The notes beneath the pieces are model-generated. The model saw only the letters and a list, made by a program, of their open reading frames with translations. It did not search any database and was not told the origin of the DNA. Shown here piece by piece: positions 1 to 64,000 of a DNA stretch of 64,000 nucleotides. Made by a program: the position numbers and the translations under genes. The stretch is from Mobula hypostoma. Taxonomy: Eukaryota. The DNA is taken from contig NC_086097.1 of the NCBI RefSeq assembly GCF_963921235.1, positions 135,844,001 to 135,908,000 of the forward strand. The letters are read 5' to 3'. How positions within the stretch are numbered: position 1 is the stretch's first letter; every line of letters starts with the position of its first letter.

Positions 1-67
1 AACATGGACTGGAGCATATCAGCTTCTCAAGGGGCAGTTTGAGATAGGTAATGTGTAATCCTTGCCT
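1..67 (-). pseudogene. Exon remnant of the mesothelin-like pseudogene (continues beyond window)
   Basis: AG acceptor at 68-69; reads ARITHYLSQTAP*EADMLQSM with an in-frame stop. Confidence 0.3.
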
Positions 68-115
68 CTGATATTCAATGTATTTTAATATTATTGTTGA
101 GAAGCAGCACAGAAT

Positions 116-1223
116 TTCATTGCCACAATCCTGATTGAGAAGTTACAGAACCTGGGCCTCTGTACCACCCTCTGCAATTGGATCCTTGACTTCCTAACTG
201 GAAGACCACAATCTTTGTGGATTGGTGATGATATCTCCTCCTCGTCGACAATAAACTCTGGTGCAGCTCAGGGGTGTGTGCTTAGCCCACTGCTCTTCTC
301 TGTCTATACCCATGACAGTGTGGCTAGGCATAGCTCAAATACCATCAATAAATTTGCTGATGATATGTTGACAGAATCTCAGATGGAGATGAGAAGGCGT
401 ACAGGAGCGAGTTATGCCAACTGGTGGAGTTGCGTCACAGCAACAACTTGGCACTCAACATCAGTAAGACAAAAGTGCTGATTGTGGACTTAAGGAAGGG
501 TAAGAGAAAGGAACACATAACAATCCTCATAGAGGGATCAGAAGTGGAGAGACTGAGCAGTTTCAAGTTCCTGGGTGTCAAGCTCTCTGAGGATATAACC
601 TGGTCCAACATATTGATGCAGCTATAAAAAAGGCAAGGCAGTGACTATACTTCATTAGGAGTTTGAAGAGATTTGGTATGTCAACAAATACACTCAAAAA
701 CTTCTATAGATATACCATGGAGAACATTCTGACAGGCTGCATCACTGTCTGGTATGGGGGTGGGGGACTACTGCACAGGACGGAAAGAAGCTGCAGAGGA
801 TTGTAAATTTAGTCAGCTTCACCTTGGGTACTAGCCTACAAAGTACCCAAGTTCAAGGAACAGTGTCTCAGAAAGGCAGAGTCCATTACTAAGGATCTCC
901 AGCACCCAGGACATGCTCTTTTCTCACTGTTACCGTCAGGTAGGAGGTACAGAAGCCTGAAGGCACACTCTCAGCGATTCAGGAACCGCTTCTTCCCCTC
1001 TGCCATCTGATTCCTAAATGGACATTTAATCTGTGAACACTATCTCACTTTTTAAATATATATTATTTCTGTTTTTGCACGATTTTTAATCTATTCAATA
1101 TACATATATTGTAATTGATTGATTTACTTATTTCTTCTATATTATTTATTGCATTGAACTGCTGCTACTAAGTTAACAAATTTCACGACACATGCTGGTG
1201 ATAATAAACCTGATTCTGATTCT
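116..1223 (+). mobile_element. Rex1/Babar-type LINE, 5'-truncated RT fragment with 3' UTR
   Basis: [24 protein letters not shown] and FKFLGV motifs (ORFs 215-481, 424-627); AATAAA plus (GATTCT)n tail at about 1205-1223. Confidence 0.9.
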
Positions 1224-1231
1224 ATTTCCGA

Positions 1232-1484
1232 GAATAGGCCCTTCCCGCCCCTCGAGCTGCACTGCCCAACAATCCCATGATTTAATCCTAGCCTAATCAT
1301 GGGACAGTTTACAGTGACCAATTAACCTATCAACTGGTACGTCTTTGGGCTGTGAGAAGAAACTGGAGCACCCGGAGGAAACCCATGCGGCCATGGTGAG
1401 AACGTATAAACTTCTTACAGGTAGTGGTGGGAATTGAACCCAGGTCTCTGGTACTGTAAAGCATTGTGCTAACCACTAGCCACT
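1232..1484 (-). mobile_element. tRNA-derived V-SINE (HE1-like)
   Basis: Minus strand shows an A-box-like GTGGCTAGTGGTTAGC, B-box GGGTTCAATTCC and V-domain GGTTTCCTCCGGGTGCTCCAGTTTC. Confidence 0.75.
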
Positions 1485-1534
1485 GTAAAGCATGCTGCTT
1501 CATATATGAACATAAAAGTACAGAAAAGAACATA

Positions 1535-2535
1535 CATGTGATGGTCGTGGATGGTTGTTTTTCAGCTTGGAGGTTTGTGTCCAGTGGTGTGCCGTAGGGT
1601 TCAGTGCTGGGTCCACTATCATCTGTATCGACAATATGCTTGGGGATGACAGCAAAATTGGTGGTACTGTGGACAGTGAAGAAGGTTACATAAGATAACA
1701 GCAGGATCTAGATGAAATGGGGAAATCGATCAAGAAATGGCAGATGGGATGTCACTTGGATAAGTGCGTGGTACTGCATTTTGCTCAGTTAACCTAGGGC
1801 AGGATTTGCACAGTAAATGGCAGAGCCCTGGAGAGTACTGAGGAATGGAGAGACCTAGAGGTGCAGGTGAATAGTTCTGTAAAAAATAGTAACACAGGTG
1901 AACAGGGTAGTTAGTGGGAAAAGATTTGACATGCTTGGTTAGGGCATTGAGTACAAGAGTTGGGACGTCATGTTACAACTGTATGTGTCAGTGAGACCAC
2001 ACTTGGACTGCTGTGTGCAGTTCTGGTCACCCGGCTACAGGAAGGATGTCACGAAACCGGAAAGGGTACGTAAAGGATTCAAAGGACGTACCAGGACTGA
2101 TGGCCCTGAGTTATAAGAAGCAGCAGGATAGGCTGGGTCTTTGCTCTCCAGTGTGCGGGAGGTTGAGGGGTAAGCATAAAAGAGATTTGTGAAATCCTGA
2201 GCTCCATAGATAAGGTGGCTGGTCACACAGTCTTGTTCCCAGGGAAGGGGAGTCCAAAACTAAAAAGCATACGTTCAAGGCGAAGGGGAAAAATCAAAAG
2301 GGACATAAGAGGCAGGTTTTTTACATTGAGGAGGGTAGGGATATGGAATGAGCTGTCAGAGTAAGTGGTAGGGGTGGGTACAATTGTAATGCTTAATTTA
2401 GACAGGTATATGGATATGAAAGCTTTAGAGGGATCTGGGCCAAATGCAGGGAAATGGGACACCTTGGAGATCATGGACGAGTTGAACAAGGGCCTGTATC
2501 CATGCTGTATAGCAATGATTCCATGATTCTATGTT
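1535..2535 (+). mobile_element. CR1 (HER1-like) LINE, degenerate 3' part
   Basis: Decayed SGVPxGSVLGP and RPHLxxCVQFWSP coding; CR1-type 3' tail. Confidence 0.8.
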
Positions 2536-2719
2536 TCAGTGGCTCAGTTTCACTCTGCACAGATGATGCCTGGTCTGCCAAATTAGTGTAGCGAATGCTA
2601 TACTTCCCTGTTTGTCTTTGAGGATTTCCTTATGCCCTGAAAGTCCACCTGTGGTTCGAGTGTGCAAAAGTAGTCAATGACAACTAGTCACTGATGTAGG
2701 AAGTGGGAGCTGAGACAGG

Positions 2720-2920
2720 CACAGAATGATAAAAGCCTGGAGGAACTCAGCAAGTCAGGCAGCATTTATGGGGAGAAATGGACAATTGACTGAGTCCAGT
2801 CTAGATAAAGGGTCTCGACCCGAAGCTTCAACTGTCCAATTCCCTCCATAGATGCTGCCTAACCTGTTGAGCTCCTCCAGCAATTTGTGTGTTGTTCCAG
2901 GTTTCAGCATCTGTGTATCC
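2720..2920. mobile_element. Fold-back Penelope pLTR-derived short element with a decayed hammerhead
   Basis: Inverted arms about 2737-2790 / 2828-2882; centre CAGTCTAGATAAAGGGTCTCGACCCGAAGCTTCAACTG. Confidence 0.75.
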
Positions 2921-3077
2921 AGCCGCAAATTAACATTGAGCCATAGAAGATCTAAGCTGGATGAGTGACTTTAGGGTGCTGGACTGAGGTGGGAGCCCCC
3001 AGTTAAACTATTGTAGTCTCTCTGGTAAAGGTGCTGCTGGAAAAGGGGTTTCAGGATTTAGACCCAGTAATTAATCT

Positions 3078-3645
3078 GTATCAGGATCAGAATATCAGGT
3101 TTATTATTAATAAGATGTGTTGAAAAATTTGTTGTTCTTTGGCAGCAGTATAGTGGAAGACATAAAAAATTACAATAAAGTAAATAAATAAATAGTGCCA
3201 AAGTGAGGTTGTGCTCAAGGATTAATGGACCGTTCAGTAATCTGATGACGGAGGGGAAGAAGCTGTTCCTAAAACATAGAGCATGGGTGTTGAGACTTCT
3301 ATACCTCCTCCCTGATGGCACTAGTGTGAGGAGGACATATCCCGAGTGGTAAGGGTCTTTGATAACGGATGCCGCCTTCTTGAGGCAGTTCCTTTTGAAG
3401 GTGTCCTCAATGATGGCCTGTGATTGGGGTGGCTGAGCCAATAATCCTCTGAAGCCTCCTCTGATCCTCCTGTGCATTGGAGCCTCCATACCAGACGGTG
3501 TTGCATCTAGTCAGATGGTTCTCCACCGTTTAGCTGTAGATACTTGCTAGTCTTCAGTGACATAGCAAAGCTCCTTCATATTCCGAATGAAGAGTGGCCA
3601 CTGGCCTGCCCTCTTCGTGACTGCAGCAATATGTTGGGCCCAAGA
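3078..3645 (-). mobile_element. Rex1/Babar LINE 3' fragment
   Basis: IKDPYHSG..LVPSGRRYRSL..FRNSFFPS C-terminal motif; GATTCT-like tail. Confidence 0.85.
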
Positions 3646-3812
3646 TGAAGGGAAGGTGAGATATTTCCAGGACCAGGTGATGAGAAACTCTGGTTATCTT
3701 GCACCCGCTGCTCTCATCCCCCCTCATGTAGAGGCTGCAGGGTCCTCAGTATCTTGTCTCAGTCACCCTCAATACCAGTCATTAAACTAAAAAGCAAAGG
3801 TGGTTTACTTAC

Positions 3813-3919
3813 GTGTAACAAGAACTTACTCTGAAAAGCAGCACTTCTTCCAGTGGTTTCCCTAAAGAAGCAGGAGATGGAGAACACTTCTTTGAAGCCA
3901 TGGAGCAATACATAGAGGG
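3813..3919 (-). pseudogene. Possible exon remnant
   Basis: AG at 3920-3921; two GTAAGT donors (3824-3829, 3807-3812); open frame PSMYCSMASKKCSPSPASLGKPLEEVLLFR(VSSCY). Confidence 0.3.
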
Positions 3920-4264
3920 CTAGAGTTTTAAAAATGGTAACAAGTACAGATATTACTGTAGGTTTGGGGTGGGCTACTGGGGTATTCTAGGCTAGAAACT
4001 GCCTTGGGTTATGCAGATAATTTACACTGCACAGAGCGACTGGCCTGGGGGAATGAATGCTCAGGGTAGAAGGAGCTGTTCATGGAGGGGTTGGGTGAAA
4101 GGTCACCCACATACAGTTGGGTGTGGCCACCATATAGGGTGGAACCCAATGACATGATTATATAGGGAGGACAAGAAGAGATCCTTGGTAGGGTCTGGCA
4201 GTGCAGGACCAGGAAGGGAGGAAAAGAGGCAGACTGTCATTGTGCTTGACTGGTGGTCATCCGG

Positions 4265-5840
4265 CTTCCAAAGGCATCACTCTTTGGTGGTGTCCTCAAT
4301 GCTGGTGAGGCACGCCCGTGATGGAGCTGGCTGAGTTTTAAACTTTCTGCAGCTCTTTCTGACCCTGTGCAGTGGCCCCTCCAGATCAGATGGTGTTGCA
4401 ACCAGTTAGAATACTCTCCACGGTACACCAGGAGAAATTTGCGAGAGTCTTACGGTGACGTACCAAGTCGCCCCAAACTCCTAATGAAACATAGCCACTG
4501 TCGTGCCTTGTTCACAATTGCATCGATATGTTGGACCCAGGATAGATCTTCAGAGATGCTGACACCTAGGAACATGAAACTGCTCACCCTTTCCACTTCT
4601 GATTCTCAATGAGGACTGGTATGTGTTCCTCAACTTCCCCTTCCATAATGATTTCCTTCATTTACTGATGTTGAGTGCAAGGTTGTTGCTACAATACCAC
4701 TCAGCCATCTGATCTATCTCACTCCTGTACACTTCCTTGTCACAGGCTGAAACTGACAATAATACTTGTGATATCAGCAAATTTATTTCACGTTTAAGCT
4801 GTGCCCAGCCACACAGCCGTGGGTGTAGAGAGAGATAGGACTAAGCACCTATCCTTGAGGTGCACTAGTCTTGATTGTCAGTGAGGAGAAGATGTTATTT
4901 CCAATCCACATTGACTGTGATCTCCCAGTGAGGAAATCAAGGATTCATTTGCAGAGGGAGCTTGTTGATTAGAACTGAAGGCATGATTGGGTTCAAAACT
5001 GAGCTGTAATCAATAAATGATAATTCTTCCAGTTAGTGTGACGCTACTGAATGTGTGTGACAGCTTCTGGTAGTCAAAAAGCTAAAAAATTGACTAAAAT
5101 AACCATTTCTGAGGGAAATTGTGTTAAGTTATCGCTGCAAACAGTGAAGGGGCGAGAGATGGCAAGGTGAGTTTGGGAGATGAGCCGAGATGGTGTGTTG
5201 CAGAATCTTTGCAGATGGAGTTCTGATGCCCATACAGCTGGCCTGGTAGTGATGTTGGATCCCTCTGGGCGCTGAAAGGAGAAGCCAGGGCCCTGGCAGG
5301 GAAGATTCAGTGGTCATTCAACTGGCCTGGGAGCGAGGTTGGATTGCTGTGAGTGCTGAGTTAATCAGAAAGAGCTTGAGAGCAACTCAGGCTGGGTGAC
5401 AGAAACTGGGCTGGAGCAAGTCACTGGGTGGTATGGTCTAGGCCTTTCACAGCAGCACAGCCTGGGTCCTAGTGCGAGGTACGATACACTGTTTAGACTG
5501 CTTTTTATTTTTACTTATTTATATTTTTCTTTAATTAGGTTCTTTCGGGTTTCTTGCTTCTGGCTACCTGTGAGCAAAAGAATCTCAGCGTTGTATAATT
5601 TATACATTTTTTGATAATAAATGAACCTTGAATCTTGAACAAACAGCAGCCTGATGTAGGTATTGCTGTTGACCAGGTAATCCAAGGCTGAGTGGAGAGC
5701 CAGTGAGATTGCATCTGCTTTAGACCTATTATGGCTATTGACAAATTGCAGTGGGTTAAGGAGCATGCTTAGGCAGGAGCTGATTCTAGCCATGACCAAC
5801 CTCTCAATGCATTTCATCACAGTAGACGTGCCAGCTGCCA
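4265..5840 (-). mobile_element. Rex1/Babar LINE fragment, interrupted at about 5018-5640 by a plus-strand non-coding retroposon
   Basis: RT motifs MKCIERLV, DAISLALH and YIRLLF (5515-5841) join directly to IDYSS coding at about 5000-5017. Confidence 0.8.
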
Positions 5841-5957
5841 TACTCTACAGTCTAGGCTCTGGAAGACAGGTATAGTAACACAAAGCAATGAATCTCGAAC
5901 TGGGTAAAACACTGATATGTATTATTCACTTGAACCCAACACATAGGACTGGGCAAC

Positions 5958-6172
5958 ATCTACAAAATGCTGAAGGAACTCAGCAAGTCAGGCAGCTTCT
6001 ACGGAGAGGAATAAGCAATCAACAGTTCAGACTGAGGTCTTTCATCAGAAGACTCGGCCCGAAACGTTGACTGTTTATTCCCCTCCATGGCTGCAGCCTG
6101 ACCTACTGAGCTCCTCCAGCACTTTGTGTGTGTTGCTCAACATTTCCAGCAACTGCAGAATCTCTTGTGTTT
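5958..6172. mobile_element. Fold-back Penelope pLTR-derived short element
   Basis: Inverted arms either side of about 6050; contains hammerhead 3' half CGGCCCGAAACGTTGACTG (6056-6073) and a decayed minus-strand copy. Confidence 0.8.
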
Positions 6173-6527
6173 ACATATATTTGGGTCTGGTTGGAATCAG
6201 TCCAGATACACACGGTCGGGGTTCAGGAGGGGGCAGCTGGCATGATCGTGAACCTGGACTCTGAGGGGCCACCAAGGCGGCGCAGGAAGGAATTAACATC
6301 CAGAGCACCTGGCTGACCCTTGACTGCACAGGCAGGCCCCTCAACATGGTTGTACAGTGAGCAGGAGCCTGATGTGCTCCTGTCATTGTATTATCAGCTC
6401 GTGAAAAGTGCTGAAAGACTATGACTGTGCAGAACACCAGGGCCAGCCTCTGGGCCCTGCTCCCTGACCTTTACACATAAACACATTCCAACAGCAATGA
6501 AGATCCTTGCCTTCTTTTATACCTCAC

Positions 6528-6700
6528 TTGCCATCCAGTCCCTTCTCTTCGCACAACCACTAGAGAGCCAGGAGGACTTCTGCCAATTGTAACGCTCTTA
6601 CTGATCTCTTCGCCAATGTTAGTTCCTTTCAGCAACAGCACAAGAAGCCTATGTGCTCAGTACTGATAATTCAGTGGTGATGGGGGTGGGGAACGAGCAT
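6528..6700 (-). pseudogene. Exon remnant of the mesothelin-like pseudogene
   Basis: GTGAGG donor at 6522-6527; frames EHIGFLC and GTNIGEEISKSVTIGRSPPGSLVVVRREGTGWQ; 5' boundary uncertain. Confidence 0.4.
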
Positions 6701-7679
6701 TGTTTCTCATGTTGTGTATAGATATTAAGTTTGGTATCACCTACAAAGAGAGCCCAAGCCTTGTCAGTGGGAGTCATTGATTCAAGAAAAGAGGAACAGC
6801 TTTAAATGATTTATGCCTGAGTCTAACCATACTAGAGTTTGTAAACAGGCTGAATTATTTCATGATATCAGCTGAATGTGTCCTGTGGGGTGAACATCAC
6901 AAAAAAAACTCCAGTCTCTCTGTCTCTCAGTAGTGCTTGATAAAGAAATCAACAGGCAGTCAAGCTAAAATTGCCTCACAATCCTGCCAATTCTTTTGTG
7001 CGACTTGTTACCAGGCATGGATGGAGTGAAATAAGAGAGTAGGAAATAGGAGAAGGAGGAGATCTTTCAGTCCCTTATTCAACAAGACTACGGCTGATCT
7101 GAAAGCTAAAATTCTGCAGATGCTGGAAACCCGAAGGAAAAACAGAAAATGCTGGGAAGTGGTAGTGGAGGGAAAATTAATGTTTCTGATGAATGATTTT
7201 TGACCTGAAACATTAAGTCTGTTCCAAGGATGCTCCTTGTTTTGCCAAGTATCTTAAATAGCTGTTATTTACCTCACTGACATTTTTCTGCTTATCTTCA
7301 CAGTGCTCAATTTCTCTACAATCCAGAATATATCAGTCTGAGTTCTCAATGAACTAAAATATCTGAGCCTCCACAGGGTCCAGAGTTCATCTCTGAGTGA
7401 AGAAGTGTATCCTTAGCTCAATCCTAGATCTGTCCCTTACTCTGAGAACATAGCCCCTCTAGATTCAAGCAGAGGAAACATCCACCTTGTCAAGACTTCT
7501 GACAACTTTGTGTGCTTCAACAAGTGTGAGCCCAGAAGCAGATGGGACAGGCTTGCTAGGCAACACAGATGACTTGGTGTGAAGAGCCTGCTTCTGTACT
7601 GTATGACTCTATGATTCTTTCTTCACATCTGCTAGTCTCCCACATGCAGTAGAATATAAGAGCTGAGACTTTATAAAAT

Positions 7680-8135
7680 GTTAGTTAGACAACACTTGGG
7701 TGCAGCTCAGATGCCCATCCCACAGGAGGGATGTGGTTGTGCTGTGACAGTGCAGAGGAGATTCAGCAAGATGTTGCCAGTGTTGGAGGACTTTAGTTAT
7801 GTAGAGAGATTGGATAAGTTGGGTTGGTTTCTCCTGGAATGAAAGGGGTTGAGGAATGACCTGATAGAAACATATAAGATCATGGGGGGGGGCATAAAAA
7901 GAGTAGATAATCAAAATTTTTACCACACAGGATAGATATTAAAAACTTGAGGGAATGGGTTTAAAGTTAGTGGCAGTAGTTTCAAAGGGGATTTGTGGGG
8001 AAAGCTTTTTAACTCAGAGCGGTTGATGCCTGGAGCTACTACCAGAGGAAGTGGTGTACTCCGATACAGTTATTACGTTTAAGAAGCATTGAGATAGACA
8101 TTCAATTGGGCAGGGCATCAGGGGATCGAATGGAC
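7680..8135 (+). mobile_element. CR1 LINE degenerate 3' fragment
   Basis: Decayed QRRFxRML and DLIETYKI coding. Confidence 0.7.
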
Positions 8136-8150
8136 CTAATACTCTCATTG

Positions 8151-9338
8151 CTCACTAAGTTTAGTCTTCAGAATCAGAATCAGGTTCACTATCACCGGCA
8201 TGTGATGTGAAATTTGTTAATTTAGCAGCAGCAGCTCAATGCAATACATAATCTAGCAGAGAGAGAGAGAAAAAATAAAATAAAACATAATAATATACAA
8301 ACAAGTAAATCAATTACGTATATAGAATAGATTTTTAAAAATGTGCAAAAACAGAAATGCTCTATATTAAAAAAATTGAGCTGGTGTCCAAAGATTCAAT
8401 GTCCATTTAGGAATCGGATGGCAGAAGGGAAGAAGGTGTTTCTGAATCGCTGAGTGTGTGCCTTCAGGCTTCTGTTACTCCTACCTGATGGTAGCAGTGA
8501 GAAAAGGGCATGCCCTGGGTGCAGGAGGTCTCCAATAATGGATGCTGTCTTTCTGAGACACTTCTCCTTGAAGCTGTCCTGGGTACTTTGCAGGCTAGTG
8601 CCCAAGATGGAGCTGACTAGATTTACAGCCTTCTGCAGCTTCTTTCGCTCCTGTGCAGTAACCCCTCCATACCAGACAGTGATTTAGCCTGTCAGAATGC
8701 CCTCTATAGTACAACTTTCAAAGTTTTTGAGTCTCTTTGTTGACATGCCAAATCTCTTCAAACTCCTAATGAAGTATAGCCGCTGTCTTGCCTTCGTTAT
8801 GACTACATCAATATATTGGAACCAGGTTAGATCCTCAGAGATCTTGACACCCAGAAACTTGAAGCTGCTCACTCTCTCCACTTCTGATCCCTCTATGAGG
8901 ATTGGTATGTGTTCCTTCGTCCTATCCTTCCTGAAGTCCATAATCAGCTCTTTCGTCTTACTGACGTTGAGTGCCAGGTTGTTGCTGCGGCACCACTCCA
9001 CTAGTTGGCATAACTCACTCCTGTACGCCCTCTTGTCACCACCTGAGATTCTACCAACAATGGCTGTATCGTCAGCAAATTTATAGATGGAATTTGAGCA
9101 ATGCCTAGCCACACAGTCATGAGTATACAGAAAGCAGAGCAGTGGGCTAAGCACACACCCCTGAGGTGCGCCAGTGTTGATCGTCAGCGAAGAGGATATG
9201 TTATCACCAATCTGCACAGACTGTGGTCTTCTGGTTAGGAAGTTGAGGATCCAATTACAGATCTTTTGATCTGTTTCTAATGATGAGGTCTTCTCATTCA
9301 GTATAGAGATCAGGGCTGCCAGCTGTTCACTGGAGAAG
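8151..9338 (-). pseudogene. Exon split by the LINE: 9338-9263 plus 8174-8151
   Basis: Strong acceptor TTTCTGTTCCCTCTCCAG ending at 9339; removing the LINE gives [33 protein letters not shown]; its phase fits the 15183 donor. Confidence 0.55.
8175..9262 (-). mobile_element. Rex1/Babar LINE, 5'-truncated, inserted into a host exon
   Basis: ORF 8684-9217 has [18 protein letters not shown] and FKFLGV; ORF 8396-8605 is the C-terminus; (GATTCT)n tail at 8169-8183. Confidence 0.92.
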
Positions 9339-9656
9339 CTGGAGAGGGAACAGAAACAGTATTTAATGCTGGGATATCATTGTTGAAGACACACAACAAG
9401 CATGTTTAACTACTTGCAACAGCCAGTGATCAAAGTTAGGGAGTTTTCCTTTTCTAATTCAGGAACACTGGAGCCAAAGTTCATAAATCTTGTGGCCAAG
9501 GCTATTTGGCCCACGGTGTCCATGCTGGCTTTGCAAGTCCAATGTCCTGTCCATTTCACTGGAACTCTGCAGAATTTTCCTTATTGAGTATTTATCCGAT
9601 ATCTTTTTGAAAGTTCCTGTTGAATCTGCTTTGAACATTTCAATTGATGTTCTTAA

Positions 9657-9998
9657 GTGGCACAGTAGAGCGGAGGGTAGAGCTGCTGGCTAACAGCATC
9701 AAAGGCCCTTGTTCACCCTTGACCTCAGATGCTGTCCCTGTGGAGTTTACATGCTCTCAAAATAACTGTGTGACTTTCTCTGGTTTCCTCCCACATTCCA
9801 ATGACATGGGGGTTGCTAGGTTAATAGGTTGCTGTAAATTGCCCCGTGTGTGAGGGTAAGGAGTACACTCTGGAGGGAGTTAGTGACAATGAGCGGGGAA
9901 TGAAATGTGATTAATGTAGGATTGGTGTAAGTGAGTGGTTGATGGTCAGCACAAACTTGGTGAGGTGAAAGGCCTAAATCTATGTTGTATGACTTTAT
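9657..9998 (+). mobile_element. V-SINE (HE1-like)
   Basis: tRNA-like head GTGGCACAGTAGAGCGGAGGGTAGAGC; V-domain GGTTTCCTCCCACATTCC; CR1-like tail. Confidence 0.7.
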
Positions 9999-10002
9999 AA
10001 CA

Positions 10003-10058
10003 ACCTTGGTGGGTACCCAGACTCTGTATCGACCTTGGTGGGTACCCAGACTCTGTAT
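10003..10058. repeat. Local tandem duplication, period 29 bp
   Basis: ACCTTGGTGGGTACCCAGACTCTGTAT at 10003-10029 and 10032-10058. Confidence 0.9.
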
Positions 10059-10449
10059 AAACCCATGTTGTATAGATGGCCATTTGGGTCACAGCCCCTA
10101 CAGGCTTTCCTTCAGCCAGACTTGGTGAAGGGGCATGGTGGTGGTGGGAGTGGATTATTATTGTCATGGGATGAAAGATCCTGCAGTGTCAGACGTTGAA
10201 TTAGGCCTGGGCTGGAAAGAGATGATTGATGTTGGTTAGAATATGAAACACAGAACATAATAAATATAGGGGAAATATAGCATTTATGAAAATGCTCCTT
10301 GATAGAACATAGAGCAATAAAGCACAGCACAGGTTCTTTGGCCCATCATGTCTGTGTTGATCATGTTGCCAGTTTAAACTACTCCCACCTCTCTGTACAA
10401 GGTGTATATTCCTCTACTCCCTGACTGTTCATGCGATCGTCTGAAATCC

Positions 10450-11130
10450 AGAGGGAGACCAATATCCTTGCATGCAGGTTTCTTAGAACCGTTGGGGAGG
10501 GTTTAAGCTAACTTGGCAGGGGGATGGGAACTGGAGTGATAGGGCAAGGATGGGGCAGTTGGTATGAAGCCATATGTAGTAAGACTATGAGGAAGGACAG
10601 ACAAATAATAGGGCAAAATTGTAGTCAAGGTGAAGTGTAACATGGGGGCAAAATCAAAAAGGGTGATGAATACAGGACTGAAGTTGTTATATTTGAATCC
10701 ACACAGTATATTGAATTGAATTGACTTTATTACTTACATCCTTCATATACACGAGGAGTAAAAATCTTTACGTTATGTCTCCGACTAAATGTGCAATACG
10801 CAATTTATCGTAATTTATAATAAATAGTATGTATGACAGGACAGTCAATATAACATAGAAATACAATTGTATCAACGTGAATTGATCAGTCTGATGGCCT
10901 TGTGGAAGAAGCTATCCCAGAGCCGGTTGGCCCTTCCTTTTATGCTGCAGTATCGTTTCCCGGATGGTAGCAGCTAGAACAGCTTGTGTTTAAGATAGAT
11001 GATCTTGCAGCACAGTCAGAGATTGGCAAGTATGACGTTGTGGGCATCACTGAGTAATGGCTGAAAACAGATGATAGTTGAGAGCTGAGCATCCAAGGAT
11101 ACACACTGTATCAAAAGGACGGCCAAGTAG
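10450..11130 (+). mobile_element. CR1 ORF1-end/ORF2-start fragment interrupted by a minus-strand Rex1-type 3' end (about 10710-10990)
   Basis: TNILACRF..GEGLS* and YDVVGITE*WL coding; (TTCAA)n tail of the inserted piece. Confidence 0.7.
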
Positions 11131-11505
11131 TCTTGGATCCGCAGCCCTGGGGTGGTACTTCTTGCCCACCGCTATTGGACTTTTGAATCAATCACTTCCC
11201 CTTCCCCGTCCCAGTGGTGCAGCTGCATTTTTGGGCTCATAATTTTAGTTCTCTTGGTTACTTTAGCATTTCTTTTTGCATCACTTCAGATCCCCGGTAC
11301 AATAAGATTGACTCTTGACCTCACAATTTACCTCATTATGGTCTCACACCACATTGTCTATCTGTATTGCTCTTTTTCAGTAACTGTAACAATTTATCCC
11401 GTATTCTGATATTGGTTTCCCATGTATTACCTCAATGCACTATTGTACTAGGATGATCTGTTTGGAGGGCATGCAAAACGAAGTTTATTTACTTTACATC
11501 AGTAC

Positions 11506-12692
11506 ATCAGAATCAGAATCAGGTTTAATATCACTGGCATATGTCATGAAATTTGTTAACTTCACGGCAGCAGTCCAATGCCATACATGATCATATAGAA
11601 AAAATAAGTAATTCAATTACAGTATATATATATATAAAATAGTTAAATTGAAAACAGTGCAAAAACAGAAATAATATTAAAAAGTGAGCAACACACACCA
11701 AAGTTGCTGGTGAAGGCAGCAGGCCAGGCAGCATCTCTAGGAAGAGGTACAGTCGACGTTTCCGGCCGAGACCCTTCATCGGGTAAAAGTGAGGTAGTGT
11801 TCATGGGTTCAATGTTCATTTAGGAATTGGATGGCAGAGGGGAAGAAGCTGTTCCTGAATTGCTGGGTGTGTGCCTTCAGGATTCTGTATCTCCTTCCTG
11901 ATGGAACCCATGAGAAAAGGGCATGCCCTGGGTGACGGGGGTTCTTAATAATGGACGTTGCCTTTCTGAGGCACCACTACTAGAAGATATTCTGGATACA
12001 ACAGAGGCTAGTACCCAAGGTGGAGCAGACTAATTTAACAACTTTCTGTTGTTTTCAGTCCTGTACAGTAACCACCCCCCGCCCCATTACCAGACAGTGA
12101 TACAGCTGTCAGAATGCTCTCCATGGTACATCTATTGAAGTTTTTGAGTGTTTTAGGTGACAATCCAAATCTCCTCAAACTCCTGATGAAATATAGCTGC
12201 TGTCCTGGCTTCTTCACAGCTGTATCAATATGATCGATATGTTGGGACCACGTTAGATTCTCAGAGATCATGACATCCAGGAACTTGAAATTGCTCACTC
12301 TCTCCACTTCTGATCCCTCTATGAGGACTGGTTCATGTTTCCTCGTTTTACCCTTCCTGAATTCCACAATCAACTCTTTTGTCTTACCGATGTTGAGAGC
12401 AAGTTTGTTGCTGCAACGCCACTCAACTAGCTGGTTTATCTTGCTCCTATACACCCTCTCGTATCTGTCTGAGATTCTGTCAACAACAGTTGTATCATCA
12501 GTGAATTTATAGGTGGCACGTGAGCTATACTTAGCCACACTGTCATGGGTATAGAGAGAGTAGAGCAGTGGGCTAAGCGCACATCCCTGAGGTGTGCCAG
12601 TGTTGATAGTCAGCAAGGGGGAGGTATTATTACCAATCCACACAGATTGTGGTTTTCTGGTTAGGAAGTCGGGGATCCAGTTGCAGAGGGAG
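11506..12692 (-). mobile_element. Rex1/Babar LINE, 5'-truncated
   Basis: ORF 12035-12739 has CNWIPDFLT, GTPQGCALSPLL and YKFTDD; (GATTCT)n tail at about 11506-11522. Confidence 0.9.
11689..11784 (-). mobile_element. Short Penelope pLTR-derived insertion starting at the hammerhead core
   Basis: TSD AAAAGTGAG at 11680-11688 and 11785-11793; minus strand reads CCGATGAAGGGTCTCGGCCGGAAACGTCGACTG. Confidence 0.85.
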
Positions 12693-12822
12693 ATGTGACA
12701 ATAGTAAACCAATTTACCAATGTACAATTTTTGAACCATTCTGTTCTGCGCTCGTCACTGTATTTATTGTTGTATTTATTATTGCCAAGTGCACTCTTTA
12801 CTCTGTGAGCTTCATGTCAAAG

Positions 12823-13295
12823 GTTCAAAGTACATTTGTTATCAAAGTATGTATGCAGTATACAACCCTGAGTTTCGTCTTCCCACAGACAGCCAAGAAA
12901 TAAAGAAAACCATGGAAACTGTTCAAAGTAAAACATCAATCCCCCCCAACACGCACAAAAAGAAACAAATCGTACAACGGCAATGGAAAAAAAGGAATAT
13001 AAAACACAAAATTGGAAGAGTCTAGGCATAGTCAGTTCAGCTCAGCTCAGCTCCTTATCCACAGGCCGCCCCGATTAAAATTGTCCGAAATGGCAACAAA
13101 ATGAAGAGCAACCAGAGACCAGAAACACATCATAACATGACCTACAGAATCCAATTCACAAGCCATGTCGGTTGAACCCTGCCCAAGACCGAGGACTCTG
13201 TCTCCATCCTCTGAGAGCATCGAGGGAGAGAGAGAGGGAGAGCATTCCAATGCAGGGACCTTTCTTCAGGAGCAGCAAGTGAGGTGGGGGGGGTG

Positions 13296-13333
<38 letters not shown>

Positions 13334-13995
13334 GAGAGAGAGGGGGAGAGGGGGAGAGAGGGAGGGGGAGAGGGGGAGAGGGGGAGGGGGGAGGGGGGGG
13401 GAGAGGGGAGAGGGGGAGAGGGGGGAGGGGGAGAGGGGGAGAGAGGGAGGGGGAGAGGGGGAGAGAGGGAGAGAGGGAGGGGGAGAGGGGGAGAGAGGGA
13501 GAGAGGGAGAAAGAGAGAGAGAGAGAGGGGGGGAGAGGGGGAGAGGGGGAGAGAGGGAGAGAGGGAGAAAGAGAGAGAGAGAGAGAGTCACACACAGACA
13601 CCTTCTTCCGGCAGCAGTAAGTGAGAAGCTGGTAGATGACACTGAACACTGGCTTGCTTTCCGCACTCACCTCGATGATTTCAATCTTCCTTAGCACCTT
13701 AGTCTGTGAAATGGGCGAGAAATGGAGTTGATAATTGGCTCACATCCCGTCTCCCGGCTTCTTGGCCTGAAGGTTGCACACTCCGCTGGAAGCCTCACAG
13801 AACCCTCTTGGGGACAGCAAAGCACCAGATCGCTCAATCGGCCTGAAAACACACCAGCAAAATGCAGATCACAGGCTTTAACAGTAGCAGAGCCACGTTT
13901 GAAAGAAAAAGAAGATGTAAAAGAAGTGAACGGTTTTGCGAATCATCTGGAGATTGCCGCCCTTGGTCGCGTTGTTTGCTGGCACCATCTTTTCC
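12823..13995 (-). mobile_element. Non-coding retroposon with AAGATGG 5' end and Rex1-type 3' end
   Basis: Starts GGAAAAGATGGTG at about 13995; ends with TACAACCCTGAG (12861-12872, plus-strand reading) and a TTGAAC tail; no RT. Confidence 0.6.
13283..13587 (+). repeat. Polypurine (GA)n/(GGGGA)n tract
   Basis: About 300 bp almost exclusively G/A on the plus strand. Confidence 0.95.
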
Positions 13996-14049
13996 CGGAA
14001 GTGATCAAGGGATTTCATTGTATCCTGGTGTATATGACAGTAAGTTAAT

Positions 14050-14845
14050 ATGACTTTAAATGTTGACAAAATGAGGTCATCCGCTTTGGAAGGAAAAAAA
14101 TAGAAGATCAGATTATTATCTACATGGTGAAAGACTGAACATGTGGTTGTGCAGAGGTACTTGGGAGTGAATTGTACATGAATCATAAAAGGTAATTTTG
14201 CAGCTGCAGCAGGCTGTGATGAAGGAAAATGCAATGTTTGCCTTCATTGCTAGAGGAACTGAGTTTAAGGGCAGGGAGGTTTGCTGCATCTGTACAGGGT
14301 ACTCTTGAAGCCACTCTTGGCGTACTGCGTGCAGTTCTGGTCTCCTTACTTGAGTAAAGATATACTGGCTCTGGAGATGAAGCAGAGGAGGTTCACAAGG
14401 ATGATTCCAGAGATGAGGGGGTTAGCCTATGAAGAGAGATTGAATTGCCTGAATTTCAAAAGAATGGTAGGGGATCTTATAGAAACATACAAAATGATGA
14501 AAGAGATAATTAAGGTAGAAGCCGCAAAGTCGTTTCCACTGGTAGGTGAGTCTAGAACTAGGGGAGATAGCCTCAAGATTTGGAGATAGATTTAGGATGG
14601 AGATGAGGAGAATAGTGAATCTGTGGAGCTCTCCGCCCAGAGAAGCCGTAGAAGGCACCTCATTAGATATAGTTAAGACACAACTGGATAGAATTTTGCA
14701 TTGCAGGGGTATTAAGGGTTATGGGGGAAAAGTAGGTTAATGGAGCTGATTTTTCAGTCAAATCAGCTATGATATTGAATAACAGAGGTGACTCAATGGG
14801 TCAGATGGTCTATACCTGCTCCTATTTATTTTGTTCTTGTGCTCT
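14050..14845 (+). mobile_element. CR1 LINE 3' fragment
   Basis: YCVQFWSPYL, QRRFTRMIP and GDLIETYK motifs (ORF 14281-14589). Confidence 0.88.
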
Positions 14846-15182
14846 TGTCAATCTGAATCTGTTGCTGCCAGAGATCGCCTCTAAATTACACACATGGACC
14901 AAACAACAGATATAGTGCCTGATGATAGAAGCGATCTGAATATAAGGTATGCCTGAGCATTGGCTGTTAGCTGGTTAATGATATCAGACATCTGAGAAAC
15001 AAGTCACTGACCAAGTCCACAGCTGAACTCAGGTTGAAATTCTGGAGTATCTCAATCCTACCTAGGAGTCAGCATTATCACATTCCAATCCATAACTGCT
15101 CATTTCCAGACACTGTAAAATGCAGCCTGATTTCCTAGACCAACATTTGTCCTCATCTTGCCTGTTCTGTTTTGCCAGTTAC

Positions 15183-15442
15183 CTCTGGGCATTTGGGTTC
15201 TTGCCAGAGAAAGTCGCTCTGCATGCCCAAATGTTTCTTGGTTTTTGAGACACAAAATTCATTATTGTAATTCCTTCAATGTTGCCTTCAGTGAGACCAG
15301 TGCAGTCCCAAAACCAGAAGATGCAACCTTTCCAATCAAGATAGAGCAGCCTCATCACAACCAGTACGTTCATTTAGAGGGAGGTGTCCTGACCTTTTAA
15401 CCATTTAAATGGTCCATAACTGGTGGAGTTACTGAACAAATC
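15183..15442 (-). pseudogene. 260-nt exon remnant with one in-frame stop
   Basis: Acceptor CCTCTTCCTAG (AG 15443-15444); donor GTAACT (15177-15182); reads DLFSNSTSYGPFKWLKGQDTSL*MNVLVVM..CTGLTEGNIEGITIMNF..NPNAQ; TAA at 15374-15376. Confidence 0.55.
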
Positions 15443-16451
15443 CTAGGAAGAGGTTAAAGTATGAGCAAAAATATTTATTTTCACAATGGAACCATAATTC
15501 TAAACTATTCTGACACTTTCCTGCATTATCTCTTACTGGAGAGAACTGTCAAAGGGTTAAACTAGGTCAGAGTGCAGAGAACGCCAGTATCCATGTTACA
15601 ATTCAACTTGAACGAAATGCTTTTGACCTATCATCACCTGTGTTTCCTCTCCTGTGTTGACTACCAGACCATCCCTCCCCCTCTCCCTGTCTCTACCTCT
15701 TGTTTGAAGCATTCCTTTGGTTAGGTTTTTGGTCACATCTGGTTATCTCTTCACGTAAACTGGTATTCATTTATCTTTGCTGAGGTCCTGGGGATGATTA
15801 GTCAATGGAGCTGTTGATAACTCAGTTTCCTTTGCTTCCACAGGAGGCTTCACCTCTCCTGAATGAGGAGTGGCATAAACAGTGCTGGAGATGGGAGATG
15901 GGGGTCTCACTTCAAACTGGATGGAGGAGATTTACGAGCAGATCCTTCAGCCAAACATCTTGGTGGTGTGGCCACAGCGCAGAGTTCCTGATCGTTGCAG
16001 GACCCACTCAAACTCAAAAACAAAGTTGAGTTTATTGTCATATGCACAAGTACATGTAAGCACAGGTACAAAAATAAAGTCGCTTGCAGCAACATCACAG
16101 GAACACAGCATCATATAAACAGCATACACAAAAACTCATAAGTTAAGTACAAATAAAACTTTTTTTTACAAAAAAGAACACAATTAGAACAGAACAAAAA
16201 CAAAGTGCATTGTAGTGCGAAGTAGTCCACGTGTTGCTAAACTGTAGTGATTAAGGTTTTGCTGGTTGGTTCAAGAACCTAATAGTTGAAGGGAAGTAAC
16301 TGTTCTTGAATCTGGTGGTGAGGACCTTCTTTACCTCCTGCCTGATGCGGATGATATTAACATAGAAACATAGAAAATAGGTGCAGGAGTAGGCCATTCG
16401 GCCCTTCGAGCCTGCACCGCCATTTATTATGATCATGGCTGATCATCCAAC

Positions 16452-19400
16452 TCAGAACCACGCCCCAGCCTTCCCTCCATACCCCTTGACCCCTGTAGCC
16501 ACAAGGGCCATACCTAACTCCCTCTTAAACATAGCCAATGAACTGGCCTCAACAGTTTGCTGTGGCAGAGAATTGAACAGATTCACCACTCTCTGTGTGA
16601 AGAAGTTTTTCCTAATCTTGGTCCTAAAAGGCTTCCCCTCTATCCTCAGACTGTGACCCCTCGTTCTGGACTTCCCCAACATCGGGATCAATCTTCCTGC
16701 ATCTAGCCTGTCCAATCCCTTTAGGATCTTATACGTTTCAATCAGATCCCCCCTCAATCTTCTAAATTCCAACGAGTACAAGCCCAGTTGATCCAGTCTT
16801 TCTTCATATGAAAGTCCTGCCATCCCAGGAATCAATCTGGTGAACCTTCTTTGTACTCCCTCTATGGCAAAGATGTCTTTCCTCAGATTAGGGGACCAAA
16901 ACTGCACACAATACTCCAGGTGTGGTCTCACCAAGGCCTTGTACAACTGCAGTAGTACCTCCCTGCTCCTGTACTCGAATCCTCTCGCTATAAATGCCAG
17001 CATACCATTCGCCTTTTTCACTGCCTGCTGTACCTGCATGCCCACTTTCAATGACTGGTGTATAATGACACCCAGGTCTCGTTTCACCTCCCCTTTTCCT
17101 AATCGGCCACTATTCAGATAATAATCTGTTTTCCTATTTTTGCCACCAAAGTGGATAACTTCACATTTATCCACATTAAATTTCATCTGCCATGAGTTTG
17201 CCCACTCACCCAACCTATCCAAGTCACCCTGCATCCTCTTAGCATCCTCCTCACTGCTAACACTGCCGCCCAGCTTCGTGTCATCCGCAAACTTGGAGAT
17301 GCTGCATTTAATTCCCTCATCCAAGTCATTAATATATATTGTAAACAACTGGGGTCCCAGCACTGAGCCTTGCGGTACCCCACTAGTCACCGCCTGCCAT
17401 TCTGAAAAGGTCCCGTTTATTCCCACTCTTTGCTTCCTGTCTGCTAACCAATTCTCCACCCACACCAATACCTTACCCCCAATACCGTGTGCTTTAAGTT
17501 TGCACACTAATCTCCTGTGTGGGACCTTGTCAAAAGCCTTTTGAAAATCCAAATATACCACATCCACTGGTTCTCCCCTATCCACTCTACTAGTTACATC
17601 CTCAAAAAATTCTATGAGATTCGTCAGACATGATTTTCCTTTCACAAATCCATGCTGACTTTGTCTGATCATTTCTCCGCTTTCCAAATGTGCTGCTATC
17701 ACATCCTTGATAACTGACTCCAGCAGTTTCCCCACCACCGACGTTAGGCTAACCGGTCTATAATTCCCCGGTTTCTCTCTCCCTCCTTTTTTAAAAATTG
17801 GGGTTACATTAGCCACCCTCCAATCCTCAGGAATTAGTCTAGAATCTAACGAGTTTTGAAAAATTATCACTAATGCATCCACTATTTCTTGGGCTACTTC
17901 CTTAAGCACTCTAGGATGCAGACCATCTGGCCCTGGGGATTTATCTGCCTTCAATCCCTTCAATTTACCTAACACCACTTCCCTACTAACATGTATTTCC
18001 CTCAGTTTCTCCATCTCACTGGACCCTCTGTCCCTTACTATTTCTGGAAGATTATTTATGTCCTCCTTAGTGAAGACAGAACCAAAGTAATTATTCAATT
18101 GGTCTGCCATGTCCTTGCTCCCCATAATCAATTCACCTGTTTCTGTCTGCAGGGGACCTACATTTGTCTTTACCAGTCTTTTCCTTTTTACATATCTATA
18201 AAAGCTTTTACAGTCCGTTTTTATGTTCTCTGCCAGTTTTCTCTCATAATCTTTTTTCCCCTTCCTAATTAAGCCCTTTGTCCTCCTCTGCTGAACTCTG
18301 AATTTCTCCCAGTCCTCAGGTGAGCCACTTTCTCTGGCTAATTTGTATACTACTTCTTTGGAATTGATACTATCCCTAATTTCTCTTGTCAGCCACGGGT
18401 GCACTACCTTCCTTTGATTTATTCTTTTGCCAAACTGGGATGAACAATTGTTGTAGTTCATCCATGCAACCTATAAATGCTTGCCATTGCATATCCACCG
18501 TCAATCCTTTAAGTGTCATTTGCCAGTCTATGTTAGCTAATTCACGTCTCATACCTTCAAAGTTACCCCTCTTTAAGTTCAGAACCTTTGTTTCTGAATT
18601 AACTATGTCACTCTCCATATTAATGAAGAATTCCACCATATTATGGTCACTCTTACCCAAGGGGCCTCTCACGACAAGATCGCTAATTAACCCTTCCTCA
18701 TTGCTCAAAACCCAGTCCAGAATAGCCTGCTCTCTAGTTGGTTCCTCGACATGTTGGTTCAAAAAACCATCCCGCATACATTCCAAGAAATCCTCTTCCT
18801 CAGCACCTTTACCAATTTGGTTCACCCAGTCTACATGTAGATTGAAGTCACCCATTATAACTGCTGTTCCTTTATTGCACACATTTCTAATTTCCTGTTT
18901 AATACCATCTCCGACCTCACTACTACTGTTAGGTGGCCTGTACACAACTCCCACCAGTGTCTTCTGCCCCTTAGTGTTACGCAGCTCTACCCATATCGAT
19001 TCCACATCTTCCCGGCTTATGTCCTTCCTTTCTATTGCGTTAATCTCTTCTTTAACCAGCAACGCCACCCCACCTCCCCTTCCTTCATGTCTATCCCTCC
19101 TGAATATTGAATATCCCTGAACGTTGAGCTCCCATCCCTGGTCACCCTGGAGCCATGTCTCTGTGATCCCAACTATATCATAATCATTAATAACAATCTG
19201 CACTTTGAATTCATCCACCTTATTACGAATGCTCCTTGCATTGACACACAAAGCCTTCAGGCGCTCTTTTACAACTCTCTTAGCCCTTGTACAATTATGT
19301 TGAAAAGTGGCCCTTTTTAATGCTTGCCCTGGATTTGTCGGCCCGCCACTTTTACTTTTCTCCTTTGTACTTTTTGCTTCTATGCTCACTTTACACCCCT

Positions 19401-19485
19401 CTGTCTCTCTGCACTGGTTCCCATCCCTCTGTTGTGAACTAACCTCCTCATGCCTAGCCTCTTTAATTTGATTCCCACCCCCCAA
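16452..19485 (-). CDS. CR1 ORF2: APE endonuclease plus reverse transcriptase, single frameshift at about 18415
   Basis: NARS, GITETW, GDFN and SDH (18376-19485); PGPDG, YRPVSLTS, DFQKAFDKV, QGSVLGP and FADD (16452-18461). Confidence 0.95.
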
Positions 19486-19491
19486 CCATTC

Positions 19492-20449
19492 TAGTTTAAA
19501 GTCACCTCAGTAGCCCCCGCTAATCTCCCCGCCAGGATATTGGTCACCCTACACAAAAGTGTAACCCATCCTTTTTGTACAGGTCACGCCTGTGCCAAAA
19601 GAGGTCCCAATGATCCAAAAACTTGAATCCCTGCCCCCTGCTCCAATCCCTCAGCCACGCATTTATCCTCCACCTCATCGCATTCCTACTCTCACTGTCG
19701 CGTGGCACAGGCAGTAATCCCGAGATTACTACCTTTGCAGTCCTTTTTCTCAACTCCCTTCCTAGCTCCCTATATTCTCCTTTCAGGACCTCATCCCTTT
19801 TCCTACCTATGTCATTGGTACCTATATGTACCACGACCTCTCGCTCCTCACCCTCCCACTTCAGGATATCTTGGACACGATCAGAAATATCCTGGACCCT
19901 GGCACCAGGGAGGCAAACTACCATCCGGGTCTCTGGACTGCGTCCACAGAATCGCCTATCTGACCCCCTTACTATCGAGTCCCCTATCACAACTGCCCTC
20001 CTCTTCCTTGCCCTACCCTTCTGAGCTACAGGGCCAGACTCTGTGCCGGAGGCACGGCCACTGTTGCTTCCCCCGGGTAAGCTGTCCCCCCCAACAGTAC
20101 TCAAACAGGAGTACCTGTTGTTAAGGGGCACAGCCACCGGGGTACTCCCCATCACCTGCCTTTTCCCCTTCCCCCTCCTAACCGTGACCCACTTATCTGC
20201 CTCCCGTGGCCCTGGCGTGACGACCTGCCTTCCACTCCTCTCTATCACCTCCTCGCTCTCCCTGACCAGACGAAGGTCATCGAGCTGCAGCTCCAGTTCC
20301 GTAATGCGGTCCCTTAGGAGCTGCATCTCGATGCACTTGGCGCAGATGTAGACGTCCGGGAGGCTTGGAGACTCCAGGGCCTCCCACATCTGACACCGAG
20401 AACAGCAAACTGCCCTCACACTCATAATGCCCCTCTCCTCAAATAGCAA
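19492..20449 (-). CDS. CR1 ORF1: zinc finger/leucine zipper plus SGNH esterase; 1-nt frameshift near the C-terminus (about 19550)
   Basis: CSRC..CAKC, LELQLDDL, VIGDSIVR, HIGTND and DGLH; natural end TNILAGRLAGATEVTLN* lies in a shifted frame. Confidence 0.9.
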
Positions 20450-21733
20450 CAGAAAATGAATGTCAAACCTTCCTCGCCTCGCCCGCTTCCGCCTAAGCCC
20501 GTTGAGCCGAAGCCCTTAAGTCTTCACTGTGCTCCCGGCTCACTCCGCCGCCCGCAAACTACGCTGCCCGCTCTATGAGGCTTTGTTCCTTTTAAATCTG
20601 CCGCGCTGCACTGCCCGACGTCACACGCCTGCGCAGTCCCGCCTCTCAGAAAGCCGTTGGAGAAAAAAAATAACGAAAATTTCAAAAATCTCTTTCTCGG
20701 CACTCCCACTCAGACTCTCAGACTCCTTCTTCGAATCAAACCCGAAGCAGGATGATGGGGATCTTTGATGCAGAACGTTCCCTTCTTGAGAGACCACCTC
20801 CTGTAGGTACCACTGATGGTAGAGAGAGACGTGCCCGTGATGTATTTTGCAGAGTCTACTGCTCTCTAGTCACCATCCATTCATGCAACCTCCAACCAAT
20901 CAGAATTGGCCGCTGTAAGCTGGAAGGCAAAGACAGCAACGTGTGGTCCTCCACGTCTACCCGCATCCATATTGTGGAGTGCTGTTCTTCTGGAGAAGGT
21001 TGAAGCAAGTCCAGTGAAGAGCTAGCCACTCCCCCAGCCATCATGTGCACTCCCAGCCTAACACAGGATCAATACTGTAACACGATCTCAGGATCTGTCT
21101 AAGTCCAAGATTTGCAACTGGTCAGAATGATGGCTCCCAGCTGCTAACTGTTGAACCAAAATCAAGACTTTTAATGCATGACAGCAAGATCACAATCACA
21201 ATTCCTGGTGGAGCCATTTTTAAATAAGTTAATGTAGCAAACTGGTTTTCAAGTAAAGTACTATTCAGGGATAAAAGAAATTATTTCTAGTCCCTGGACA
21301 AACAGAGCAACACAGTTCCCAGACCTCATTAGAAAAAAAAAGAATTGAAATCTTGTCAAATGTGTGGAGTCTGGAGGATTTCAATAGCACTACTGTAGAG
21401 CAGTTTTGAAAGCAGTAGCAGGGATGTGTCTGCCCTGGAGACAATCTGTTGTACAGGAGCGTCTCTCCTATTATCTCCTCCACATCAAACTCAAGCAGCA
21501 CCACCCCCGAGGCTGACTAACATTTTTCCGATAATTGCAAAAATAGCTGAAGAAAATATAAGGACCCTACTCAAGTTTTACAAAGTTGAACGTGAGAAGT
21601 GTAATTTTCACTGACTCCACAAAGCTTATAAGTCGTTTGTCTTTTGAAATTTGTTGCATCACATGCCTGGGAGCATTTAAATGAGTCTACAGCTAACATG
21701 GTGAATGAGAGCCATCAAACATAGCACCGACTT

Positions 21734-22300
21734 ACACTCAGTGACCATTCTTACTTTAGTAGGTACCTCCTGTACCTAATAAAGTGGCCACTGAGTGTAT
21801 GTTTGTGGTCTTCTGCTGCTGTAGCCCGTCCACTTCAGGGTTAGACATGCTATGTACCCGGAGATGCTCCTTTGCACCACTGTTATAATGCATGGTTATT
21901 TAAGTTACTGTCGTCTTCCTGTCAGCTTGAACCAGCCCGGCCATTCTCCTCTGACCTTTCTCATTTACAAGGCACTTTAGTCCACAGAACCACCACCCAC
22001 AGGTTTTTTTTTTTGTTTTTCGCAGCATTCTCTGTACACTCTAGAGACTGCTGTGTATAAAAATTCCAGGAGATCAGCAGTTTCTGAGGTACTCAAACCA
22101 CCCCATCTGGCACCAACAATCATTTTTGGGTCAAAGTTGCTTAGATCAAATTTCTTCCCCATTCTGATGCTTGCTTTGAACAATGACTGAACCTCTTGGC
22201 CATGTCTGCATGTTTTTATGCATTGAGTTGCTGCCACATGACTGGCTGATTGGATATTTGCATTAATGAGCAGGTATACTGGTGTATCTGAATGTATTGC
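21734..22300 (-). mobile_element. Non-autonomous Tc1/mariner derivative carrying the transposase N-terminus
   Basis: TA-CACTCAGTG..CACTGAGTG-TA mini-palindrome at 21734-21799; MGKKFDLSNFDPKMIVGARWGGLSTSETADLL HTH in ORF 21977-22237. Confidence 0.75.
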
Positions 22301-22518
22301 ACCATCTTCATTGATGTAGAGCTGCAGAGGAACAGTCCAATAGGCCCATTAGCTCCTACGACTTTGTATCCTTCTCCTTCAAACCCCCAATGCTTCCCTC
22401 TCCACACCTTCTACCAATCCTTCCTCATCTAAGACTCTCTGGCTGTCCCTCGAAATCACTGCAACACTTTCAGTGTGCTGGATGAACTCAGCAGGTCAGG
22501 CAGCATGTTAGAAACGAT

Positions 22519-22556
22519 GAGTCAACGTTTCGGGCCGGAACCCTTCGTCAGGACTG
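22519..22556 (-). ncRNA. Minimal type I hammerhead ribozyme motif
   Basis: CAGTC-CTGACGA-AGGGTTCCGGCCC-GAAAC-GTT-GACTC: intact core, stem I AGTC/GACT, stem II GGG/CCC, palindromic AACGTT in place of stem III. Confidence 0.8.
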
Positions 22557-22762
22557 AAGAATGAAAGATGGGGAAGGATTTGAAGAATGCTTGTAGCTTC
22601 AGTTGAAAGACCAGTAATTTGAAAGACAAAGGGGTGGGGGAGGGGAAGCATTGACGTCATAACCCTGAAAACAATAGGTAGTAGACGAAGGAGGCGGAAC
22701 CATGAGGGAGCTGGGGGAGGGGGTAGAGTGAAATAGGGATAGAGGAAGGGAGGGGGAGGGAA

Positions 22763-24590
22763 TTACCGGAAGTTGGAGAATTCTATGTTCATACCAAAGG
22801 GCTGGAGACTACCTAGATGGTATATGAGGTGTTGCTCCTCCAACCTGAGTTTAGCCTCATCATGGCAGTAGGAGAGGCCATGTATGGACATATCTGAATG
22901 GGAATGAGAAGCAGAGTTGAAGTGGGTGGCTACCGGGAGATCCTGTCTGCTGTGGCGGACAGAGTGGAGGTGCTCGACGAAGCGGTCCCCCAATCTGCGT
23001 CGGGTTTCACTGATGTAGAGAAGGCCGCACCGGGAGCACCGGATGCAATAGATGACCCCAACAGACTCACAAGTGAAGTGTTGTCTCACCTGGAAGGACT
23101 GTTTGGGGCCCTGAATGGTGGCAAGGGAGGAGGTGTAGGGACAGGTGTAGCACTTACGCTTACAGGGATGAGTGCCGGGTGGGAGATCTGTGGGGATGGA
23201 CGTGCGGATAAGGGAGTCACGGAGGGAACGATCCCTGCGGAAAGCGGAGAGCGGCAGAGAGGGAAAGATGTGCTTAGTGGTGGGGTCCTGTTGAAGGTGG
23301 CGGAAGTTGCGGAGGATAATGTGCTGGATCTGGAGGCTGGTGGGGTGGTATGTAAGGACAAGGGGAACTCTGTCCCTGGTGTGGTTGCGGGAGGATGGGG
23401 TGAGGGCCAAAGTGCGGGAAATGGAGGAGATGCGGGTTAGGGTATCATTGATGACGGTAGAAGGGAAACCATGATCCTTAAAGAAAGAGGACATTTGAGG
23501 TGTCCTGGAACGGGAAACCTCATCCTCGGAGCAGATGCGGTGGAGATGGAGGAACTGGGAATAGGGAGTGGCATTTTTGCATGTGGTGGGCTGGGAAGAG
23601 GTATAGTCGAGGTAGCTATGAGAGTCAGTGGGCTTGTAGAAGATGTCAGTGGACAGTCTGTCTCCAGAAATGGAGACCGAGACATCAAGAAAGGGGAGAG
23701 AAGTGTCCGAGATAGACCAAGTGAATTTGAGGGCTGGGTGGAAGTTTGAAGTAAAGTTGATGAAATTGACGAGCTCAGCATGGGTGCAGGAAGCAGCACC
23801 AATGTAGTCGTCAATGTACCGAAGGAAAAGTTGGGGAACAGTACCAGAATAGGTCTGGAGCATAGACTGTTCCACATAACCAACGAAGAGGCAGGTGTAG
23901 CTGGGTCTCGTGCGAGTTCCCATAGCTACACCCTTAGTCTGAAGAAAATGGGAAGAGCCAAAAGAGAAGTTATTAAGTGTGAGAACCAGTTCGAACAACC
24001 GGAGGAGGGTAGTGGTGGTGGGGAACTGGTGAGGTCAATTATCCAGGAAGTAGCGGAGGGCTTTGAGGCCTTCTTGATGGGGAATGGAGGTGTATAAGAA
24101 TTGGACATCCATAGTAAAAATGTAGCAGTTGAAACCAGGGAATTGGAAGTTATTGAAAAGGTGGAGGGCATGGGATGTATCCTGGATGTAGGAGGGGAGG
24201 GACTGAACTATGGGTGACAAAATGGAGTCCAGGTACGCAGATACAAGTTCGGTGGAACAGGAGCAGGCAGAAACTATGGGTCTACCGGGACAGTCAGGCT
24301 TGTGTATCTTTGGGAGGAGGTAAAACTGAGCGGTACAGGGTGTGGGAATAATGAGTTTAGCGGCTGAGGATGGAAGGTCTCTGGAGTTGATAAGGGCAGT
24401 TATGGTGTGGGAGACAATGGTTTGATGTTCTTTGGTGGGGTCCTGTTCCGGTGGTAAGTAAGAGGACGTGTCAGAGAGCTGCCGTTTTGCCTCAGTGAGG
24501 TAGAGGTCCCTCCGCCAGACTACTACAGCACCACCTTTGTCAGCAGGTTTGATGGTGAGGTTGGAATTAGTGCGGAGAGAGTGGAGGGCA
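22763..24590 (-). CDS. Penelope RT + Cys linker + GIY-YIG endonuclease (5'-truncated, one in-frame TGA at 24035-24037)
   Basis: IKPADKG, YLLPKIHK, GRPIVS, MDVQFLYT, GVAMG, RYIDD, CKRKCYTC and VIYCIRCSRCGLLYISET..RFVEH. Confidence 0.93.
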
Positions 24591-24720
24591 TTCTACTACC
24601 CATTGTTTTCAGGGCTATGATGTCAATGCTTCCCCTCCCCCATCCCTTTGTCTTTCAAATTACTGGTCTTTCAACTGAAGCTACAAGCATTCTTCAAATC
24701 CTTCCCCATCTTTCATTCTT

Positions 24721-24758
24721 CAGTCCTGACGAAGGGTTCCGGCCCGAAACGTTGACTC
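24721..24758 (+). ncRNA. Minimal type I hammerhead ribozyme motif
   Basis: Identical 38-nt motif in the inverted pLTR. Confidence 0.8.
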
Positions 24759-24867
24759 ATTGTTTCTAACTGATGCTGCCCGACCTGCTGAGTTCATCCA
24801 GCGTACTGAAACTGTTGCTTTGATCACAGCATCTGCAGATTATTTTGTGTTTACCTCGGAATCACTG

Positions 24868-25110
24868 ATGATTCACATCCCTCAGTTCCATGGGTTCCAG
24901 TAAGGGCAATGAGGGAACTACAGATGGGGCTGGAGGGGTCAGCCTGGGAGCGTGGGTAGTTTGGTAAGTGGTCCCTTCCTTCCTTCTGCCACCAAAGGGC
25001 CTGTCCTTCTTGCCATCCTGAATGCTCCTTCTTCACTTTGATCCAAAGATATCCACTCCTCTGGGGAATTTTAAGTGCATTCTTGAATCTTTTCCTCTGT
25101 TCCCTTGACA
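24868..25110 (-). mobile_element. Old RTE-clade LINE 3' end (target of the Penelope insertion; continues at about 22435-22447)
   Basis: EQRKRFKNALK..RRSIQDG..decayed terminal Zn-finger; 3' motif GATTCCGAGGGACAGCC restored across the TSD. Confidence 0.6.
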
Positions 25111-26308
25111 GAATTCAGAATATTAATGAGTTCTTATGAGTTACGAGTTTTAGTTTATTGTCAGAGGCATACATACCCAGTGATAAATGCCACAAAAATG
25201 AGCTTTTTGCAGCAGTAGCTCATTACATTAAAAACATGAGAATCATAAATTAGATAAACTTAGAATAACATAAATTATACATAATGTACATTACAAAATA
25301 AACACAAATACACAAAATGATATTAGTGAAGTTGAGGGAATGTCTGACGTAGAGTTCAGAGTTTTCAGGAACCTGATGGCAATATGGAAGAACTTGCTGC
25401 TGAAGCTTGGGGTGTAGGTTTTCAGGTGTCTGTTTTCTCTGCCTGATAATACCATTCCTGAGGGAATCTGCAGATGCTGGAGATCCAAAGCAACACACAC
25501 AAAATGCTGGAGGAACTCAGCAGGCCATGGAGTCCGGTTTTGAGCATGTGTCCGACCTGTAACTGGGTCATCAGTACAATAGTCAATAGACAATAGGTGC
25601 AGGAGTAGGCCATTCAGCCCTTCGAGCCAGCACCACCATTCACTGTGATCATGGCTGATCATCCACAATCAGTACCCCGTTCCTGCCTTCTCCCCATATC
25701 CCTTGACCAGGGACGCTAGCCTGGGAGAGGAAGCTGATGTTGCCTCATTTATCTTTCCAGTGATTTTGGAGGATTTTGAGGTGATCAGTGCGGGGGAATA
25801 CGAGAGTAAATTGGTAATTTTGTTTATTATTGTCGCATGCACAGAGGCACAGTGAAAAACTTTGTTTTGTATACCATCACAATAGCACATTGAAGTAGAA
25901 CAAGTGAAATCAATATTAGAATGCAGAATAAAGTGAAGGAGTAGAGTGCAGACAGGCAAAAAGATGCAAGGCCCTAACAAGGAAGCTTGTGAGATCAAGT
26001 GTCATTCTTGTCATTTTAGGGGACCATTCAATAGCCTTGCAATGACTATTAATTGTAAGGTTATTGAATGATCCCCTTAGGATAGAAGCTGTCCTTGAGC
26101 CTCGTGATAAATGCTTTCAGGCTTTTGTACCTTCTGTCTGATGTGCGTGGGGAGAAGTTAGAATGACCAGCGAAGGTGGGGTAGGTGCTGAGATTATGCA
26201 AATTCTTCCTGTCTGGATATCTTGCTGTGTGGAGGCAACTTCATCCCCACTTGGCAATCATTTTCACTCTGCAGAGGTAGCATGGAGTAAGGTTGCAATC
26301 TGGCTTGT

Positions 26309-26310
<2 letters not shown>

Positions 26311-26355
<45 letters not shown>

Positions 26356-26530
26356 TGTGAGCGAGATTGTGTGTGTGCACGTGTGTGTGTATGTGCATTC
26401 GTGTGTGTGAGAGAATCTGTGTGCATTCATGTGTGTGTGTGTCTGTGTGGTGTGTGTGTTTGTGTGCATTCATGTGTGTGAGAGAGTTTGTGTGTGTGTG
26501 TGTGTGTGTGTGTATATGGTTGTGTGTGTT

Positions 26531-26565
<35 letters not shown>

Positions 26566-26768
26566 GTTTGTGTGTTTGTGTTTGTGTGCACTCGTGTGTG
26601 TGTGAGAGAGTTTGTGTGTGTGTATATGGGGTGTGTGTGTGTTTGGGTTTGTGTGTGAGTGTGTATGTGAATGTGTGTGTGTTTGTGTGTGTGTGGTGTG
26701 TGTGTATTTGTGTGTGCGGTGTGTGTTTGTGTGTGTGTGTGTGTGTATTTGTGTGTGCGGTGTGTGTT

Positions 26769-26812
<44 letters not shown>

Positions 26813-26828
26813 TGTGTGCGCGCACGCA
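26311..26828 (+). repeat. Long imperfect (GT)n microsatellite
   Basis: About 520 bp of alternating GT with higher-order internal duplications, ending GCGCGCACGC. Confidence 0.97.
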
Positions 26829-27103
26829 GTTGACTTTCTTTCAGCATGCCCCACTGCTGTGACATGCTGACAAGATGGAGCAGTATCTGATGGAGGGCTG
26901 AAGGTGCCACCACTGGCCTGGGCCAATGGTAGGTGAGGAAACCACAACTTCCACAGAACAAGCGGTCCTGGCATTAGCTCCAGTGTCTGACCCAATGAAC
27001 ATGAAGGAAAATACAACAGCGATGAGGAAATGTGGCATTGTTTTCTCTTGGGTGCTGACCACAGCAGATGTACTGTACTATCACTTTCTGCTTGACCACT
27101 TAC

Positions 27104-27431
27104 TGCTTCTGATATAACAAGTGCTGATAAGGTATCCAGACTATCAGGAAGACTTCAAACACGAGCAATTCTGCAGATGCTGAAAATTCAAGCAACACAC
27201 ATCAAAGTTGCTGGTGAACGCAACAGGCCAGGTACCTCTTCCTAGAGATGCTGCCTGGCCTGCTGCTTTCACCAGCAACTTTGATGTGTCAAAGTTATCA
27301 GGAAGACTTGCCTTGCACTGGAATTGACACAGCTCTTGTATGGAGCACAGACAGGAAGAACATGCCTCGCTGCTGTTTGAGCTCTTTAACTCCAGCACTT
27401 GAAACATCAAACTCTGTGCAGAAGCAGATGC
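27104..27431 (-). pseudogene. 174-nt phase 0-0 exon disrupted by a 154-bp fold-back insertion
   Basis: AG at 27432-27433; GTAAGT at 27098-27103; with 27156-27309 removed it reads open: ASASAQSLMFQVLELKSSNSSEACSSCLCSIQELCQFQCKASLPDSLDTLSALVISEA. Confidence 0.55.
27156..27295. mobile_element. Fold-back Penelope pLTR-derived element lacking the hammerhead
   Basis: TSD TATCAGGAAGACTT at 27142-27155 and 27296-27309; arms ACACATCAAAGTTGCTGGTGAA / TTCACCAGCAACTTTGATGTGT. Confidence 0.9.
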
Positions 27432-27700
27432 CTGAATCAGAACTGAATTATTCCCAACTGCATTGAAGTGGTTTAGCAGACTAAATGATCTTTTTGTTGA
27501 AAGCCCCTATTCCCCTTGCGATGACTCACCCGAAGGGCAGAACCAAAGTTTTAAACTATTGTGCAACAGCAAACACTTCAATACTCAGTAACTCTTTGAT
27601 AACAGTTCGAATGGCAAATTACTACCAGGTGATAATTAAATCTGGAAATGCCTTTCTTAACTTTTGTTCTTTCTTATGTCTGACTCTTTTCTCTAAGGTA

Positions 27701-29322
27701 CAGTGGCATGCAAAAGTTTGGGCACCCCGGTCAAAATGTCTGTTGCTGTGAATAGCTAACTGAGTAAAGGATGACTTGATTTCCAAAAGGCATAAAGTTA
27801 AAGATGGCACATTTCTTTAATATTTTAAGCAAGATTACTTTTTTATTTCCATCTTTTACAGTTTCAAAATAACAAAAAAGGGAAAGGGCCCGAAGCAAAA
27901 ATTTGGGCACCCTGCATGGTCAGTACTTAGTAACACCCCCTTTGGCAAGTATCACAGCTTGTAAACGCTTTCTGTAGCCAGCTAAGAGTCTTTCAATTCT
28001 TGTTTGAGGGATTTTCGCTCATTCTTCCTTGCAAAAGGCTTCTAGTTCTGTGAGATTCTTGGGCCATCTTGCATGCACTGCTCTTTCAAGGTCTATCCAC
28101 AGATTTTCGATGATGTTTACGTCGGGGGACTGTGAGGGCCATGGAAAAACCTTCAGCTTGCGCCTCTTGAGGTAGTCCATTGTGGATTTTGTGGTGTGTT
28201 TAGGATCATTATCCTGATGTAGAAGCCTCCCTCTTTTCATCTTCAGCTTTTTTTTGACAGACAGTGTGATGCTTGCTTCCAGAATTTGCTGGTATTTAAT
28301 TGAATTCAATCTTCTCTCTACCAGTGAAATGTTCCCCATGCCACTGGCTGCAACACAAGCCCAAAGCATGATCGATCCACCCCTGTGCTTAACAGTTGGA
28401 GAAGTGTTTTTTTCATGAAATTCTGCACCCTTTTTTCTCCAAACATACCTTTGCTCATTGCATCCAAAAAGTTCTATTTTAACTTCATCAGTCCACAGGA
28501 CTTGTTTCCAAAATGCATCAGGCTTGTTTAGATGTTCCTTTGCAAACTTCTGATGCTGAATTTTGTGGTGAGGATGCAGGAAAGGTTTTCTTCTGATGAC
28601 TCTTCCATGAAGGTCATATTTGTGCAGGTGTTGCTGCACAGTAGAACAGTGCACCACCACTCCAGAGTCTGCTAAATCTTCCTGAAGGTCTTTTGCAGTC
28701 AAACGGGGGTTCTGATTTGCCTTTCCAGCAATCTTACGAGCTGTTCTCTTGGAAAGTTTTCTTGGTCTTCCAGGCTTCCACTTGACCTCCACTGTTCCTG
28801 TTAACTGCCATTTCTTAATTACATTACAAACTGAGGAAATGGCTACCTGAAAACACTTTGCTATCTTCTTGTAGCCTTCTCCTGCTTTGTGGGCATCACT
28901 TATTTAATTTTCAGAGTGCTAGGCAGCTGCTTAGAGGAGCCCATGGCTGCTGATTGTTGGGACAAGGTTTGAGGAGTCAGGATATTTATAAAGTTTTGAA
29001 ATTTGCATTACCTGGCCTTTCCAATGACTGTGAACAAGCCATAGCCCTAACAAGCTAATTAAGGTCTGAGACCTTGGTAAAAGTTATCTGAGAGCTCAAA
29101 TCTCTTGGGGTGCCCAAACTTTTGCATGGTGCTCCTTTCCTTTTTTTCCCACTTTAAAATTGTACAAAACAAAAATAATACACTAATCCTGTTTAAAATG
29201 TTGAAAAGAATGTTTCATCTTTAACTTTATGACTTTTGGGAATTAGTTCATCTTCTACTCACTTAACTATTCACAGTAACAGAAATTTTGATCAAGGGAG
29301 CCCAAACTTTTGCATGCCACTG
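27701..29322 (-). mobile_element. Complete Tc1-like DNA transposon, IR/DR type, 1622 bp
   Basis: TA TSDs (27699-27700, 29323-29324); termini CAGTGGCATGCAAAAGTTTGGG; inner repeats at about 27895-27912 and 29108-29125. Confidence 0.97.
27920..28944 (-). pseudogene. Tc1 DD34E transposase with a frameshift (about 28905) and a premature stop (28019-28021)
   Basis: MGSSKQLP..GEGYKKI, GRPRK, WTDE, QDND-34aa-E (SPDVNIIEN); C-terminus VILAKGGVTKY*. Confidence 0.93.
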
Positions 29323-29717
29323 TAATAACTTATCACTCCATTGCGGGTCTGGACCTTGAGTAATCTCAGGCTATTTGACTGTGGGCAACGTTGACAAGCT
29401 TCAACAACTCCTCAGCTCATTTCACCACTGTAAACTCTCACAGCACCAAGCCGACCATCTGGCCAATCAAGCCTCTGCTTATTCTTTGAATCAGCCTCTC
29501 TCCCTGCTCTTTATCCTACAGTGCTGCACCCTTCTCTCTTTCGAGAAAGTTTTGAAAGTTCCTGTTCAACATATTCTTATCAGGTACCAATTTCCCAACC
29601 ACAATGGCTCCCTGCTGAAAAGCCTCCACCTGCCCCTCTCCAGTGCTGTAGATAACTCAGTACATGAGACAATATCAAACCAATTCTCCAGTGTACCATT
29701 TTAACCAGAATGACTGT

Positions 29718-29918
29718 AAACTTCACCCTCCTGGAAACAGAGAAGTTCAATAAGCCCAATGTGGAAGTGGTAAATGTCGTGCTTGGAAACTATAATCTGG
29801 AGTTGTCTTTAAAATTTTTTCAACCATTGGGTCTGCTTTGTTTTAATACCGGTGCCCAGGCCAATATTAGTCCCTTGATTAATGTGACAAAATTAAAGAA
29901 CAAATCACTATCACATTC
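29718..29918 (-). pseudogene. Probable exon remnant
   Basis: Acceptor GTGTTTAG at about 29919; ECDSDLFFNFVTLIKG and frameshifted TQWLKKF*RQLQIIVSKHDIYHF. Confidence 0.3.
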
Positions 29919-31479
29919 CTAAACACACACCTCTCAGCTGGCCTGCCGCTTTATCCCTACATTACAGTAGTGGTCATCACAGGAGCTCGACAAGTACAGC
30001 TACTTGTCACAGTTCCCATGACTCAGGTTCAATCCTCTCCTCTGGAACATGTGAAGTTTACATGTTCTATTGCATTTCCTCCCACATCCCAAAGACAAGC
30101 AGGTTGGTGGATTAATTGGCCACTGTAAATTGCCTCTAATAGGTCGGAAGTAAGGGGGAGTTTGGAGCGTTAAGGGTGAGGAAATAGGTTACAGGGAAGT
30201 AAGTGGGAGAGTGAGTCAAGTGTGCTGAGAGCCCAGAGCTTTATCATGTCCTTTTACCATTGCAGCTTATGACCAGCTAGGCAAAATTGTCAATTCACAG
30301 TGGAATCCCAAAAGCAGAACCAATAACATTTTGATTTTGAGCATTATAGCTTATAGCTGCTTTAAAAGTTAAAACTGGTAATGCATGCAGGGAAGACTTA
30401 GCTAATCTTAGCTAATGCAGGACATCAAATTTCACGCCCAGCTGTCACTTTTTTCTTCAGTTTCAACCAGTAAGTTTTGGGGATAAGTCCATTAGGAAAT
30501 GCTGAGCTGTTCCCACCACCTCCAGATTTTGTTACTGTGTATAATTGTTTGTGACTTGGACAGCTTCAGTCTGCCAAACGTTATTGTGTTTGACATTCGT
30601 TCCTATATAACAGTCTCTGCGCTCCATAAACACACCACCCTGTCTTTACAAAACAGAACCGGTCACTAGCCCCTTGACTTTCCCTGTCAAGGCTATGATT
30701 TCATTGCCTACGTCCAGATTCCTTGAAGTGACAGGATAGGTTAAACCTCTATGCCCACACTCTGGGGCGCATGTCTAAATATTTATACCATACATATAGG
30801 AGAAAAAGAATATGACTAATGACTTGAGACATTATTCCTATAAGATCACATTTCTCAAAGACTGCCTGGGTATCCTTGAATTGTCTACCATAACTGTAAA
30901 GAAGGCTGACATAAACTTGGAAGATGAAGGAAGTCTACCAACCCAGTGAAAACGTTGATTTTCAAGGCAACTGTCAAACATTTTGACACCAAAATGAGAC
31001 TGAATATTTATGTCTTTGTGAGACAAAAGCCCACCATGTCTTGCCTCCGATTTCATCTCCTATCTGATGTAAAACAAGCTTCAATTCAAGGCAGCGCCAG
31101 GAAGAATTTCAGAACCAAAGACCAATTGCAGCAGCTTCAACTGTAATTCTGTGGTGAATTTTTCTGTCATGTAAGGGTCCCAAGGTCAGCATGTACTGCA
31201 CAGTACATGCCTTTGAAAAGTCAAAGTTGTGTTTAATATCATATGCACAAGTACATGTCAGCACAGGTGCAATGAAAACCTTGCTTGGAGCAACCTCACA
31301 GGCGCAGAGTATCATACACTACAAGCACCATAGTATTGCTATTCTGAGGTAGTGACTATGGTTGTGCAGGTTGGTTCAACAACAGAATGAAGGAAAGGAG
31401 GTGTCCTTGAACTTGGTGGTGTGGAACTTCAGAATTCTGCATTCCCTGACTGATGGTAGCTATGAGCTACGGAGGCACC

Positions 31480-32740
31480 TGATAAAATAGGCCATGGTTT
31501 CCTTAAGCAAAAATCTTGCTTGACAAATCTGTTGGAATTCCTTGTGGAAATAACAATTAGCATGTACAAAGGACAATCGGTGGATGTTTTGTACATGGAT
31601 TTTGGAGGGCTTTTGGCAGGGTGTCGCACATAACACTGCTTAGCAAGATAAGAGCCCATGGTATTATAGGAAAGATTTTGGCATGGATAGAGCATTTGCT
31701 GATTGGCAGGAGGCAAAGAGCAGGAATAAAGGAAGCCTTTTCTGATTGGCTGCCAAGTGTCAGTGTTGGGACTGCTTCTTTTTCTGTTGTATGTCAATGA
31801 TTTGGATGATGGAATTATTGGCTTTGTGGCTAAGTTTGCTGACAATACGAAGATAGCTGGAGGGGCAAGTGATGTTGAGGAAGCAGGAAAGCTGCAGAAG
31901 GACTTGGGCAGATTGGGAGAATGGGCGGTGAAGTGGCAGATGGAATACAGTGTTGGGAAGTGCATGGACGTGCTCTTTGGTTTAAGGAATAATAGCATGG
32001 ACTGTTTTCTAAAATAGGAGAAAATTCAAAAATCTGAAGTGCAAAGGGTCATGTAGGATTCCAAAAGGGTTATTTGCAGGTTGAGACAGTGGTGAAGAAG
32101 GCAAATGCAATGCTAGCATTCATTTCAAGAGGACTAAAATATAAAAGAACGGATGTAATGCTGAAGCTTTATAAGGCACTGGTGAGGACTCAGTTGGAAT
32201 ATTGTGAGAGTTTTGGGCCCTTTATCTAAAAAAGGACGTGCCGACATTGGAAAGAGTTCAGAGGAGTTTCATGATAATGATTCTGGGAATGAATGAGTTA
32301 TCGTATGAGGAGTGTTTGATGGCTCTGGACCTGTACTTGCTGGAATTTAGAAGGGGGGGGGATCTCATTAAAATGTAACAAATATTGAAATGCCTAGATA
32401 GAGTGGATGTGGAGAGGATGTTTCCTATAGTGTGGGAGTCCGAGACCAGAGGCACCAGCTTCAGAATAGAGGGACATTTATTTATATCGGAGATAAGGAG
32501 GAATTTCATTAGCCAAAGGGCAACAATTCTGTGAAATTCATTGCCACAGTTGGCTGTGGAGGCCAGGTCATTGGGTGTGTTTAAGGCGGAGGGTGATAGG
32601 CTCTTGAGTAGTCATGGCATGAAGGGATACGGGGAGAAGGCAAGACATGGGGGCAGAAAGGGAAATAGATCAGTCATGATGAAATGGAGGAGCAGACTCA
32701 ATGGCCTAATTCTGTTTCTTTGTCTTATGACCTTGTGACC
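31480..32740 (+). mobile_element. CR1 LINE RT 3' half, degenerate, nested in a minus-strand Rex1 fragment (about 31220-31460 and 32755-32990)
   Basis: KSCLTNLLEF, YVNDLD and KFADN motifs. Confidence 0.85.
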
Positions 32741-33063
32741 TTGCTTCCATGTAAATACTTCTGATGGTGGGTGGGGATATGCCAGATATATACTGGACGG
32801 AGACCACTACTCTCTGCTGCTTCTTATGTTCCTGCACACTCAAATTACTGTACCAGAATATGATGTAAACAGTCAGGATACATTCAAAAGTACATCTGTA
32901 GAAATCAGTATTCAGTCACATACCAAAGCTACTTAACCTTCCAAGAAAGTAAAGATGCTGGTGAGCCTTTCTTGCGATTACATCTGTGAAGAGGTGTACC
33001 GCTGCTTTCTTGAACCTTAAAGTGTTGTAGAGGAAGTCCCAACGTTTAGACCGAGTGATGATA

Positions 33064-34474
33064 CAGGTTTCCCCCCCAAAGGTAGAACGTTCCCATGAAA
33101 CGGTTCGTAAACCGGAATGTCATAAAGTGAATAAGCGATTACCATTTATTAATATGGGAAAAATATTTGAGCGTTCCCAGACCCAAAAATAACCTACAAA
33201 AATCATGCCAAATAGCACAAAAAACCTAAAATAACAGTAACATATAGCAAAAGCAGGAATGATATGATAAATACACAGACTAAATAGAGTAGAAATACTT
33301 TTCTGCAGCACTGTCTAGCGCAGCACTCTCAGCAGACGCGCTCTCAGCAGAAACACTCTCTCCAGTAACCTTTAAGCTACAGAGCTGCCAAATCATACCA
33401 AATAACACATAATGGCCTACTTCTGCTCCTTTGTCTTATGGTCTGATGGTCTTATAAAAATACACAGCCTATATAAAGTAAAAATAATCTATGTACAGTG
33501 TAGTTTCACTTACCGGAATCAGGAAGACTCCAATAAATTGCAGTTTCATCACAGTTAAACACTTGCTTATACGAATAATCACCCGACGCAATGGGCAATC
33601 GCCTCTGATCTGGGCTGACATTTACATGCCGGGCGGTACCTAATTAATTAGCTTGTCTATTTCGGCTTTTTTCTTAAAGATGTGCTGGGTGTGTTCCGAC
33701 TACCGCTGTACCGCTGCATTCTTCGCAGCCCGGTATTGGTCCACGACCCGGACGTTGGGGACCACTGCTTAAACTATGAAGCTGCCCTTGCCTCAGAAAC
33801 CGATCAAACCACCCATGACCACCTCCAAATTCCACTTTTTGCAACACTTTCATCACCATTGTCCAGTGCTTTCTGTTCCAGCTTATTGAAAAAACTGACT
33901 GATTTCTCCTTAAGTATAAGAAAACTTAATGGAACACCACGCTTTGTTCACCCATCAATCCACTCAAGCAATAGACTTTCCATTTTATCCATTATTGGAT
34001 GCCGACTAAGAGAAACCACTTTGCTACGAGCAGAACCAACTGTAACATCGGCAGCTTTCAAAATTCTTTCTCTCTGCGTATAAATAGTGCAAATGGTGGA
34101 TGCAGACAAGTTCAACGCACGGACAAAGTCCTTACTTCGTTCACCATGATCAAAACGCTTAATTATGTCTAGTTTTTTGCTAAGTGTAATACCCTTACAA
34201 GCTCTTTTAGGCTTTTCTGATACCTTGGAACTCATCTTGCTAACGGATGCACAAAATAAATCAAGATAAAGCATGTGTTTAAGCAATGGCGGCTAGAATG
34301 CAGCTCCAGGGGAGGAGCTTGGCTGTTCGGGTGCGCGCTGCCTTTTATCATAACAGTGAAAACACCTTCTGTTAGCGAAAACAGGTAACTAATGTAGGTG
34401 TTTTGTAACAGTGAGGTGTTGTAAAGCGAATGTTTGGAAAACGGGGGTGGGGGGGGTGTGGATGGCGGCACCTG
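33064..34474 (-). mobile_element. Tigger/pogo-family internally deleted DNA transposon
   Basis: TA-CAGGT termini (TA at 33062-33063 and 34475-34476); N-terminal HTH-psq/CENP-B coding about 34235-33765 (KKLDIIKRF, MESLLLEWI, GHGWFDRF); no DDE domain. Confidence 0.85.
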
Positions 34475-36224
34475 TAAAGGAAAGGAGAAATACTTCTGTC
34501 AGGATGGGGTGATCCATATGTCTGTTGAGTTGGGAGATGTGGTTGGGGTAACCAAAGTGAGTAACTGCATTGCATTTTGTAAATGATGCATATTGCAGTC
34601 TTTATGTACCAGGGAAGGATGGAATGAAGATTTAGGGTGGTGGATGGGGTGTCAGTCAAAAGGGTTACTTTATCCGGGATTCAGACACATGTTGGCCTTG
34701 AACTTCTGGATGGTAGAGCCTATTGATTGGAGGTGTGATGTTCTAATATACTCAAAATAACAAAAGATTTATTATTCGGAAACGTCTCTACTTCAATTTA
34801 CACGGGGTAGTGAGGGGGTGGAAGTTGATCCATATTTCCTCAACCGAATGGAAACCCAATATCAAAAGCTATTGGTTTGAAATCCTGAAAGTTTGAGAGT
34901 GTTCCTTAAGAGTAAGGAAGAAGACAAAATCATTTTCCATCTCTTCTCCCCTCAGTTGTTTTAATAGATTCCAAAGAATGAACAGAAGTCTCAGACTCCG
35001 CTAGATTTTTAACTGGCAAGACTTCAGAGGAGAAGATTGGTATTACTTAAAATTCTTCTTCATCCAAAATTATCAAACATTCTGACAAAGAATTCCTGTT
35101 CTGAATCAAACATTTCATGTAAGAAATTATATCACTGTCTAGGAGAAGAAAAGGAAATGTTAGGGTAGTAAGATTTCTTGTCTAGAAATCAATATTAATC
35201 ATGTGTGTAGTATGCAGTGGAATGACCAACTGAATCACACAAAACTGCTGGTGAAATTGAGTGGACATGTGCTCAGTGCAAAGGCATTTTTTACAACATT
35301 GATAAAAAAAGGACCTGTTCCGATCCACTGAGAACTTCTCGACTAGCTCACAGTGAATATATTATTCCTGCCTTTGGATTGCTAGAAAACAACTTTTGCC
35401 CAAGGATAACAGCATCTGCAGATTATTTTGTGTTAACAACTCCAGGATTTCCAATCCAGAATTGTTGGTGAAATTCCTCTAACTAGGGAACATCTATACT
35501 CTGAATAGAATTATCTCAGTGTAATTAGGGAAGTTGAACTGTGTAAGGGTATTGACAGTGGTTATGTTGCCAGTGTGTTTGTGGGGATGATGAACTGGCA
35601 TCTCTCGAGTTGTCTGAGGCTGATGTTGCTGATATCACCACAATAATACTTTGAAGAACTTACTGTATTTGGATTACTTTTGGCATCACCAGGAGTCAAC
35701 ACTGACATTATCACTCCAAATCTTCAACTTCAAGTCTATTGTTGTCAATGGCATACATATAGAGGGTATAGATGCATTGAAAATGAACTTTTTGCAGCAG
35801 CAGCACAGGACAAATAAACATTGACATAAACTTAAGTTAACATAAATTAAACGTAACACCATGTTATAAGTAAATTATATGCACGCGTGCAAAATAATCA
35901 ACAAAATTTAACATAATGACAAAGATGTTCGCCAGGAAGTAACATGGCCTTGACGTTTGGTGACTTGTTGAAAGCTGATCTCTGCTGATCTACTAATCAA
36001 AGACTACTCCCACAGTTACAAGACTATTGAACAGACATCTTGTACATTTAGATGGACCCTTGAGCTTGTGATCTATCTGGTTTTGGCCTTGCACCTTATT
36101 GTCTGTCTCCATCACACTTTCTCTGCAACTACTCTATTCTGCATTCTGTTATGGTTTTCTCCTGTACCACCTCAATGTACTGATGTGACAAAATGATCTG
36201 TATGGATGGCAGACAAATCAAAGA

Positions 36225-36350
36225 GCTGATGAGGGGTCTTGGGCTGATATGCTGACTGCTTAGTCCCTCCAAGGATGCTGCTCAACTTGCTGATTTCCTC
36301 CAGCATTTTGTGTGTGTTGCTTAAGATTTCCAGCATCTGCAAAATCTCAC
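36225..36350 (+). mobile_element. Decayed Penelope pLTR-derived short element
   Basis: Begins CTGATGAGGGGTCTTGGGCTGATATGCTGACTG; ends CCAGCATCTGCA. Confidence 0.7.
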
Positions 36351-36640
36351 GCTCTTAAAGTTGTTCACTGTACCTTGGTACATGTGGCAGTAATAAACCA
36401 ACTTAGCATTTTACCAATAATGACTGCAAACTTCAACCTGTTAGAAACACACAAGCTTAATTAGCTCAATGTTATAGAGTCAAAGGGCTACAGAACACAG
36501 CAGTACAGATACAGGCTTGTCCCATCTACCTGCACCCACCATAGCGCTCTATATCTCATCCATGTGCCTATCCAAACCTCTTAGATGTTGCGATTGAACC
36601 CCCATCCACCACTTGCGCAGGCATCTCGTTCCACACCCAA

Positions 36641-39640
36641 CATAAAATTTATTATCAGAGTACATCCATGTCACCACATACAACCCTGAGATTCTTTTTT
36701 TTCTGCGGGCAGACTTAGCAAATCTATAGAAACGAACTGACAATAAACTGGACTGGTCTAAGAACACTGAGGCTGTCTACAAGAAGGGTCAGAGCCGTCT
36801 CTATTTCCTGAGGAGACTGAGGTCCTTTAACATCTGTCGGATGACGCTGAGGATGTTCTACGAGTCTGTGGTGGCCAGTGCTATCTTGTTTGCTGTTGTG
36901 TGCTGGGGCAGCAGGCTGAGGGTAGCAGACACCAACAGAATCAACAAACTCATTCGTAAGGCCAGTGATGTTGTGGGGATGGAACTGGACTCTCTGACGG
37001 TGGTGTCTGAAAAGAGGATGCCATCCAAGTTACATGCCATCTTGGACCATGTCTCCCATCCACTACATAATGTACTGGTTGGGCACAGGAGTACATTCAG
37101 CCAGAGACTCATTCCACCGAGATGCAGCACTGAGCGTCATAGGAAGTCATTCCTGCCTGTGGCCATCAAACTCTACAACTCCTCCCTTGGAGGGTCAGAC
37201 ACCCTGAGCCAATAGGCTGGTCCTGGACTTATTTCCTGGCATAATTTACATATTACTATATAATTATTTACGGTTTTATATTGTTATATTTATATTCTTG
37301 GTTGGTGCAACTGTAACGAAACCCAGTTTCCCTTGGGATCAATAAAGTAAGACTATGACTATGACTATGACTATGAAAATTAGGTGTGAGCAGGATCAGT
37401 GGACAACAAACTGTGCAAATTCAGATATAAATAAATAACAGTAAATAATGAGCGTGAAATAACAAGATAAAGTGAGACCATTGGTTGTGGGAACACCAGA
37501 AGTAGAATAAGTGTGGTTATCCCTTTTGTTTAAGAGCCTGATGGTTGAGGGGTAATAACTGTCCTTGTACCTGCAGATGCAAGTCCTGAGGTACCTGTGC
37601 CTTCTACCTGATCGCAACAGTGAGAAAAAGACATGGCCTTGGTGGTGAAGAACTTCAGTGACGGATGCTGCTTTTCTACGGCAGGTGTGATCAATGGTTG
37701 GGAAGGTTTTAGCCCTAATATACTGGGTGGATGATGCACCTTTTGTAGGGTTTTCCTCTCAAAGGCATTGGTGTTCCCATACCAGGACGTAATGCAGCCG
37801 TCAGCAATCTTTCTACCACACATCTATAAAAGTTTGCCAAAGTTTTTGATGACATGCTGACACTCCACAGACTCCTGAAGAAATAGAGGCGGCTGTTGTG
37901 CTTGCTTTCCAATTCTGTTTATATGCTGGGTCCAGGACAGGTCCTCTGAGATAGTGCCACCCGGGAATTTAAAGTTACTGACTCTCTCCTCCTCTGAACC
38001 TTCAATGATTACAGGCTCATGGACCCCTGGTTTCCCTCTCCTGAAGTCTACAATCAGTTCCTTGGTCTTATTGAGAGATTGTTGTTATTATACCACGCAG
38101 CCAAATTTTTAATCTCCCTCCTGTATGCTGATTCATCACCACCTTTGATACAGACGACCACAGTGGTGTTATCAGGAAAGTTGTACTTGGTGTTGGAGAC
38201 GTACTTAGCCATACAGTCATGGGTGTAAAGCGAGTAGAAGAGGGGGCTAAGCACACATCCCTGTGATGGTCCTATGCTGATGGAGATACTGGAGGAGATG
38301 ATTTTGCCAATCTGAACTGACTGGAGTCTACAAGCGGAGAAATCCAGGATCCAATTGCACAAGGGAGTATTGAGGCCCGGGTCTTGGAGTTTACTGGTTA
38401 GTTTTGAGGGGATGATGGTATAAAATGCTGAACTGTAATTGATAAAGAGCATCCTGATGCAGGCACCTTTGCTGTTCAGATGTTCCAGGGTTGTGTGAAG
38501 AGCGAATGAGATGGCATCTGCTGTAGACCTGCTGCTTTGGTAGATGAACTGGAGTGGATCCAAGTCACCATCCAGACAGGAGCTGATATGCTTCAACACC
38601 AATCTCTCAAAACACGTAATCTATGTGGATGTAAGTGCCACTGGGCAATAGTCATTTAGACCGGTTACCACACTCTTCGTGGACGCTGGTATGATTAGGT
38701 GGGTACCACACACTGCTGGAGCAAGAGGTTAACTATATCCGTGAATACGTCAACCAGCTGGTCAGCACAGGTCTTCAGTACTCGGTCAGGTACTCTATCT
38801 TGATTGGAAGGAAGCCCACACGTTATCTTCAGTTACTGAGACCAAAGGATCATCAGGAGACATGGGGGTGTGCGATGGTTCCTTTCTCTTCTGGTGGTCA
38901 AAGTGAGTATAGAAGGCACTGAGCTCATCTGGAAGTGAAGCTCTGCCGTCCCCTGTGTCGCAAGATTTAACTTTGTAGGAGGTTATGGCATTCAAACCCT
39001 GCAACAGCAGTCGAGCATCCCTCATTCACTCCAAACTAGCCTAGAATCTCCACTTTGCCCGTGAGATGGCTTTCCGGGGATCATACCAGCACCTCTTGTA
39101 TCATGCTTGATCTCCAGACTTGAATGCCTCCGACCCGGCTCTTAGCAAATTCCGAATTTCGTTGTTCGTCCAGGGCTTCTGTTTGGGGAAAATACTAAAT
39201 GATTTCACGGGGACTCACTCATCCGCAGCTGTTTTAATAAAGTCTGTTTATTACAACCCTGGTGTAGTCATTCAGGTCCACAGATGAGTCCTTAAACACA
39301 GCCCCCGGCCCACCGCCTCAAGGCAATCCTGTAACCGTTCCTCAGCCTCCCGTGAGCACCATTTAGTTGCCTTGATTTCAGGAGTCTTGCTCTATAGGCT
39401 CTGTCTGTATGCAGGTGGTAGGAGTACAGCCAAATGACCTGACTTGCCAAAATGCAGTGTCGGGAAGGAACAAAAGGCATTCCTATTATAATGTAGCAGT
39501 GGTTTTGTGTGTTGGGATCTCTGATGCAGCAAGTAATAACTCAGCAGGGTTTTCTTTAAACAGGCCTGATGAAAGTTGCTAACTATAATCTGAAATGCGT
39601 CGGGATGGGCTGTTTCTTGCTTGCAGACAACATCATGCCA
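36641..39640 (-). mobile_element. Long degenerate Rex1/Babar LINE (end of endonuclease plus RT), inserted in a CR1 3' end (about 36470-36640 and 39640-39870)
   Basis: LDPLQF, RSTADAI and QGCVLSPL (38054-38602); LPDELSAFY (38795-39025). Confidence 0.85.
36733..37375 (+). mobile_element. Young Rex1 3' fragment nested in the element above
   Basis: Open frame KGQSRLYFLRRL..FYESVVAS..RKSFLPVAIKLYN; GGGATCAATAAAG plus (GACTAT)4 tail. Confidence 0.9.
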
Positions 39641-41723
39641 TTCTCTGAGTGAAGGAAATTTCCCTTCGATTCCCCCTTGAAGATTCCACCTTTAACCGTA
39701 AACCTATGACCTCGGGTAAAAGCCTGCATGTATTTACCTCATCTACATCCCTTGTGATTTTGGTACCTCTATGAGATCTCCCCTCACTCCTGCACTCCAG
39801 GGATGAAGTCCTAACCTATTCAATCTATTCCTATAATTCAGGTACTCAGGCCACGGCAATGTTCTTGTAAATGGGATGAAATGCGTTGAAATGGGGAAAA
39901 TTTAATCTGAAGTTGCCTTTAAACCTCCTTCTACCACTGTGCCCACCTTACTTTAATAGATGTGACTAGGCCAATATTAATTCTTTGACTAATGTGACTA
40001 AAGTGAAAAACAGGTCACACTTGCATTCCTCAAGCTCACACCTTACAGTCGGTCTGCCGCCTTCACAACATTACAGTCATCACTATAAATGAACTAGTAC
40101 AGCAACTGCTTCACAGTTTCAGTGACCTAGGTTCTACCTTGTCCTCTGACGCTGCCTGGAGTTTGCATGTACCACTGTGTGGATTTCCTCCCATCCTATG
40201 TGAGGTTGCTGGATGAATTGGCCATTGTATACTGCCTCTGATGTGTTAGGGACAGACAGGAGAATTAGAAGTGAGGGAAGAATGGATCGCAGGGGAGTAA
40301 GCGGGAGAATGAGTCAGATATTCTGTTATTGTTTTCCCTTGTACTACCTCAGTGTACTAATACGATGAAATGATCTGTATTGTTGGCATGTAAAACAAAG
40401 TTTTTCATTGTACTTCAGAATATATGGCAATAAAAAACCTTACCAATTTTACATAATGCAATATTGAGAAGGAGAACAGAAATATAGTCCGAGGTACTGT
40501 TAGGGTTTTTCAGGTCAGTTCAAGATCCCGATATCAGTGGGAATGCAGTTCTTGTTGAATTTAAAGGTTTTGGTCTTCGGACTCCTGTTCTTCCTGCCCG
40601 ACGACAGCATTGAGGTGAGGGCATTACTGGGATGGCGGCGATCCCTAATGATGGGTGTTGCCTTCCTGAGGTGTCACCTCTTGCTGATGGAGGGGAGAGC
40701 GGTACCCGTGATGGAACTGGCTGAGTTTGGCACCCTCTGTAACCTCTTGCGTTCCTGTGCATTGGAGTTTCCATAGCAGGCCACGAAACAATCTGTAGTC
40801 CAAGGCTCTGGATTACTCGTCCAGACGCACCTTTGCCTTTATCAGCATATACTTAAGAAATATCTTCACTCCTAGTAGGTTCAGTGATTGAAGTAGATTA
40901 CACCAGCTCTGGGTGATATCACTTGTACATAAAATGCAAGATCAGGGAATTTGCTTAGAAAAAGTATCTTTAATTGAATGGCTTGCATTGCTTTGGTGCA
41001 GTATGTACATTCATTATTAAATGAAAAAGACATTTTTGACCAGGCTCCTCTGGAGCCAATGACAGATTAACTCGTTTGTGGTTTCTTTGTCCAATTGCCA
41101 CTGAGTTTATGTGGTAGAGTTAATTAAACCCCAGTCCACAGTGTGGGAGGCAAGTGTTGGTGGATTGAGTCCAGCTGGTTACAGGGTTGAATCAAGATCT
41201 GCTGAGCATTATGAATGATCAGAGTTGGAAACTGGTGCAAACATAGAGGCTGGAGCACCGAGTGTGCCAGCTGATTGATTCAATCTCACATTGCGGCACA
41301 GGGCCATGGGATAATGAGGAGGGCTCTCATCCAATTCCTAGTGAGAACATAACTGGTTCATTTTCAGTCAGAACAGCAGTGGGGGGCTTGGTCTTGGCTC
41401 TCAGCAACAACACTTGCAGCCCAAAGATTGGTTAGGGTTCCCTTTTGTATTCTCTCCAGTGGTCCTTGCTGAGATCATACCAAGATTAACTACTTTTCAA
41501 ACTTCTGCATTCTTACTTTGCACCTTTCTTAGTGTGAACTGAGCATGTTTTGAAGAACAGCTGAGATGATACACAAAAGATTCATTTGGATGTTACCAAG
41601 ACAGGGGTGGGGGGGGGAGTAGGGGGACATAAGGAGAGGCTGGATAGACTGGGACATTTTTTCTCTCTGGAACGTGGGATGCTGATTGGTGGTTTTGTAT
41701 AGGGGTATAGATAATGTGAATAG

Positions 41724-42622
41724 TGTGACGAAAGAGGGTTACAAAAGTACACATAGACTAAGATGTTAACTGTCCTGTGCTGGCACCAGTGGGATCAACA
41801 GTTGATCTGCCACCTGTCTTCAGGAGAGAGAGATAAGTAAGACAATGGAGCAGCATTTGGAAATGTTAATGAAGAGACGAGAGAGTTTAACGGAAGGAGA
41901 CACCGATCTGAGTAGTGTCAAGACCGGCTCCTTTTGAACCCTGAACTGTTTGAAGTGTGATGGACAGGCGATACCCCAGCAGGGGGATAAAAAGGGGCAG
42001 GTTCGCTGAGATGACACACACGATACCACGAGGTAACGAGACCCTGGAAGCGGTGTGCCCCCCACAAGTTGGTGGGAGTTTTTGGAGGACTGATTGCAGG
42101 ACCAGCCATAGATGCACAGGGTGGAAAGATACGGTCGGCGGGAACCTGGTGTGTGTGTCCACCCTTGCCTGGGTGCCGGGTTCACCGCAGAAGAACGATT
42201 GTATCTGGAACAGAGGGGTCACAGTCGGTGACCTCAGAAGACATTACAAAGGGCTCGCCTGAAGGCTAACTGCAAGGAATATCGAAGGTCTGTTTGGAAT
42301 CCGATTTGCATATTCATTCGTTCTCTCCCTCTCTCTCTCCAACGACGTGACAGCAACTACTGCGAACTGAATTAAACTGAGCTCTGTCACTTGTGATTGA
42401 TCATTTTACCCCTAGACTGTGATAGAGCTTGATTGACCCCATTATCCTAGTTCTGTGTACATGTGTGTTTATTCATTGCTAACCTGTTGCATTTATATCC
42501 TTACTATTAGAGTACTGTGTTGCTTATTTCTTTAATAAAACTTTCTTAGTTCCAGTAATCCAGACTCCAACTGAGTGGTCCACTTCTGCTGGTTTGGCAA
42601 CCCAGTTACGACGTATGTAACA
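41724..42622 (+). mobile_element. Solo LTR, 899 bp, inside a CR1 fragment
   Basis: TGTGAC..GTAACA termini; 4-bp TSD ATAG (41720-41723, 42623-42626); AATAAA at 42534. Confidence 0.88.
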
Positions 42623-42731
42623 ATAGCCACAATCTTTTCCCCACAGTAGAGGAGTCCAAAATTAGAGGGCATATGTTTAAGGTGAGAAGGGAAAGATTGA
42701 TGTATATATCTATTCACTTATCTACGTAGAG

Positions 42732-42811
42732 CAGAGGTTCCAAACCTGGGGTCCAAGGACCCCTTGGTGTATGGTGGGTGACCATGGTATAAAAAAGATG
42801 GGAAACCCTTG
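42732..42811. mobile_element. Small hAT/Charlie-like MITE
   Basis: CAGAGGTTCCAAAC / GATGGGAAACCCTTG ends; imperfect 8-bp flanks ACGTAGAG / ATTTAGAG. Confidence 0.5.
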
Positions 42812-42814
42812 ATT

Positions 42815-43030
42815 TAGAGATACTGCACGGTAACAGGCCCTTCTGGCCCAGTGAACCTGTGCGTCCCCACTACTCCCATGTGACTAACCAACCCACCAAC
42901 CCACATGTCCTTGCAACGTGCAAGGGAACCCATGCAGGCCACTGGGAGAACCTGAAAACTCCTTACAGTCAGCGGCAGAGTTAAACATCGGTTACTGCCT
43001 CTGTAATAGCGTTGTGCCATCTGCCACCCA
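42815..43030 (-). mobile_element. V-SINE (HE1-like)
   Basis: Same head and tail organisation as 1232-1484. Confidence 0.6.
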
Positions 43031-45151
43031 ACGGACCTGAGGGGCAACTTCTTCTTCAGACCGTGGGTGGTGGTGGGTTTATGGAATGAGCTGCCAGAGG
43101 GAACTGGTAGAGGTACCCACATCAAACACTTTCTTGTGTTTATGAGGTGGGTACTTCTAAAGAGCATTTGGACAGGTACATGGATAGGAAAGGTTGGATA
43201 AAACAGGAAATACAAGCAAACAGGACTAGCGCGGTCAGGCAACTTGGCTGGCGTGAAGGAGTTGGGCAGAAGGGCCTACTTTTATACTTTGTACTTTATT
43301 GTCGCCAAACGATTGATACTAGAGCGTACAATCATCACAGCGATATTTGATTCTGCGCTTCGTGCTCCCTGGAGTACAAATTGATAGTAAATACTAAAAA
43401 TTTAAATTATAAATCATAAATAGAAAATAAAAAAGGGAAAGTAAGGTAGCGCAAAAAAAACCGAGAGGCAGGTCCGGATATTCGGAGGATATGGCCCAGA
43501 TGCATGGCTCTTCTATGGCTGTATCACCTGATCGCATTATGCCTGTAGGCTCAATTGCTGCAGAGGGGATTCTGCTCTGTCAGACATGCCCTATTTCCAA
43601 TGAGATGCCCTTGAAAGGAAAATCCTACAAAAAATACTGGATATGGCCCAATTCGTTACGGGTAAAGTCCTCCCCACCACAGAGCACATCTACACGGAGC
43701 GTTGTCGTTGAAAAGCAGCATCCATCATCAAAGACCCCTACCACCAGCTCATGCTCTCTTCTTGCTGCCGCCCAGCTGTCTGGTCTCTGGTACAGTATAT
43801 TGTACAACTCTGATGTAGCACGGAAAAGGCCCTTTGGCCCATTGACACTGTGCCAACCATCAAGCACCAATTTTTACATTAATCCTACCCCAGCCCATTT
43901 TATTCTTCCCACATTCCCACCAACTCTCCCCACATTCTGTCATCATCCACACCCGAGGAACAATTTGGCATGGCCTCTTCTTTCCTCTGCTTCTGATTGT
44001 TGTCACCCAGCACAAACTATGTTAATCAGTTATCCCCTTGGCTTAGTTTTGTACCGAGTCTGTGAAGGAAACAGTGATGCGCATTGTCCATACAGAGAAT
44101 GGATATTTCATAGTGATAGAGGAGATTTGTCATGACTTATACAATCTGGCCTTTGCACTTATGGCATGTGGATAGTGAATTAAATCCTTATAATCTAGTT
44201 ATGGAGACACAGAAAATGCAGATGCTGGAATCTAGAGCAGCAAACACGATGCTGGTGCAACTTAGCAGATCAAGCAGCACCTGTGGGGGGAAGGAAGTGT
44301 CTGTGTTGAGTTCTTCTCTGATCTTGGCAATTTACTTACAAATGTTTTGTCACTGTGCAAGGAGACATCGTCAGTGCGCCGTTGATTGGGATGAGTCCTC
44401 CAAATGCTTGGCCTTTATATACTATTTAAACAGGTGATTAGACGTCTTTTTGGAAACTCGGTTGTGATGTGGGGAGGAAATCTCATCGCAGATTGGCTGC
44501 GTGGCGAACTTTGTGCATTGCGGTCTGGAATCTTGCCCACATCGACTCATAAATAGGATCGTCTCAGTTTGAAAACCCTGCAGGACTGAGAGTGAAGAGT
44601 GAAAATAGCATGAAGAAGGACCGTGGGGGACAGTCTCTTAGAATTTCCGTCATCGAGAGGAGAGACTTCACAGTGGACTAGTAAAACAAACACAAGAGAC
44701 TGCAGACTTTGGAATCTGGAGCAACCAAACCATGCTAGAGGAACTCGGTGGGTCAAGCAGCTTCTGTGGGAGGAACAAGAAGCATCACAGTGCATCTGTT
44801 TGTAACATCAGCAATTGATCGTTTGTGAGTTGCTCTGTGACAGGCAGTTATCCAGTGGTGTGACCTAGTGCAACATCAACGCTGTGGAAATCTGACCCGC
44901 TTCTGGAACCTAGGGCCAATTTGGAAGCCATTTTCCTCAACAGTAAGCTGGTGTGTGTTGGCGCAGCTGCCAGGTGCCATGTTTGTTCTTAATAGTGACA
45001 GACGTCACGTGGGTTTATGTTGGAAAATTTTATTATCGAACTGCTGGTCAACCCTGTGCGCGCACAGCCTGGTCAATGTCGCATCTGATGGTTCTGGGTG
45101 AACCTCTTTCATTGCCCACTGGGAACGGAAGTGCTTTATTATGCACACACT

Positions 45152-45432
45152 GTGGCGCAGTAGAGCTGCTGCCTCACAGTGCCAGAGGCCTGGGTGGAGT
45201 TTGCCCCTCTCCCTTGGATGGAGTGGGATTCCCCAGGCTGCTTCAGTTTCCAGAAACCCAAGTGTTGATAGGTTCATTGACTGCTCTAAACTACCCTGCA
45301 TGTGTAAGTAAGTGTTGGAGTCTGGGTTGTGGCTAGAATGTAAGGGGTAATAGAATTGTTTTGTTTAAAGGCTGGCACAAACTCGGTAGGCTAAAGGACC
45401 TGTTTTCCGTGATGTATCGCTCCATGATTCTG
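45152..45432 (+). mobile_element. V-SINE (HE1-like)
   Basis: GTGGCGCAGTAGAGCTGCTGCCTCACAG head; CR1-like tail. Confidence 0.65.
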
Positions 45433-46354
45433 AGTGGAACCTTACGCCATGAGTCTTTTGTGACCGAGCTTAGGAAATCACTGCTTCCTGACACATCCCT
45501 CAGGCCAGCTATAGGTATCTGCCAGACCCCGTCACCTCCTCTGCTCAGTGAGTTTAGACCACTTTTCTCCCACAGGCCTGCACATTCAGGCAGGCTGCTA
45601 GACAGCCCGTTTGATTTACAAGCTCTCCCAAGAGATGGCATTAAAACGTAATGACCAAGACTGCATTTGGTAATCTATTCAATAGGACTATTTAGCAAGA
45701 ACACTCTACACCTCAGGGCAGGCCTGAAGTGCTGTCATCCTGGTTCAGGAGAACAATGAAAGTCATTGCCTTCTTTAGAGAAAGATCATTGTTTTAATGG
45801 TTAATTCTGGTGCATGTTTAATATCAAGTTATCTAATTAGCGCTGGTAACTGCGTTACAAAGCCGCAGTCACAATTCAGTTCTGCTTGCTGACACTGGAA
45901 CATGCTCCCTAAGGGCACATCAGGCCGCAACAGTGACCTTCTTCAAATCAAACAGGGGCAACAACCACCGACCAGACCTCAAGCGAATGTAAGCAGGAAT
46001 GCCTGCCCGGCTAGAGTAGCTTCTGGGGTCCGTGACCAAACAGATTGCTTCAGCCTACAAACTGGTGCTGCCCTCTGTGCTGACACACGTGGAGCAGTAA
46101 ACTGATCACACACCGAGGTACCCTGGCAAACATCTCTGACCTGTCTAACACCAAGCACTCTGCAGATGTGCTACTGAAAGTACTGTAACCTGATGGGTCG
46201 CCTCATGGCCTGGTACGGCAATTCGGATGCACAGGAATGTAAGAAGCTGCAGACAGCAGTAGACTCTGCCCAATACACCATGGGAACATCCTACCCCACG
46301 ATTTGTAGCATCTACAGGAGGTGTTGCCTTAGGAAGACAACACCTACCATCAAA

Positions 46355-46557
46355 CACGAGGAATTCTGCAGATGCTGGAAATTCAAGCAACACACATCAA
46401 AGTTGCTGGTGAACGCAGCAGGCCAGGCAGCATCTGTAGGAAGAGGTACAGTCGACGTTTTGGGCCGAGACCCTTCGTCAGGACTCGGCCGGAAATGTCG
46501 ACTGTACCTCTTCCTATAGATGCTGCCTGGCCTGCTGCGTTCACCAGCAACTTTGAT
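46355..46557. mobile_element. Fold-back Penelope pLTR-derived element inside a Rex1 fragment (about 46160-46875)
   Basis: TSD CTACCATCAAA at 46344-46354 and 46558-46568; near-perfect arms; minus-strand hammerhead at 46449-46486 with GAAA>AAAA. Confidence 0.92.
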
Positions 46558-46876
46558 CTACCATCAAAGATCCCCATTCCATATTCTTGCAGCTACCATC
46601 CAACAGGAAGTACTGAAGTCTTAAGTTCCACACCACAAAGTTCAGGAACAACTACTGCCCTTCAGCATTTTAGTTCTTGAACGCTAATCACTATAATTCA
46701 GCAATACTATGACCACTTTGATTAACTTGCACTAACATGGACTATATTGTGTCTTTTCTTGTAAAAAAAACCATACAATTTATGTTTAACTTATGCTTTT
46801 CAGGTGAAAATTGCTCATCTGATGCTGTACGCCTGTGATGTTGCTGCAAGTAGGGTTTTCATTGCACCTGTGAATA

Positions 46877-49800
46877 TGATGCTAGGCCAGCACAAAGACA
46901 CAGTAAAGCCCTCCCTGATACAAAGACACACTAAAGGCTTCCCTGAAGTTGCTTGACACAGACACGACCTCTTGAGAAACGCTGGCACAAAACTGCCTTA
47001 CCTGGCGTGGTCTTTTCCACAAGGGCTGTCAAGCTTAGGAAGCAAGGCGCATTGCTGAAGCATAACATAAGCGCGAGCTGCGCAAGTCCTGAGTCACCAG
47101 CGCAACAACTGCAGTGCCTACACATGTCTGCCCAACATGTGCCAGGACATTCTGTGCCCGAATTGGCCTGACCAGTCATCTTCCGACACACTGCATCCAG
47201 TCTCAAAGTGACTAATAGTGTCGAGGTCTTCATTGACAACCATGGGCGAACGACAGGCCAGCATAGGCAGGCACCTCCCAGTCTCCATCCAGCGAACTGG
47301 AGTCACCCGCTCATCACCTGCAGCCTAATGAAACCCAGCTCTCATCCACAGTCTTTGTTCACCCATTGAACCAGCCAGCTGCTCCTAGCCTTCAGATACC
47401 TTGTGTTAAGTATCCATTCTCTCTTGTTTAGTGGCACCTCATGGCTTGTTATTTTTCAGTTTATTATTAAAGTGATTGCTCATCGCTAAATCGTCCCTGC
47501 TGCTCTGTGTTTTGGTCATCTTCCTCTAGATTCTGTGACAGAACGAATGAACTCACAATTGGCTCCAGCAGGGTTGGCTCACCTAAAGGAAGCTGTCCGT
47601 CGGCAGGAGCACATGATCCAGAAGCAGCAGGAAACCATTGACCATCTGCTCACCCCTCTCAGCCAACTCTCCGACTTGTTACAGTCATCCCATGCCAGTC
47701 AATCTCTTCCCTCAGAGCATGGCTTCCGGTGCCCGAACACCTTGAGGGATCCCCAACTCGATGTCCAGGGCATCCTGCGCATTAAGCTGTAACTATTTCT
47801 GTATCCTACTGACTGAGCCAAGCATGCCTTTGTAATCTCTCTCTTTACTCAGCAGGCTCTGACCTGGGTCACTGCTAACTGGGTCAATAGAACCACCATT
47901 TTCAATAAATATGAGGAATTCACCACTGTGATGCGCCAGGGTTTTGAACATCTGGGAAGTGGAAGAGAAGCAGTGGATCGGATACTTCTCCACGCTTGGC
48001 ACTGGACTTCAGGACCCTCGCGGTGGAGTGCAACTGAAATGTGGAAGCACTGTTGGTCCATTACCATCATGGCCTCTTGGAGTGCTTGAAAGATGAGCTG
48101 TCTACTGAGGAGATGCCCACCGACCTCGAAAGACTCATCACTCTGGCCTTCTATGTTGACAAGTGTCTTATGGAACGACCCTCCACATCAACAGCCAGAA
48201 AGCCAGAATCCCAGTTCCATTCCCAGAACCACTCCAGGCTGCAGGACCTTCATCATTACTGCATCCAGAACCCAAGCAGTTAGGAAGATCTCCCCTAACC
48301 CCCTCCTCAAGAGTATGAGCAGTGGTGGAGAAACAACTTGTGCGCTTACTGTGGAGCAACTGACCACCCACCTATCAAATGTCTACTGCGTCTGGGAAGA
48401 TAGCATCACTAGCTAGAGATGAGGGATCTTCCATCTGGTAAGCTCCTCCCAGTCCCTCATTCCAGCACCATAACCTGACTCAGTGTCTCTGTTCTCTTCT
48501 GCACCCTGACGGCTCTCTATGCATAGGAGGCTCTGGTGAATTCCAACACTGCTGGCATCTTTCTGCACAGCACTCTGTATGTACAACATGGACTCCCTAC
48601 CAAGCCTAATTCACAAGCACAAAATACTCTGCAGATGCTGGGGTCAAAGCAACACTCACAACATGTTAGAGGAACTCAGCAGGTCAGGCAGCATCCGTGG
48701 AAACAATCAGTCAATGTTTTGGGCCAGTCCTGACGAAGGGTTCCGGCCCGAAATGTTGACTGATCGTTTCCATGGATGCTGCCCGACCTGCTGAGTTCCT
48801 CCAGTGTGTTGTGAGTGAAGCCTAACTCACACTGCTTCTGCATCATGGCCATTGGCAGGCGTCCTTTAAGGTCAGGGATGGTCAGAGCGTGCACACAGTC
48901 TGTGCACATGACCATTGGAGAGCACTGTGAGTCCATCTACCCCAACACTCATCTTGGGTTATCCCTGGCTATCCATTCATGGCCCTCATTTTGCCCAGTC
49001 ATTTAGTTTCCAGCTGAGTTGGGAGCCCACCTGCCTGCGGCCTCAGTTGACCTCACCCTGCAAATCTGTGGAGATGGAGTAAACGTCACCAAATTCCCAT
49101 GGGAATACCATGACTTAGCCATGGCCTTCAGTAAAAGGGAGGCCATCGCCCTGCTGCCTCACAGATCACATGACTGTGCGATCGAACTCCTCCCAGGCAC
49201 CACCCCTCCTCAAGGTTGTGTGTTCTCCCTCTCCCCTCAGGGGCCCAAGCCATGAATGGCTACATTGCTGAAGAACTTCAGCAGGGCTTCATTCAACAAT
49301 CCCAGTCCCCAGCTGGTGCAGGGTTCCTCTTTGTCAAGAAGAAAGATAGGAGCTTTCATCCCTGCACAAACTAACACGGACTCAACAACTTCTGCACTAA
49401 GAACTATTACCTTCTCCCCTCGATGTATAGCGCATTCAATATAATCCGTGACAGCCAGGTCTTCAGCAAAATAGATCCAAGGAGTATGTACAACCTGATC
49501 TGAATCTGCCAGAGGGTTTAGTGGAAGGCAGTGTTCATAGCACCCACTGGCCACTATGATGACTTGGTGATGCCTTTAGGACTTTCCAACACTTTAACCA
49601 TTTTCCAATTCTTCATCAATGAGATTCTCTAAGATAAGCTTCACAGGAATGTGTTCATCGAACTCTCGAAAAATGCCAGTTCCACACCCCAGTCATTTCC
49701 TGGGTTCATTTCCTGGGTTACATCCTTTCACTCCAAAGCATATCCGTGGATCCAGAACAAGTGTGTGCTGTTGTTGAATGACCCTGAGAGCGATCCCTCA

Positions 49801-50085
49801 GACAGCTGTAGTGCTCCTCGTGCTTCTCCATCTTCCGCAGCCAGCTAATTAGAAACTACTGCCAAATTGCTGCTGCTCTCACCTCCCTCATCGAGTTACC
49901 TACCTCACTGACTGCCTGGTCTACTGCTGCGAACCTCACGTTCAAGGAGCCCAGTCGATGCTCCAACACGACTCCCATTCTCCACCATCCAAACTCCTCT
50001 GAACATTTATGGATGCATCTGACATGGGCGCCAGGTCCATGGTCTCCCAATCAAGGGTGGTAGGGAAGACACACCCTTGTGCCGC
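46877..50085 (+). mobile_element. Decayed Ty3/Gypsy (Sushi-like) retrotransposon: 5' LTR (to 47540), gag, protease, RT and partial RNase H
   Basis: LTR ends TGTGACA at 47540; gag LKDEL..LERLITLA and CAYCGATDH; protease [38 protein letters not shown] and GHYDDLVMPLGL. Confidence 0.88.
48616..48817. mobile_element. Fold-back Penelope pLTR-derived element inside the Gypsy protease
   Basis: TSD AAGCCTAA(T/C)TCACA at 48602-48615 and 48818-48831; plus-strand hammerhead CAGTCCTGACGAAGGGTTCCGGCCCGAAATGTTGACTG at 48725-48762. Confidence 0.92.
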
Positions 50086-50820
50086 CTTATAAATATATAT
50101 ACTCCCTAACTGCACTATGGGTGTACTTACACTTCAGGGACTGCAGCGGTTCAAGAAGGCAACTCATTATCACCTTCTCAAGGGCAACTGGGAATGGGCA
50201 ATAAATGCTACTTAACTGGCAACACTCACAACTCATAAATGAATAAAAAATATGTATTTCTTACTGTAATCTATAGGTTTTTATTGTATATTTATTTATT
50301 TTATTGTATTTATTGCAATACACTGCTGCCGCAACACAACATATTTCATGACCTACACTTGTGGCTTTAAACCTGATTCTGATTCAATATCTGAGTAATT
50401 TCTGGGACATGAATCATGAGAAATTAGTGGACAGGTGCAGCAGGTAGTTACAGGGGCAAATGTTGCCCTTTATTGCAAGAGGAGTTGGAGTTTAGAAACA
50501 GAGAGGCATTGTTTAAATAGTCTACAGTATGGAATACTGTATGTTTACACCTGGAATGATGTGGCCTCTCTTAGAACATAGAACATAGAACAGTACAGTG
50601 CAAGAACAGACTCTTCATTCCACAGTGTCTAATACTGAACATGATGCCAAGTTAGACTAATCCCATCTGCCTACACGTGGTTTATATCCCTCTTCCCTAC
50701 CTGTTCATGTGCTAGTTTCCCCTTAATTGGTACTATATTAACTGCTTCCACTATCTCCCTGGCATTGTGTTCAGGCACCCACCACTCCCTATATGAAAGA
50801 AAACTTGCCTCGTACATCTC

Positions 50821-53800
50821 AAGGCATGATTTGTTGCTTCCCGGGTGCCAGGTCCGCGATGTCTCTGACCGGGTGCATGACATCCTGGTACGAGAGGGAA
50901 AGCAACCAGAAGTCGTGATACATGCTGGGACCAACGCCATAGGCAGGAAGAGGGATGAGGTCCTGAAGTGTGAGTTTCGGGAACTAGGCAGAAGGCTGAA
51001 GAACAGGACCTCAAAGGTGGTGTTCTTAGGATTGCTGCCAGTGCTACGTGATAGTGATGATAAGAATTGGAGGAGATGGCAGTTGAATGCGTGGCTGAGG
51101 AGTTGGTGTGGGGAGCAGGGTTTTGGGTTTTTAGATCATTGGGATCTCTTCTGGAGAAGGTGGGACCTGTACAGATTGGATGGGTTGCACCTGAACTCGA
51201 GGGGGAGCAATATCCTTGCAGGTAGGTTTGCTAGCATGGTTCGGGAGGGTTTAAACTAATTTGCGAGGGGGATGGGACCCAGAGTGATAGAGCAGTGAAA
51301 GAAGTGCATGGAGTAAAGCCAGATCTAACATACAGAGAGGCTTTGAGGAAAGAGAAACAGAATAAACGGTGTAAAGACAGTAAGGTAGAAGGGCTGAAAT
51401 GTGTGTACCTCAATGCAAGAAGCATGTGGAAGAAAGGTGAAGAACTGAGAGCTTGGATACATACATGGAATTATGATATAGTGGCCATTACAGAGACATG
51501 GCTGGCACCAGGGCAGGAATGGATTCTCAATATTCCTGGATTTCAGTGCTTTAAAAGGGATAGAGAGGGCGAAAAAAGGGGAGGAGGAGTGGCATTACTG
51601 GTCAGGGATACTATTACAGCTACAGAAAGGGTGGGTAATGTAGCAGGATCCTCTTTTGAGTCAATATGGGTGGAAGTCAGGAACAGGAAGGGAGCAGTTA
51701 CTCTACTGGGGGTATTCTATAGGCCCCCTGGTAGCAGCAGAGATACAGAGGAGCAGATTGGGAGGCAGATTTTGGAAAGGTGAAAAAATAACAGGATTGT
51801 TATCATGAGTGACTTTAACTTCCTTAATATTGATTGTCACCTGATTAGTTCCAAGGGTTTAGATGGGGCAGAGTTTGTTAAATGTGTCCAGGACGGATTC
51901 CTGTCACAGTATGTGGACAGGCCGACCTGGGGAATGCCATACTAGATCTAGTACTAGGTAATGAACTGGGTCAGGTCACAGATCTCTCAGTGGGTGAGCA
52001 TCTGGGGGACAGTGATCACCGCTCCCTGGCCTTTAGCATTATCATGGAAAAGGATAGAATTAAAGAGGACAGGAAAATTTTTAATTGGGGAAAGGCAAAT
52101 TATGAGGCTATAAGGCTAGAACTTGTGGGTGTGAATTGGGATGATGTTTTGCAGGGAAATGTACTATGGACATGTGGTCGATGTTTAGAGATCTCTTGCA
52201 GGATGTAAGGGATAAATTTGTCCTGGTGAGGAAGATAAAGAATGGTAGGGTGAAGGAACCATGGGTGACAAGTGAGGTGGAAAATCTAGTCAGGTGGAAA
52301 AAGGCAGCATACATGAGGTTTAGGAAGCAAGGATCAGATGGGTCTATTGAAGAATATATGGAAGCAAAAAAGGAGCTTAAGAAGAGGCTGAGAAGAGCAA
52401 GAAGGGGGCATGAGAAGGCCTTGGCAAGTAGGATAAAGGAAAATCCCAAGGCATTCTTCAATTATGTGAAGAAAAAAAGGATGACAGGAGTGAAGGTAGG
52501 ACCGATTAGAGATAAAGGTGGGAAGATGTGCCTGGAGGCTGTGGAAGTGAGCGAGGTCCTCAATGAATACATCTCTTCGGTATTCACCAATGAGAAGGAA
52601 CTTGATGATGGTGAGGACAATATGAGTGAGGCTGATGTTCTGGAGCATGTTGATATTAAGGGAGAGGAGGTGTTGGAGTTGTTAAAATACATTAGGACAG
52701 ATAAGTCCCCGGGGCCTGACGGAATATTCCCCAGGCTGCTCCACGAGGCGAGAGAAGAGATTGCTGAGCCTCTGGCTAGGATCTTTATGTCCTCGTTGTC
52801 CACGGGAATGGTACCGGAGGACTGGAGGGAGGCGAATGTTGTTCCCTTGTTCAAAAAAGGTAGTAGGGATAGACCGGGTAATTATAGACTAGTGAGCGTT
52901 ACGTCTGTGGTGGGAAAGCTGTTGGAAAAGATTCTTAGGGATAGGATCTATAGGCATTTAGAGAATCATGGTCTGATCAGGGACAGTCAGCATGGCTTTG
53001 TGAACGGCAGATCGTGTCTAACAAACCTGATAGAGTTCTTTGAGGAGGTGACCAGGCATATAGATGAGGGTAGTGCAGTGGATGTGATCTATATGGATTT
53101 TAGTAAGGCATTTGACAAGGTTCCACACGGTAGGCTTATTCAGAAAGTTAGAAGGCATGGGATCCAGGGAAGTTTGGCCAGGTGGATTCAGAACTGGCTT
53201 GCCTGCAGAAGGCAGAGGGTGGTGGTGGAGGGAGTACATTCAGAATGAAGGACTGTGACTAGTGGTGTCCCACAAGGATCTGTTCTGGGATATCTACTTT
53301 TCGTGATTTTTATTAACGACTTGGATGTGGGGGTAGAAGGGTGGGTTGGCAAGTTTGCAGACGACACAAACGTTGGTGGTGTTGTAGATAGTGTAGAGGA
53401 TTGTGAAAGATTGCAGAGAGACATTGATAGGATGCAGAAGTGGGCTGAGAAGTGACAGATGGAGTTCAACCTGGAGAAGTGTGAGGTGGTGCACTTTGGA
53501 AGGACAAACTCCAAGGCAGAGTACAAAGTAAATGGCAGGATACTTGGTAGTGTGGAGGAGCAGAGGGATCTCGGGGTACATGTCCACAGATACCTGAAAG
53601 TTGCCTCACAGGTGGATAGGGTAGTTAAGAAAGCTTATGGGGTGTTAGCTTTCATAAATTGAGGGATAGAGTTTTTAAGAGTCGCGAGGTAATGATGCAG
53701 CTCTATAAAACTCTGGTTAGGCCACACTTGAAGTACTGTGTCTAGTTCTGGTCGCCTCACTATAGGAAGGATGTGGAAGCATTGGAAAGGGTATAGAGGA

Positions 53801-54257
53801 GACTTACCAGGATGCTGCCTGGTTTAGAAAGTATGCATTATAATCAGAGATTAAGGGAGCTAGGGCTTTACTCTTTGGAGAGAAGGAGGATGAGAGGAGA
53901 CATGATAGAGGTGTACAAGATAATAAGAGGAATAGATAGAGTGGATAGCCAGCGCCTCTTCCCCAGGGCACCATTGCTCAATACAAGAGGACATGGCTTT
54001 AAGGTAAGGGGTGGGAAGTTCAAGGGGGATATTAGAGGAAGGTTTTTTTACTCAGAGAGTGGTTGGTGCGTGGAATGCACTGCCTGAGTCAGTGGTGGAG
54101 GCAGATACACTAATGAAGTTTAAGAGACTGCTAGACAGGTATATGGAGAAATCAAAGGTGGGGGCTTATTTGGGATGCAGGGTTTGAGGGTCGGCACAAC
54201 ATTGTGGGCCAAAGGGCCCGTACTGTGCTGTACTATTCTATGTTCTATGTTCTATGT
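50821..54257 (+). mobile_element. CR1 LINE, 5'-truncated in ORF1, second subfamily, multiple stops and frameshifts
   Basis: Esterase HAGTN..DGLHLN (to 51259); APE NARS and ITETW; RT PGPDG, DFSKAFDKV and FADD; (TTCTATG)n tail. Confidence 0.93.
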
Positions 54258-55071
54258 TGTGTGTTTAGCCTTCTGTCCTACTCTCTTTACACTTGAGCAT
54301 GGCTCAAACATCATCTATAAATTCATTGCTAACAACACTGCTGCTGATAGAATCTCAGATGGTGATGAGGAGGAGTACAAGAGTCAAATAGTTTGGCTGG
54401 TTGAGTGGTATCACAACCATAACCTCACACTCAGTGTCAGCAAGACCAAATAATAGACTTCAGGAAAGGAATATTGTGAGAACACACACCAGTCATCATT
54501 GAGAGATCAGTAGTGGATCTATCCTGGGCCCAAGACACTGATGTGATCCACAGGACACACTCTGGAGGCTTTACTCCATTTGGAGTTTGAAGAGATTTGG
54601 TATGTTACCAAAGACACTTTCAAAATTTCTGTAAATATTCGGTAGAGATCATTATGACTGATGGCATCACAGCTTGGCATAGATCCTCCAGTACAGTAGA
54701 TCACAAGAGTTTTCAGAATGTTGTATACTCTGCTAGCAGCAGCATGGGTACCTCTCTGTCCATCAGTGAGGACACCTTCAAAAGACGGTGCCTCAAGAAG
54801 GCAACATCCATCATTAAAGATGCTCATCATCCGGGAAATGTCCTCTTCTCATTACCTCCATTGGGGAGGAGGTACAGGATCCCGAGGATCCATACTCCAT
54901 GGTTTAAGAACCACTTTCCATTCTTTCCCTCTATTCTGAAGACCACCTTGACATTTTCTGCACTATTTGTTTAGTTGGTAATTATTAGGTCTGAATGGCT
55001 TTGCACTGTACTGCTGCTACAGAAACAAATTTCAAGTCATAAATCCGTGATAAGAAATCGGATTCTGATTC
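54258..55071 (+). mobile_element. Rex1/Babar 3' fragment
   Basis: LSVSKTK and IKDAHHPG..GRRYR; GATTCT tail. Confidence 0.8.
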
Positions 55072-56122
55072 TTTTAAACTTTTCCCCCTCTCACCTTAAA
55101 CTTCTGCCCTCTAGTATCAGGCATGTCCGGCTTGGCAAACAGAATCTGACGAACTACCTTATCTATGCCTCTCAGTATCTTATATATTCTTATCAGCTTG
55201 CTCCAAGAAAAACAATCCAGATTTGTCTATTCTCTCCTTATAGTTAATGCTCTCTATTCCAGTCAACATACTTGTAAATCTCTTTCATGTTCCTTTGCAA
55301 AATTTCTACATCCTTCTTGTAATTAAGTGATCAGAGCCGCACACAATACTCTAAATTCAAAGTAAATTTATTATTAAAATACATATATGTCACCATATGC
55401 AGTTGCAAAGTGATTTCCTAATTTTGATACTCAACACCCTGATTAACGAAGGCAAACATTTTGTTATTCCTGGAGTCAGAGGAGGTAGAGGAGGTGTTAA
55501 TGAATACTTCACTTCAGTGAAAAGCGAGAGGGACATTGATGAATGTGAAGTCAGTGTAGAACAATCTGATGTGCTGGAGGTTGAGTCAAGGTTGAGTAAG
55601 AGGATATGCTGGAACATTTGAAAAACAAGGATAAATACCAAGTTACTATAGTGTGATATGATACACTTTGGAAGGTCCAACTAGAAGGCAGAGTACAAGG
55701 TTAATGGTAGTACTCTCAGCAGTGTGGAGGAAAAAATGGATCTTGGGGTTCATGTCCATAGGTATCTCAAAGTCGCCGTGCAAGTTGCTAGGGTGGTTAA
55801 GAAGGCATATGTTGTGTTAGCTCTCATTGGTCAGTAGACTGAGTTCAAGAGCCGTTAGGTAATTTTATAGTTCTATAAAATTCTGATTGGCGTATTGTGT
55901 TCAGTTCTCATCACCTCATTATAGGAAGTATGTGGAAGAATTAGAGAGGGTGCAGAGGAGGTTTACCAGGATGCTGCCTGGACTAGATAGCATGTTTTAT
56001 GAGGATAAATTGAGTGATGATGAGAAGTGACTTGATGGAAGTGCATAAGATGATAAGAGGCATAGATAGAGTGGACAGCCAGTTTTTTAATTCCAGTGGC
56101 TAATTTGAGATGGCATACATTT

Positions 56123-56886
56123 CATTGCAAGTATGGAGGAAGAACTACAAAACTTAATTGATATAGTTGTTGAATAAAGTGCAAAAAATGGGTCTATCTA
56201 TCAATCGCAAAATGACAGAATGTATGGTGATATCCAAAAAGAAGGAGAATCCTATCTGCAGGCTGAATAAACAGGGAAGACATAAAACAAGTACAGAACT
56301 TTTGCTACTTAGGAAGCTGGGTGACATCAGATGGCAGGTGCGACATGGGCATCAAAAGAAGAATAGGGATGGCAAAAGACACCTTTACGAGAATGAAGAG
56401 TATACTGACCAATACTAAACTAGGCATGACAACCCACCTCAGAGCACTGAAATGTTGCGTTTATCCAGTTATGTTATATGGCTCAGAATGTTGGACAATA
56501 TCTAGTAATGTGAGGAAATGAATTGAAGCAGCAGAGATGTGGTTTTTGAGGAGGATGCAAAGAATATCATGGATGAAACGAATATCTAATGAGGATGTCA
56601 TGAACAGAGCAAGCACGAAAAGAGAAATAATGTATGAGATCATGAAAAGGCAACGTGACTTCATTGGACATGTGATTAGGAAAGAGGAGTTAGAATGCAC
56701 GGTAATTATGGGAACGATTGAAGGGAAGAAAGCAAGAGGAAGGCAAAGACAAATGATGATGGAGACAGCAGCCAGAGAACTGGAAATGAATACCAATGAA
56801 TTGATCCACTTGACCCGAAACAGGAGTGTGTGGTCCATGGCAGTCAAAGCTCAAACTGGGCATGGCACCTGATATTGATGATGATG
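56123..56886 (+). mobile_element. RTE-clade LINE 3' fragment
   Basis: RRIGMAK, LYGSECW, AAEMWFLRRM..ISW, GHVIRK and IEGKKARGRQR; (GAT)n tail; TSD ATACATTT at 56115-56122 and 56887-56894. Confidence 0.9.
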
Positions 56887-56994
56887 ATACATTTAAGGTG
56901 ATTGGAAGAAAGTATAGGGGGATGTCAAAGATAATTTTTTTATGTGGAAAGTGATAAAGGCATGGAAAGTGCTGTCAGGGGTGGTGGTGGAGGC

Positions 56995-58329
56995 TGTCCG
57001 TGAAGTCTGCATTCAGGTTCACGGTCCGGTCCACGGTCCGGTCCATTGATCCTTATTCCAGGTTTTCCGGTTTTCCCTTGTCCTGTATGTGCCTTAATTG
57101 AGGCACATGATTCTCATCTTGGGCTGGCTACGTAAACAGCCCCTGGGTTCAGCTTCAGTTGCTGGACTGTTCCCTTCCCTTCCCCTTCCTTGCCTGCAAC
57201 CTTGTCAAGTTCTACCACCGGAGCGAGACTGGAGCCTTGCTGTGTCAAGATAAGGAACTGTCTATCGTTGAGTTGGAACTGTCTCTGTGGCCATGCCTTC
57301 GCTGGGTAGGTCCGGCCGTTGGCCGGTTGCTGCTACCTAGTGTTGGGAACTGTCTCTGTGTCCACACCTTCGCTAGGTAGATCTGGCCATTTGCTGCTAC
57401 CTAGTGTTGGGAACCACCTCGTCGTGTTCAGAATTCTGTGTAGAGTCCCGGCCCCAAGTCCTGTTCCCAAGGAGGGGTCCTGGCTCTGTGTTCCATGTCC
57501 CTGTGTTCCTGTCTCTCAAGTCCAAGGTTCCGTGTTCCCATGCTCTAGACAAGGGTTCTGCGTTCCTGTCCTCCCCAAGACCAAGGCTCTGTGTTCCTGT
57601 TGTCCCGAGTCCAAGGTTCCGAGGTTCCTTTCATCCCAAGCCCAAGGCTCGGCTGTTGCTGAGTACCAAGTCAAGGCTTCATGTGCCTCATCCTGTCCAT
57701 GTGTCTTGTCCTGTGCTGGAGTTCTCTCGTCCTGTCCACATGCCTCGTCTTGTGCTGGAGTTCTCTCGTCCTGTCCACGTGCCTCGTCCTGTGCTGGAGT
57801 TCCCTTCGTCCTGTCCACGTGCCTCGTCCTGTGCTGGAGTTCCCTTCGTCCTGTCCATGTGCCTCGTCCTGTGCTGGAGTTCCCCTCATCCTGTCCATGT
57901 GCCTCGTCCTATGCTGGAGTTCCCCTCGTCCTGTCCATGTGCCTCGTCCTGTGCTGGAGTTCTGTCGTCCTGTCCATGTGCCTTGTCCTGTGCTGGAGTT
58001 CTGTCGTCCTGCCCAGGAGTCTCTCGTTCTGTCCTGTAGCCTCGCCTAGTCCTATCTCCCAAGACCACATCATCACATCATGTCTTTGCCTAGTTCCGGA
58101 GTCCGAGCCCAAGTCAAGACCCAGGTTCTGGGTCCTTGTCCAGTCTCCGGCTCGGAGTCCAAGCCCAGGCTCCTAGTTCCCAGTTCCTTGTCCTGGTCCT
58201 GCTTGCCTAGCCCAAGTCCTAGCCCAAGTCTGTGTTCTTGTCCCAGCTCTCTAGTCAAGTCCTGTTCCTAGTACTTCAGTGTCTGTGACTTGCATTTGGG
58301 TCCTCTCAACAACGCCCCCACTTATGACA
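56995..58329 (+). mobile_element. Solo LTR (Gypsy-like), 1335 bp
   Basis: TGTC..GACA termini; 5-bp TSD GAGGC (56990-56994, 58330-58334); orientation tentative. Confidence 0.88.
57680..58020. repeat. 39-40 bp minisatellite, about 8 copies, inside the LTR
   Basis: Unit GTGCCTCGTCCTGTGCTGGAGTTC(C)CTTCGTCCTGTCCAY. Confidence 0.92.
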
Positions 58330-59097
58330 GAGGCAGATACACTAAGGACATTTAACACATTCTTAGATAGGCACATGGATGAAAGGGCTATGTGGAAAGG
58401 AAGGATAGGATTGAACTTGGAGTGGGTTAAGAGGATGGCACAACATTATGGGCCAAAGGGCCTGTACTGTGCTGTACTAATCTTTGTTCCACATTCTAAT
58501 GTTCTATCTTCTATGCTTTATGTTTTGGTCTCCTTATTTAAGAAAGAATCTAATAGCACTAGAGTTAATCCAACGAAATCAACCAGGATAATGACTGGAA
58601 TGTGAGAATTGTCCTATCACAGTTTGTGTCTGTATTCTTTGAAGTTTAAAAGAATAAGGGGAGAGCTTATTAAAATATGCAAAATCCTGAGAAGACTTGA
58701 GTTGCTAGAAGTGGGGAGTATTTTCACAAGTGGGAGAGTTTCAACCAAGGGGTTTATTTTCAAGGTAAAAGGGAAGTCACTTAAAACTAAGATGCATTGA
58801 CATATCTTTTCGCAGAGGGTAGGAAGCCTCTGTACTCTTTAATCGAGTGGATTGCGGAGACTGGGTAGTTAGATATAGTTGAAATCAATGTAGATAAATT
58901 TTGAAAGAGCAGAGACTGAGGATGATGGGGAACCGATATAGAAGAGAAGTGAATCCAGCATAAATCAGCCATAGTCATATTGAGTGGTAGGACACACTTA
59001 AGGGGACTGGTGGCTTATTCCTGCTTTTCATTTCTTGTGCTCTTGTGTTGTTGATGCTTACACACATCTTTGTGCCAAATCTTCTTCCATTTCACAG

Positions 59098-59341
59098 GCT
59101 CGTGATGCAATCCTGATGTATTTAGCATGCCTTCTGTTAGCTATCGCATTGGCTCAGTGTCTGCTTGTTCAGTGCCTCCATGCACAATTAGTATGGTTTC
59201 AGTTCAATGGCATAGGGCCAGGTCTCAAGAAAAAGGCACTGTTTCATTCAGAATATATTGGGAGAGAGTCAACGAGAACACAAAGAAGGTTGCGCCAGAA
59301 GTGAAAGTGAGATGACCAAGAGGAAGGATAATCAGAAATGG
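59098..59341 (+). other. Candidate plus-strand exon with a signal-peptide-like short ORF (59116-59304)
   Basis: Acceptor CTTCTTCCATTTCACAG; donor GTAAGA at 59342; MYLACLLLAIALAQCLLVQCLHAQL... Confidence 0.3.
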
Positions 59342-60169
59342 GTAAGACATTAACCAGGAGTGGTCTTGTTTTCCTGCTACCATGACAATGGAAGACTCAC
59401 TGTAGCAGCTGTGCTGTTCGGATGATTAAGATTCTCGAAATTGGGAAGCCAAGCAATTATACATTGTTCAAATATTAGGATAACAGCTGTGTTTTTTCTC
59501 TTCCCAGCTATGTTGTGTCTGGATGATAGAGTGTAAATTGTACTGGGAAACATAGATATTAATAGAGCTCTATGATAATGCCTCCCTCCACTTTCACCTC
59601 CCAGAAATACCCTTCAATTCTGCCCACTTCTTCTGTTCTGAAGCTAATTGTTCTGCCACCGTCAGCCATTGAGTCCTAGAGTCATTGATATGTATAAAAA
59701 TGTGTGTATAGAGTCATGGTTGTGTATAATAAATGCTTATTACAGAATGTGGCTCTCTTGATGTATCTGTTCCAGAAGGTAGTGGATTCCAGATCACTAA
59801 GGCGGAGATGAACACATTTTTGGAAGATCAGGGAATTAAGGGTTACAAGGAACTGACAAAGATGAGTTGTAAGGGTCAATGTAGATCAGTGTAGAGTCAT
59901 ACACTCCACAGTAAAAAGCCCCTTAGGTTCATGGTGACCAAGATTCCCATCTCAGCTAGTTCCATTGACACACATTTGTCCCATATCCATCTAAACCTTT
60001 CCAACTCATATTCCTTTAAACTGCTTGTACTTCAACTTCTGGGGCTCTGAGCTCTGGTTCCCCAGCATGAACCTCCACAGCTCTCTTTCACAAGGAAAAT
60101 CGAGCAACAGTAGGCCACTTGGCCCCTCAAGCCTCCCCCAACATTCAATGTGAACATGCTGATTTACGC

Positions 60170-60908
60170 AGGAGTGCAACGAGACCTGGGTGTCATTATA
60201 CACCAGTCATTGAAAGTGGGCATGCAGGTACAGCAGGCGGTGAAAAAGGCGAATGGTATGCTGGCATTTATAGCGAGAGGATTCAAGTACAGGAGCAGGG
60301 AAGTACTACTGCAGTTGTACAAGGCCTTGGTGAGACCACACCTGGAGTATTGTGTGCAGTTTTGGTCCCCTAATCTGAGGAAAGACATCCTTGCCATAGA
60401 GGGAGTACAAAGAAGGTTCACCAGATTGATTCCTGGGATGGCAGGACTTTCATATGAAGAAAGACTGGATGAACTAGGCTTGTACTTGTTGGAATTTAGA
60501 AGATTGAGGGGGGATCTGATTGAAACGTATAAAGTCCTCAAGGGATTGGACAGGCTAGATGCAGGAAGATTGTTCCAGATGTTGGGGAAGTCCAGAACAA
60601 GGGGTCACAGTTTGAGGATAAAGGGGAAGCCTTTTAGGACCGAGATTAGGAAAAACTTCTTCACACAGAGAGTGGTGAATCTGTGGAATTCTCTGCCACA
60701 GGAAACAGTTGAGGCCGGTTCATTGGCTATATTTAAGAGGGAGTTAGATATGGCCCTTGTGGCTACGGGGATCAGGGGGTATGGAGGGAAGGCTGGTGCA
60801 GGGTTCTGAGTTGGATGATCAGCCATGATCATAATAAATGGCGGTGCAGGCTCGAAGGGCCGAATGGCCTACTCCTGCACCTATTTTCTATGTTTCTATG
60901 TTTCTATG
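60170..60908 (+). mobile_element. Young CR1 3' fragment, same subfamily as 16359-20749
   Basis: Open ORF 60150-60809 nearly identical to the C-terminus of 16452-18461; (TTTCTATG)3 tail. Confidence 0.95.
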
Positions 60909-60949
60909 TAACATTGCATTAATTTCATTTAATTTTGCCCACATTGGCA

Positions 60950-61426
60950 TCAACATTAAGGACCCCCATCACCCAGGACGTGCCCTGTTCTCATTGCTGC
61001 TGTCAGGTAGGAGGTACAGAAACCTGAAGGCACACACTCAACGATTCAGGAACAGCATCTTCCTCTCTGCCATCTGATTCCTGAATGGACATTGAACCCA
61101 TGAACTCTACCTCACTACTTCTTTATTTATATTTTTGCACTATTTATTTAACTAGTTAATATGTATATTAGATTAGATTAGATTATGAGGACATGCAGTC
61201 CTCTTTTATTGTCATTTAGTAATGCATGCATTAAGAAATGATACAATATTCCTCCAGAATGATATCACAGAAACACAGGACAAACCAAAACTGAAAAACT
61301 GACAAAAACTGACAAAATTATTTACTGTAATTTGGGTTTTTTCTATTATTACATATTGCATTGTACAGTTGCCGCAAAGACAACAAACTTCACAGCATAT
61401 GCCAGTGATATTAATTCTGATTCTGA
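60950..61426 (+). mobile_element. Rex1 3' fragment with a nested minus-strand 3' end (about 61168-61318)
   Basis: IKDPHHPG..GRRYR..RFRNS; GATTCT tail; (ATTAG)n tail of the nested piece. Confidence 0.8.
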
Positions 61427-61954
61427 ACTCTGCCTAGATTTCATCCCTCACTTGCACACAAAGGGTAATGCACAACAACCAATTATCCTATCAACACACA
61501 TGTCTCTGTGGTATGGGAGGAAACCAGAACATCTAGGAAACTAAACAGTCACAAGGACAATGTGTAAGCTCTTCAAGGGTAGCACGTGAGTTCAGGATAG
61601 ACACTAGGTCCCTCAAGCTCTAAGGCAGTGGCTCTACTAACTACAGCACCGTCGTGCGTGAGACAGTGAGAATAGTTTTCTGAAATGTTGTGTCCCAGAA
61701 ACAGCAAGGGGCCAATGTGTGTGACATCGAACGAGTGTTTATCCACCAGCTTCGTGGACAGTCACCAGGACGTTAAACTGCACCTAGCTCCACGGTTCCA
61801 GGTATGTTGGAGATTGGCCCTCCTCATCTCCCTTGAGATATTCATTGGTGAATTTATTTTTAATTGACTCATGTACTGAGGTCCAGTGAAAAATTTTGTT
61901 TTGTTTTCCAACCATACAGATCATTTTATTACAGCAACATTGAGGTACATAAGG

Positions 61955-62600
61955 AGGGAGGAGAAGATGGCGCGACGCAGCGTGCGCGGCTGTTCCGAAT
62001 GAATATCGATGTGTGTAACTAGGGGCCGTGCACAATCCGGATTTGATGGGGACAGTCGTGAAAACGCAGAGGAACATCTGGAGTAACTTCTGAAATGCCT
62101 GCTTCGCTACCGCTGCTACTGTGCGATCGAGAATCTCCGGAGATGAAGGCCCCAAATCCTCGGCTTTGTGTATCGCCTGTTGCTGGGGCTGGGGTCGAAA
62201 GGCTCAGCAGAGATGGTGCTCGGTGCTCGGTGTTGAATAGGTGGTCAGAGGCTCAGAGTTTTTCGGTCGGACTTGGAGTCGGACTGCGGTCGGATGCTTC
62301 CGGGATGCTGCTTCGGCAAGTTGGCAGCGCTGGAGGTTTACCGTCTGTGTGAGGTGATGGGACTTTCGAGAGACTCTGTGACTTTTGCTGTGCCATAGTC
62401 TGTTCTTATCAAATTACAGTATTGCTTTGCACTGTTGTAACTATATGTTATAATTATGTGGTTTTTGTTAGTTTTTAAGTCGGTTTGTCATGTGTTTTTG
62501 TGATATCATTCTGGAAAAACATTTTTATCATTTCTTAATGCATGCATTACTAAATGACAATAAAAGGGGACTGCGTGTCCTCATAATCATAATAATAATA
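61955..62600 (+). mobile_element. Non-coding CpG-rich retroposon with AAGATGGCG 5' end
   Basis: AAGATGGCG at 61964; 3' end AATGACAATAAAAG..GTCCTCATAATC matches 61180-61240 in reverse. Confidence 0.65.
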
Positions 62601-62890
62601 ATCCAGGAAAAGCAGTAACAGAATGCAGAATAGATGTTACAGATTACAGAGAAAATGCAGTGCAAGGCCATCATAATGTAGATCATGAGTTTAAGCATCC
62701 ATCTTATCATACAAGAGGATCATGTAATAGTCTTAATACAGTGGGATAGAAGTTGTCCTTGAGCCTGGTAATACGATGGGTGGAGTAGATGAGGGAACGT
62801 CTGGGACAGGACGTGCTGACTGTTTTATGGAGGCAGAGAGCGGTGTAGACAGAGTCTATGGAGGGGAGACTAGTTTCCATGATGTGCTAA

Positions 62891-63678
62891 GTTCAAAGTT
62901 CAAAGCACTTTTATCATCAAAGTATGTATATATACAACCTTGAGATCTGTCTTCTTGCAGGCAGCCGCAAAACAAAGAAACACAATAGAACCCTTTTAAA
63001 AAACCCACATAACAAAGACCGTCAAACACCCAATGTACAAAACAAGCACAACTCATGCAAACAATAAAAAGTAAACAAATGGAACACATAACATTAACCC
63101 CAGAGTCCCTGAAAGTAACTCCACAGCCACAACCTAGTTGAGTGTTGCAGCCAGTCCAGGCCCTGATGGCTGCAGGCCACAGCCACGGACCCAGTTCAGC
63201 ACTGAAGCAAGTAAACCTCTCGGATTGGTGAGCTGCTTCGTCCTTTGCCCTTGGCCTTGACGCCTTGATCTTTTTAATTTGGCTCGGTTCTTAAATTGGA
63301 CAACGTCAATTTGTCTTTTGATCTCGGGCCCGGGCCCCGCCACTTCAACCTAGCCCCAAGTCTGCTCCAGTAATCTCCAAACATTAGTTAATTTTCACTT
63401 TCAGGCCTGAGCCCCGCCACTTTGAAGCAACCCCAAGTCCGTTGCAGCAATGGCTGTTGAGGCCGTAACTGCGTTCTTGAGAGTCCATTTCGCTGAATCT
63501 TTCAGGATATTGTGAAAATGCCAGGACGTACCGAAGATTCAAAAGCCCAGCTCCCAAAGTAAAAATACAGGCCGTGGCATGCAGTAATCGTAGTTCAGAG
63601 AAAGTGAACTAATATAATAGTTAGCAGTTTTGCTTACTGCCTGTAAAGCATCGCTGTGTCTCACTAACACCATCTTTA
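62891..63678 (-). mobile_element. Non-coding retroposon related to 12823-13995
   Basis: AAAGATGGTG start at about 63677; TACAACCTTGAG at 62933-62944; (TTTGAAC)n tail. Confidence 0.6.
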
Positions 63679-64000
63679 ACAGGACACATTGTTTCTATTG
63701 TGTGAACCTCACCAATCCATCGATTGGGACTTCTCTGATTCACCCCATTCCCCCCCCCCCACAAACCTCACTTGTATATCGTGAGGCTGGAATCAGAGGA
63801 TTGCCGATGGTAGTTTGGAGGACGTCACAGGAAAAGGGTGAATAAATCAGTGGTGGAGTTTGAGACCAAGGGTGGGAACTGAAGTTAACCTGCAGTGTTG
63901 CTAGAGTAGGTGCCAGTGAAATCTGGTGAACTCAGAGAGGGCACCTTACTTCTGCCTGGAGCTAAGTCACTTTTTCCAAGTCTCTGGTGCCACAATCGAT

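Follow-up and report, generated by a model that had tools for sequence, protein, structure and literature searches.

Endonuclease-bearing Penelope-like elements (PLEs) leave insertion units of irregular structure. In the available sections of three papers (PMC8557442, PMC3846280, PMC2377424), these units are described as 5′-truncated, with a head-to-head inverted copy that is itself 5′-truncated, a tail of 30–40 bp at one end and short target-site duplications (TSDs) of variable length; solo pLTRs also occur. The rotifer Penelopes, for example, have TSDs of 8–10 bp, an inverted pLTR and a one-sided 31-bp tail (PMC3846280), and a general scheme for inverted/tail insertion is given in PMC8557442. 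How these structures form is stated as open in PMC8557442 and PMC11167929. In vitro, PAc, a Poseidon element of Anolis, uses two start sites that bound the tail, and both strands are extended (PMC11167929). The pLTRs of PLEs carry minimal type I hammerhead ribozymes, and dispersed single motifs and opposite-strand pairs 100–700 bp apart, like those seen here, have been ascribed to truncated PLEs (PMC4209133). Animal non-LTR retrozymes are likewise non-coding, derived from pLTRs and equipped with a type I hammerhead, and they form head-to-tail tandems with a ribozyme in each unit and a circular RNA (excerpts of PMC7229834; bioRxiv 10.64898/2026.07.22.740005).

The window, which is the whole 64-kb stretch of DNA analysed here, contains one coding copy of a PLE (22462..24853, minus strand). 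It is 5′-truncated and encodes a predicted reverse transcriptase (RT), a CxxC linker and, at the C terminus, an endonuclease of GIY-YIG type; a stop near 24035 interrupts the frame. We found 82 longer relatives of the protein, with identity of up to about 50%; RVT_1 is listed for most of them and GIY-YIG for 20 (manual count). The YIDD, CxxC linker and GIY-YIG-type motifs align with these relatives, and the linker cysteines C291, C295 and C298 are invariant in the alignment. A Pfam scan of the two pieces of the broken ORF returned no family at E ≤ 0.001, and a PDB sequence search gave 0 matches. Judged by its sequence motifs, which combine a PLE-type RT with a C-terminal GIY-YIG domain, the coding copy is an endonuclease-bearing PLE; the Zn-finger-like CxxC predicted in its RT-endonuclease linker is the feature by which Neptune/Nematis elements are recognized (PMC8557442, in part). 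A direct, tail-less pLTR lies at its 3′ end and an inverted, tail-bearing pLTR at its 5′ end, within a TSD of 14 bp with one mismatch (22448-22461/24854-24867). The inverted arm (24592..24853, plus strand), with a tail of ~35 nt, spans −162 to +100, where arm positions are counted relative to the predicted cut of the hammerhead. A Tc1-type transposase is also present in the same 64-kb window.

The candidate ribozyme within this arm (24721..24758, plus strand) is a minimal type I hammerhead motif in which stem I, the core and stem II are present, loop III is missing and AACGTT forms a palindrome, and its cut is predicted after 24753; a second motif lies in the other pLTR of the coding copy (22556-22519, minus strand). 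Like the pLTR hammerheads described in the available sections of PMC4209133, it lacks loop III, has a palindromic 15.2–16.2 region and carries an extra base before stem II; it differs in its stem II of 4 bp. In the hammerhead alignment, 82% of cells are paired, compared with 20–45% in slid controls, and covariation is not above that of shuffles; an Rfam scan returned no hammerhead match at E ≤ 1. Two stem II variants are both present, as the preliminary description had it. For a stem-loop at the 3′ end covariation is weak, with a double change in 3 of 13 pairs and an unfavourable covariation term.

Scattered around the coding copy are short repeats made of the same pLTR. The preliminary description listed eleven copies, of which ten are clear pieces of the PLE pLTR by sequence, while the one at 7110..7270 is marginal and decayed, a doubtful member. 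That locus has a tail match on the minus strand (7110-7158) and a weak hammerhead-like stretch on the plus strand (7186-7212); the arm HMM matches its left 27 nt only (E 0.013), it does not fold as a hairpin (z 0.0), and 107 of 1000 shuffles did as well as its arm match. Ten arms from 8 of the loci served as seeds for the HMM, so that seeded loci match by construction; 7110, 25465, 35394, 44206 and 44685 were not seeds. Across the window it found all eleven loci plus a tail-only scrap absent from the earlier list (35394..35437, plus strand), flanked by a 7-bp direct repeat at chance level. The reversed window, used as a control, gave 2 matches, with E of 2.8 and 9. Further afield, viral contigs gave 0 matches and metagenomes 0 with the long pattern; 120 metagenome loci obtained with a shorter pattern were discarded as chance matches, because the best HMM matches covered only 23–38 bases around the motif.

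Five of the eleven loci, like the coding copy, have a head-to-head inverted truncated copy, and folding bears out the five hairpins claimed earlier. The old hairpin at 2720..2920 (fold z −7.7) consists of a tail-less minus-strand arm (2720-~2790) with its inner end at about −3, a filler of ~7 nt, and a tail arm on the plus strand from 2797/2798 (about −33); it has no TSD. In locus 5958 (5953..6172; z −14.0), the tail-less arm runs on the minus strand to −32 (5953-6054) and the tail arm on the plus strand from −14; the arms share CT at 6053-6054, and no TSD is above chance. Locus 27156 (27156..27295; z −10.2) lacks the ribozyme, joining a minus-strand tail arm (+27 to +103) to a plus-strand tail-less arm (+5 to +62) with 6 extra bases. 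The young hairpin at 46355..46557 (z −23.0) has a minus-strand tail arm to −32 (46355-46485) and a plus-strand tail-less arm from −14 to +58. Finally, the hairpin at 48616..48817 (z −20.8), of the coding-copy subfamily, has a minus-strand tail arm to −13 and a plus-strand tail-less arm from −32/−33 to about +61.

The remaining clear loci are solo arms. One is tail-less, at 11689..11784 (minus strand, −29 to +66), inside a LINE fragment. The others carry the tail: 25461..25527 (minus strand, about +29 to +96, without ribozyme), 36224..36354 (plus strand, starting at −28 to −32, inside another repeat), 44206..44301 (minus strand, starting near +1, the predicted cut) and 44685..44775 (minus strand, starting near +10). 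"Hammerhead-bearing", the term first applied to these copies, holds in so far as six of the eleven loci (2720, 5958, 11689, 36225, 46355 and 48616) span the motif, with 7110 doubtful, and is otherwise overstated. The motif is absent from 25465, 27156, 44206 and 44685, both core motifs are exact solely in the two pLTRs of the coding copy, and at most one short copy has a near-complete core, that of 48616 with one base different.

Four TSDs of 9, 14, 11 and 14 bp had been reported, and all four stand: exact at 11689 (11680-11688/11785-11793), 27156 (27142-27155/27296-27309) and 46355 (46344-46354/46558-46568), and with one mismatch at 48616 (48602-48615/48818-48831). An equal score (9 or more) occurred in 5 of 150 random pseudo-loci, and none above chance was found at the other seven of the eleven loci, 25465, 44206 and 44685 included. 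An empty-site test was informative at only 2 of 12 loci. The 9-bp word of the 11689 TSD is present once in a related LINE copy; the host repeat of 36225 shows the empty site in 4 other copies in the window, and this insertion has a possible 6-bp TSD with one mismatch.

The shape of the two-armed inserts, in which a complete arm faces a shortened one, is real and corresponds to the published PLE tail: exactly one arm bears it in all six (five hairpins plus the coding copy), with P of about 0.01–0.016 if starts are independent. Head-to-head inversion, a one-sided tail of 30–40 bp and variable short TSDs thus all occur here, as in PLE inverted/tail units. The short copies differ from the published units in that both arms are only 55–135 bases long, so that no coding sequence is left. 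Outer arm ends form two groups, one at +58 to +66 and the other at about +92 to +103. This is reminiscent of PAc, whose start sites lie about 35–40 nt apart downstream of the ribozyme and bound the tail, and in which both target strands are extended, as the hairpins here require (PMC11167929, in part). PAc belongs to another PLE clade, however, and its sites are AC-rich; on the ribozyme strand, the ends in the present copies are instead rich in TG. That paper also reports no strand preference in the start site, in contrast to the single tail per insert seen here, which implies some coupling.

Most probably, then, the short repeats are pLTR-only stubs of several PLE subfamilies, left by independent truncated insertions, and the hairpins are likely products of two cDNAs. 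We read the insertions as independent from three observations: the short copies have no sequence outside the pLTR, their arms cluster by subfamily or locus rather than by side, and one young subfamily occurs in three different structures. The last comprises 46355, 27156 and 11689, whose arms form one clade (support 1.0) and are 92–97% alike; both arms of 48616 are 79–86% identical to the coding-copy pLTRs. Each stub would be laid down by target-primed reverse transcription, with likely only 45–135 bases copied. The published case of a different PLE suggests that a pair of internal start sites may bound the tail, with both strands nicked and extended. In hairpins, both cut target strands would prime cDNAs, which are likely joined head to head, apparently by microhomology of 1–2 bp (4 of 5 if a mismatch is allowed). 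Aborted Penelope integration with a stereotyped product, one of two options suggested earlier, fits this picture, and the stubs are probably dead on arrival. L1 twin priming also places an inverted truncated insert within one TSD, from two primers; there, each cDNA copies a different stretch of the RNA, whereas in the present hairpins the two arms represent one and the same stretch.

The clustering of inner ends at the ribozyme that was initially noticed is supported within the window: of eight arms that reach −28, six stop by −33, at the 5′ edge of the ribozyme (P 5e-7 under constant hazard, 9e-6 after multiplication by 20; without 2720 and 36225, four of six, P 0.002). Six of 16 short-arm ends fall in one 6-nt window (P 0.015–0.018), and three of five hairpin junctions, in 5958, 46355 and 48616, agree within 1 nt on both arms, at −32/−13 or −14 (P 0.0004, uniform null). 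One caveat to these statistics is that they come from one 64-kb window and 18 arm ends, with the ends of 2720 and 36225 set partly by eye, 7110 omitted, and nulls picked after the data were viewed. Two other sequencing runs have joints, of unspecified kind, at −33 to −31 in 3 of 12 listed, and an opposite-strand joint at −74/−39 is seen in the other-run data. Records covering the stretch numbered 17,256 and 13,751 in two contig runs, whereas two runs of raw reads gave 0. Given the latter joint and the inverted arm of the coding copy, which ends at −162, the stop is not absolute. We rejected as evidence a depth step at the ribozyme (84k to 1,559k, X1), because conserved pLTR parts collect other subfamilies; at subfamily-specific positions downstream of the ribozyme depth is only 88k–155k. 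Copying likely stopped repeatedly at the same edge, and the preferred stop would be the 5′ edge of stem I.

It has also been proposed that a single cDNA primes itself (PMC3846280) and that the endonuclease resolves tails (PMC8557442). A lone cDNA might thus fold back to give tails on both arms, one of them removed at integration. This would account for the strict one-tail rule (6/6), 2720 and 46355 are compatible with plain fold-back, and 4 of 5 bases at the −32 cDNA end of 46355 agree with the region from −15 to −19. The plain target-primed version fails, however, for 5958, 48616 and the coding copy, where the arm that extends less far inward carries the tail; the same holds for 27156 read literally. 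A tail on an arm that a single fold-back cannot supply (3/6, or 4/6 with 27156) favours two target-primed cDNAs. Moreover, the tail ends match the two start sites measured in vitro (PMC11167929, in part), and the mini-hairpin is unstable: at the shared junction, folding energies do not favour a cDNA turning back on itself (z +0.2 to +1.3). We therefore consider this route improbable.

Somewhat less probable still is that longer or perfect palindromes were inserted and their centres later trimmed by microhomology-guided deletion, the junctions recording DNA repair. Locus 27156 neatly fits arms joined symmetrically at a GTAC palindrome, with 19 nt later lost from one AGG word to another, and the CT shared at the 5958/46355 junction allows deletion from a palindrome centred near −32. 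Such a palindrome still requires both cDNAs to stop there, however, and a start at −28 to −32 is likewise seen in 11689 and 36225, solo arms that have no partner. The shared −32/−14 junction is not explained by the strongest microhomologies, which are 4 bp in stem I and palindromes of 6 bp at the cut.

A retrozyme-like, non-autonomous system was the first option raised at the outset. That some short or hairpin copies make up such a family, or a SINE-like one, by being transcribed and then copied anew in trans through Penelope protein, seems very unlikely. In its favour, three of five hairpins have a junction in common, a pLTR alone can support integration in trans (PMC3846280, in part), retrozymes derive from pLTRs (bioRxiv 10.64898/2026.07.22.740005), and the young copies are closely alike with exact TSDs. 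It was further argued that a shared junction would mark an amplifying family. This rule misleads here: the three hairpins with the common junction belong to two or three subfamilies, are 62–78% alike between loci and differ in which arm carries the tail. This pattern indicates a hot spot of the mechanism and not derivation from a single master. Within the window, we found no large group of loci with junction, polarity and private sequence or mutations in common. Unlike retrozymes, the copies are solo or head-to-head, their cores are mostly broken or absent, and the arm list for the window holds no head-to-tail ribozyme repeats; with only one ribozyme per strand, a hairpin presumably cannot self-cleave to a unit-length circle. 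Ordinary MITEs of a DDE transposon, suggested by the short inverted-repeat shape and the Tc1-type transposase, can be dismissed, since TSD length varies (9, 11, 14, 14), the ends are asymmetric, five of the eleven loci consist of one arm only, and arm sequences match the PLE pLTR and, in self-comparison, not the Tc1 inverted repeats (27699-27912/29108-29324).

If the stubs are indeed independent truncated insertions, several causes of the stop may be considered. A template 5′ end at −32 is a tentative choice, somewhat likelier than the others; an initiator-like word there is a weak signal, as the same untranslated region has 6 such words. Blocking by a protein or by structure at the splice-acceptor-like tract next to it is possible, if slightly less so. 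The 5′ end of helix I coincides with an intron end in D. virilis (PMC4209133, in part); a spliced template with its donor at the ORF end was rejected for 48616, in which the acceptor-like CAG is retained. Trimming after insertion is an unlikely cause of the stop, and chance more unlikely again. Pursuing the first option, one may speculate that the template RNA truly begins at −32. As the internal starts of PLE reverse transcription lie only about 95 or 135 bases downstream, the stubs would then be complete run-off ("strong-stop-like") cDNAs joined head to head. One cDNA would form per cut strand and start site, and the two would be joined once the jump needed for a full element fails. If so, the stubs would be a base-precise fossil record of a missing Penelope transposition intermediate.

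As a class, the inserts are likely known, as ordinary failed PLE insertions; the repeated stop at the ribozyme edge is possibly new, beyond the papers found. No such pile-up was found in the available sections of PMC8557442, PMC3846280 and PMC2377424, and a search of the openly available literature turned up no paper in which PLE inversion junctions are placed relative to the ribozyme and no description of such stubs in cartilaginous fish; an earlier description of either is possible. Genome-wide counts of the ribozyme-edge stop, the one-tail rule and mixed polarity would separate the two-cDNA, fold-back and trimming models. For annotation, it is also of consequence that such stubs mimic MITEs and miRNA precursors; in our Rfam scan, the only matches were sub-threshold and miRNA-like, because of the hairpins.

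The short copies are a real feature of this DNA and represent truncated insertions of a Penelope-like element (PLE), a known class. All 11 dispersed loci of the preliminary description, named here by their start, are recovered by a profile HMM built from 10 arms, along with one added scrap, versus two weak matches in the reversed window used as a control. The scrap (35394-35437), absent from the earlier list, is a tail-only piece of about 40 bp of the coding copy's subfamily, and its flanking 7-bp direct repeat is at chance level. Target-site duplications (TSDs) of 9, 14, 11 and 14 bp are confirmed at four loci, with their scores equalled in 5 of 150 random pseudo-loci; no TSD above chance is seen at the other seven. 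For 11689 and 36225, the empty site is visible in other copies of the host repeat. Five hairpins, the number previously claimed, are strong by folding (2720, 5958, 27156, 46355 and 48616; z -7.7 to -23), and folding does not support a hairpin at 7110.

The coding copy of the PLE lies on the minus strand at 22462-24853 and contains a 5′-truncated reading frame, interrupted by a single stop near 24035. Its longer ORF piece has 82 relatives of at least 742 residues, with identity up to about 50%; RVT_1 is annotated on most of these, and GIY-YIG on 20 by hand count. Neither ORF piece scored in a Pfam scan, and a PDB search gave no match. By the linker criterion for Neptune and Nematis membership, as set out in the accessible text of PMC8557442, the coding copy would group with one or the other.

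We number positions from the predicted ribozyme cut, with +1 the next base, and some arm ends were extended by eye. Outer ends form two groups, at +58 to +66 (7 arms) and at about +92 to +103, and one end of each group is present in all six two-armed inserts (the coding copy and the five hairpins), which bears out the asymmetry reported earlier. This one-sided extension is the PLE tail, given as 30-40 bp and often on one end only in the portions available of PMC8557442 and PMC3846280. In vitro, according to the accessible part of PMC11167929, the tail is bounded by two internal reverse-transcription start sites, and both target strands are nicked and extended. Because it matches the tail of these three reports, as far as their available text goes, the arm asymmetry is already published, as is the general structure of such insertions. 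In 24770-24853 and the other tail arms, the 3′ part is predicted to fold into a long stem-loop with weak covariation; tail-less ends map to the apical loop or next to it, tail ends map to the 3′ foot, and both are TG-rich. Bases 27290-27296, which separate the tail-less arm of 27156 from the TSD, repeat sequence of that arm in inverted orientation, possibly through a brief template switch at priming.

Both terminal repeats (pLTRs) of the coding copy carry a minimal type I hammerhead motif, lacking loop III and containing the palindrome AACGTT. This motif, predicted from sequence only, has the form described in the accessible text of PMC4209133. Rfam did not detect it, and covariation among 7 distinct copies is no higher than in shuffles. 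The label "hammerhead-bearing" fits the short loci in part: 6 of 11 span the motif, but it is absent from 4, and none has both core motifs exact. A non-autonomous, retrozyme-like family had also been proposed. Non-LTR retrozymes, as defined in the accessible text of PMC7229834 and bioRxiv 10.64898/2026.07.22.740005, are rejected, since there are no head-to-tail ribozyme repeats among the arms in the window. Two of the copies contain 6-7 filler bases, but otherwise none holds any sequence beyond the pLTR, and a single clade (11689, 27156 and 46355, with arms mutually 92-97% identical) yields one solo arm and two unlike hairpins. Identity between the arms of 48616 and the coding-copy pLTRs is 79-86%. 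MITEs are excluded by the variable TSDs and the asymmetric or single arms.

The inner ends provide one lead that merits a genome-wide count, namely a recurrent stop at the ribozyme edge. In 5958, 46355 and 48616, one arm starts at -32 or -33 and its partner at -14, -14 and -13, respectively. The arms of 2720 start at about -33 and about -3, that of 11689 at -29, and that of 36225 at -28 to -32. The remaining short arms start near +1, +5, +10, +27, +29 and +57, and the coding-copy arms reach -162 and about -2070. In this one window, then, the earlier claim that inversion or truncation points cluster in or next to the ribozyme is upheld: 6 of the 8 arms reaching -28 stop within six bases at its edge. 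With nulls picked after the data were seen and 7110 omitted, a constant-hazard model gives P of 5e-7, or 9e-6 with an approximate 20-fold correction, and 0.002 (4 of 6) once the two by-eye ends are excluded; P is 0.015-0.018 in a scan test of 16 short arms, and 0.0004 for the agreement of 3 of 5 junctions within 1 nt on both arms. Compared between loci, the three hairpins sharing a junction show a similarity of only about 62-78%; two of them, 46355 and 48616, are clearly from separate subfamilies, and 5958 is old and less certainly assigned. In 46355 the -32 arm carries the tail, in 5958 and 48616 the -13/-14 arm does, and therefore the junction arose more than once. Among the joints listed in two contig runs, 3 of 12, of unstated type, end at -33 to -31, with the other end at -2 or +3, and one opposite-strand joint lies at -74/-39. 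These runs also give a large depth step at the ribozyme, confounded by subfamily sharing; two raw-read data sets contributed no aligned reads. Scans of public collections (viral contigs and metagenomes) found no true copies. In the openly accessible literature, we found neither a mapping of PLE junctions to the ribozyme nor an account of such stubs in cartilaginous fish.

How might the hairpins form? If one cDNA started at the tail site and then folded back, it could copy only sequence that it already contained. The tailed arm is the one that reaches less far inward in 5958, 48616 and the coding copy, which calls for either a second cDNA or a hairpin intermediate trimmed later. The same applies to 27156 if taken literally, but this insert also fits a symmetric join followed by a 19-nt deletion. 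Two target-primed cDNAs, as described in vitro for PAc in the accessible text, would be the simplest account. The one-tail rule is strict in two-armed inserts, and independent starts do not account for it. As for the stop, the base at -32 forms the A in an initiator-like word, one of six such words in the same untranslated region. A pyrimidine tract plus CAG also finishes there (about -31), and a donor-like site overlaps the ORF stop codon 243 bases upstream (-243). It is possible that the 3′ untranslated region of the coding copy holds an intron (22766-22554, minus strand) whose end coincides with ribozyme stem I; for D. virilis, the accessible text of PMC4209133 places an intron end at helix I. 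A low-agreement, loose-end consensus of other copies has a branch-point-like TACTAAC ahead of this position. Junction microhomology is short, with stronger nearby microhomologies unused, and a cDNA mini-hairpin at the shared junction is unstable by folding.

Finally, the window is repeat-rich animal DNA, probably of a ray or other cartilaginous fish judging from its repeats, and includes LINE fragments, a Tc1-type transposase and simple repeats. Short hairpins at 26018-26077 and 21730-21802 are unrelated to the pLTR, and their Rfam matches are miRNA-like, all below threshold. A relic of a Tc1-type DNA transposon (27699-29324) has 217-bp inverted repeats of 80% identity and a transposase frame at 28019-28903. 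A long LINE with overlapping frames occupies 16452-20515, its RT confirmed by Pfam; a 729-bp piece at 60174-60902 is 95.9% identical to it, and a further, related element spans about 50645-53952. We take all three to be CR1.

What the first reader, a model, noticed from the sequence alone, without database searches (positions are those of the whole stretch)
22448..24867. Penelope element with two intact, oppositely oriented minimal hammerhead ribozymes
Seen: an RT+GIY-YIG frame with one stop, about 225-bp inverted pLTRs, a 14-bp TSD (one mismatch), and an identical CAGTC-CTGACGA-AGGGTTCCGGCCC-GAAAC-GTT-GACTC in each arm (22519-22556 minus, 24721-24758 plus). Known: Penelope-like elements carry minimal type I hammerheads whose stem III is reduced to a palindrome and which are thought to cleave as dimers. 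Inference: AACGTT supplies stem III in trans and cleavage follows GUU. A transcript from either strand would carry one sense ribozyme plus its antisense complement, so the locus could self-cleave or be locked as a long hairpin.
Basis: partly seen in the sequence, partly recalled or inferred. Interest (0 to 1): 0.7.

Follow-up and report, generated by a model that had tools for sequence, protein, structure and literature searches.

The report
Dead Penelope copy, mirrored ribozyme ends
This is a broken copy of a Penelope-type jumping gene in a ray-like fish genome; its two mirror-image ends each carry a small self-cutting RNA motif, a layout already described for these elements, and here the motifs are most likely inactive passengers.

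Summary
In detail: a 14-bp TSD with one mismatch, inverted arms 95% alike, and a 38-nt minimal type I hammerhead identical in both arms (3 descriptor hits in the window, 0 in 100 shuffles). The ORF lacks about 290 N-terminal residues and begins at the arm junction; it has a stop codon and YIG changed to YIS. Its CX3CXXC linker points to the Neptune clade. Only the right arm has a 36-nt tail. Stem I is 4 bp, and only ACGU can form stem III. The 'inverted 5'-truncated copy plus tail' layout is published for PLEs, and five more such pairs lie in this window; the scan noted the same pattern in three other shark-like windows. A read-through RNA in either direction makes the antisense arm first and has no second sense ribozyme, so a long hairpin (about -420 kcal/mol) should win over cleavage. 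All 6 pairs carry the tail on exactly one arm, and 4 of 6 cannot be fold-backs. This suggests two cDNAs primed from opposite strands of one staggered cut (inferred). A 117-nt block around the ribozyme is identical in both arms and is unexplained (P about 0.01). Verdict: new member of a known kind.

The parts
22448..22461 (+). Left target-site duplication, 14 bp
22462..22685 (-). Left arm: 3' pseudo-LTR of the long copy, sense on minus, without tail
22519..22556 (-). Minimal type I hammerhead; predicted cut between 22524 and 22523
22686..22762 (-). 3' UTR stretch between the stop codon and the part shared with the right arm
22763..24592 (-). 5'-truncated RT-EN frame, 609 codons, about 290 N-terminal residues missing
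22835..23059 (-). GIY-YIG endonuclease with CCHH finger; YIG changed to YIS (G528S)
   Evidence: 109 of 109 homologues scored have G
23141..23164 (-). CX3CXXC linker zinc-finger motif (Neptune/Nematis marker)
23789..24307 (-). Reverse transcriptase core matched by Pfam RVT_1 (residues 96-268)
24035..24037 (-). Premature TGA at codon 186 (Arg or similar in homologues)
24590..24592 (.). Inversion junction: 5' truncation point of the ORF meets the 5' end of the inverted arm
   Evidence: 81 (X1) and 69 (X5) contigs continue the family ORF past 24590
24592..24817 (+). Right arm: inverted 5'-truncated second copy, sense on plus
24644..24760 (+). 117-nt block identical in both arms; it contains the hammerhead
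24721..24758 (+). Minimal type I hammerhead: 4-bp stem I, CUGACGA, extra A, 4-bp stem II, GAA, ACGU palindrome, U17; predicted cut 24753/24754
24818..24853 (+). 36-nt tail, on this arm only; its end is a common family terminus
   Evidence: 77 X1 contigs leave the element at 24853 into unlike flanks
24854..24867 (+). Right target-site duplication

Best explanation
One old insertion of a Neptune-type EN+ Penelope-like retrotransposon that was dead on arrival. It is made of two 5'-truncated copies joined head to head: a 2.1-kb copy ending at the inner 3' end of the element and a 262-nt copy ending at the outer 3' end (with tail), between 14-bp TSDs (anatomy shown). Most likely the element's protein cut the target with a 14-nt stagger and primed one cDNA from each strand, one at each of the two reverse-transcription start sites that bound the tail, and the unfinished cDNAs were joined (inferred; about 0.55 for this step). 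The hammerheads came along as part of the pLTR. In tandem source elements they can pair through ACGU as a double hammerhead (by analogy). At this locus a read-through RNA from either side makes the antisense arm first and folds into a duplex of about 225 bp with a 1.9-kb loop that buries the ribozyme, so the likely output, if any, is double-stranded RNA rather than cleavage (computed, not measured). Only a short RNA starting inside an arm and running outwards could escape, and it would still need a partner RNA and probably the element's protein.
For: Truncation: family contigs continue the ORF past 24590; 44 long homologues have a median of 290 more N-terminal residues. Decay: stop, G528S, 15 changes at columns at least 90% conserved. 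Clade marker: CX2-5CXXC linker in 107 of 110 sequences scored, as defined in PMC8557442. Layout is typical: PMC8557442 Fig. 2 legend, PMC3846280, PMC2377424. Six inverted pairs in this window, tail on exactly one arm in 6 of 6, TSDs of 14, 14, 14 and about 11 bp in 4 of 6. In 4 of 6 each arm holds sequence the other lacks, which a fold-back cannot give. The anole PLE protein cuts and extends both strands and starts at two sites that bound the tail (PMC11167929). Energetics: arm duplex -420 kcal/mol; active double hammerhead -15.3 against -26.9 for the best dimer fold and -10.9 per monomer; the 38-mer pairs its core GACG with CGUU at probability 0.82-0.98. Published single minimal hammerheads did not cleave and dimers cleaved weakly (PMC4209133); the anole one needs protein. 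Inverted Penelope copies match siRNA-producing regions in transgenic flies (PMC3681739). Other window copies have decayed cores: 3 of 8 arms with both halves keep CUGANGA and GAAA, 2 of 8 also keep ACGU. The insertion is shared with a second organism.
Against: The 117-nt block with the hammerhead is identical in both arms, while all 10 differences lie in the other 109 nt (P = 0.006-0.012); 4 of 4 CpGs outside the block decayed in one arm against 0 of 4 inside (Fisher 0.014). Plain neutral decay does not predict this well. Nearest-neighbour energies ignore core tertiary contacts, Mg2+, proteins and kinetics; with 128 nt of context the off-fold and stem I both drop to about 0.15. Six pairs are few (1/64 under independent choice); I picked them by their similarity to the arm, and two are too old to show a TSD. 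PMC3846280 offers another route to inverted junctions (self-priming on an antisense template). The Neptune assignment rests on one motif, not on a tree.
Confidence: 0.8

Rival explanations
1. The ribozymes are active at this locus in short outward transcripts. A promoter in each pLTR fires away from the element, the RNA lacks the antisense arm, and it forms a double hammerhead in trans with one of the many family RNAs, trimming the 5' end at GUU.
For: Core, stem II and ACGU are intact. GUU is listed among cleavable NUH sites (PMC3138052). The D. virilis pLTR holds an internal promoter able to drive downstream transcription (PMC2377424). A heteroduplex with a natural window copy scores -20.0 kcal/mol in the active geometry.
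Against: Stem I is only 4 bp; alternative folds are lower in energy in all 6 pairings computed; published dimers cleave weakly; no reads ended at the cut site in anole RNA-seq. No promoter was tested here.
Confidence: 0.12
2. The pair has been kept by selection at this locus (co-opted as an RNA or DNA element), which is why the 117-nt block is unchanged in both arms.
For: Identical block, P about 0.01; CpG contrast; no site where the family majority differs from this copy falls in the block among the 41 of 86 rows shown; the insertion is shared by two organisms.
Against: The pattern was noticed after the fact in one locus. Gene conversion between arms 2 kb apart, or from younger copies, gives the same picture. 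Only 38 of the 117 nt are ribozyme. No host gene was found among 18 long ORFs scanned.
Confidence: 0.05
3. Same dead element, but the inverted arm arose by self-priming on an antisense template or by endonuclease resolution of a fold-back intermediate, not by priming from both target strands.
For: Proposed in PMC3846280 and PMC8557442; 2 of 6 window pairs are nested and fit a fold-back.
Against: In the focal locus the long arm has the ORF and no tail, the short arm has the tail and no ORF, so neither can be copied from the other; the same holds for 3 more pairs. No palindrome is seen at the 24590/24592 junction. An antisense RNA template is not excluded.
Confidence: 0.3
4. Two independent insertions, or an assembly artefact, produced the inverted pair.
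For: Inverted repeats trouble assemblies (PMC8557442). No listed contig spans the internal junction.
Against: One TSD encloses both copies; the arms differ at 10 places; the pattern repeats in five other pairs; the tail-flank junction is in contigs of two organisms.
Confidence: 0.02

Closest known systems
EN+ Penelope-like elements with an inverted 5'-truncated copy and a 30-40-bp tail (Craig et al. 2021, PMC8557442 Fig. 2; Arkhipova et al. 2013, PMC3846280, e.g. Pen2 derivative with inverted pLTRs, 10-bp TSD and in-frame stop)
   Same: Inverted pLTRs around a truncated ORF, tail at one end only, TSD, hammerhead in the pLTR, C-terminal GIY-YIG with CCHH.
   Different: No direct upstream pLTR and no full-length ORF, so no source of sense transcription; TSD 14 bp against 8-10 bp in the rotifer examples read; host is a cartilaginous fish.
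Neptune clade of PLEs (marker given in PMC8557442)
   Same: CX2-5CXXC linker between RT and EN; DKG motif; CCHH.
   Different: Neptune elements are said to favour microsatellite targets; this target is not a microsatellite. No reference tree was built.
Minimal type I hammerheads of metazoan PLEs (Cervera and de la Pena 2014, PMC4209133)
   Same: CUGANGA and GAAA core, extra nucleotide between 9 and 10.1, G10.1-C11.1, palindromic 15.2-16.2 without loop, 4-5-bp helix I; opposite-strand pairs already reported.
   Different: Helix II is 4 bp (7-8 bp in Schistosoma); U17 rather than C17, a split that runs through the family; no shark or skate entry in the one supplementary file searched.
Poseidon element of Anolis carolinensis (Frangieh et al. 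2024, PMC11167929)
   Same: Tail bounded by two 3' ends; hammerhead in the pLTR.
   Different: Other clade; active protein; the main text read does not discuss inverted insertions or TSDs.
Twin priming of mammalian L1 (recalled, no call)
   Same: Both target strands prime a cDNA, giving an inversion within one TSD.
   Different: In L1 the two cDNAs copy non-overlapping parts; here both copy the same 3' end, so the arms overlap.

Membership tests
EN+ Penelope-like element | [quoted passage not shown] | tested here: met
   Pfam scores are below cut-off, but 1115 homologues at E <= 1e-20
EN+ Penelope-like element | CCHH finger with two Cys between GIY and YIG | tested here: met
   C519-x2-C522, H541, H557
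EN+ Penelope-like element | pLTRs in direct or inverted orientation, optional 30-40-bp tail, TSD | tested here: met
Active (autonomous) PLE | Full-length open ORF with upstream direct pLTR and intact YIG | tested here: not met
   about 290 residues missing, stop, YIS, upstream arm inverted
Neptune clade | CX2-5CXXC zinc-finger-like linker between RT and EN | tested here: met
   shared with Nematis according to PMC8557442
Neptune clade | RT phylogeny groups with reference Neptune elements | not tested
   no labelled reference sequences were at hand
Penelope/Poseidon clade | No extra zinc finger in the RT-EN linker | tested here: not met
   linker finger present
Minimal type I hammerhead of PLEs | CUGANGA and GAAA boxes, U16.1-H17, extra base after A9, G10.1-C11.1 | tested here: met
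Minimal type I hammerhead of PLEs | Palindromic 15.1-16.1 allowing a nested double hammerhead | tested here: met
   ACGU pairs, -15.3 kcal/mol, but not the lowest-energy dimer
Minimal type I hammerhead of PLEs | Self-cleavage as a dimer | not testable with these tools
   needs an in vitro assay
Minimal type I hammerhead of PLEs | Core conserved above background across copies | tested here: inconclusive
   3 of 8 window arms keep both boxes; one search showed 41 of 86 variant rows, none in the boxes
Rfam hammerhead models | Match to a curated covariance model | tested here: not met
Non-LTR retrozyme | Non-coding tandem direct repeats, each with a type I hammerhead (10.64898/2026.07.22.740005) | tested here: not met
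   two inverted copies around a coding remnant

The most novel reading that the evidence does not exclude
The locus and its five neighbours record an obligate two-ended insertion reaction: the PLE protein dimer makes a staggered cut of about 14 nt and primes one cDNA from each target strand, always one at the outer and one at the inner start site. That would explain the inverted pLTR, the one-sided tail and the TSD together, and would mean most insertions are self-silencing hairpins that bury their own ribozymes. My searches found no paper stating this rule.
Probability: 0.5. Interest if true: 0.5.

Novelty: new member of a known kind. Interest (0 to 1): 0.22.

Why it matters
As a ribozyme finding it matters little: hammerheads in PLE pseudo-LTRs and inverted ends are both published, and this copy is dead. 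Its use is as a clean fossil of the insertion reaction. One long arm without tail, one short arm with tail and a sharp TSD rule out simple fold-back and make a countable prediction (exactly one tail per inverted insertion) in genomes with very many copies. How PLEs make inverted ends and tails is still described as open in the papers read.

Tried and rejected
Rfam scans found no hammerhead; the miRNA-like hits are other hairpin repeats below gathering score. Pfam on the two ORF halves found nothing at E 0.001. No whole genome is held, so no genome-wide count was possible. The motif pattern gave 0 viral contigs and 3 metagenome loci that share only about 25 nt with the element; not used. No RNA holder listed. 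In the two runs guessed to be RNA, family contigs cover the arm, depth is 0 over 24870-24993, no listed contig bridges the locus junctions, and no pile-up of ends was reported; contigs cannot show ends or expression, so this says nothing either way. Summed contig depth over the hammerhead bin is about 1e5 times the unique flank in X1, but the tool states that this is no copy number. A sigma-70 promoter scan does not apply to a vertebrate. GUU as a private CpG decay of GUC: not favoured, because T stands in all 4 arms of the two copies with this stem II loop and in about half of the family depth, though conversion could also explain it. Microhomology at the internal junction could not be fixed. 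No rate for GUU against GUC was found. The paper of Lunse et al. on dimers is not held; I saw only its title and a review's paraphrase. No paper held all of hammerhead, Penelope and elasmobranch. Supplementary file 1 of PMC4209133 could not be searched and may list cartilaginous-fish motifs. No earlier scan note matched by sequence or place.

Full report
Observation. A 14-bp repeat with one mismatch (22448-22461, 24854-24867) bounds the element and is the best flanking repeat in the search. The arms 22462-22685 and 24592-24817 differ by 9 substitutions and one 2-nt indel in 226 columns. The 38-nt motif is identical at 24721-24758 (+) and 22556-22519 (-). My minimal-hammerhead descriptor found 3 hits in the 64-kb window, these two and one at 48725, and none in 100 shuffles. 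Rfam has no match, which I attribute to the missing stem III (inference).

The protein. The minus frame 24592-22763 gives 609 codons with one TGA at codon 186. It has 1115 homologues at E <= 1e-20 among 8000 candidates scored. The closest named ones are from the rays Hypanus sabinus (82%) and Mobula hypostoma (79%), so the host is probably a ray (inference). The frame starts just before the DKG motif; 44 homologues of at least 850 residues have a median of 290 more residues in front. Contigs of two DNA runs continue the family ORF past 24590 (81 and 69 contigs), so the copy is 5'-truncated at the arm junction. It has YIS where 109 of 109 homologues scored have YIG or the like with Gly, and 15 changes at columns at least 90% conserved in a 12-sequence alignment. 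A CX3CXXC motif lies in the RT-EN linker; such a motif is in 107 of the 110 sequences scored (of 121 held). PMC8557442 (Introduction and passages) gives it as the mark of Neptune and Nematis against Penelope/Poseidon. I built no tree.

The ends. The right arm runs 36 nt further than the left (24818-24853). In run X1, 77 contigs leave the element at 24853 into unlike sequence, so this is a common family terminus. This is the 'tail'. An inverted 5'-truncated copy with a 30-40-bp tail at one end is drawn as a typical PLE arrangement in PMC8557442 (passages), described with TSDs and in-frame stops in PMC3846280 (passages) and called frequent in D. virilis in PMC2377424 (passages). PMC4209133 (parts 1-2 of 4 read) already notes minimal hammerheads close together on opposite strands. 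A profile of the arm gave 19 hits in this window, 12 of which form six inverted pairs: 2716-2914, 5950-6170, the focal one, 27156-27295, 46352-46557 and 48616-48817. Four have TSDs (14, 14, 14 and about 11 bp); the two most decayed have none detectable. So the layout is the ordinary product of this family.

Age. A contig of organism B covers 24829-25150, that is 25 nt of tail plus TSD and flank, with 5 substitutions and 3 indels, and ends where the contig of organism A ends. This is under the tool's 31-letter bridging rule on the element side, but it mirrors the source organism, so the insertion is very probably shared. About 2% change per arm against about 0.8% per lineage in the flank fits an insertion older than the split (inference).

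The ribozyme. In standard numbering the motif has C3-A9 intact, an extra A after A9, G10.1-C11.1 opening a 4-bp stem II, G12-A14, then A15.1-C15.2-G16.2-U16.1 with no loop, U17, and a 4-bp stem I followed by a C-C mismatch. These are the traits listed for PLE minimal hammerheads in PMC4209133. Stem III can form only between two copies, through ACGU. The longer AACGUU would pair A14 with U17, both core positions (established hammerhead numbering), and this form is 2.6 kcal/mol lower than the active one. U17 and C1.5 are family variants, not plainly private damage: C17 makes up 51, 46, 64 and 59% of summed contig depth in X1, X5, X15 and X17, and G1.5 44, 40, 69 and 63% (biased towards the reference). 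GUU is listed as cleavable in PMC3138052 (passages).

How it most likely behaves. The arms point outwards. A minus transcript meets the antisense right arm first and the sense left arm last; a plus transcript meets the antisense left arm first. Neither has two sense copies. The arm duplex is -420 kcal/mol, and in the minimum-energy fold of both full-length RNAs all 38 nt pair with the other arm. Even alone, the 38-mer prefers a rod in which the core GACG pairs with CGUU (0.82-0.98; about 0.15 in 128 nt of context), and the active double hammerhead (-15.3) lies above the best dimer fold (-26.9). These energies ignore tertiary contacts and protein. Published work points the same way: a single minimal motif showed no cleavage and dimers little; the anole motif cleaved only with protein, was not needed for insertion in vitro, and left no ends in RNA-seq (PMC11167929, parts 1-2 of 4 read). 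In transgenic flies siRNAs matched the inverted parts of Penelope copies (PMC3681739, passages). Whether this locus is transcribed is unknown. Other window copies decay through the core: of 8 arms holding both halves, 3 keep CUGANGA and GAAA and only the focal 2 also keep ACGU (a doubtful ninth at 7181 was left out). Stem II keeps its pairs across three loop variants, which suggests selection in source elements, on very few sequences.

How it was made. All 6 pairs have the full tail on exactly one arm (1/64 if each arm chose independently at even odds). In 4 of 6, the focal one included, each arm holds sequence that the other lacks, so neither is a copy of the other. The anole protein nicks and extends both target strands, is predicted to be a dimer, and starts reverse transcription at two sites that bound the tail. 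Together this suggests a staggered cut leaving 14-nt 3' overhangs, one cDNA from each, one from each start site, joined at their truncated ends. This step is inference. PMC3846280 proposes self-priming on an antisense template and PMC8557442 endonuclease resolution; an antisense template is not excluded. Searches for this model found nothing relevant, in a library that lacks most subscription papers. Three earlier scan notes on other shark-like genomes report the same short palindromic insertions; they are unchecked leads and not independent support.

Unexplained. The arms are identical over 117 nt (24644-24760), with all 10 differences outside (P = 0.006, or 0.012 when adjacent changes are merged; the test allows for scanning). 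All 4 CpGs outside the block decayed in one arm and none of 4 inside (Fisher 0.014). Among the 41 of 86 variant rows shown, none inside the block is a site where the family majority differs from this copy. Chance, gene conversion and local selection remain open; I give selection about 0.05.

Context. Of 18 long ORFs scanned, 11 matched transposon domains (RT, endonuclease, esterase-type ORF1, Tc1 transposase) and none matched a host gene family. No direction of read-through can be named.

Verdict. Real, and ordinary for its class: a new member of a known kind. The ribozyme pair is a by-product of the insertion pattern. The part worth following is the one-tail rule. Interest 0.22.

Noticed in passing
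window 48602-48831, 27142-27309, 46344-46568, 5950-6170, 2716-2914: Five short palindromic insertions made of the same pLTR end, tail on one arm; TSDs of 14, 14 and about 11 bp in the first three.
   Followed up: partly
window 2786-2925, 5945-6175, 46352-46557, 48616-48817: Seven short arms have their upstream ends at positions equal to 24721-24726 or 24740-24741, at the start of the hammerhead or in loop II, not at the cut site.
   Followed up: partly
window 24644-24760 and its mirror 22633-22517: 117-nt block identical in both arms, P about 0.01; unexplained.
   Followed up: partly
window 24773-24853 (+): An ATG after the hammerhead opens a short frame through the tail, with one stop; by analogy with rotifer and anole elements this may be the start of the family ORF. 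Not tested.
   Followed up: no
window 11684-11784, 25460-25529, 35396-35433, 36222-36351, 44214-44306, 44691-44781, 7109-7131: Single pLTR or tail fragments without a partner arm.
   Followed up: no
window 16452-20515 (-) and 50645-53248 (+): Two long LINE copies with esterase-type (GDSL) ORF1, endonuclease and RT; the first is nearly complete.
   Followed up: no
window 28019-28903 (-): Tc1/Sleeping Beauty-like transposase frame of 294 codons.
   Followed up: no
window 21725-21807 and 26018-26077: Short hairpin (inverted-repeat) elements that give sub-threshold miRNA hits in Rfam.
   Followed up: no
L001 666-693, L002 14-38, L003 353-376: Three metagenome contigs share an unrelated repeat carrying a hammerhead-like core with nearly the same stem II but other stem I and III sequences.
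   Followed up: no
window 57310-58176 (+), 43431-44135 (+), 60114-60809 (+): Frames of 230-290 codons from stop to stop without a Pfam match.
   Followed up: no
window 24753 and 24758, runs X15 and X17: C17 and G1.5 have a higher share in the two runs guessed to be RNA than in the DNA runs; contig depth is a poor measure.
   Followed up: no
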